A DNA stretch of 46,473 nucleotides, counting the filler, from Jimgerdemannia flammicorona (Eukaryota), in the NCBI GenBank assembly GCA_003990765.1. It is 2 parts of 2 records of this genome, joined end to end, with 100 filler letters (N's around TTAATTAATTAA, not from the genome) between each part and the next. Parts side by side here need not be neighbours in the genome. Positions count along the whole stretch, not along the records: positions 1 to 23,190 come from RBNJ01001140.1; positions 23,291 to 46,473 come from RBNJ01001141.1. One strand, 5' to 3'. Both the position numbers and the translations under genes were made by a program. Below, piece after piece: positions 1-46,473 of this stretch. The notes under the pieces are model-generated. The model saw nothing but the letters and a program-made list of their open reading frames with translations. It was not told where the DNA came from and did not search any database. The number at the start of each line of letters is the position of its first letter. Positions within the stretch are counted from its first letter, which is position 1.

Positions 1-3000
1 AAGACCACTCTGTCAAACACTATCCCCACCCTCCCACCACTCTGCTCACAGATCTTTATCACCAAACCATGATATCATTCCCCCTGAGAACCTCAACCCA
101 CCCACCATCCAGTCAGCAGATCCCCCACCAGCTCCTTCCACCTTAACACCTTCTCACGCAGCCCCAATCGCTGCCCCTCCTCAAATACAAAAAGCCAATG
201 TCCTGCCAGTCCCACCTATACTGCTAACACCCATTCTACAGTGAGCCAACTATCCCCCACCCCACTCACAAGCTGAGATCTTAAGTCCTCCCAGCGAGCC
301 CCCTCCCCCACCAGCCAATGCCTCACACTCAGTCTATCCCCTATTTCAGCCCAAAATTCCCCCAAGACCTCACACTCTCCCAGCCAATGTTCTGGCATCT
401 ATATATGACCCCCAGCTTGCCCAACATCATAACACTCCTCACAGTCAAATTGTCCACCCTCTACTAAATGTCCCGAGTGGAAATTCAGCATGACAATCCT
501 CCACAATATTCGCCACCATACTACCCAGAACTTGGGAGGAAGCCACCTCTATACCTCTGCACTCTAAGACCAGATGCCTGCCCAGTCCCACTCCTCTCCG
601 ATTCCAACCGCCTGCCAGCTACCTGGCCAAAGATCCTGGCCAAGCCCCTGCTGACACTCCACTCCCTCCCCAATATCAAACGCAGCCAGTGGAGTGCCCC
701 CCAGGAGCAGTCTATCCCAATGCCACATATTAGGCCCCCACGCCACCTCTCCCTCATTATCTTGCCAGCGCAGGCCAATTCGGTATGCTCCATCAGCCAC
801 TCTCCACCAAAAGCCCCTGAACCACAGCCTCCGAATTCCATTCAGCCCTACCAAAGAGAGCAGATCTCCGGAGAACCCTTGAGGGGACATTCGCATCTCC
901 CATACCTTCTGCAGCAAAGGCACCCAACCTCTGCTCTGCAATTCTACCACTCTCTTCAACCACCAGGCTCTCAAGTAGTGCAGCCTCTTAGGGAAATCTA
1001 CCAGGCCAAGACCTCCCCTGACTACTGGTCTTGCCAGAGTATCCCAACTGACCTGGGACCTCCTCCCCACCCAAATCCAATTCCTAGCCACCTTTGTTAG
1101 CTTCTTCACCACTCATGCTAGGAAGTCAAGGTGATATGCTACATACCACAGCTTTGGGAACCAATATACATTCAGGATTGACACCTGCCCTGCTAGAGAG
1201 ATATGGCGGCCTCTCCATCCTTGAAGGGCCTTCCCCCAACTATTCACCCTGCCCTCCCACCACACTCATGGCAAGACAGAACCATATACAGAGAGGAAGA
1301 TGCCCAGATACCACACTACCTCACCAGTAGGGACAATTGTTCCAATGACATCCCCACCCACTAGCCCATTCCCTAGCACCATTGTCTCACACTTATGCCA
1401 GTTGAGTTTCGCCCCCAAGTGAGCCTCATACCATTCCACAGTCTCCTGAAGTATCTCTACATCTGCTACAGACCTAAGTCCAATCACCATATCATCAGCA
1501 AAGGCCCCCACCTTCCACACTATACCATATATAGAGAGTCCTGTTATCTTCCAGTGAATCCTATCCATCAATGGCTCCAGTAAAAGAGCATAGAGAATTG
1601 GGAATAGAGAGTCCCCCTGAGGTACTCCTCTTCCCAAGGGAAATGCCCTCCTGCAGTGACCATTACACATCAGAGCTGCCTGACTACTTTCCAGCAGACT
1701 CAACATAGAGGTCCTAAATATTGGGGGAATACCAATTTGGTCCAACACCTTTCCCAGCCACACCCACCATACATGGTCATAGGCCTTCTCCTGGTCCAGA
1801 AAGACCAACCTTCCATCCAGTCCACAGGCCCAGGCCCCTTCAATGATACTATGAACCCATGCAGTCCCATCTCTTATTAGCCTGCCCCCAACAAAGCCCC
1901 TCTGCTCTTCCCCCAGCACCTGTTGGGCAACCTTCTGCAGCCTTGCGACAATCACCTTAGTCACCATCTTCCTGTCTATATCCAGAAGCATGATCAGCCT
2001 CCAGTTCTTCCAGTCTTCCCTCCTACCCTTGTCTTTGTACAGTAAGGCCACCAGCCCTAGATCCTGCTCTCCAACCCACTCACCACTCTGAAGGACATGG
2101 TCACAAAGATCAGCCATCTCGCCCAACACTCTGGGGACATTTACCATCTTCTTCCAGAAGTCCCAAGACAATCCATCCTCCCCTGGTGCCATCCCAAGCT
2201 TAGTTGCTGCCAGGATACTCTGGATCTCCTCTCCCTGCACTGGTAAGATCAAGTCCCTCAGTCCAGCAACCTGCAGTGGCCCCCACTCATCTAGTGTATT
2301 CACAATCTCTGCCTCATCTGCACCCCCTTCTCCCTTACTCCACAAATTCTGCCATCTCTCCTTCAAGACCCCCAGGATTTGTTGCGTGCCATGAACCATG
2401 TCTCCATCAGCATCCAGGACCCCATCCCACTGATGACGCACTCTCCTAGCTTAGAAGTCTCAATAAGTACCTAGTAGGCTGCTCACCCTCCTCAAGCTCC
2501 TGCCACCGCAGCCTAGCAGCCATGCCCCGTATATGGGTCTCCTCCTCTTCCTTCAGCATCTGTTGTAGTTCCACTATCTCCAATTTCACCCTCTCTATCC
2601 TCCAATTCTCCACCTCTACAACAGTGAGCAAATCTGCCCAATCTATTTATAGTCTCCTCAGCCTGCTGGAAGCACACCTTGTGCACCTCCTTCTCCGCCT
2701 CCCAGCCTCTCTACTAGCCTCTCCCCAATAAACCCTCACAGCCTCTTTCAATCTCATCCAGCGGACAGCCACAGGCAAACCCTCATGCTTCCAGATAAAA
2801 ACTTTTGCCTAAATGTCCTCTACCCACAGTTCCCACAGCCCCTTCTCAGCCAGCAGGGAGGAGTTAAGGCGCCAATGTCCGGGTCCATCTCCACTCCCCC
2901 CAAACTGCCCCTGCCCCAACAGTCCCCAGTGATCAGACCATGGGCACCACTCCACTTCCAATGCCTTCCAAACATCCGAACCCCAGCACTCTGCTGTCAG

Positions 3001-3609
3001 AATCCAGTCAATTCTTGTGCTCAGGCTATTCACCCAATGCATGTAAACTCTGGTGTCACCCCACCTCATTCTGCCCATATCCCCCAAGGAGCTCAATGTC
3101 TCTACCTCCTCCCATGCATCCAGACCTCCACTTCTACCCCCGGCACTCCTCCCTCTATCAGTTCTGTCCAGACGCTGATCCCGAACCATATTAAAGTCCC
3201 CACCAAGAACATCGACCCCTTCCTCCAAGAGAATACCCTCCTCCAGCAATCCCCTAATCCATGCAGTCCTCTCACCCCTAGCCACAGGGCAGTAGCAAGA
3301 GCCCACCTTCACCAATTCCCACCCTGGCTGATGCCAATCTCCCCAGACCAAGCGATTACCCCAGCTCCTGATTCCCCCCAAGTCTCCTCTGCCCTTCCTC
3401 ACCAGAATTGCTACCTTTCCAAACCAAGCAGCAGCCCCCCCCCATTCCCTAGTCCACTCTACCTGATCATCCTCATCCTTACATCGAACATCCTGCAATA
3501 AAAAGAGATCAGCCTCCAATCTCTTGAGCTAAGTAAAAATGTTCCTACACCACCCAGAGCCCCTCAGCCCATTTACATTCAAGGAAAAAATGTTGGTTGT
3601 ACTATTCAT
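1..3609 (-). pseudogene. LINE ORF2: APE endonuclease, reverse transcriptase and C-terminal CCHC
   Basis: Starts MNSTTNIFSLNVNGLRG at 3609. EN motifs GGDFN, RIDWIL and SDH. RT motifs APGEDG, FLDQEKAYD, GVPQGDSL and FADD (1491-1502), then GGLGL and CEEC..H..C near 370-445. Several stops and frameshifts. Confidence 0.93.
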
Positions 3610-3641
3610 AAAGAATAATGATATATATCAGGGCCCATTCT

Positions 3642-5671
3642 CTATAAGTCGGCATCCTGCCTCTCCTGCACCAAGTCCAAGTTAAGTTCAGCAGCCAGTT
3701 CCCTCTCCCCAGCTTTTCGTGCCTCCAACTCTCCCAGAAGTTCTACCATTGCCCCATCCTCACGCTCCTCAAAATCCTTGCAATACTCCAGACAGGCCTC
3801 CTGCCAGAGCCACAGACCATGACACTCTGCCCAACAGTAGTCTGCCCACTCACCAGTGACCACCCCCAGCTCTGCCTTCCTCACCTTGTCAACCTCATAT
3901 CCCTCCTCCTCCAGCAAATCACCAGAATCTCCACCTTCAGTGCCTCTACCATTCCATCACCATGCAGGATTCTTGCCCAATGCTCCTCAGGCATCGCCTG
4001 CAGGTCTACCTCCCCCAATGCTTCTGCTGCGAGGTTATCTATCACCTTGCATACCCACAACAAGTTCCCCACCTCCTTCCCTCCCAGGGTCCCCAGACGC
4101 CCTGCATCCAATATTGTAGTGTTAGCTCCTACACTAGCAGCCTCATCCCACTCCTCCTCAGGGACATCCACCAGCTCATCCTCGCCAACTGCCACCACCT
4201 GACCCCCTTGAGCCACATCAGGGACCCCAAAGTGCACCTGCTGGGCCCCCTGCATCCATGTATCCTCCGTCATCCCTCTCTTCCCCACTGGGCCCCTCCT
4301 GATAAGTGAGGGGGTGGCATCCAACTCCGGCTCCCACACTTCAAAGGTACCATCAGCAAATGAGTCCTTGTCCAGCCCCTTCCCAGCCCCTGCCTCCTTT
4401 GCCTCTATCTTCTCTCCTCCTTTACCAGCCCAGACACTGGCCTCAGTGCCTCCAGACTCCTCAGCTTCACCCGACTTCTTCTTCCCCCCACCTGTCATAC
4501 TTGCCAACAGCTCCTTCTGCCTCTTGCATCCCTGGGCCCACTCCCACTACTTCTTATCCATATGGATATGCCTCCTGCCCACAACCTCCAGATGTGTCGA
4601 CTCCTCATACAGTTTCCAGGCCTTCGCCCTCCTCTCCACAGCACCACCCAACTCCTCCAGTATCTCAAACAAGTCCTCCTCCTCCTCTTTGCTCCCCTTC
4701 ACCCTCAACACCTTGCAGATGACAGCCCCCCACATCAGCACTGAGGGCCAGTCACTCATCTTCCCTGTGGCCTCCTTCCCTGCCAACCGAATCCTAACAT
4801 CGACGTCGCCCATCCTGATAGTTATCCCCTCCCACAACTGAAAGCCAATATCCACCACATCTCCATACTCTACCATTACCTCCTCCACCCTCCTCCTAGT
4901 CTCCTCCTTAGTCACTGTGGGCACCCCCCTCATCAGAAGCTGCACCACCCTAGGGTCCCACCTTAAGCACCTCACTATAGGGACCACCACCTCCCCAACC
5001 ACCACTCTTGTCTTCATGGTCTCGTCCAGTAGGCCTGCCTCCTCAAAGCCCACCTCACCCCCCTCCAGGCCCTTCAAGAACTTCATTGAGGCTGCACCAG
5101 CCACCTGCCTCGAGATAAGCCCCAGGACCATCCTTGCCGTCACCACCAAGCCCTGGAAGCACAAGGTAGCCACGAACTCTGAGATTGACTTCTTGAGCAA
5201 TAGGGCCACTGCCAGTCCCGTTACACCATCAGCCAGGTCCCCCTTCTACATTGGGAACCCCTGCCCCCCCTGGCCATCAGCCATCACATCTCTTTTTTTT
5301 TTCTGATTTACCGTCACACTACCATCAGCAGTCCTGCCACTACCCCCAGCCACTACTCCACTCCCCCCACCTCCCACCAGCGAAGGCTCAGCTCCCCCAG
5401 TATTGCTAACCTTCTGCTTCCCCTTTCCTCCTGCCTGTCCACTGCGGGCACCCCTTGGCCAACCCCCAGCCTTAAGTGCATCTGCAAAGCTCCCTCCCTG
5501 CTGCCCTCCAGCCCCTCCACCAGTGCCTCCTCCACCCCCCAAGCTGCCCTGTCCACTCGATCCACCGAAAGACCTCATCCCCAGTCCATACCCTCTCCCA
5601 ACATGCTGCCAGTTGAAGGCCCCAGGTCCACCCAACCTAGGACATGCATCAGCTTGCTTGCTGGTTGACAT
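3642..5671 (-). pseudogene. LINE ORF1 (Gly-rich N-terminus, RRM-like central domain, acidic C-terminus)
   Basis: Consecutive minus-strand ORF pieces upstream of ORF2. The segment VVQLLMRGVP..EYGDVVDI..GDVDVRIRL is RRM-like and is conserved in copy B (40528-40839). Confidence 0.75.
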
Positions 5672-5766
5672 CTCCTTAATATCTTTCTCCAATAAACGAT
5701 TTGAAAGTGTGTTGTAAAGTGTGTGTAATGTGAATTGTAGCAGAGAGAGATGAAGTAAACCCATTG

Positions 5767-6110
5767 CACAAACTACTCTTAAGTAAATCTACTCCTCGTT
5801 AGGTCCCACTCCTAACCCCATCATGAAATTTCCTAATTGGGTATTGTCTGCAGCAATATGCCAATTCAACTAAGCTAGTCTTAGTTTCTTGAACTTCCTG
5901 AAATACAGAAAATCCTGAACATCCAGAACTAGTCCAAAAAAGGACTTTGGTTGAAATGTCAATCTGATCTTGAAATCAATAAGTATAGAGGATATACTCT
6001 ATATGAAATTGGTCTTGACCATAAGAAAATAGTCTTCTAGAATATCCAGAACTTTCAGAAAACTCTTCCAGAACTACATAATGGTTACCCTAAAAAGCAA
6101 CTCTCTTACA
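5767..6110 (+). repeat. Downstream part of the Gypsy-1 5' LTR
   Basis: Matches about 15622-15965 and 17371-17713. Ends CTCTTACA. Confidence 0.92.
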
Positions 6111-6113
6111 ACT

Positions 6114-6125
6114 TGGTAGCAGTGG
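6114..6125 (+). promoter_or_regulatory. Primer-binding site-like motif (possibly tRNA-iMet)
   Basis: TGGTAGCAGTGG, 3 nt after the LTR end. Resembles the TGGTAGCAG-type initiator-Met PBS. Confidence 0.65.
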
Positions 6126-6180
6126 TTTATAATCCAATTCCACTTTAAGATATTTCCTCACCCAACTACAAAACCCCTCT

Positions 6181-8069
6181 ATGAATTCCTACAAATTAGT
6201 ATAAAGCCCAACCTCTGAACTGGAATTTATCCTGAACTATCTGACAATCTGGAGAGAATTGAACCTGATGTATAAGGACAATTTGATCTCTACACCTGCA
6301 ACAAGTGGGATAAACTTCATTCAAAGAAAGAAATACTCCAGTTAAATCTGCAAATAGGTAAAACCCTATTCACCAAACTTCTTGCTCTATACCCAGTAAG
6401 TCAAGATGAAAAAGGTCTTATAGAAGCCTTCTTTACCCTTCTCAATAAGAGTTTTGTCAGCTCCATAAATCCAAGCGACCTAGGACAACCAGCAGCAGTC
6501 TTTCTAGCCTTAGTCCCTTATGAAGCCCAAGTCTCTGTAGTCAAGTGGCTCAACTCTACCAACTTTCACCACACTAGGACTAAGACCACATTATACTACT
6601 GATTCCAGAACAGCAAGGCCTGCCATATTCTTAAAGAAGAAGTAAGAGAAACCCTTCATCAACTATCTGACCCTGAACCAGAAGCAGGCCCAGCTATAAC
6701 ACTATCTGAATCAGAAATCAATACCAAACCAGAACTTGACTTTGAATTAAGTCCATCCGAAATCAGATATACAACTGATTCTGTCTACTTTGATGCTGAG
6801 CAAACCCAACTACATGAAGATCAAACCAAAGAGGAGGAGGAGTATCTCAGTAAATTTGATCCCAGATATACCACTGAAGGAGATGTACCTCTATCAGGAC
6901 AAAATACACCAATATAGTAACAGACAGCTATCTATCAAGCCCTTACTCCAGATCTACAACTATTACTCCAGCAACTTACACAGACTCAAAGAACTCCATC
7001 ACACTCTACACCAGTACCTCAGGTAGTACTAGTAACACCACTACCAGTAGTCTAACCACCTCCAGTAAACAATATAGCAAACCAATAGATTCTAGATCTC
7101 ACAGCCCAGGTAGCCATAATGGCAGCAACCATTACTGCCTTAGCTAAACAGACCCAACCTACCAAAAATCTGAGCCTACCTACCTTTAATGGTACTACAT
7201 AAGAAGTCCAAAGCTTCATTAGTATAGTTGATATCAACTTTGAAGCCAATCAATGAATAAATGAGCAAGTTGCCAACTGCCTTCTGATAAACAATTAAGA
7301 CCACACTCTGGAACAACTCTTTGCTACTACTACAGTCTATATCTGCTGAGTTGTTATATTCTTCCAAGGACCTGCTGAAGAATGGTGGCAAACCCTTCCT
7401 GAAAAACTCCTCACATGTGACACCCGACCTGCAGTAATTGCTCAGAATGCAGTGAATAATACCCCAGGATATAGAGTACATCCTGCAGCCCCTGGACTCA
7501 AACAACTCATGATTGCCCAATACCACAGTGAAACTATGATTGCTGAATCTCGAGTAAAACTCCACAACCTCAAATTTAATATATATGGCAAAGAAGAATT
7601 CAAAACCTTCTGTATAAAACTCGAGTTACTCCTGAACACTGTTGGCCTAGGATATATTGCCAATGATGAAGCACAAAATGGTATTAGAGCAGATCATTTA
7701 TTTGATGCCCTGCCTGAATGGCTTACTAGAAAAATCCATAAATAAGGCCATCCAGTTGGTTGTAATCACCAACAATAGTGCCTAGTAAGAATCAAGACCA
7801 TAGTCAAGCAAATTCTAACAGCTGGACCAATTCTGCCCCAAAGATAATTCAATAACAAGGAAAAGACTTGGACTAAGAAAGAAGAACCCAAGCATGAGGT
7901 ATCCCGAGCTCCCTCCACCTCCACCTCATAGACACCCAGAAATCATGAACCCACCCAGCCGAGTACCTTTAAGAAACTCACCAAAGGAGAAAGAAATGAA
8001 CTTTGAAGAAGCAGAGCATGCTTCTATTGCCGAAAGACAGGACACATAGCCAGTGCCTGCCCCAACTAA
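6181..8069 (+). pseudogene. gag: Gypsy-1 gag with zinc knuckle (start approximate)
   Basis: Capsid-like segment (LSLPTFNG...) near 7170 and knuckle CFYCRKTGHIASAC at about 8018-8060. Many nonsense changes. Confidence 0.8.
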
Positions 8070-8138
8070 AAACCCCAAACAGCAATATGAGCAACCATTA
8101 CTACTCTGCACCACCTTAATAATCTGACTACTAGAACA

Positions 8139-8549
8139 CTAGATTTTGTCAAGCTAAGACAAACTGTCAAGGCCCCAATCAAAGGAAGTCAAAAATCAGC
8201 TGGATATGACCTGTATGCAGCAAAAGAAGCTACAGTTTCCAATCGAGAAGTCAAGCAAGTCTACACAGGAATCAGTATCCAAATCCCTGAAGGACATGTT
8301 GAAAGAATATGTTATTGCAGCAGCCTAGCATTGAAAGGACTCTCAGTAGAAGGAGGAGTCATTGACAAAGATTACACAGGCGAAATTATTGTCCTCATCT
8401 GAAACCATAGTTGGATACTCTTTAAGATCCCTATAGATTTCTGCATTACCCAGATCCTATTTGAAAAAATCAAGTCAACCCTGATAGTCAAAGAAGTCCC
8501 TGAACTACTGCCCATCATCCAAGAATCCAAAGGATTTGGCTCATTAAAC
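8139..8549 (+). pseudogene. Trimeric dUTPase domain between the gag knuckle and the protease
   Basis: Hand translation gives SAGYDLYA, xSSLALKG, GGVIDKDYTGEI, ITQILF and KGFGS, corresponding to dUTPase motifs I-V. Confidence 0.93.
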
Positions 8550-8769
8550 AAGGCCCTAGCCCAACCTACTGTGAACAAAGAAGAATAATTCTACAAGAAA
8601 ATCGAAGATGAATATGTACCAAGTGGCTGATGCCTCCATGGTATTAGAATGTACTCATCCTGAATGATTGATGATTGCTTCTCTTGTATCAATGAATTGG
8701 CTCAAAGAAGAACCAATAGAAGGAAAGCTCCTACAACTGAAATTACCACTATTGGATTAGACAAACTAC

Positions 8770-11700
8770 TTACACTCCAAGCTTTTGTCAACCGAGCACC
8801 TGTTAAGATTATGATAGATATGTAGTGGTGTCTCAGGCAACTTCATCAATGAAGAAACAGCCAACAGACTCAAGGTCTTCACCTCTCTGGTACAACAAAC
8901 CCAAGCAGTTGCCACAGCTGATGGAACCTCACATGTTATCAACAAAGAAGTCCGCAACCTACCCTTCTGAATTGGCAACTACCAAGTACATATTACTCTC
9001 CAAATTGTACCACTTCCTGACAATGAGATCATCCTTGGAACCCCATGGTTAAAACAAGAGAACCCTATGATTGATTGGGTAAACTACTCTCTGACCATCA
9101 AGAAAGGATGCTACGACTTCAAACTGCAGGGTAAAAAGGACCCACTTAGTCCTAGTGACCCTAGACCAAAGATCACCCATATTAATAAACTACAACTCAA
9201 GAAATTGGCCAAGAAATGCCCTCTCCTTGTCATCTCCATTCACCCATCTAAAGGAGAACCTGAGAACTCTGAAGAAGACTTTTCCAAAGTTGACAGCCAT
9301 GTCAGACCACTACTTCAGAAATTCTGAGACATATTTCCAAAGAAGCTTCCAAAAGGTCTACCTCCTAAATGAGCAGTAGACCATACTATTAAGACTATTC
9401 CAGATGCCAAGCCAGCCTTTAAGTCAATCTATCACATGTTGCCAAGAGAAATCAATGCACTCAAGAAAGAAATTGACAAACTCCTAGAACAAGGATTCAT
9501 CAGACCCAGTATATCACCCTATGGTGCACCAGTCCTCTTTGTTGTCAAAAAAGGAGGAGACCTGTGAATGTACATTGATTACCATGACCTCAACAAACAG
9601 ACCATCAAGAACTGTTACCCACTATCCAGAATTGATAAAATATTCGATAGTCTTACCAACTCACAATTCATGAGCTCTTTTGACCTGTAAAATAATTATT
9701 AGCAAATTGCCATGAAAGAAGAAGATATCTACAAGACAGCCTTCCAAACTCACTATGGATATTTCGAATTTCTGGTTATGCCCTTTGGCTTAACCAATAC
9801 TCCTGCAATCTTCCAGACCCTGATAAATACTAACCTGCACCCATATCTGGACAAATTTGTTGTTGTCTACATTGACAACATCCTAGTCTTCAGCAAAACC
9901 CTGGAGGAACATCTTAAACACCTTGAGCTAGTACTACTGAAACTCCAAGAAAACTAACTCTTTGCAAAACTCAGCAAGTGTAAATTTCTCCTGAAGGAAA
10001 TCCAATTTCTTGGACACATTGTCACACCCAATAGAATCAAAGTGGACTCCAGTAAAATCTCTACAATCAAGGATTGGCCCAGACCCAAGAAGCTAAAGGA
10101 CCTCTAGTTATTCCTGAGATTAGCAAATTATTACAGATGATTTGTTGCCAACTTTGCCAAAATTGCTACTACCCTCACCCAAATGGCCAAGTACAGCAAG
10201 AAAGAAGAACAGCCCTGGACCATAAAACAAGAAAAAGACTTCAACAATCTTATAAATTGGGGACTCAAACAAGATACAGCCTTTCAAGCACTGAAAGATA
10301 CCTTGATTACCACTCCAGTACTTCAGGTGGCAAATCCTGCCCTGCCATATGAAGTCACTACTGATGCCTCTGACCTAGTTCTTAGAGCAGTGCTCATGCA
10401 AGAAGGACACTCTGTGGCCTATCATTCCTGCAAGTTCAATGATGCTGAAATCAACTATGCAACTCATGAGAAGGAAATGTTAGCCATCATAGACACTCTG
10501 ATCAAATGGCAACTATATCTAGAAGGAGTATACTTCACCATATTGACTGACCACAAGTCATTAGTCAACATCAAGACACAGGCTACCCTTTCTCGAAAGC
10601 AAGTCAGATGAATGAAAGTTCTCACCAACTTTGACTATGAAATCCAGTATCGCCCTAGTAAGGAAAATATTATTGCTGATGCAATCTCCAGACCACTAAT
10701 TGAAGAAGTTATCCAAACCCTCACCTTGGTTACAAACTCTATTATGGAACAAATTATTGCAGCATGTGCTGATGATAAAGAAGCTCAAGCACTCTAAGAA
10801 ATTTTGAAATATAATGATACTGACAAGCATACCCAGTACAATTAATACCAACTTAAGAATAATACTATCTACTATAAGGACAGACTGTATGTCCCAAATA
10901 ACTGAGACCTCTGAAGGACTATCCTATTCAAATATCATGATGCCCCTACAGCTGGACATTTAGGATTCAATAAATGCTATGAAGTTATCTCTCAAAACTT
11001 CTATTGGTCCCACATGGCAGATCAGCTAAAGACCTACATCACTTTCTGTGATGCCTGCCAATGGAACAAGCCCTCAATACTTGAAAAACCTGGCCTACTT
11101 CACCCTATCCCAGTACCATCTGCTAATTGGGAACAAATCTCTATAGACTTCATTGTACAACCACCCTGAACCAAGAATGGGAAAGATGCAATTATTGTCT
11201 TTGTGGACTATCTCAGCAAACAAGCCCACTTTGTACCAACTACCACTACTACAACAGCACCAGACATAGCTATACTCTTGTTCAATAATATCTTCTGCTA
11301 TCATAGTTTTCCCAAGATCATTGTTAGTGACCAAGACCCAAAGTTCACCAGCTATTTTTGGAAAGCCCTCTATGGACACCTTGGAACAAAACTTGCACTA
11401 TCCACAGCCTTTCACCCCGAAACTGATGGCCAAACTGAAAGAATGAACCGAACTCTAGAACAAATGCTAAGGAACTATATTTCCTACAGACAAGATGATT
11501 GGCATGAACACCTCACTGCAGTTGAGTTTGCCTATAACAACAGCAAGCAAGCCTCCCTTGGAATGATTCTATTTTTTGCCAACACTGAACAAAATCCAAA
11601 CACCCCTTTGACACTTATCTGAACTATTGAAGAACCCTCTACAGTTAAAGCTGTTGAAGAATTCTTACTCCAAATGCATAATCTAAGCCAGATTGCAATT

Positions 11701-12210
11701 GAGAATTTATCGTGAGCTCAAGAACAACAGTCACAGTATGTTAACCAACACTGCCGAGAAGAAACCTTTGATATTGGAGAAAAAGTTCTACTGGACATCT
11801 GAGAATACTGAGTTGACAACCTTAAGCACAGACTATCTACAAAGCTGAACAGCAAGTTCATTAGACCATTCATAGTCATTGCATAAGTCTCTCCTACTTC
11901 TTACAAATTGGCACTACCAGACACCATTAGGGTCTATCCAGTCTTTAATGTCCAACATCTCAAGTGATACAATGAAAATGATGATAAGCTATTTCCAAAC
12001 TAGACCACTGAACCACCTGCACCTGTCATAATTAATGATCAAGAAGAATATGAAGTTGAACAAGTTCTCAACAAATGTGGCAATAAGAATCACCTTGAGT
12101 ACCTTGTTAAATGAAAAGGTTACCCAATCTATGATACAACATGGGAACCTAAGACCAATCTCTAGAATGCTACCAACTTAGTTCAGGAATATGATTCCTC
12201 GAACAACTAA
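8770..12210 (+). pseudogene. pol: Gypsy-1 pol: protease, RT, RNase H, integrase, chromodomain
   Basis: MID/SGVSGNFI at 8811. KTAF..MPFGLTN..YIDNI. TDASD..YATHEKEMLAI..TDHKSL. HHCC, IVSDQD, HPETDGQTERMN. Chromodomain EYEVEQVL..YLVK*KGY..TWEP at about 12040-12195. Confidence 0.95.
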
Positions 12211-12626
12211 AAACCAAATATCCAACACCTATCAGTACATACTATATATTACCCTCCTGAACATTATAATTATCACAAGTAAAAAAATCAAGAACTCAGC
12301 AAGTCAAGACAAAGAATACTGACCCTCTGGAAAATAACAAAACTGAAAGCAAGCCTATTCTCCCTGTACCACTGGTGGGAAATGAGGTGTAGACATTTAA
12401 GAAGATTCCTTAGAGGAAATTCTCCAGCAGTGAATGATGTCAGAATCACTTTCAGCACATGGCATTGAACACATGACCCTTTAACATATAAATCCAACAT
12501 GTTAGGCAACTGTACTACGAGCAAGCTACTTTCTGAGAAAAATACACTTCACCAGACTTTTGACCTTCCAAATGATGTAATGACGCTAGAATAAATTAGA
12601 AGGCTCTGATGAGGATGTCGAAAGCT

Positions 12627-12639
12627 AAGAAGGGGAGAG
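12627..12639 (+). promoter_or_regulatory. Polypurine tract of Gypsy-1
   Basis: AAGAAGGGGAGAG directly before the LTR start TGTAAG at 12641. Confidence 0.85.
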
Positions 12640-13951
12640 TTGTAAGTGCACAATCTCCAAGCCACTGAAATCACACATCACCCTCTGAACAAGCCACCAA
12701 AATCACATGCGACCTTTGAATAAATCTGGAAATCACCTGCTCAGTCACAAAGCTGAGTCAAACTGAAGTCACAGTATATAAAGCTGAGTCAATATGAAGT
12801 CACAGAATACAAGATTTACACAAACAGAATCTTATCAATCAGGACCAAACACATATATACTGAGCACCGAGATGCATTGAATAGAGAACCAAAACAAATA
12901 ACAACCATAACTTCTGAACATATACAAACATGACCACTGAGATCTACAACTGCATCCATTATAAGCACACAACCTCCAAGCTACCAAAATCACATGTCAT
13001 CCTCAGAACCAATTTGGAAACCACATATGAGACTATAAAACAAGTTACTGAAGAGATAATCTGGTTACACAAAATATGCCAGCAAGCATGAGAATCCACT
13101 GCCAAGACACAAGAATACTAGAAGAAGTACTACAACCATAAGACTAACTCTGAACCACTATAACTAGTTTGGTGTACTATACTATTACAAAAGGAAACCA
13201 GAAGTACCAAACTCAAACTGAGACAAGAAGAACTTTATCTTATCTATCAAGGGTTCATGAACTGCACTTATTAAACTCAAGACCAAGATATACTGTAACT
13301 ATACAAGACCTCATTACTTAGCAGAAGCAAAATGCATTTGAACAACTCTATTTGCTCTATCTGTGTCACCTCTATTGGAGAGTGACAGATGCTTTATCTG
13401 AACTCAAGAAAGCTGACATCATCGAAATCAATCTCAAGCCATCCACATGATAGATATTATTACTAAAAATTACCTTGGATTACAGAAAATATTATTTCCA
13501 AGAGATTCAAACCCCCAGCTGCGACATTGGGAGCCCTTGCCCTAGACAAGAATGGCCAGTTCTCACAAATGTGCCAGCAAGCTAAAAAAAAAGAGAACCA
13601 AGACCTGTTATCCTTATACAACCACTGTCACTAAGAATAGTTATAATTTTGCAAGAGACAGAAGTAATGATATCTTTGAAACTAATGACATCAGAAGTCA
13701 GAAAACTGCTCAGACTTTGCCAGTGATGATGTCATCAATAGTGATGTCATCAAAGACTAACCAGACAGTATCTAAACCTATAAATAGTTTAGCAGTCATA
13801 GTATAGTTAGATTAGCCTTGTACAATGTAACTGTGAACTGACTCAGCAGTCAGACGATCTCTTGACATATCAGATCACACTTGTACTACATGACTGCATT
13901 CCAACTCAGCAAGGCACTAAGTGCTACATCCATATTTAGCATAGTCTAGAT

Positions 13952-14239
13952 TAGTGCTCCCAATGAATTGAATTGAATCAAAGGTCCAATTTGATTTGAA
14001 GTTTGATTCAAACCTTAATTTTCAAAATATAATAACTTGACGAAAACTCATCTAAATTTAATATATTTTAGCTTGTTAGATTCACCGTATTAATGTAATT
14101 CTAACAAGCTAACGTACGTTAGATTTGGATGAGTTTATGCTGAGTTATTGCATTTTGAAAATTAGGGTTTGAATCAGACCCTCAATTTAATTTGACTTTT
14201 GATTCAATTCAAATTAATTCGACTCGTTTGGGAGCACTA
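13952..14239. mobile_element. Non-autonomous hAT-type MITE, fold-back structure
   Basis: TIRs TAGTGCTCCC/GGGAGCACTA with long imperfect inverted arms. 8-bp TSD GTCTAGAT/GTCCAGAT. The empty site is visible near 17195-17210. Confidence 0.88.
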
Positions 14240-14369
14240 GTCCAGATAGCCCCTCACTAGTATGTATAAATACCCCCTCCCCTAGACCTCAGAATCTCAG
14301 ACTTGAACAGATCCAAATACTCAAGAATACTTCTGAATACTTCCTCACAATATCTCTTTACATAACTAC

Positions 14370-15559
14370 TTTTTTTTTTGTTTTAATGGACTCATGTCCC
14401 ATGGAATTTTATTGGAAGAGAACCTAGACTATATAGGCCAAATCTCTCCCCCACTGCCCACCAAGCACTGCTCCCCCATTAACCTAGGCTAGCTATTGTC
14501 CAGCAGCTCGACCATGCAAGGTACAGCAGGGCCTATGTTAGCCTGCACCTCATTCTGTGCACCATGCTCTCCCTACTACCAGGGGAAACCCAACTATATA
14601 CCAACAACTGAAAGCACATGCCTGAGAATCCAATGTATGTACAAGGCCATGCCCGAGCTAAATAGAATAGCCCCTGCCACCTCAAAGAGAATGACAGGTA
14701 AAGAAAAACCCTCATCAAAACATAATATGGTAGGTAGGGCCTGGTTCTTCCAGTTGAGGTAAGTAAAGGACTTACATGTGAGGCAGGAGAAAGCCCCCAA
14801 TACTCCACTACTCAAGCCTATAGGCCTCGATTACATTGTCATGTTAGCTCCCGATTCCAGTTAAGTGCAGCCAAGACACCTGAAATAGGTAGTCTCGGGC
14901 CCCCCAACCCCCCCTGATAACTGGAGCCCAACCCTGCTGAGTGCCAAAAGAAGCCGAGAGTGATACCTACTACCTAACTGCACCACACCAATCAAAAGGC
15001 CCCACCAAAGCAGCATCTGCCCTAGCCCTGATGACCACCCCCAGCCTGGCACTCTACTGGTTCACCATTATCACCCTTCCTTCTATCTATGATGGCCATC
15101 TCCCCTCCCATCCCGACAATACCCAAAAAGCAGTCACCTATGCCAGAACTGCACTCGCCAGGAAGCTCACCAAAGCTAGAGGGCCCCACCATAGACACCA
15201 AAGACCTGCAGGTAACCTATACTGAGCACTTAACACCCAAGGTCAGCCAACTCCCTATATAGCCCAAGACACACTGAGATAATACCTTGTTGGTGATGGC
15301 AAAAAGAAGAAGGCACCACACCAAAACAGGTATACCTCAGATGCAGCTAAAGGCACCAGAATCTGCAAAAAAGTGGAGGAAGTACTAATCTGATACTGAT
15401 AAAGGGGCAACTCAATACCATTGCCCTCCTCCTACTATATCTCTGCAGGTACAGCAAACTAACCCAAGGTAGAGGGGGCAATATTAGGGGAAAGGGGACT
15501 TGGAAGGTCACCTACCAAATCTTGTGACCAGTAAGGTAGTAGAGAAAGGAGCATATCAC
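14370..15559 (-). mobile_element. Poly(A)-tailed retroposed insert (truncated or non-autonomous non-LTR element)
   Basis: Poly(T) at 14370-14384. TSD of about 14 bp, CTTTACATAACTAC/CTTTATACAACTAC. Absent from the LTR copy near 17310. Confidence 0.8.
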
Positions 15560-15970
15560 CTTTATACAACTACTCCTAGTATAGCAATATCATGAATAGC
15601 AAATAAATCTATTTAATAACCCACAAACCACTCTTAAGTAAATCTGCCCCCTGTTAGGTCCCACTCCTAACCCTGTTATAAAATTTCCTAATTGAGTATT
15701 GTCTGCAGCAATACGCTGATTCAACTAAGCTGGTCTTAGTTTCTTGAACTTCCTGAAATATGGAAAATTCTGAACATCCAGAACTAATCCAAAAAAGGAC
15801 TTTGGTTGAGACATCAACCTGATCTTAAAATCAATAAGCATAGAGGATGTACTCCATATGAAATTGATCTTAACCAAAAGAAAATAGTCTTCCAGAATAT
15901 CCAGAACTTCTAGAAAACCCTTTCAGAACTACATAACAGTTACCCTAAAAGGCAACTCTCTTACATCCAT

Positions 15971-17030
15971 GCTGACATTTGGAATGCCATTGTCAATTGA
16001 GCTACACCCCCTCTACCCCTCATGAATATCCATAGTATCTACTTTTGTAGAAGCCTGATGAAATGCCCTGAACATGCTTAGTGAGGCCCACCGAATCGGA
16101 CAAATCTCAAGCTACTACCAAATTGGCTGCCTCCTGGAAGACATGGTTGAACACCACCATGACACAGACATTATTCAGATGTCTCAACATCAGAAACTTA
16201 TTGCCTGCAAATACTGAGAACTCTTCTACAAGTATAATACCTTTATTCTCTGCCTCTGAGTTACTACCACTGAAATGATTGCTACCCTATCCTATAGTCA
16301 AATTAATGACATAATACAAGAACTCAACCATAAGTATCTTGAGTATATCCAGACTACAGACAGAACCTTCCCACACCCTGACAACCATATCCTGCAAATG
16401 CCTCAAGTCAGATACACTATGAAGGATGTCTATGATATAATTCGGTTCAATAAAGATGAAGCAGAAGACAATGATCCCTCTGATACCAATATGACCTCCA
16501 GCCAAGAATCTCTACCAACCCTGATCACTCTGCCAATCTTGCCAATGAACTTACAACAGTTCATAACCATCTATGAGACCTATTGAGACAATGACCACTG
16601 GCATGAATACCAATTCACATTTACCCCAGATTACTTCAACTACAATGAAGAGACCAGAGAATACAACCTATACCTCCAGACAACCCTCAAGATTGAGTCA
16701 ACCACTCCACCACCTGAGTACAAGTAATATGAACCACAGCCACTAGCTTACTACAATCCTGTGACTCATAGTGCTATAACCTATAGAAGGTACGCAGACA
16801 GTGAATCCGATGAAAGTGAAAACAATACACCCCTACTTCACCCACCAACACCTTATCTAGCATATGAGATAGATGATGCTATTCTATAGGATGGAGATGA
16901 AGTTCTGATGTATTATTACCTCAGTGAATAAGGAGAAGTGATCTGCGAACTACTTTTCCTAGATGACTACTTCATCAGAGATGATATCATTGATAGTGAT
17001 GTCATCAAAGACTACCCAGATAGTGCCTAA
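15971..17030 (+). pseudogene. LTR-internal ORF of Gypsy-1 (first 10 codons at 12930-12959), unknown protein
   Basis: One frame reads from about 16040 to 17030, broken only by scattered stops compatible with C>T decay. It includes ORF 16275..16586. The N-terminus MTTEIYNCIH|ADIWNAIV is split by the solo LTR. Confidence 0.75.
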
Positions 17031-17713
17031 AACTATAAATAGCTTAGCAGTCATAGTATAGTTAGATTAGTCTTATACAATATGACTGTGAACTAACTCA
17101 GCAGTCAGATGATCTCTTGACATATCAGATCACACTTGTACTATATAACTGAATTCTAACTCAACAAGGTACTAAGTACTACATCTATATTTAGCATAGT
17201 TCAGATAGCCCCTCACTAGTATAAATACCCCCTCCCCCAGACCTCAGAATCTCAGACTTAAAGATCCAGACACCCAAGAACACTTCTGAATACTTCTCCA
17301 CAATATCCCTTCACACAACTACTCCTAGTATAGCAATATCATAAATAGCGAATAAACCTATTTAATAACCCACAAACCACTCTTAAGTAAATCTGCTCCT
17401 CATTAGGTCCCACTTCTAACCCCATCACGAAATTTCCTAATTGTGTATTGTCTGCAGCGATATGCCAATTCAACTAAGCTGGTCTTAGTTTCTTGAACTT
17501 CCTGAAATATGGAAAATCCTGAACATCCAGAACTAGTCCAAAAAAGGACTTTGGTTGAGATGTCAACTCGATCTTGAAATCAATAAGCATAGAGGATATA
17601 CTCCAATGAAATTGATCTTGACCATAAGAAAACAGTCTTCCAGAATATCCAGAACTTCCAGAAAACCCTTCCAGAACTATATAACAGTTACCCTAAAAAG
17701 CAACCCTCTTACA

Positions 17714-20167
17714 AAAACTGCTCTATCCATCAGTTTCAGGCCTTGATGAGCCTGTCATCTATTATGAGTATAATGACTATTGTGTCCAAGCTCTCCTCAA
17801 AGATGACAGTACCATAGTGGTCATGTGGTTGGAATAGAATGGTTATGTTGGCTGCAAATGAGACCCTGAAACCATAGATAAGATTGTACCAGACTCTGCC
17901 ACTATCCTTTCAGGTTGGGCTCTTCTTTTCTAAGATATAAACCATTACTGGAGTAATATTGTTGTCTGTGTATATGGGCAGAGAAATATTATACTCAATA
18001 TATCCTAATGTGATACAAGTGTATGGTTGAGTGAACCCTTGGTCCAGGACCTCACACTGCCAGGCTGTACTAGTGGATGCCTGTTCTTGGTCCAGCCCCA
18101 GGAGCCCTGGCTTAGAAATCTGCCAAAATAGATGGTATTTAGTCAGTGCTTTTTTGCATATAGGGGGGCAGAAACCCCCCAGGTCACAGAAACCCCCCAA
18201 GCTATAGCACCAAAAAAGCAGAGCTCCTCATCTCATATGGCATGCTAAATTGTGCCAAGTATGTATATACAGCTGTACTGAGATCACCACCAAGCTGGTC
18301 TGCTGTATGCTTTATTAGTCTACTCAAAGAACCCCAGATTATAGCTACCATTGCCACACAGACCATATTATGCTCATATGTAGTTTGCTCTTCAATAGCA
18401 CTTTTAAAGTTCTGATAGAGATATAGAATCTTGTGCATCTCTAGAATTATATCAAAAAAGAGTATGTTGGTAGAGAAGAGTGATTATCTGGGGAGGAGAA
18501 AAAAAAAAAGTGAGACAAGTGCAGGGGATTTCAGAACTCCAGAACCCATTCTTCACCAGTATTGCAGTATACTCAATTTCCATCCAAACCCCCTCTCTTT
18601 GCTTTTTTCACTCTCTCTTTCCTGCCACCTAGTATTTGATATAATTCTCACAAACCTCATTGATGTGGCAGCAAAGCTCATCACTATAGAGGTTCTTTAC
18701 CACTATCACAACTACCTCTCTATGATCATTAATAATGATATAGTTCTTTTTATCATTGGTTACTCCTGCTGGCCAATAGACCTCTTGGTCAAGAATGATT
18801 TACTCTGATTCAAATGTAGACCCCCAAACCTTGATTATGATGCTAGTACTGCTCATACTGAACATCTTGTCCTCAAATTTCTCTATTTGATCAGATACTA
18901 AACATGGTTGAACTTAGATAACTTTGAACTCTCCTTTCTAATAGAACTGAGCTCTGATCTGAGGGGCTAAGATAAGTATACAGGCAGGTTGTATACAGAC
19001 AGGTTGTGTGCAGATGGATTACATACAGATGAATTATATATAGATAGATTACATACAGACAGGTTGCATATAGATAGATTGTATGCAGATGGGTTGTGTG
19101 TGAGTATCATGTGAGTGTTTTTTAGGGAAGATCACATAAAAATGAAGTTAAATAAAACACAGAGATGGGTATTTTAGAAAAAGAGCATAAGTGAGTAAGT
19201 GAGTAAGTTGCATACTGACAAGTTGCATACTGATGAGTTGCATGAGTTACACAAGATTACTCATGAAGGCTTACTTCTATTCCTTTTGAGACCTCTGCCA
19301 TACAATATATTGACTCAACAGCTCAGCCACCAAAGGCATGCCTCACAATGTCTGCCAGCCTTTCTTTATCTTTACCAGATATTGTGAATAAAGTCAGCAA
19401 ATCTCACTATAGAGCTGTGGACCCTAAGAAAAGTAGGAGATAAATTGAATTATGTTGGGAGAAACAAGTGATGGCAGAATGAGCAACCTACATCTACTAT
19501 TGGCTACTCCAAAAAGGCTGCTATATATATAGCTGTGAGATCTGTAAATTCCAAGATCTGAAGGACTACCATAAGTTATCATCAGAATTCTCCCTTATCT
19601 CTGCTATTGCCATTACTATCACCATCACCACTGTCATCACCACTGCCACCACCATCATCACTACTGTTGCTACTTTGGCTCTCAATGAGCAGCTTGTATG
19701 CTACCCATATGAGAAAGAATCTAACATTGTCAGCAGAGAGTGTGTTTCCACCTCTCTCTTGATAATCATTGCAGGGTAAAAAAATGAATAGACTAGACCA
19801 ATGTATGATTAAGAACTGCTGTTTTATTTACTCATGATGTGGCAGAAAAGAAAAAGAATAAAGAAAAAGAACAAAGAAAGAACAAAAGGAAAGAGAAAAC
19901 AAAAAGAAAGAGTGATGTCACTCAAAGTAAAGCAGGAAATAAAAACAGAGCAAAAATAAATAAAAGAAAGAGTGATGTCACTAAAGATTTCAATCTGGAT
20001 AAATCAATCTAGATGGATCAATCTGGATGAATCAATCTGGATCAATCTAGATCAATCTAGATTAATTCAGATCAGATCATGAGACCAATCTAAGTTAATT
20101 TAAATCTATTATATGATAAATCTGAATTGAATTGAATCTAGATGAACTTCATCTATTCAGAGCACTA
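17714..20167 (-). mobile_element. Probable degenerate hAT DNA transposon remnant
   Basis: Ends in GAGCACTA (same TIR family as the MITE) with GATCAATCT-type subterminal repeats at 19985-20160. Only weak transposase-like fragments (IWGSL, ILEKKSPT). Confidence 0.45.
18976..19100. repeat. Degenerate tandem repeat, about 18-bp unit
   Basis: Repeated (A/G)CAGA(C/T)(A/G)G(G/A)TT(G/A)(C/T)AT-like units. Confidence 0.6.
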
Positions 20168-23100
20168 ATTGGGAGATTTCAGAAGGCACTCAGAGGATTT
20201 TAGAAGGTAGAGAAAGAGGGCCCAGTGGGAGCCATGAGAGTGAATCCAGAACCAGTATCAAAGTGAATGAAGGATATGTAGAAGAGTATATATAAGGGAG
20301 ATGAATAAATAATGTAACTGAAAATGCATCAGCCATTTATTGCTATGTAAAAATACAGTCCTTATATATAAAATATAATATCCCAAAAGAGAGGATGCAC
20401 CACAACTTGGGACAAACCGAATTAGGAACCATATGATCACTGGAGATAAGCAGAGATAAAGAGAGAGCCAATCCTAGTTGCAGAATAAAAATCACAAATA
20501 AATACAAACAAAACAAATCCAAATTGAGATTAAAAAACATCTGCAGACTTCAGAGGAGTGAGCATGAGTGAGGGGTGAGGTCAAAATAGAGTGAGCTACA
20601 GCAAGCCTAAGTGAAGCAAGGAGCTGAAGGTAGCAGAGAAGAGTAGAGTAAGGCTGAGACCCTGGAGTGAGCATGAGACCCTAGAGGGGGCAAGGATGTT
20701 TTTTAATCCTCTTTGGCAGAGCTGGAGATACCAGAAGGTGATGAAAATGCAAAATGAGAGCAATGGATTAAAGAAGAAACAGAAGGAAGATATAAATGAG
20801 CAATCAGAGGGTATTGAGAGAGATATAAAAGTCTATGGCATGAAAGAGAAGAGTGCAGGATAGTGTCAGGACATTGTGTAACCCAGTAAGTACAATTGAA
20901 TAGTATGATAAGAATTAGGGGTGAGAATGAAGAGGGGGTACAGAGAGGGTAAGGGGAGAGAGAGAGAAGGAAAGGGAGATAAAAGAGAGAGAGGAGAGAA
21001 GAGTGAACAACAGACTATTCAACAGAAGCAAGCAGATTATGAATGATAGAAATAGGGTAGGCACAATGATAGACCACAAAGTTGCTAAGGACCCAAACAG
21101 CAGACACCAAGTCAGAATAATGAGAGCAGTAAAGTGCAAGATGACAAACCTCACTATAAATATATTCAAGAAGAGTATAATAAGAATGATTGGAATAGAA
21201 GTTAGAGAACTGTTGTGAATGAGGAAAATGAGAATAAACAATAGTTCATAAGAGGGAAAGTGAAATAAAAAGATCTAAAAAGAGAATACTGGTCATACTA
21301 TACACCTAAGTAATGGAATGATAGAGAGAGTAGATACTATAGAATATACTAGGAATATCAATATCAGCAATAGTAAGGATGATAAAGTTATCAATGTATC
21401 AGTAAAAGAAGATATCCCTAGCCCTGAATACAATGGAAAGAGGTAAAGAAGGATTATATATCATATGAAGTTCATAGGCCAGGTCAACAAGATTGGTAAG
21501 AGTGGGGGTATAATTCATTTCCATAGCAATATCAGAAGTCTGGTGAAAGGAGCCAAGGACCAACTCAAAATAGTTGGAGCTATAGACAAGGAGCATAAGC
21601 TCAATGATAGAAGTCAACAAAACTGAGTAGTTCAAAGGGAAGAGAATAGAACCCAAGAAGCAAAGACAATCATTGATCTCATCAAAACAAATAGCAGTGT
21701 AGAAGAAAGAGAAATCACCAGAGGCCAAATGGGAAAAACATTGAACAGGCACAATAGTAGAGCAGAGAAGGGCAAGTTCCTGAGTATCATGAAGAATCAT
21801 ATACTCAGGCCCAAGGTAGTGTTGAAGGAAGAGCCATCTAAGAGAGGAAGAAGTGGAATAACCACTTTGAGATCTCAGTGGTGGATGAGCTATAGGTAGT
21901 CATAATGAGATACCAGGCCAAAGTAGGCTTGTAGACTTTAGAAAGGGTATTAAAAACTAGAAGATGAATATCTGGAGAGAACAAAGAGTCCTGGAAGAAG
22001 TTAAAAATGGGGTTCACAAAAGAAGAATCCAAAAGTGATCTAGCATGAGCTAGAGAAACCCAAAGAAGAGTAAGAACCTCATTCAATCCAAGAGCACTTA
22101 GCTTGTAAGCTATGGCTTGAAGAAGGGCAGAAAGGCCATCAAGGTAGAGTGACTTAGAAATAAGTACAAAACTCTAATTCTTATTAGTAACTGTAAGCAA
22201 ATGCAAAGACAATTGCTTGACTGATTTAAGTGCAGTATGTATGGCATAGTCCAAAACTAAGCAAGAGCAAGTATCTGGGAATAGACAGTGAGTAAGTCAT
22301 ATCAAGAAATATGCAATGTGAAGAGACATTGGGAGAGGGGACTCAATTGCTAGGAATATAATAGTGAGAGGGCATCTTACTATGATCTTCAAAAAAGATG
22401 GCAAGGTCAAGAGCATGATGAAAATATGTAAGATGAGCTAGATTGGTAAAGAAGAATTGTGAGGAAGTTATAGGAAAAATGAAGCAAGGATCCAAGAATA
22501 AGGTAAAGACTTAAAGGAGAGAAAGTAGGTAGTTAGCCAAAGAAAAAGGAGGAGATAAAAGTATTCCAAGAGAAGAATAAATCTAAAAGTTCAGGACAAG
22601 CAACTGGGAAAGGTGAAGGGAGGATAACATGAGGAATCACTCAGAGTATACCAGAAGTGACAATAGAATCTAAGAAGAGATAGAGACACTGGGGGAGAAC
22701 CATGCCAGAAGGAAGTTTAAGAGTAGGAGGCCTTCTCCTTCTCTCTGACTTTTTTTGAAGATGGCAAGCCTGATAAGTGAGAGCACACCCAATCAGAGTA
22801 TCAGATCTTGTAGCTATAGACTTTCATGCAGCTCTTATATTTAGGGGCATGGGGAGAGGAGGCAGAGGAGGAGCCAGTAGAGGAGGCAGAAGGAGAGTGA
22901 GCAGTCAAAGGGGCAGCAGCATGAGGGACACCACCATGGGGGCAGACAGACTTGGCCAGGTACCAGTAGGCACAGTGGAGATGACTGGAGCAGACAGCAC
23001 AAGGCCAAGCCCCAATGGGGTAAGAACCAAGTTGATGGCCACACTTGGGGACAGAGAGAATAGAGAAGGAAACCTTGGCAGGAGAGGGGGACTGAGAAGA

Positions 23101-23190
23101 GACTGACAAAGTTTGGTTGGACTTAGTGAGGGTCTTAGTAGGAGCCTTGGCTGTGGCAGCAGCAAAGGAATGAACCTCAGTGCAGGTGGT
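20168..23190 (-). mobile_element. Penelope-like element RT, heavily decayed; boundaries approximate
   Basis: ORF 21399..21800 has LASGDFSFFYTAI, NYFE..HQTSDIAMEMNYTPTLTNL (decayed GxAMGT..APxLANL) and FY*YIDN (RYIDD). Downstream is a thumb-like FYSNH..IYSEVCHLALYCS. Confidence 0.75.
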
Positions 23191-23290
23191 NNNNNNNNNN
23201 NNNNNNNNNNNNNNNNNNNNNNNNNNNNNNNNNNTTAATTAATTAANNNNNNNNNNNNNNNNNNNNNNNNNNNNNNNNNNNNNNNNNNNN
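23191..23290. other. Assembly gap with artificial six-frame stop linker
   Basis: 100-nt N block containing TTAATTAATTAA at 23235-23246. Confidence 0.95.
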
Positions 23291-23646
23291 TTTTACAGTT
23301 ACTCAGACTCTAGCATTTACTATAAAATCTGTCTAACTCTAATATAATATAGTAACCCTACCCTTAGGAAAACTATTTCCAATCTTTTAACAATTAAAGA
23401 CCACTAGATCATCAATCACTCTAACTCTTTCCCTACTCCTCTTTCAATAGATATTAATAATAACTACTCTGGAAACCCCACCTCATCCACTAGCTAGATA
23501 TAACATCCCCCAACAACTCTTTCCATCTCACCAAACACTCCTTCAAACTCATCTGCCTTTCTTCCTCAAATAATCTTATAGTTATTCTCTAATAGTAAGT
23601 ATACCTATAGCTGGTAAATTTCTAGGAGTTACTGGACTATAGTGAG

Positions 23647-24448
23647 TATAAATGCACAACCTCTAAGTCACTGAAATCACTCAGAACAAATTTGAAGTTG
23701 AGTCAAACCAATGTTACAAATTATAAAGCTGAGTTAAACTAAAGTCACAGATTATGAAGCTGAGTTAACTCAAAGTTACAGAACATAAGACTTATAAAAA
23801 TAGAATCTTACAAATTAAGATTGAAGATATATATATCAGATATATAGTACATCAAAATAGAGAATCATAAATAATAATGACAAACTCTCAAATATATATT
23901 CAGCTATGACCACTGAAGTTTATAACTATATCTGTGCTAATATTTGAAAAGCTATTATAAACTAGACCACAACACCTCTGCCTCTTATGAATATCCATAG
24001 CCTAGCACTCCTCTACTTTGTAGAAGTTTGATAAAATACTCCAAATATACATAGTGAGATTTACATAATTAGACAAATCTCAAGCTACTATCAAATTAAC
24101 TGCCTCCTTGAAGATATAGTTAACTAACACTATAATATAAATATTACTAAAATGTCTTAACACCAGAAACTCATCATATATAAATACTGGGAACTCTTTT
24201 ACAAGTATAGTATCTTTATTCTCTATCTCTGAGTTACTATTACTGAAATGGTTACCACTCTAACCTATGGACAAATTGATGACATAGTGCAAGAAATCAA
24301 CCAGGAATATATTGAGTATGTTTGAACTACTGACAGGCCCTTCTTGTATCCAGATGACTACATCTTACAAATGTCCTAAGTTGGATACACTATGAAGGAT
24401 ATCTATGATATAATTTAGTTTAATAATAATGAAATGAAGACAATGACC
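23647..24448 (+). repeat. 5' part of another Gypsy-1-family LTR including the start of the LTR ORF (ATG at 23906)
   Basis: Begins TATAAATGCACAACC. Colinear with 12641-12959 plus 15971-16475. Truncated at about 24448. Confidence 0.85.
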
Positions 24449-25330
24449 GCCTCAGAGATATAACGCTGGCGACCTCACATGTGACCAGGAAATGCGTAGT
24501 CCATAATCTCGCGGCGGTCGTTGGCATCCTCAAGCTTCTCCCCTCTCAGCTTCGGAGAATCAAATTCTCTCTCCATTCTAACAATACCAAGGAGTTGGAG
24601 TCCCACATCCTCTCGCTGGCGCAAAATCTCGAATATTTTAACTTCTTTGACAGGTGTAACATTCCACCTGATCTCGAAATATACCACTCGGTTTTTCTAT
24701 ACGCCAAAAGCGACTCAATTCTGAAAAACATTCACAAGTCGCTTCGGACGCTTTCCTTGGGTGCAGAGGATCTTCCCGAGAATAATTTCGGCTATAGAGC
24801 TGTTTCAGCCAACTGCGACCATGACTTTCTCCAACTTCCTTTCAGAACCTGCGAATCACATCTGATCAAATAGAGCAAAGTTTACGAACTTGGCACCCGA
24901 ATTTCCACACCCTCTACATCGCCGATAACTTCTGCCTCATACGAAGTTCACTGGTGCTGGTGCTCGCCGACCATTGCCGTAGCCTGAGATCGCTGTCGCT
25001 GACGCGAAGAAGCCACAGAGCTGGACCGGGCTCATACCTTTCGGAACATTCCCTAATTCATCTCATCGATTCTTTGCCGCACTCGAAACTCTCAAATTGA
25101 CATTCATTGCTATCCTCTCGAACCCGTTTCTCGCCCGATGCGCCTCTCAGTCGGACCGATTACAGGATCTCCAAATTCATCAAATTAGCGACCAGCACGA
25201 CCAGCTCACAGGCGAAGGAGTAGCAGATATGAGTGGATGGAAGACAAGCTTAAAAAGATAGATATCGTACCTTACTCCATCAGTGGCGTAAGGTCTGTGT
25301 TTGCTATGAACACTTCATTTATAGATAACG
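24449..25330 (+). pseudogene. Leucine-rich-repeat (RNI/F-box-LRR-like) gene fragment with two -1 frameshifts
   Basis: Joined frames give SLRTLSLG, NFHTLYIADN, LADHCRSLRSLSL, ALETLKLTFI, RLQDLQIHQI and SLKKIDI (LxxLxL periodicity). CpG is retained. Confidence 0.65.
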
Positions 25331-25811
25331 TATTACGAGAGTGAAATGATTTTTATCGTTTTGGAAGAAAGAGCTTATCTCGCAGTTAATTGTCTTAGAC
25401 CAAATACGTAGAGCACGTCTTTCGCCACCAACGATGATGCCACGATTTTGTAGCAGATACGTCGAATTATATCTCCTGACACCTGAGAAGAAAACAGACT
25501 ATGAGAAACAAGATTCTGCGGGAATTGCCCTCTTACAGGAAACTGGGGGGGATGGTGCAATAAAAAGACAAGTCATCAGAGTTGAACTTGTCCGCTGAGT
25601 TGGCGTGCTTATTCATGAGGGGTTAATTTTATTGCTTTTCGTCTACTGATCTGTGATATTCTCTTTATCTTCTGCTCGGTTTTGGCCCTCTTTTGCTTGG
25701 AGTTTTACAAGTTTGTAGTTTTCACAATGGCTTTGGTGGGGAGAGGGGGCCGGCGCAGAAGACAAATCGTTGATAAAATTAAAAAAAAAAGCATGCCTTC
25801 GTTTATCAAAA

Positions 25812-25848
25812 ACGGTGGGTTTCCCCCAGCACGGTGGGCGTATCTAGT
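25812..25848 (+). mobile_element. Possible Helitron 3' terminus
   Basis: Imperfect GC hairpin CCCAGCACGGTGGG followed 5 nt later by CTAG|T (25844-25848). Confidence 0.4.
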
Positions 25849-26414
25849 ATAAAAAAAAATAAAAAAAAAAAAACGATAAGAGATGGTTCAACAAAATTGT
25901 AAAGTGCTGGACATCTAGTCATGACAAATTATTTGAAAGAATAGAACTCAAAAACAAAAAAAGATATTTGCAAAATTCCTTTGTAACTTTGTTGTATAGT
26001 TCTTTTTCTACAAAGTTACAATACCCTTTTTTTATTTAAACACAAAATTGTGATATATACTAGAGAAAATTGAGAATCAAGAAAAAACAGTTACTATGAA
26101 AAACTTAAATGCGAAAACTTCAATATCTTGACAAATACATGTCCAAATGCAATATAATTTTGCAAATCTATTCATCTTTAGTATATAAAGCCCTATACTA
26201 AATTATATCAAATTCCTAGCTGATTTCATGAAGGTAATGATGATTTTCAGGTGAGTATAGATTGGGATAAATATGAGGTCTTTGAAGTTCACAAAGATGT
26301 TAATATAAACATTACTGAGACTGATACCCTGATAGAGAAGCTGGTGGAGACTTTGGAGCCTTCAATTATAGAGCTAAAGATAATGCAGATATCTCTGATC
26401 TTGATGAAGATGGT

Positions 26415-26790
26415 AGTGAAGAGGTTCTCTTAGTAAAGATAGTAACAAAGGAGTTCTCTCTAAAAAAATAGTAGTAAAGAGATTCTCTTAGTGAAGATAG
26501 TAGAGAAAGAGTTCTCTTAGTAAAGACAGCAAAGAGAAGATGATAGCAAAGGGATCTCAGTGAAGATAGTAAATAGAATTCTCAGTGGTAAAGAGAGACA
26601 GTGAAGAGGTTCTCTCAATAAAGATGATAGTAAGAGAGTTTTCTTAGTAAAGATAGTAGTAAAGGAGTTCTCTTAGTAAAGATGACAGTAATGGAGTTCT
26701 CTAAGTAAAAATAATAGTAAAGGAGTTCTCTTAGTAAAGATAGTAGCAAAGGAGTTCTTAGTGAAGATGGATTCTCTTAGTAAAGATAGT
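26415..26790. repeat. Minisatellite, about 29-30-bp unit GGAGTTCTCTTAGTAAAGATAGTAGTAAA
   Basis: Roughly a dozen degenerate tandem copies visible. Confidence 0.8.
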
Positions 26791-27128
26791 ACTGAATACT
26801 GATTATATATATTTGAGAAGAGTAGATAGATGAGTTTAAAGAAGCATCTTCTAAGTTGAGAAAGATTTATAGTAGATGTTCTGTTCAGCTGGTTTGCAGA
26901 GTGAGACACTCAGAGGAGTCATCATTATTACCTAGTAGAGAAGATTTGTAAGAAGAATAGAGGAAGAGTTATAGTAATTAATAATCTGTAGTTTTAATTA
27001 GAAAGAGATAGGGGGGGATCTCTCCAGAGAGATTGGGTAGGAGTGAGACTCTTGTATTATATATGTGTTAGATTAGTTTGATAATAAATTATAAAGTCTG
27101 AGTAAATATAAAAAAAAAAAAAAGTTTA

Positions 27129-27165
<37 letters not shown>

Positions 27166-28467
27166 TAAGAGAGTTTACTTAATTTGTTAGCTTATTGACT
27201 CAATTGGCATAGTTCTTAATGCTCTCTTTGGACTTTATTTAGAGATTAAATAGTTGTACTTTTAGGTAGAATCTGTTTAATACAGATATCTATTAGTGGT
27301 AATTATATAAGATCTCTTAAATTTTATTTACTATTATAGTATTAATTACAAGCTTCATTTATATATTCAAAAGAGTAAATATAATCTCTCTTAGTACTTT
27401 GCAATCTTTTATAGTATCATATGCTATTATTTATACCTGTAGTCTCCAATAGTTCTCCAGACTATATTTTTTTAAGAGATTCTTTATATAGTATACCTAT
27501 GGTATATTTCTTATTATTAAAGATAGGAATCATTCTCTTCACTATTATTATTGATACTAATATAGGAATGGTCATAGTTATAGTCATCATAATAGATGTA
27601 CTTATATTGCTAGTATCAGTTCTATATCTCATTCTACTTATACTACTTAAAACTGATATACTTCTACTACTTGTATTAGTTAATATTATATAATATAATA
27701 TAGCATATATGTTAGAGGAGTTTATAGTCAAAGAAGTCAGAGCTCATAATCTTTTATTGTAGAATACTTGGAGAAAAAACAAGTAGAGAGAAGAGAAGTA
27801 TTATTTATTAATACTAGCTTATATGTTTTTATATATACTCATTAATGATATTTATATAATAATATATACTACTATATATAGAGTTACTATAACTAAGATA
27901 TTACAATAAAGAGAAACTTAAGAAACTCTATAGAGAGCAATTTGGAGAACTTGGTAAAAGAGAATATAAAGAACGTAGTAGAATAGAACTTAGTGAAGAG
28001 AGACTCAGAGAACTTAGTAAAAGAGAACTCATTGGAGAGAAATTTGGGAAACTCTGTAAAAGACTCAGTGAAGTCTTGTCAAAACTACTTAAGCTAGTCA
28101 GTTATATAATTTTGATCTTAAATTAATTATTAAAATTGTTCTTCTTTACTGAATTATCCATCAAGCTAGCCAGTTAACTTAAATTAATTATATTAAAGAT
28201 AATTAATTATTTAAAAACTTGATAGAGGAGAACTCAGAAAACTTATTGAAAGAGAACTTAGTAGTAGTGCTCTAAATGAGTTAATTTGATATCTGATAGT
28301 TTGACCCAAATCTCAAATCTAAAATAATCCAAATCAACTTAGATTAATCTGAATCACTCAATCTGAATTGTTTAATCTTAATCATCTCATTTGAATTATC
28401 TAATTTAAATCCTTTAATCTAAATCCTCCAATCTGAATTCTCTACATAACTCATATATTAGATATAT

Positions 28468-28578
28468 CTACATATATACAAATATATACATGTAAATATA
28501 TATATATAAATATACATATATATATATATATAAATACATATACATATAAAAACATACATATAAATATACAAATATATA
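28468..28578. repeat. (TA)n-rich microsatellite
   Basis: Imperfect TA/CA dinucleotide run. Confidence 0.8.
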
Positions 28579-29063
28579 TGTCAACAGATCAGCCTTTAAC
28601 AGTTTATAGTACTGATAATGCTTCAAGTCAAATATCCTCAATAGTTTCACACTTTCCATATAATCCTTATTCCCAAATCAAGTAATATTGTGCTAAGTCC
28701 AGAGATAATATTATTTGTAATTATTACAGATAAAAAATTTAAAAATGAAAATAATTTGTAATATAATTGATACTTATTTTTAACATACATATATTGTTTC
28801 TACCAAATCATTTATACTATACAGCCAGAAGTTCAAAATACTTGATGGGTTAACTTTAAACATATATTGATATATAAAAGACAAATACTCTAACAAAATT
28901 AAAAAGAATACAAAAACAAATAAAATTAATATCTAAGCTATAGTGGGTATATTTATCTAATTGCCCAATTATTTCTATATCAATAACCCCATTTAATCAA
29001 AAATATTTAGCCATATTCTTTAGCAGAATTTCGAAATTGACTTATTTGCTAGATTGTATATAT

Positions 29064-30638
29064 TATAATGGTGACCCCAGAATGATAACATCAGTACAGA
29101 AGACAGTCTTTCCTTATAAGCCACCAGATCAGAGCACAAGAAGATCATATGGTATACAAGATGAGTAATTATGACCAACTGTGAGTCATTGTGACCACAG
29201 TATAGACATCTTGAGGAATATAATAGAAGGATCAAGAAATTGCAGTAACAGCAACTCAACAAGACCCACTAATCCCAAAATAGCTCAAAGACTTACTATA
29301 AATGAAATGTCTGCTATCTGCCAAACCTTAAGATCAAGGAATCACCAAGGCACCTCAGTCGAAGAAAGGATGTTCCAAGATATCAGAAGAGCCATGAGGA
29401 CCTGCACAAGAAAGACTCCTAGTATCAATCTGGGTACTGCAGATCCTTATCACTTTATTCTCTATTGCCATAAAATGGAAACAAGGATCACTATTGCTAC
29501 CAAATGCCTCCAAATATAACATGAGTACAAAATAGGAAACCTTCTCTACCAGGAGTTCCCACAGGCCAGCTCTCAAGAGTTACAAGATGCCACTCCCATA
29601 AATATATATGAAGCAAGAATAGCTAAGAAAATCTATCAGATCTTCAGACATGTATCATAGTCAATCTCCAACTTGGAGTATGTTAGAGTCTCAGACTTCA
29701 GAGACCTATCAGTCTACCATATCAATGCACTAGAAGTCAGGGTGGCTACAGAAACCCAGTCCACTATTACCCTCAATAGTGATGAAGTAGAAGACTTCTG
29801 ACATCCCATCCTCCAGGACAACCCAGACCAATTTCTGCAAGGATTGATCTCAGTATTCCAAGTATCTAGGTTAGACCTCTCCAAGACCTCACATTTGTCC
29901 CCTATTTCATGGAAGAGAATCTCATAGACTGGAGAGCCCCAGACCTCCTTGTTCCCATCACTGCTGAATATGATAATATCATTGGTGATGACATCATCCT
30001 GCATGATATATGCAAAATATATGATCTATACAATGACGACAATAATGAGATGGATGAGATATTTGCAGATCTCATCTCTTTTGAAGACATCCTGACCTCT
30101 AATGAGGATGAAGCCCCTATGATCTTGAACATTCTGCTCTAAGTCCCTTGGTTACACTGAATTATACCAGCACTCTTTTCCTGTGTAATAGCTATTCCAC
30201 CATTGGCATTTTGATATAACTCAGAATTATTTCAGCACTGTTTTCCTGTATCACTGAAATTATACCAGCATTCTAAACCTATGCAACCATCAGTGCCAAC
30301 ACTAGAACTTAGCAGTTTTCTCTGTCCTGGCATTTTGTTTTAGTTATTGGAATTTATATTTAGCTTTATATCTTAGCAACTATTGAATTATATTTTGTAT
30401 AAATACCTCTCTTATTTCCTCTAAAATAAAAGTCAGTCTACTCAGTGCAATACACACAATCTCTTACAAGCAATCTAAGAGATAATAAGATAGTTTAAAG
30501 ATAAGAAGTTTGAGGACTATAAGATCTTGGGAAGGCACTCCAATAAGAACTTGCTTATAACAAACTTGAGTTAGTCTAAGAGATATACCTTGAAGAGAAT
30601 CTGGTATATTTGAAGAACTCAGCGACCACTACATGACA
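29064..30638 (+). repeat. Gypsy-2 5' LTR (1575 bp)
   Basis: Direct repeat of 36341-37432 plus 38621-39109. Termini T(G>A)TAA...GACA. TATA-like TATAAATA at about 30398. Confidence 0.93.
29307..30142 (+). pseudogene. LTR-internal ORF of Gypsy-2 (about 280 codons reconstructed), unknown protein
   Basis: MSAICQ...ILNILL* reconstructed from both LTR copies. The 7-bp deletion near 29860 and the 1-bp deletion near 37190 are each complemented by the other copy. Confidence 0.78.
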
Positions 30639-30641
30639 ACT

Positions 30642-30658
30642 TGGTACCCATTGGCTGG
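30642..30658 (+). promoter_or_regulatory. Primer-binding site-like motif
   Basis: TGGTACCCATTGGCTGG, 3 nt after the LTR end. The cognate tRNA was not identified. Confidence 0.55.
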
Positions 30659-30668
30659 TGATTTAAGA

Positions 30669-32100
30669 TGAATCCCTCACTTTTAAGCTGAAAAATGAAC
30701 AACCACTACAACAACTATCCTGACTACAAGAGTCACCCCTGCAAGAATTCAAGACAAGATGGAATTGTACCCCCTCACATTCTATAGATATACTACTGAA
30801 GATTTAATCCTGATCTTTATTGAAGACTTTGAACAATTTGCAGCTATATGAGCTCTTGGTGTAGATGCACAATTGGCCCTTCTATCAGTCAGCCTCAGAG
30901 AACCTGCCAGAGACAAGTTCAATGCAGTTACTATTACTGATAATAGTGCAGCCAAACTTACCAACATAAAGGCCTTCCTCAGAACAACATACTATACTGA
31001 AGAGATTAAGCAAGCTCTCAAGGATCAACTCAATACTATCTGCCAGAGACTTAGTAAAGACCCCAACTCATTCTATATCCAAATCTGCCACCAGATTGTC
31101 TTGGCTAGCTATGATGACCATCTCAAGGAACAAATAGCTGATTCAATCTTCCTCAAAGGAGTTCACCCTGAAATCACCCTAGCAATTTGGTCTACCCCAG
31201 CTGCACTGACCCTTGATCAGAAAGTGGTCTTTGGACAGAGATATTGGACTGCCAGACACCCTGCTGAACACTCAATAGAGAAAATAACTGGCATCAAGAT
31301 AGAGCTATCAAAGCCAACCAGTATCATATCTACTATAGTTGTAAACAGATAAATATCTCCACCTATCCCCAAGGCAGCCAAAGCTGACCCAGTGGAGGAA
31401 CTCACCAAGCAGTTTGCTGAGATGACTGCATACCTTGATGATGTTGTTAGAGCAGTCTAAAGTACCAATAGGAGACCAGTGTAGAGATTTGCAGCTGCTA
31501 CAGAAGAATACAATATCACATGCTTTAGATATAGAGAAGAAAGCCACTATGCAAAGAATTGCATGACTGAAACAAGACATAAAGTCCAACTAAGCAATGC
31601 TAGCAGAACCAGAGAACAAACCAATGCAGTAGTCATTGAGGAGATTGGTGACACTGATGATGAAGAATACTATGAGGAGCTTGAATTCTACCCTACTACT
31701 AAAGGTACCAGAACCTGGTTCAAGCTCTATAATAAGAAGAGCAACAGCAAGCCAGTTAGAAGACTAAAGAAGACCCCAGCTGTCACTATCCAAAGCAAGA
31801 CCCGACCCAAGGAGATTGATCAAGACATGGAGTTAGAGGAAGCTGCCCACCAAATTATTGAAGGCACTACTCCAGTCTCAGGAGAAAGCAAAAGCAAGAA
31901 GGAACAGAAGCTGCACAAGACCAAGATCCACCAGTATGATATTTACAAAGATCTTAAGAAACAGAAGGTTAATGCTACTTTTGGACAGCTAGCTGAAGTC
32001 TCTGCCTTCAGATAGCAATTAAGAGTAGGACTTGCAACTACTGCCAAGAATCAAGAGTACAAGATTGTAGAAGCTCACAATGCATAAAAAGAATCTGAAA
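30669..32100 (+). pseudogene. gag: Gypsy-2 gag (boundaries approximate)
   Basis: ORF 30873..31352 is retrotransposon-gag-like. Decayed knuckle CFRYREESHYAKNC at about 31521-31562. Confidence 0.8.
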
Positions 32101-32139
32101 ACTCAGGCAAAGAATCTGAAGACCAGTGTAAGACATCAG

Positions 32140-35100
32140 CCTATACCCTATGTCAGATCAAAGATTGTATCTTTAATGCCATCATTGATACTGGTGCTGG
32201 AGGATACCTCATGAGCAAGAAGACAATTGACTGCCTAGGCTGGAATATTGAAGAGTCTACTAAGATGGTCTATGTTACAGCAGATAGTATATGAGCTACC
32301 CCCCTTGGCAAAATCCAAGAAGTCCCTATCAAGATAGGAAGAGCTACTATCCTAGTAGATGTGATTGTTATAAGTGCCACCAACTATAACATCCTCATTA
32401 GCAACCAATGGCTTCACAAGGCCAAGGCCATCATTGACCTCAATGCCCAGAAGATGCAGATCAACTATAGAGGAAAATAGGTATGAGTCTCTATTAATGT
32501 CCATAAAGGAGTTCTACCAGACATAGAGGAAGGAGATAAGGTGGACACAGAAGTCTTCATACACTTGGTGAACAAGAATAAGAACAAGAACAAGACACTC
32601 AAACTCACAGATGAGCAGTAGTACAACAAGATCATCGATGGCTATGCCCCTCAAGGAAGATATCTCCATAGTACTAGAATATACTGCTCTAAACACCTGA
32701 ATGACTACTGGTCCTATATCAGTGAAGTCAGGAAAATCCATGAACAGAAACATGAGTAAGAAGCCACCAAAGCAAAAAGGAAAGCTGAAGAAGATGACCA
32801 GCCCCCAGAGCTTCAAGCTAACAGTAATTATGAGGAGGAATAAGAACCAGATATCACCCTCAAGGTCAAGAAGTTCTACCCCAAAGCCAAGATCCCAGAA
32901 TATAAGACTGAAGGAGCCATAGGAATAGACCTTGCCAGCATCTAAGATATTACTCTCAAACCACAGACCACTACCCTACTTGGCACTGGAATTGAAGTCA
33001 AGTTGCCAGAGAACTATACCAGAATTATCAAGGCCAGGAGCAGTCTGGCCAAAAGTGAAATCTCAGTTGAAGGAGGAGTAATTGACCCTGATTATACTGG
33101 CAAGATCTTCCTCATAGTTAGGAATCACAACCCCACCACCCCATTTGAAGTCAAGAAGTATGACAGGATTGGCCAGATGCTGATCTACAAAATCAAGAAG
33201 CCCAAGATCATGGAAGCCATCAAACTTATCAAGACCAAGAGAGGAGAACAAGGCTTTAGATCTACTGGAGGAGGAGCCTATGCTACTACCAAGATTACCA
33301 AACTTAAGCATAAGAAAGACAAGGACCAGAATAAGTACACATATACCATTGGAGAAAACTTTCCCCTGGAAGAACAACTTCTCAAGATTCTGCACCAGAA
33401 TGAAGAAGTACTTGCTACAGACTTCAGAGATATCTACAATCAAGAACCCAGTACTACTACAAAGTTGACACTAGTGATACCAAGCCCATCTACCAGAAAG
33501 CCAGACCTATACCACCTGTCTACAGAGAATGGCTGCAAGCAGAACTCAAGAAAATGAAAGAAGCCAGAATTATCAAGCAAGCTATCAGTCTCTAGGCTTC
33601 ACCCATTATCCTTACCTTAAAGAAAAGAAGTAAGCCTGGAGAGTTTGCTCCAAGACTCTGTATTGACTACAGGAAGCTCAATGCAATTACCAAGAAGGAT
33701 AGGCAGTCTTTGCCAAATATCTAAGAAATCCTTACCACTCTTGGAAGCAAAGCCAAAAACTATACCACCTTAGATCTGTTCTCAGGCTTCCATCAGATTG
33801 GTCTCACTCAAGATGCCAGTGAGAAATCAGCCTTCATTATACCTGATGCCACCTATATCTACCTGCAAATGCCATTTGGAATATGCAATGCTCCAGTAAG
33901 TTTTCAGCAAATAATAAACAGAGTCTTCAGTAATGAGATTGAAAAATGGCTCTTTATCTATGTTGATGATGTGATTATCTTCAGCAACACTGTATGGGAA
34001 CATGTCAACCATATATAGCTAGCTCTCAAGAAGCTCAAGGAGTATGGCCTCTACATAAAGCTTAAGAAATATAAGTTTGTAGCTCAGGAAATTACCTACC
34101 TAGGACACCTTATCAATTAGACCAGAATCCACACAGACCTTATGAAGATTGAGGCTGTTGTAGTCTACCTGAGACCCAGAACAATCACAGAAGTCCATGC
34201 CTTCCTTGGACTGGTCAGCTACTACAGAAGATTTATCAAAGAATACTCCAATATTGCAGTACCTATCTATGAGCTACTGAAGAAGGAAACCAAATTCAAA
34301 TGGACCAAGAAATGCCAAGAAATCTTCAATATACTCAAGACCAGGTTGACTCAAGCACCTATCCTCAGAAGATCAGATTGGAACCTAGAGTTCATTCTGT
34401 AGACAGATGTAAGTACTATAGAACTTAGAGCAGTCCTAGCTCAGAAGAAAGATAGATATGAATATATCATCTCCTATACAAGCCAAGATACCTGTAGAGC
34501 AGAACAGAACTATAAGTTATGCAAGCTTGAATGCTTAGCAGTAGTTTGGGCTGTAGACAAGTTCCACTACTACCTAGCTGAGAAATACTTTACTATTTAA
34601 ACAGATCATTCTGCTTTTGCCTGACTATTCCACACTCTGAACTCTAAAGGAATATATGTCAGATAGATCTACAGGCTACAAGAGTATGACTGTACTGTCA
34701 AGCACTGCTCAGGAAGAACCAACACCAATACTGATGCACTCTCAAGGATACCCCAAAACACCCCCATCAAGACTATTCAATATAAATAAGAAGCTATACT
34801 ATAGATTAATCAGCTATCTTGAGCAGTAGAAGATGCCCAACCACCTCAAATCCTGGACAATCACCATCATCAACTGGACTTAGAAACAGTTTGAACTAGA
34901 TGACACCATACTCAGAAAAAGAGGAAAGCTCATAATACCTGAACACAAGAAGTATTAAGTAATGAAGAAAGTATATGAACAAGGATACCTAGAAGGAACC
35001 AACACATATGACAAGGCAAAAAGAACTATATGATGGTCCAAGATGGAAGAAGATCTGTGCCAATTTGTCAAAGGGTGTGATAAGTGCCAAAAACAAAAAT

Positions 35101-35970
35101 AAGATCAGCAAGACCAGACACCTGAGTCATCAAGAATTGAGCCTATCTCCTTCCACTATATTGCAATGGATATCATTGGGCCACTACTAGTAACTCTATC
35201 AGGAAACTGCTATTTTATAGTTATTGTAGACCTCTTTACCAAATGGATAGAAGCAGGATCATTACAAGAAGCCAATGTCCTCTCTATAGCCAACTTCCTG
35301 TACCAAGAAATCATCTGCTACTACAAGACACTGAAATAAATCACAAAGACTGTGGAACAGAATTTGTCAATAGATTCCACAAGATAATATATCAGAAATA
35401 CAAGATTTAGCACATCAAGACCACCATGTACCACCCTCAAGGAAATGGACAGACAGAGAGAACCAATAAGACTCTTAAGAACATCCTGGTGAAGATCTCA
35501 GACATATATGAGAATTGGGACAACTACCTCCCAACTGCCCTCTCTGTTCTATGAGACATATGGTCATAGAGCACACACTTTACCTTAAGAGAACTACTCT
35601 TCAGAGAAGAAGATTCTGATGGAACCTCAGCTACAAATCTAGATCTAACTTAGAGATAGGTTGATGCAGAAATCCAGAGGCTATACCAAATCAGGAAGAA
35701 GGCTGAAGATTATATTGTCAAGTTACAAGCACTGATAAAAAAGAATGCAGAAAAGAATCACAAGACTCTAGAACCCATCCAAATTAGAGAAAAGGTCCTA
35801 CTGTATTGAAATATGGTAGAGGCCTCATGGTCATAAAAACTGGAGTCCAAATGGGAAGAACCCTTCTATGTACAAGATATCAAGAGAACTACCTTCTGGC
35901 TTAGAAAAATCTCAGAGACCATACTGCCTACTATAGTATATAGAACAGACTCAAGAAGTACTATGAATCT
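32140..35970 (+). pseudogene. pol: Gypsy-2 pol: protease, dUTPase, RT, RNase H, integrase
   Basis: AIIDTGAG at about 32180. LCIDYRKLN, MPFGICNAP, YVDD (33959-33970), FLGLVSYYRRFI, TDHSA, MDIIGPL, YHPQGNGQTERTN. GPF-like motif near 35855. Confidence 0.95.
32853..33272 (+). pseudogene. Trimeric dUTPase domain between protease and RT
   Basis: AIGIDL, ARSSLAK, GGVIDPDYTGKI, DRIGQML and RGEQGFRSTG, corresponding to motifs I-V. Confidence 0.95.
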
Positions 35971-36340
35971 ATACAAGAGAAGCAAAATGTGATGACTACC
36001 TATGAGGTTCTAGTTTGCGAATTGTAACAGCATGTCCTGTGACCAGCAGGCTATCTGTCTGGACCATTCTCTAAGGGATATGGCACCAGCAACTACTCAT
36101 CCATGAGACTTTCAAAGCTAGAGAAGTTCAAACCATCAACTGATTGATCAAGATCAGAATCAGGCCCTTGCTCTATATGAAGGGAGTGACTCTTCACCAT
36201 CATGCCAAAATACATAGGGAAGATATCAGCCCATAAATACCACTTTTCAACCCCTTTTTAGAGGTTATGGGATCAGTAAATTTTTCAGGACTGGACTAAT
36301 GAATAAGGATGTTCAAGAAGATCCTTATTCAGAAGAAAGA

Positions 36341-39109
36341 TGTAACAGTGACCTCAGAATGATAACATTAGCACAGGAGACAGCCTTTCCTTACAAGCCA
36401 CCAGATTGGAGCACAAGAAGATCATATGGCATACAAGACAAGCAATTATGACCAACTGTGAGTCATTGTGACCACAGTATAGATATCTTGAGGAATATAA
36501 AAGAAGGATCAAGGAACTGCAGTAGCAGCAACTCAACAAGACCCACCAATCCCAAAATAGCTCAAAGACTTTTCATAAATGAAATATCTGCTGCCCACCA
36601 AACCTCAAGATCAAGGAACCACTAAGGCACCTCAGTTGAAGAAAGAATGTTCCAAGACATCAGAAGAGCTATGAGGACTCACATAAGAAAAACTCCTAGT
36701 GTCAACCTGGGTACTGCAGATCCTTATCACTTTATCCTCTACCACTGTGAAATGGAAATAAGGATCACCATTGCTACCAAATACCTCCAAATGTAGCAGA
36801 AGTACAAAATAGGAAACCTCCTCTGCCAGGAGTTCCCACAGGCCAGCCCTTAAGAGTTACAAGATACCACTTCCATAGATATACATGAAGCAAAGACAGC
36901 TAAGAAGATCCATCAGATCTTCAGGTATGCACCATAATTGATCTCCAACTTAGAGTATATTAGAGTTTCAGACTTCAGAGATCTGTCAGCTTACTATATC
37001 AATGCACTAGAAGCCAGAGTGGCTACAGAAGCCCAGTCTACTGTCACTCTCAATAGTGATGAAGTAGAAGACTTCTAGCATCCCATCCTCTAGGATAACC
37101 CAGACCAATTCCTGCAAGGATTGATCTCAGTATTCTAAGGCTCAAGCATCCAGGTTAGACCTCCTCAAGACCCCACATTTGTCTCCTATTTGTGGAAGAG
37201 AATCTCATAGACTGGAGAACCTCAGACCTTCTTGTTTCCACTGCCACTGAATGTGATGACATCATTGATAATGACATTATCCTGTATGATATATATGAAA
37301 TACATGATCTATGTGATGATGACAATGATGAGATGAATAAGACATTTGCAGATCTCATCTTCTTTGAAGACATTCTGACCTCTGATAAGAATGAAGCCCC
37401 TATGGTCTTGAACATTCTGCTCTAAGTTCCTTTTTTTTTTTTTTTTTTCTACACTCATTTATTCTGAACATAGTTACATAGCAAACAGCGGGAAAACATC
37501 CCCCGGATTACCTGACAAGAAAGTAAGTGGGGTCAGGCTCTGAAAAGAGTAGCCTCGGGCTACCCAACACCTAACCTTAGCAAAGCCAAGGTGGCCAGGG
37601 CCTGGTTCTCTCTGCCCTGAGCTGCTTCCACCCCCCCCTCACTGCCAATAACAATGCACCACCAAGGCCACAACCGGCCCCCTCATACAAATAATATATA
37701 CAATGAAGAGAAATGAAATGGCATGCAGGCCTGATAAACCCCAACCATGAGTTACTCCACCCCACCTTGGCTGCCCAGCGCCAACCTACATACTTAACAA
37801 ATGGGTCTGCCATCCGACCGCCACTCTCTCTGAGTCAGAAGTCACCGTCTGGCTTGTGACACCAGCACCTCAAGTGATACCGCCGTCATACCTGGTCTTA
37901 CCCTAAAGGGCCACTGGATGTGACCCCAGTACCTCGAGTACCCCTGCAGCATACACCCGGCCTACCGGCTCCCCCTTCCCCAAAGTGGTGAAGTAGTCAC
38001 CTGCTGATTTCCTTTCTGATCATCACACCATCGCTGGCCAATCACCTGGCCCGATCATCACTGCCATCTTGAATCACACCATCCCGTATCTACCAATCAC
38101 CCATCACTATCACTACATGTATCGAGATCACCTCATCCACCTTAGCCAATCATCAGCTGCACCTTCCAAAATCCTCCGAGCCCCTTCTGAAATCACCCGG
38201 TATACCTCTACACCTTGAGGATGCAGTAAAGGTCCCCCTCCAGAGTGAAGAAAGCCTAAGAGCCTGACCCACATCTCCCAGCCCGCCAGAGCATGCCAGT
38301 GAATCGGATGCTCACCACGAAGCTGGTCATGTCGCCGGATGTAAGACTCCACATCTCCTTGAGAACTTGCCAGTAGCTCCCAGAGCCTGCCTCGTACCGT
38401 CTGGCCCATGAAATGATGAAACCCTTGAATTCTTGAAAACTGTAGCCTTGAGGTTGGGGCAACTCGACACCATTGGACTCCTCTTCTCTTGCCGCTTCTG
38501 GCATACCCAACCTCAGGGCACTGATGGCCCTCCTTCTCCTGCACCATAGGGATCCAATTTCCACTCGGACCTTTTGACTGGTATGGTTCAAGAGAAAGAA
38601 GTCTCTGCTCTAAGTTTCTTGGTTATACTGAATAATACTAGCACTCTTTTCCTGTGTAACAGTTGTTCCACCACTAATATTTTGATGTAACTCAGAATTA
38701 TTTCAGCACTATTTTTCTGTATTACTGAAATTATATCAGCATCTTGAACCTATGTAACCATCAGTATTGATACTGGAACTTAGCAGTTTTTCCTATCCTG
38801 GAATTTTGTTTTAGTTATTGAAATTTATATTTAGCTTTATATCTTAGCAATTATTGAATTATATTTTATATAAAAAGCTTTCTTATTTTCTCTGAAATAA
38901 AAGTCAGTCTACTCAGTGCAATACACACAATCTCTTGCAAGCAATCTAAGAGATAACAAGACAGTTTAAAGATAAGAAGTTTGAGGACTATAAGACCTTG
39001 GGAAGGCACTCCAATAAGAACTTGCTTATAACAAACTTGAGTTAGTCTAAGAGATACATCTTGAAGAGAATCTGATATATTTGAAGGACTCAGTGACCAC
39101 TATGTAACA
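36341..39109 (+). repeat. Gypsy-2 3' LTR, interrupted by an insert; carries the second copy of the LTR ORF (36584-37425)
   Basis: Termini TGTAAC...GTAACA. Colinear with the 5' LTR. Confidence 0.93.
37433..38603 (-). mobile_element. Poly(A)-tailed retroposed insert without recognisable RT
   Basis: Poly(T) at 37431-37448. TSD of about 17 bp, TCTGCTCTAAGTTCCTT/TCTGCTCTAAGTTTCTT. Absent from the 5' LTR. Retains more CpG than its host. Confidence 0.85.
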
Positions 39110-39873
39110 GTATAGATTAACTATTCACAACTATTAAGAATAATTAGTTACATAGTATCTTTGGCCTCCTTAAGTATGATTTATATCTGCCAAGTACTAA
39201 TATTATTTATAAAGATATCCTGGAGGTCTATAGAAAGGAGCATAATAATCTTTGCCAGATACTTTAGATAAAATAAATAAATAAGAGCAATACTATAACT
39301 ATTGCAAGCTGAATTATATATATATAAAGAGCTTATCAATTTAATCTCATATTTAATAAACAGAATTCAATAAGAAAAATCATATTTACAATTGATATAT
39401 AGATATCCTCTAATATAATTTCATATTTAGATATTATGGGTCATTAGATTGACCTTGGTTAGCAACTTAAATCTCTTACTCTTGATTTTATCAAACTTGC
39501 TAGTTCTTATTTTGAAGAAAATATTATAGATACTTTTATTAGTTATATCCTGAAGCTTGAGATTACAACTAAGGTAAAAAGGAGGGGCTTGCCTTCTGGT
39601 CAGTATTTTGAGGAAAGTTCTTAAAAAAAAATAGATTTTAATGATTATTTATTTTTGAATAAATTTGCTAACTGAAAATTTCAAGTACAGAATTTGGCCA
39701 TTACAATAGATAATACTACAAATAATTCAGTATTTTTTCAAAATTTAGCAGCCAACCTTCAATAGAAAATATGACCTTTGGTGTAAAAAACTATTATATA
39801 TATTGTCAGATCCATATACTGATCCTTGCTATTCAGAATTATCTTATATACATATATAGATAAAACATCCTGA

Positions 39874-42800
39874 CATCACACCTTTCACTGGTAACATTCA
39901 GGTGACACAAGACTCAGACAACACTTTTGACAATGTTTTTGATAGAAGGTGACTAATGACATAGACAGCAATGATTATACTGATGAGTGTGTTGGCCAGT
40001 GGGGCAGTAGTGCCTTTGACTGGCAGTATGTAGGGAGGAGGAGTGATGATGGTTTGGGAATGCCAGGGCCTTCTATGGTGGGCTGCAGTGCTAGTGGCAG
40101 AGGAAGAGACAGATTGAGGTAATGAGGAGGAGAGAGAATGACCTTTATAGACAAGGTCAAGATAGAGAGAATAGCATCTAGACTGGATAGTTGGCTGGGC
40201 CTGGGGAAGTCTTTGATGGCCACTGTTGGGGGACAGGGAGGGGCCTCCTTGGGAGGGTTGGACAGTAGGAGAAGGGGTGGAGTAGGGGCTGGAGATGTGA
40301 CTGCTGATGGAGCTGTGACTGGGGATCTGGAAAAAAATCCAGATGTGATAGTGGTTAGTGGTTCAGGACAAGGGGGGGGCATGAGGCCTGGAGACCTGGC
40401 AGATGATATAACAGGTTTGGTGGCAGCACTGTTGCTCAAGAAATCAAGGTCAGAATTTACTGTCACACTATATTTCTGGGGCTTAGTGGTGACTGCAAGA
40501 ATGATCTTGGGGCTGGTGGTATAAGAGGTGAAGGGGGCAGCATCAGTGAAGTTCTTGAAGGGGAAGGAAGGAATTGAGGTTGGGTTTGAGGAAGAGGAGT
40601 CATTGTTGGCAGCTATAGAGAAGGGGGTATTGGTGGGCAGAGTGGTGGTCTCTATGATCAGGTGCATGCACTGGGTCTCCCAGGTGGTACAGTTGATAGT
40701 ACTGGATCTTTCTATGGTGTCAAGGGAGAGGGCCAGAGAGTTGATTATAGAAGCAGTCAACGAGTATAGGGAAATAGTAGACATCAGGTTTAGAGTCTGG
40801 GAGGGTACCAAGCTCCAGACTGGAGATGTTGACATCTAGGTGAGACTGGTATATGGGGAAGATGAGGGACTGGCCAGTGACTCTCAAGTGGGGTCAGGTG
40901 GAGTGCAAGGTCTCGCAGATGAAAGAGACACAAGAAGAGGAGGAGGATTTGCTAGAGACTCTTGAGGATCTGGCAGGAGCAGTTGAGAGGAGGTGATTGG
41001 CTTGGAAAGAGTATGAAGCCAAGATGGTGGTGGAATTGATAGATGATAAGAGAATCAGGATGGACTGGGTGATCTGGGAGAAGATGCAGAGGAGGCAAAT
41101 CCAGAAGAAGCTGCTAGAGAAGTTGTGAGGCAGTGGGGCTGATAGTGGTACAGAAGGAGGTGGTACAGGACTACAGGAGAGTGCTTGGGCTGGGGAGCAC
41201 AGGACAACCCAAGGTGGGGCCCAGAGGGGACTTGGTAAGGAGAGACAGGGTGGCATGGAGGCAGATGTAGAAATGAGCAAGGGAGTATAACCTCAGTATA
41301 CATAGTGTTCCAGGTGAGGCTGGGGGTGAGGAGGAGTTGCTGGATATGTCTGAGGAGGGGTGGAATGAATCAGTGAGGAGGAGTGCTCTGGTGGACCCAG
41401 AGATGGGGGTTGAGAGGGTTACTCAGGGTATCACTGAGGTGGTGGATGAGGAGAAGTAGCTGTGGATGATACATACTGGAGGGAGTGGTAGCAGAGAAGC
41501 TGGGGGGAGAGAATTTCTGAGTTACAGAAGATAGACATTGGGAGGAAATTCTTTGTAGTGAGGAGGTACCAAGGAAGGTTAAGAATGAGATTCTGGTAGT
41601 ACTCTTGGAATCAGTTAAGTATCAAGTGGATGATCAGCAGGAGGAGGAACTTTGAGGGATTGCAAATGACCAAGCAGCATACTTGTGGAATTCAAGGAAG
41701 GGCTTGGAGAAGTGGAGAGTGGTCTGTGCAGATTATCAGGCAGAGATGGAGGTAGTGGATGGGGCAGAATGTTAAGAGATCTTGGAGGCACTGGATGCTC
41801 AGGCTGTAGTAAAAGGTGACCTAGAAGCAGAGCAGTGATTGGATCTGGCTGAGGATGAGATGAGCATGGAATACTAGACTGAGTTCTCAAATTTAAACAT
41901 TATTCAATATGAACAGTATAACTAGAATATTCTCTTTGAATGTGAATGGGTTGAGGGGGACAGCTTGGTAAAAATTCATATTTGGTTGACTCAAGAGGTT
42001 GGATGCAGATCTCTTCTTACTACAGGATATATGTTACAAGGTAGATGTGGACTTACAGGATTGGACTAGGGATTGGGGGGGGGGGGCAGCTGTGGGGTTT
42101 GGGCAGGTGGGTATCCTAGTTTGAAAGGGGATGAGAGACATTGGTGGTATTGGACATTGGGGGAGTTGGTTGGTGTGGGGAGTGTGGAAGAGGCCTGGAT
42201 GGAGCCCTTTAACAGTTGAATCATATTATTGCCTAGCAGAGAGGGTGGAACAGATAGATTGGATCATAAATTTGAGAGAGGTCAGTGTCATGGGTGAGGT
42301 AGGGATTGACTGCCTGGAAGGGGATTTCAACATAGTAAGAGATATGTAATATAGTAGACAGGACCAATGGCAGGAGAGGAATGAGGAGCAGAAGTGGCAA
42401 GTTGGATGATTGGATAGAGATGGAGAGGTTGAGTTCTTTGGTTGATTTGGAGAGACAGTTCTGGGGAGAGTGTCAAATTTATACTCACTGGGCAGTAGGG
42501 CTAAGTTCCAGGATTGACTGGTTATTGATGACAGAGTGCTGGAGAGCAGATGTCTGGGCCATACTGGAGGTGGTTTGGTGCCCATGGTCAGATCACTGGG
42601 GTCTGCTAGGGGGAGGGAGGTTTAGGGGAAGTAGGGATGGGTCTGGACATTGGTAACTAAATTTCTCTTTATTGGAGGACAGTACTTTATGGGCAGACTG
42701 GGAGGAGGAGGTTATTGGAAAAATTGATAGATGGTGGGAGCAGGGCCTGGTGATTGGAGACTACTGGTGGAGGCTGAAATCATGCACTCAGGGATACTAG

Positions 42801-45639
42801 AGAGAGGCAGGGAAAGGAAGGAGTGTTCAGTGGCAGCAGAGAGTGCTTTGGGCTTCACAGTGGCTGGCAGCACTCCTGGGGAGATGGGTGGGAGTGCTAG
42901 AGGATTAGAAGGTGGAAGACTGACATATTGCATAGATTCAAAAGGAAGTTGAGGAGCTTAAGGAAGTGATATGATTGGAGGAAGAGATTAAACTAAAGAG
43001 GATAGTGGTGAGGCTGAGATGGCAAGGGTTGGAGGAGGGAGAAAGACCCACTAGGTTTTTATTGCAGATGCTACAAGTGCAGAGAACTAAACAGTGGTGG
43101 GATAGTCTCTTGGATGAGGATGGAGAGATGGTAGTGGGGACTCCAGCAATTCTGGGATTGCTAAGATCCTACTGAGAGGACCTATAGAGTAAGGAAGAAG
43201 GAAGTGTGGATGCCTTGAAGATTGAAAGACAGTTGGAGAATTGGCATCCAGACCCAGCAATGGGCCTGGAGACTCTGGAGAACCTGGTGAGGGGGGAGGA
43301 AATTTGTAAGGTTCTGGCTTCAACAAGTAAGGGGATGGCTTCAGAAGAGGATGGGCTTCCCTAGGATTTTTGGAAAAAGATAGCCAGAGTGGAGGTAGTA
43401 TTGGAGGAGTTGACAGTGATATATGATGAGGTTCTTCTGTCTGGAACTTGGATTGGGGGCCAGCACCTAGAGCTGGTCTCCTTGCTCTATAAGGATAAGG
43501 GGAGAAGGGAAGATTGGAAGAACTGACAACTGATCATGTTCCTTGATATGGACCACAAGCTGGTGATAAAGGTCTTGGTAATTAGACTGCAGGGGATTGC
43601 CCAGTAAGTACTGAGAGTAGAGCAAAGAGGATTTGTTAGTGGTCAGTTGATCTGTGATGGGACAGCCTGGGTCCATGGAGTGATTGAAGGGGCTCAGGCT
43701 GCTGGAGTTGATGGAAGATTAGTATTTCTGGATCAGGAGAAGGTGTATGATAGAGTGAGGAGAATCTGGTTAGAGGGGGTGCTGAAATGGGTGGGTGTTC
43801 CCCCAGGGTTCAGAAGGTTGTTAATCAGTCTTTTGGAAAACAGTCAGGCAGCATTGGTAGTCAATAGGCATAGGGGTGTAACCTTTCCACTTTGTCAGGG
43901 TGTGCCACAAGGTGATCCTTTATTGCCCATCTTGTATGCTCTTTCCTTGAAGCCGCTATTGGACAGAATCAGGCATCAAATTAGAGGTTTGGACATTCTG
44001 GGGATTAATTGGAAGATGGGGGCCTTTGCAGATGATATGGTGATTGGACTGAGTTTATTAGTAGATGTGGAGAAATTAAGGAGGACTGTGGAATGGTATG
44101 AGAGGGGCTCTGGTGCTAGACTCAATTGGCACAAATGTGAGACTCTGGTGCTAGGTGGTGGGATAGTTAGTGGCAATATGATTGTATTGATAGTGCCAAC
44201 AAGAGATCCAGTTTATTATCAGGAGATCTACTTCTTGGTGTATGGGTCTCTTCTGCTCTGTGCTTGGTGGGAACAGTAACTCCTAGTATGGGGTGATGTG
44301 CTCTTACAGTGGGGTGTTCAGCATATATCCTTGGCAAGAAGGGTGATGGTGCTGAATGTGTATTGGCTGCCAAAGCTATGGTATGTGGGGTATCATTTGG
44401 ACTTCCTGGCATGGGTAGTCAGGTGACTTCTGAAGATGGTAAGATCATGGATCTGGGCTGGATGGAGAAGTTAGATAGGATGAGAGATTCTGATCCTACC
44501 TGTAGACAGAGGCAGGCTAGGCTTGGTGGACTTTACCAAATGCCTTCATTGCCTGAGAGCATGGTGGCTGAAGAGAGTGAGCAAGTTAAGAGACCAGGAG
44601 CTGGGTACCACTCATGCAGCAGATGTGGGAGGCCTGGTATTTCCCCTGGAGAGTGTCTGGCAATCTGCTTGCAATAGTGGCCCTGGATGGGAGCAAGAGG
44701 ATGCAGTATAAGGGCTTTTGGTGGGGGGTGGTGGAGGGTGCTAGGCAAATTGGACTTCAGTGGTAGGGTGATGAGGGAGAGGAAGATTGGGGACTGCAGA
44801 TGTGGAGATAGGACAGGCTACTGCTGGATGGTGCTTTGGTGGAGGATTTCTGACTTGGTGATGGAATGGAGTGTATGTGGGGCTTAGAGGGAGACCTGTG
44901 GCCTAAAGCTTGGCAGAGGGTAGAGATTAGCAAGGAGTGGGACTGGAATGGTCTTTGCTTAGAGCAAGCAGATGATGCAGTAGCTTCTCTCCAAGTTCTG
45001 GGTAGTGTGGTAGTGGTTTCTAAGATGGAATATGATGTTGAACTATTGGTCTGGGCACTTGGTGGTGGATGGCACATTTGAGTATAAGGAATGTTTGGAT
45101 GTTGGACAGGAAGGGAGAGTGGTATAAATGTCTGAAATTGGCTTAGCAAGTGTGATGTCTTAGGGGAGTTTTGGCACTATATTGCAGACTGGTTAGGACT
45201 GTGAGCCCTGGTGGGAGGGGAAGGGGGGAGATGGGGAGAGCTCTACTGAAGGCTAGTGGGAGGGGTTGAGGATGAATGGCTGACCCTGGGTTGGGCTCTG
45301 GCAATTTGGGTTAGGCTGGCTAGGTATTGGCTACATGTATTTGAGGAGGGCCAGCAAGTTGGGGTTGGGGCTAGGGTGGTATGTTGAGAATGGCTATTAC
45401 TGGACATTTTGAACAGCTGGTGGAGAGGGTGGGGACTGAGTGAGGGGAGCTGCCAGAGTTTGGGGAATTATATTTACCAGAAAAGTGAAGGGAGAATTCA
45501 GGTAATGGGTGACTAGGTTATCCTCTGACAGGAAGGGATAGAGGGTAGAGAGGAGGATCTGAGGGGTATCAGCTGAGGGGATGCAGGTGATATTGTATTA
45601 TTATTATAGATTGAAGTAATAAATGGAAGTCCAAGTAAC

Positions 45640-45702
<63 letters not shown>
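39874..45702 (+). mobile_element. Full-length LINE (L1/Tx1-like), copy B, degenerate
   Basis: TSD AAAACATCCTGA at 39862-39873 and 45699-45710. Poly(A) at 45643-45702. ORF1 remnants at about 39960-41890. Confidence 0.95.
41909..45620 (+). pseudogene. LINE ORF2 (APE endonuclease and RT); end approximate
   Basis: MNSITRIFSLNVNGLRG, GDFN, RIDWLL, SDH, FLDQEKVYD, GVPQGDPL and FADD (44025-44036). Confidence 0.93.
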
Positions 45703-45703
<1 letters not shown>

Positions 45704-45986
45704 ATCCTGAAGTGAAGGAACTCTGAGTATTGTTTCCAAGCTGTACAAACTGGTTGTGTTGGTCTGACTGTCTCTATAATAATGAGACAAATTTGCTACA
45801 TAGTAAAGAATAATCAGTTTAGTCTCAAAAGAGCTGATATTAGATATCTATATATATTAAAACTCAATATTTGTAATGATCCAGCATGCTGGAGTTTGCT
45901 GTGGTATATGCTCTTTTTTTTAGTTAACTGAAGTAAATTGTTTCAGAAGACTGAGGATTGTTAATTAATTAATTTCAACTTGGATT

Positions 45987-46024
<38 letters not shown>

Positions 46025-46382
46025 ATAGATTCCATAGTTGCTGCTGATAAGGAAATGCAGAGTAAGGCTATAGATGAAAGCAAGTAGGATTTACTAAGGA
46101 ATGTTGTCAGAGTTTTGGAAGTAAGTAATAATTACTTTAGCTCTACATTCATTTTGTCTGTCTCTATATAGTAATGTAATAATTTATCATTCTTAACTAT
46201 TAATATTTCAAAAAATTATATAAAGAATATTGTCAAACAAATCACTCTGATAATAAGCTTTACAATATCAGTATACAATCTTTTAATTGACTAACTAAAA
46301 GATAAGCTTGAGGAATAGACAAACTTATTATTTATCTTACCAGTAACCAAACATAATTCTACTGAAGGACATTGAGGCTCAA

Positions 46383-46473
46383 CTAGTAGAAGGTGGGTTG
46401 TTATCCCACAGGTGGTTGATAGGGTTGGACCAATTTTACCCACCATTCTAATCACTATTCTAATCCCCAGAGT
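46383..46473 (-). mobile_element. Possible Helitron 3' terminus on the minus strand, interrupting the hAT
   Basis: The minus strand reads GTGGG-ataacaa-CCCAC-cttcta-CTAG|T. Base composition shifts at 46383. Confidence 0.45.

Follow-up and report, generated by a model that had tools for sequence, protein, structure and literature searches.

The long terminal repeats (LTRs) of two Ty3/Gypsy families that lie in one stretch of fungal DNA each contain a long sense reading frame, and this raises the question of whether an LTR can carry a gene of its own and whether the two families carry the same one. The stretch, referred to as the window, comprises 46,473 nt of Jimgerdemannia flammicorona (GCA_003990765.1; RBNJ01001140.1 and RBNJ01001141.1), and all positions are counted along it. 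The answer favored here is that a real, conserved accessory gene is borne by the LTRs and that its N-terminal domains are homologous in the two families. For both parts taken together, and leaving the mechanism aside, the probability is put at about 0.6.

Both elements are Ty3/Gypsy retrotransposons with a dUTPase (Table 1), and their LTR sizes were obtained by self-blastn and sequence reading. In Gypsy-1, frames read through X gave Pfam matches to dUTPase (4e-24), RVT_1 (2e-27), RT_RNaseH (1e-25), Integrase_H2C2 (1e-15), and Chromo (4.5e-11); those of Gypsy-2 were RVP_2 (7e-6), dUTPase (4.5e-26), RVT_1 (3e-27), RT_RNaseH_2 (5e-26), and Integrase_H2C2 (3e-8). The tail of the Gypsy-1 5' LTR terminates in CTTACA and is adjoined downstream of 6111 by the primer-binding site ACTTGGTAGC. 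The polypurine tract AAGAAGGGGAGAG precedes the start of the 3' LTR at 12643, which resembles the sequence from 23649 onward, and in Gypsy-2 the tract CAGAAGAAAGA precedes TGTAACAG. The solo LTR that interrupts Gypsy-1 starts with TATAAGCACACAACC, ends with CTCTCTTACA, is flanked by a 5-bp duplication (TCCAT, 12955-12959 and 15966-15970), and matches 16976-17713 with its 3' part in three blocks.

Table 1. Features of the two elements and their LTR reading frames in the window.
Feature	Position	Strand	Remarks
Gypsy-1 truncated 5' LTR	5767..6111	+	final 345 bp; 92% identity to 17371-17714
Gypsy-1 internal region	6112..12642	+	decayed; CCHC, dUTPase, PR, RT, RNase H, integrase, SH3, chromodomain
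Gypsy-1 3' LTR	12643..17714 (12643-12959 + 15966-17714)	+	2066 bp; interrupted by solo LTR 12960-15965
TGAGTCA 12754, 12785 and TATATAAAG 12775	12754..12783	+	155 bp 5' of Gypsy-1 ORF ATG; candidate ORF promoter (weak)
Gypsy-1 LTR ORF	12930..17030 (12930-12959 + 15971-17030)	+	~365 codons; solo-LTR insertion, ~10 stops, frameshift
Solo LTR, related subfamily	12960..15965	+	inserted at codon 10/11 of Gypsy-1 LTR ORF
Gypsy-1 main TATA box TATAAATA	17220..17227	+	190 bp 3' of ORF stop; sequence reading
Truncated LTR, diverged Gypsy-1 subfamily	23649..24456	+	74-77% identity; ORF N-terminal half at 23906-24448
Gypsy-2 5' LTR	29064..30631	+	1568 bp; 87-90% identity to 3' LTR; PBS after 30631
Gypsy-2 LTR ORF, copy 1	29307..30142	+	~278 codons; 7 stops in first frame, frameshift near 29861
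Gypsy-2 main TATA box TATAAATA 30398-30405 and AATAAA 30424	30398..30431	+	255 bp 3' of ORF stop
Gypsy-2 internal region	30632..36340	+	decayed; PR, dUTPase, RT, RNase H, integrase zinc domain
Gypsy-2 3' LTR	36341..39102 (36341-37432 + 38604-39102)	+	interrupted by 1.17-kb insertion 37433-38603
TGAGTCA 36459 and TATAAAAG 36496	36459..36502	+	88 bp 5' of Gypsy-2 ORF start; candidate ORF promoter (weak)
Gypsy-2 LTR ORF, copy 2	36584..37425	+	11 stops in first frame, frameshift near 37189

An earlier note on this DNA had proposed that each long LTR bears a sense ORF ending 5' of a TATA-like box. Self-blastn and sequence reading agree with this, and translation returned the same ORF coordinates in both families. 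The note's joining of 12930-12959 onto 15971, with the 3-kb insertion skipped, was likewise borne out, as the stop-free relative P0010 runs continuously over the junction. Each ORF closes with TAA (17028-17030 in Gypsy-1, 30140-30142 and 37423-37425 in Gypsy-2), and a TATAAATA box, at 17220 in Gypsy-1 and at 30398 in Gypsy-2, stands 190-255 bp further 3'. Since the whole ORF lies 3' of the LTR start and 5' of the main TATA box, it is situated in U3, so that it is duplicated into both LTRs in each round of reverse transcription and left behind in solo LTRs. The solo LTR at 12960-15965 retains only about the last 20 codons by translation (tblastn match of the P0005 tail at 13716-13772), and the gene is thus absent from some LTRs of the group. 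The window copies themselves are dead through methylation-type CpG transitions: even the best frame contains 7-11 stops, and each Gypsy-2 copy has a single frameshift from f0 to f2. They are still recognized by profiles, the G2 HMM scoring 257 bits against Gypsy-2 copy 1 and 282 bits against copy 2, and the P0010 HMM 152 bits against the truncated LTR at 23649-24456.

Relatives free of stops exist for both ORFs. Public protein sets contain four proteins related to the family-2 ORF (P0001-P0004, 68-80% identity), and a 50% library of 1.84 billion proteins holds five representatives, with identity down to 28%. For family 1, P0010 covers the N-terminal 128 aa at 79% identity and begins MTTEIYN as the window ORF does, and P0005 covers the C-terminal 247 aa at 61% identity, mapping by tblastn onto 16275-17024 of the Gypsy-1 LTR. 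A complete relative of 291 codons is found on an undecayed metagenome contig, L001, where its ATG stands in an A-rich context and is preceded by in-frame stops at distances of 13 and 20 codons. The start MPA/MPP is conserved in P0002, P0007, P0008, and L001, the C-terminal end LNFLL/LNILL is conserved among the relatives, and open frames of 200-342 codons persist in lineages down to 28% identity. The public relatives were called as genes on contigs 0.8-4.8 kb long, so their open frames are pre-selected.

The pattern of substitutions bears on the same point. Between L001 and the two window copies, differences at codon positions 1/2/3 number 92/55/108 and 96/62/114 on a protein-guided alignment, which favors amino-acid matches; position 2 is the most conserved and position 3 the least in the ORF frame only. 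On this alignment, pN was 0.40 and pS 0.70-0.76, and shifted-frame controls gave pN 0.46-0.49 and pS 0.39-0.55, a pattern that speaks for the codon-level constraint that the earlier note had asked about. GC at the L001 codon positions 1/2/3 is 0.56/0.38/0.57. DNA similarity between L001 and the window LTR is confined to the ORF (L001 399-964, 59% identity), with no DNA match in either flank. The two decayed family-1 copies differ from each other almost evenly by codon position (transitions 37/29/44, transversions 7/8/12). The codon-position differences and the ORF-confined similarity point to selection on a protein, and across long divergence the sequence evidently evolves like one. Judged from the stop-free relatives, the conserved start, the coding-type codon pattern, and the restriction of DNA conservation to the ORF, each LTR holds a discrete sense protein-coding gene and not a chance frame, as had been claimed.

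How such a gene would be expressed is a more tentative matter. A TATA(A/T)AAAG box stands 80-155 bp 5' of the ATG in Gypsy-1, Gypsy-2, and L001, and TGAGTCA accompanies it in Gypsy-1 and Gypsy-2; in the Gypsy-2 5' LTR, TGAGTCA stands at 29182, and the equivalent of the box, near 29219, is mutated. TATA-like words are common in the AT-rich DNA of this region, where motifs of both kinds are to be expected fairly frequently by chance. No duplicated promoter module was found. The gene might have a TATA-type promoter to itself, placed within the initial 150-250 bp of U3, with its transcript ending at the LTR polyadenylation site, which is a possible but doubtful arrangement; were it true, every LTR, solo ones included, would be a small gene. 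With similarly modest likelihood, a real gene follows the expression pattern of MMTV sag and nef, which are retroviral U3 genes, and is read either by splicing from a leader donor onto the 3' end of element transcripts or from a promoter at the pol end, rather than from a U3 promoter of its own. In a variant, element transcription begins 5' of the ORF, which hence lies within a very long R-U5 leader. Sag-like expression would leave the 5' LTR copy silent by default. The placement of the ORF in U3, 5' of a good TATAAATA box and AATAAA, is the same as in sag, and the motifs 5' of the ORF are weak evidence for a promoter, L001 having no TGAGTCA. Against this, the undecayed L001 carries TATAAAAG 80 bp before an ATG of favorable context, both families in the window have a comparable box, and no consistent splice acceptor was identified, the LTR starting with TGTAAG in family 1 and TGTAAC in family 2.

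The probable relationship between the two families is visible only at the protein level. As the earlier note had stated, their LTR DNAs are not similar, the best blastn match being 23 bp (E 0.026). Its claim that the hand-translated proteins align depends on which sequences are compared. The decayed translations gave no significant match in BLASTP (E 0.47, the best alignment falling in another register) or in hhalign (E 0.45), and a window scan with the G2 HMM gave no match to the decayed family-1 copies. With stop-free relatives, the alignment becomes significant for the first ~125 residues, in the register drawn in the note. The G2 HMM scored 14.9 bits against P0010, collinear over ~120 residues (HMM positions 19-140, P0010 residues 7-126), a score reached by 0/5000 and 1/30000 shuffles; these controls are mono-residue and blind to helix periodicity, and the families are small. 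MAFFT placed P0010 in the same register, BLASTP of P0010 against P0007 gave E 6e-4 over 50 ungapped residues, and hhalign gave E 0.044 over 125 columns (probability 1.2%). When all six frames of the whole window were searched with the P0010 HMM, its top matches outside family 1 were the ORF frames of both family-2 copies, each in the correct frame (E 0.0097, HMM positions 3-109).

It is also conceivable that both ORFs are real but unrelated, their domains having been acquired separately by two long-LTR families and resembling each other by chance or by convergence of helical, similarly composed sequences. This would fit the many weak pairwise tests, among them P0010 against P0002 (E 53; 510/5000 shuffles) and against P0009 (2093/5000 shuffles), neither of which is significant, together with the low hhalign probability. 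The C-terminal parts of the two families show no significant similarity either (real score reached by 1111/10000 shuffles), identity between the pol genes is just ~31%, and dUTPase lies upstream of protease in Gypsy-1 and downstream of it in Gypsy-2. The collinear profile match and the six-frame scan speak against separate origins, as do the position, orientation, size class, and helical front with acidic tail common to both LTR ORFs, so this explanation is considered unlikely. The N-terminal, predicted helical parts of the two proteins, ~125 residues long, probably share a common origin. Because of the divergent pol genes and the different placement of dUTPase, the gene is probably either old in this element group or was exchanged between the families.

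Searches for known domains in the product were negative. A Pfam scan of P0001, P0002, and P0005 assigned no family, Pfam and profile scans found no TE-like domain in the LTR-ORF protein, and the PDB yielded no related sequence even at E 10. Structural modeling, which the earlier note had suggested, gave no dependable fold: confidence in both AlphaFold models is low (mean pLDDT 50.6 and 48.8; an Atlas model of P0002, 0.35), and no match in a fold search reaches Z 5. Therefore, no activity can be attached to the protein.

LTR retrotransposons can capture host sequence, and a host gene piece might have been transduced into an ancestral U3 and carried without a role for the element. The lack of a TE-like domain would agree with this. 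Set against it, no relatives were found outside a small group, given the few representatives in the 50% library and the empty Pfam and PDB searches, and the gene is open and alignable at 28-45% identity where all similarity of the flanking LTR DNA is lost, which fits selection within the element lineage; capture is accordingly rated as quite improbable. Slightly less probable still is that the frames are by-products of young long LTRs that happen to be open and are picked up by gene callers on short metagenome contigs, with cis-acting DNA or RNA conserved and not protein, a notion that draws on the pre-selected gene calls, the low-confidence models, and the lack of codon bias in the differences between the decayed family-1 copies but conflicts with the frame-specific codon pattern, the GC periodicity, the conserved ATG and C-terminal end, and the long frames open down to 28% identity.

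If the ORF is taken as a conserved gene in the U3 of both families, some features of its product can be proposed. The Asp/Glu-rich C-terminal regions noted before are found in the stop-free relatives, with a net charge of -20 to -36; of the six proteins that reach the C-terminal part, five have 24-28% D and E among their last 80 residues, and P0008 has 17%. The product may, rather speculatively, combine a helical N-domain of near-neutral charge with a tail that is strongly acidic, probably disordered, and closed by hydrophobic clusters. It could be a transactivator-like adaptor that works in trans, either on expression of the element itself or on the host control thereof, although this too is a tentative proposal, as are the transactivator and anti-silencing roles suggested in the earlier note.

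The earlier remark that no such family was known for Ty3/Gypsy LTRs agrees with the literature, Pfam, and PDB searches; the supplementary tables of PMC2864245 might still list an LTR-borne gene family. The same paper describes dUTPase-bearing fungal Ty3/Gypsy elements of Postia placenta (PosPlaTy3-3/-4/-5), Phanerochaete chrysosporium, and Tuber melanosporum (PMC2864245). They resemble the window elements in having a dUTPase whose position varies by family, as between Gypsy-1 and Gypsy-2, and the passages on them do not mention an LTR ORF. Plant Ty3/Gypsy aORFs are additional genes, and brtn, another extra frame, is presumably antisense. The latter belongs to Botrytis BcGypsy1/Boty (10.1101/2021.04.13.439636), and an "add. 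ORF" of fungal Ty3/Gypsy elements appears in the Figure 3 legend of Novikova et al. 2010 (PMC2864245). All share with the window gene that they are extra Ty3/Gypsy genes without an assigned function. Unlike it, they appear to sit internally, between gag-pol and the LTR, and none is described in the passages covered as lying wholly within the LTR or as common to several families.

Extra genes inside terminal repeats are known from a few retroviruses. The sag gene of MMTV is a complete sense ORF in U3, 5' of the main promoter, hence present in both LTRs and inherited via the 3' copy; Sag is a membrane glycoprotein of a vertebrate retrovirus and acts on T cells. That the MMTV 3' LTR contains an ORF is stated in abstracts such as that of PMC2118998. 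The window gene is likewise a complete sense ORF within the LTR, 5' of the main promoter, but has no sequence relation to sag, as P0001, P0002, and P0005 fall in no Pfam family. The foamy virus tas/bel and lentiviral nef genes are 3' accessory genes that extend into U3; unlike the window gene, they overlap the LTR only partly and belong to Retroviridae, and Pfam, fold, and PDB searches found no sequence or fold relation to the window proteins. Tas, a transactivator with an acidic tail, is expressed from an internal promoter, and the working model proposed for the window gene, an acidic-tailed transactivator with its own promoter, would resemble it by analogy.

In the window, both LTR types carry a complete sense ORF upstream of the main TATA box, as in a U3-borne accessory gene. 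The ORFs start 288 bp (Gypsy-1) and 243 bp (Gypsy-2) into the LTR, and TATAAATA boxes are found at 17220 and 30398, 190–255 bp downstream of the ORF ends, followed by AATAAA in Gypsy-2. Both ORFs can be assigned to U3 because each begins after the LTR start and stops short of the main TATAAATA box. The 5' LTR of Gypsy-1 is truncated, yet a third LTR fragment holds the ORF in the same place. The ORF coordinates proposed in an earlier note were reproduced by translation of the window copies. Its joining of the Gypsy-1 ORF across an insertion was also correct, as P0010, a stop-free public relative of the N-terminal part of this protein, reads straight through. The Gypsy-1 ORF resumes just past the 5-bp duplication TCCAT. 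As the note had also held, the two LTRs have no DNA similarity detectable by blastn (best match 23 bp, E 0.026).

The window holds nested retroelements, whose layout was resolved by self-blastn, by more sensitive blastn and by direct reading of the junctions. The positions of the main features are collected in the table.

Positions of the retroelements, LTR ORFs and upstream TATA-like boxes
Feature	Position	Details
LINE-type element (APE endonuclease and RT)	1-5766 (-)	window end; inverted relative to the other LINE
Gypsy-1 truncated 5' LTR	5767-6111	last 345 bp only; self-blastn and junction reading
Gypsy-1 internal region	6112-12642	
Gypsy-1 3' LTR	12643-12959 + 15966-17714	2066 bp
TATA(A/T)AAAG box, Gypsy-1	12775	
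Gypsy-1 LTR ORF	starts 12930; resumes 15971; TAA 17028-17030	cut after 10 codons by a 3006-bp insertion
Solo LTR of a related subfamily	12960-15965	
Third LTR fragment	23649-24456	diverged Gypsy-1 subfamily, 74-77% identity; blastn
Gypsy-2 5' LTR	29064-30631	1568 bp
Gypsy-2 LTR ORF, first copy	29307-30142	one frameshift
Gypsy-2 internal region	30632-36340	
Gypsy-2 3' LTR	36341-37432 + 38604-39102	
TATA(A/T)AAAG box, Gypsy-2	36496	
Gypsy-2 LTR ORF, second copy	36584-37425	one frameshift
Insertion in Gypsy-2 3' LTR	37433-38603	1.17 kb
LINE-type element (APE endonuclease and RT)	39103-46473 (+)	window end
TATA(A/T)AAAG box, metagenome contig L001	296	position within the contig

Both elements belong to Ty3/Gypsy (Metaviridae), with the domain order protease, RT, RNase H and integrase, LTR pairs, a PBS and a PPT. 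The LTR termini are TGTAAG...CTTACA and TGTAAC...TAACA, which gives TG...CA bounds in both types. The PBS-like ACTTGGTA follows the 5' LTRs, which end at 6111 and 30631, and purine tracts precede the 3' LTRs, which start at 12643 and 36341. Pfam searches of X-read-through frames returned CCHC, dUTPase, protease, RT, RNase H, integrase, SH3 and chromodomain, in this order, for Gypsy-1 (Chromo E 4.5e-11), and protease, dUTPase, RT, RNase H and integrase zinc domain for Gypsy-2. Chromo was not detected by Pfam in Gypsy-2, but its integrase is badly decayed and the rve core was likewise undetected. The RT-RNase H regions of the two pol genes are only ~31% identical, and the two elements represent deeply separated families. 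Their dUTPases, 32% identical, differ in place: before the protease in Gypsy-1 (CCHC 8013, dUTPase 8166-8543, protease 8821-9105) and after it in Gypsy-2 (protease 32121-32462, dUTPase 32883-33269). In the accessible text of PMC2864245, dUTPase-bearing Gypsy elements with a variable dUTPase position are described from Postia, Phanerochaete and Tuber. The sequencing runs listed for the window sequence are four soil-metagenome DNA runs with small shares (0.14, 0.05, 0.01 and 0.00) and include no RNA, a result without bearing on expression. Taken together, the dUTPase-bearing elements of these fungi, the relatives from soil metagenomes and the decay by CpG methylation suggest a fungal host.

The LTRs have themselves been targets of insertion. 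The solo LTR, which begins with TATAAGCACACAACC, finishes with CTCTCTTACA and has TCCAT as its target-site duplication, sits in codon 10/11 of the Gypsy-1 ORF. Its first 760 bp are unrelated to the Gypsy-1 LTR, and its last ~740 bp match it in three blocks, with insertions (13952-14232 and 14371-15552) between them. Only about the last 20 ORF codons are retained, and therefore ORF-less LTR variants exist. The insertion in the Gypsy-2 3' LTR starts with a poly-T run, i.e., a minus-strand poly-A tail, and is flanked by the 12-bp duplication CTGCTCTAAGTT, which includes the ORF stop codon. It resembles a non-LTR element truncated at its 5' end; a 164-codon minus-strand frame within it has no Pfam match.

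The decay of these elements bears the signature of CpG cytosine methylation and deamination. The Gypsy-2 LTR pair differs by 179 transitions and 7 transversions across 1567 aligned bases, and the CpG observed/expected ratio is 0.00–0.18 in five measured repeat-derived stretches versus 0.67 in 24457-29063. This explains why the ORF stops fall on residues that are R, Q or W in the stop-free relatives; in P0010, for instance, R-W stands in place of the double stop that the two Gypsy-1 copies have in common. The two LINEs, ~65% identical (159-5364 versus 45367-40274), display very strong strand skew (GC skew ~0.5) and CpG ratios of 0.01–0.18. The 5.5-kb stretch 17715-23190 has a CpG ratio of 0.0 and no Pfam match in any of six frames; its plus strand is purine-rich from ~19000 (GC skew +0.3, AT skew +0.3), and it borders two N runs, 23191-23234 and 23247-23290. 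The stretch 24457-29063 is the only one with near-normal CpG and contains a 29-bp tandem repeat array (~26399-26801). The part from 27001 to 29000 is very AT-rich (23–24% GC), and no Pfam match was obtained for a 146-codon frame at 24433-24870.

The LTR ORFs are very likely genes. Natural stop-free relatives were used as intact versions of the ORFs. The decayed Gypsy-2 translation matches four stop-free public proteins at 68–80% identity, and a profile search of 1.84 billion representatives found five family-2 proteins in total, the lowest at 28% identity; family 2 is thus real but small. Cluster membership adds one near-identical member, P0011, and the only name given is “hypothetical protein”. 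In a metagenome scan for family 2, one of 93 pattern matches was a locus, L001, a 1535-bp contig that has kept its CpGs (observed/expected 0.5) and bears a complete 291-codon ORF. Its ATG stands in an A-rich context, with in-frame stops 13 and 20 codons upstream, and GC by codon position is 0.56/0.38/0.57. The start MPA/MPP is common to this ORF and the family-2 relatives P0002, P0007 and P0008, and the C-terminal end is common to most members. The decayed Gypsy-1 translation, in turn, matches P0005 (247 aa, 61% identity, C-terminal part) and P0010 (128 aa, 79% identity), whose N-terminus MTTEIYN is the same as in the window copy. In the family-1 metagenome scan, none of the 35 pattern matches was confirmed as a relative.

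The family-2 sequences give signs of possible selection on the protein. L001 and the LTR DNA of the window can be aligned only within the ORF (L001 399-964, 59% identity), and neither flank aligns. The differences between L001 and the two window copies fall at codon positions 1/2/3 as 92/55/108 and 96/62/114. In the protein-guided alignment, pN is 0.40 and pS is 0.70–0.76, the latter being saturated, whereas shifted-frame controls on the same aligned DNA gave pN of 0.46–0.49 and pS of 0.39–0.55. The public relatives are gene calls, a source that favours open frames. Between the decayed copies of Gypsy-1, the differences have no codon bias (transitions 37/29/44, transversions 7/8/12), as expected from decay after insertion. 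A codon-position pattern that would fit such selection is seen in family 2 and not between the decayed family-1 copies.

The same note had aligned the two LTR-encoded proteins by hand, and this probably holds for a part of their length. The N-terminal domains of the two families, ~125 residues, are likely homologous, judging from sequence comparison with statistics that are borderline to good. The decayed window copies alone do not reach significance: BLASTP of family 1 against family 2 gave E 0.47, with the best alignment in a register other than that of the hand alignment, and HHalign, the comparison the note had proposed, gave E 0.45, here in the same register. The window's decayed copies of family 1 are also missed by the family-2 HMM. 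With the stop-free P0010, in contrast, HHalign gave E 0.044 over 125 columns, and BLASTP of P0010 against P0007 gave E 6e-4 over 50 ungapped residues. An HMM built from seven family-2 proteins matches P0010 with 14.9 bits in a single collinear alignment (HMM 19-140, P0010 residues 7-126). This score was reached by 0/5000 and 1/30000 shuffles, which are mono-residue, do not keep helix periodicity and concern two shallow families; the reversed sequence scored -0.1. MAFFT places P0010 in the same register. The single pairs vary: the score of a single-sequence P0010 model was reached by 17/5000 shuffles against P0007 and 7/5000 against P0008, and by 510/5000 against P0002 and 2093/5000 against P0009; P0010 against P0002 gave E 53. 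When all six frames of the whole window were scanned with the P0010 model, the ORF frames of family 2 gave the best matches outside family 1, with E 0.0097 (HMM positions 3-109) for one copy, the first, and the other copy next; no score was obtained in gag or pol. The similarity of the C-terminal parts is not significant, with 1111/10000 shuffles scoring as high as the real pair. BLASTP hinted (E 0.11) at a motif common to both C-terminal parts, P-x-F-x-x-YF...ID, which was rejected for lack of significance at the profile level. The idea of a conserved, homologous LTR accessory gene in two Gypsy families thus stands in its core, with the homology limited to the N-terminal domain.

Searches for known families and folds returned little. 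No Pfam family was found for P0001, P0002 (both family 2) or P0005 at E up to 1, and a profile search of the PDB found no sequence relative at E up to 10. Neither of these Pfam and PDB searches revealed homology to Sag, Nef or any other accessory protein known from retroviruses. Among ESM Atlas look-alikes of P0002, the best feature score was 0.83 with a structural TM of at most 0.33, nothing usable, and the Atlas model has a pLDDT of 0.35. An AlphaFold2 model (10 rows; mean pLDDT 50.6, pTM 0.43) predicts, with low confidence, helices at 18-31, 47-83, 89-95, 100-113, 117-122, 128-132 and 136-149 and little structure beyond residue 215. A second model, from P0010 and family-2 rows (mean pLDDT 48.8), has helices in the same order, but it is not independent of the first because the alignment mixes both families. 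A fold search of the low-confidence P0002 model against 48161 PDB representatives gave no chain with Z of at least 5; the best matches (Z up to 4.9) were to single long helices only. All members are acidic, with a net charge of -20 to -36. The Asp/Glu-rich C-terminal regions first seen in the decayed copies recur in the stop-free relatives: D/E makes up 24–28% of the last 80 residues in five of the six proteins with a C-terminal part and 17% in P0008. A bZIP-like or Rev-like reading of a basic N-terminal stretch was dropped, since this stretch lacks conservation among the family members.

The position in U3 has consequences for expression, as the ORF copy in the 5' LTR precedes the point where the element's own transcript begins. 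A TATA(A/T)AAAG box is located 80–155 bp upstream of the ATG in all three lineages with DNA, and TGAGTCA words are found near these boxes in both window families, while L001 has none. As promoter motifs, both are weak, and they are common in AT-rich DNA. A serious rival is expression through spliced RNA, in the manner of sag and nef. The boxes before the ATG in three lineages, together with the U3 position, tentatively favour the ORF being driven by its own promoter in the first part of U3. The transcript would then end at the poly(A) signal of the LTR itself, and with its own promoter and poly(A) signal every LTR would be a small gene. A duplicated promoter module before both TATA boxes was also sought; the window LTRs gave nothing convincing, and in L001 only a 12-mer repeat was found. 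This word, GTCAGGCGGAAC, occurs on both sides of the L001 ORF (170-181 and 1481-1492, E 0.005) and has no counterpart in the window LTRs. The protein, a predicted helical domain with an acidic tail that is tipped by hydrophobic residues, may be an adaptor or activator with an effect on element expression or on host silencing.

Taken as a whole, these ORFs may represent an undescribed family of self-contained U3 genes in dUTPase-bearing, probably fungal, Ty3/Gypsy elements. The LTR would consist of promoter 1, accessory gene, promoter 2, R and U5. Solo LTRs would stay expressed after element loss, and their product would serve as a regulator encoded by the element, much as accessory genes do in complex retroviruses. 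This full reading is tentative, with a probability of about 0.3. LTRs are usually taken as non-coding control regions and masked in annotation, and their solo copies are regarded as dead remains. With a conserved protein gene inside the LTR, some Ty3/Gypsy lineages would have reached a “complex retrovirus” layout independently, and thousands of solo LTRs per genome could be potential genes from which new host genes arise. Such a gene would also offer a tangible candidate for a factor, encoded by the element, with an action on transcription or host silencing in heavily repeat-methylating organisms.

In line with the view of the earlier note, no LTR-borne protein family of Ty3/Gypsy elements was found in Pfam or by full-text literature searches (including PMC10787394, PMC2864245, 10.1101/2021.04.13.439636 and 10.64898/2026.05.04.722472, as far as their accessible text goes), and Repbase, subscription journals and the supplements of PMC2864245 could still describe one. 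Accessory genes of LTR retroelements as such are already known, and it is the LTR-ORF protein family that is found in no library searched. In plants, additional ORFs of Ty3/Gypsy elements are known as aORFs. An extra ORF of Botrytis BcGypsy1 is named brtn in 10.1101/2021.04.13.439636, and the legend to Figure 3 of PMC2864245 names an “add. ORF” in Ty3/Gypsy elements. Unlike the window ORFs, neither of these is placed inside the LTR in the descriptions compared. Among the sources covered, the nearest analogues in layout are the retroviral U3 genes, with MMTV sag as the example, which has no sequence relation to the window ORFs. Nef and foamy-virus tas/bel are also retroviral U3 genes and, without any sequence relation, resemble the window ORFs in layout.
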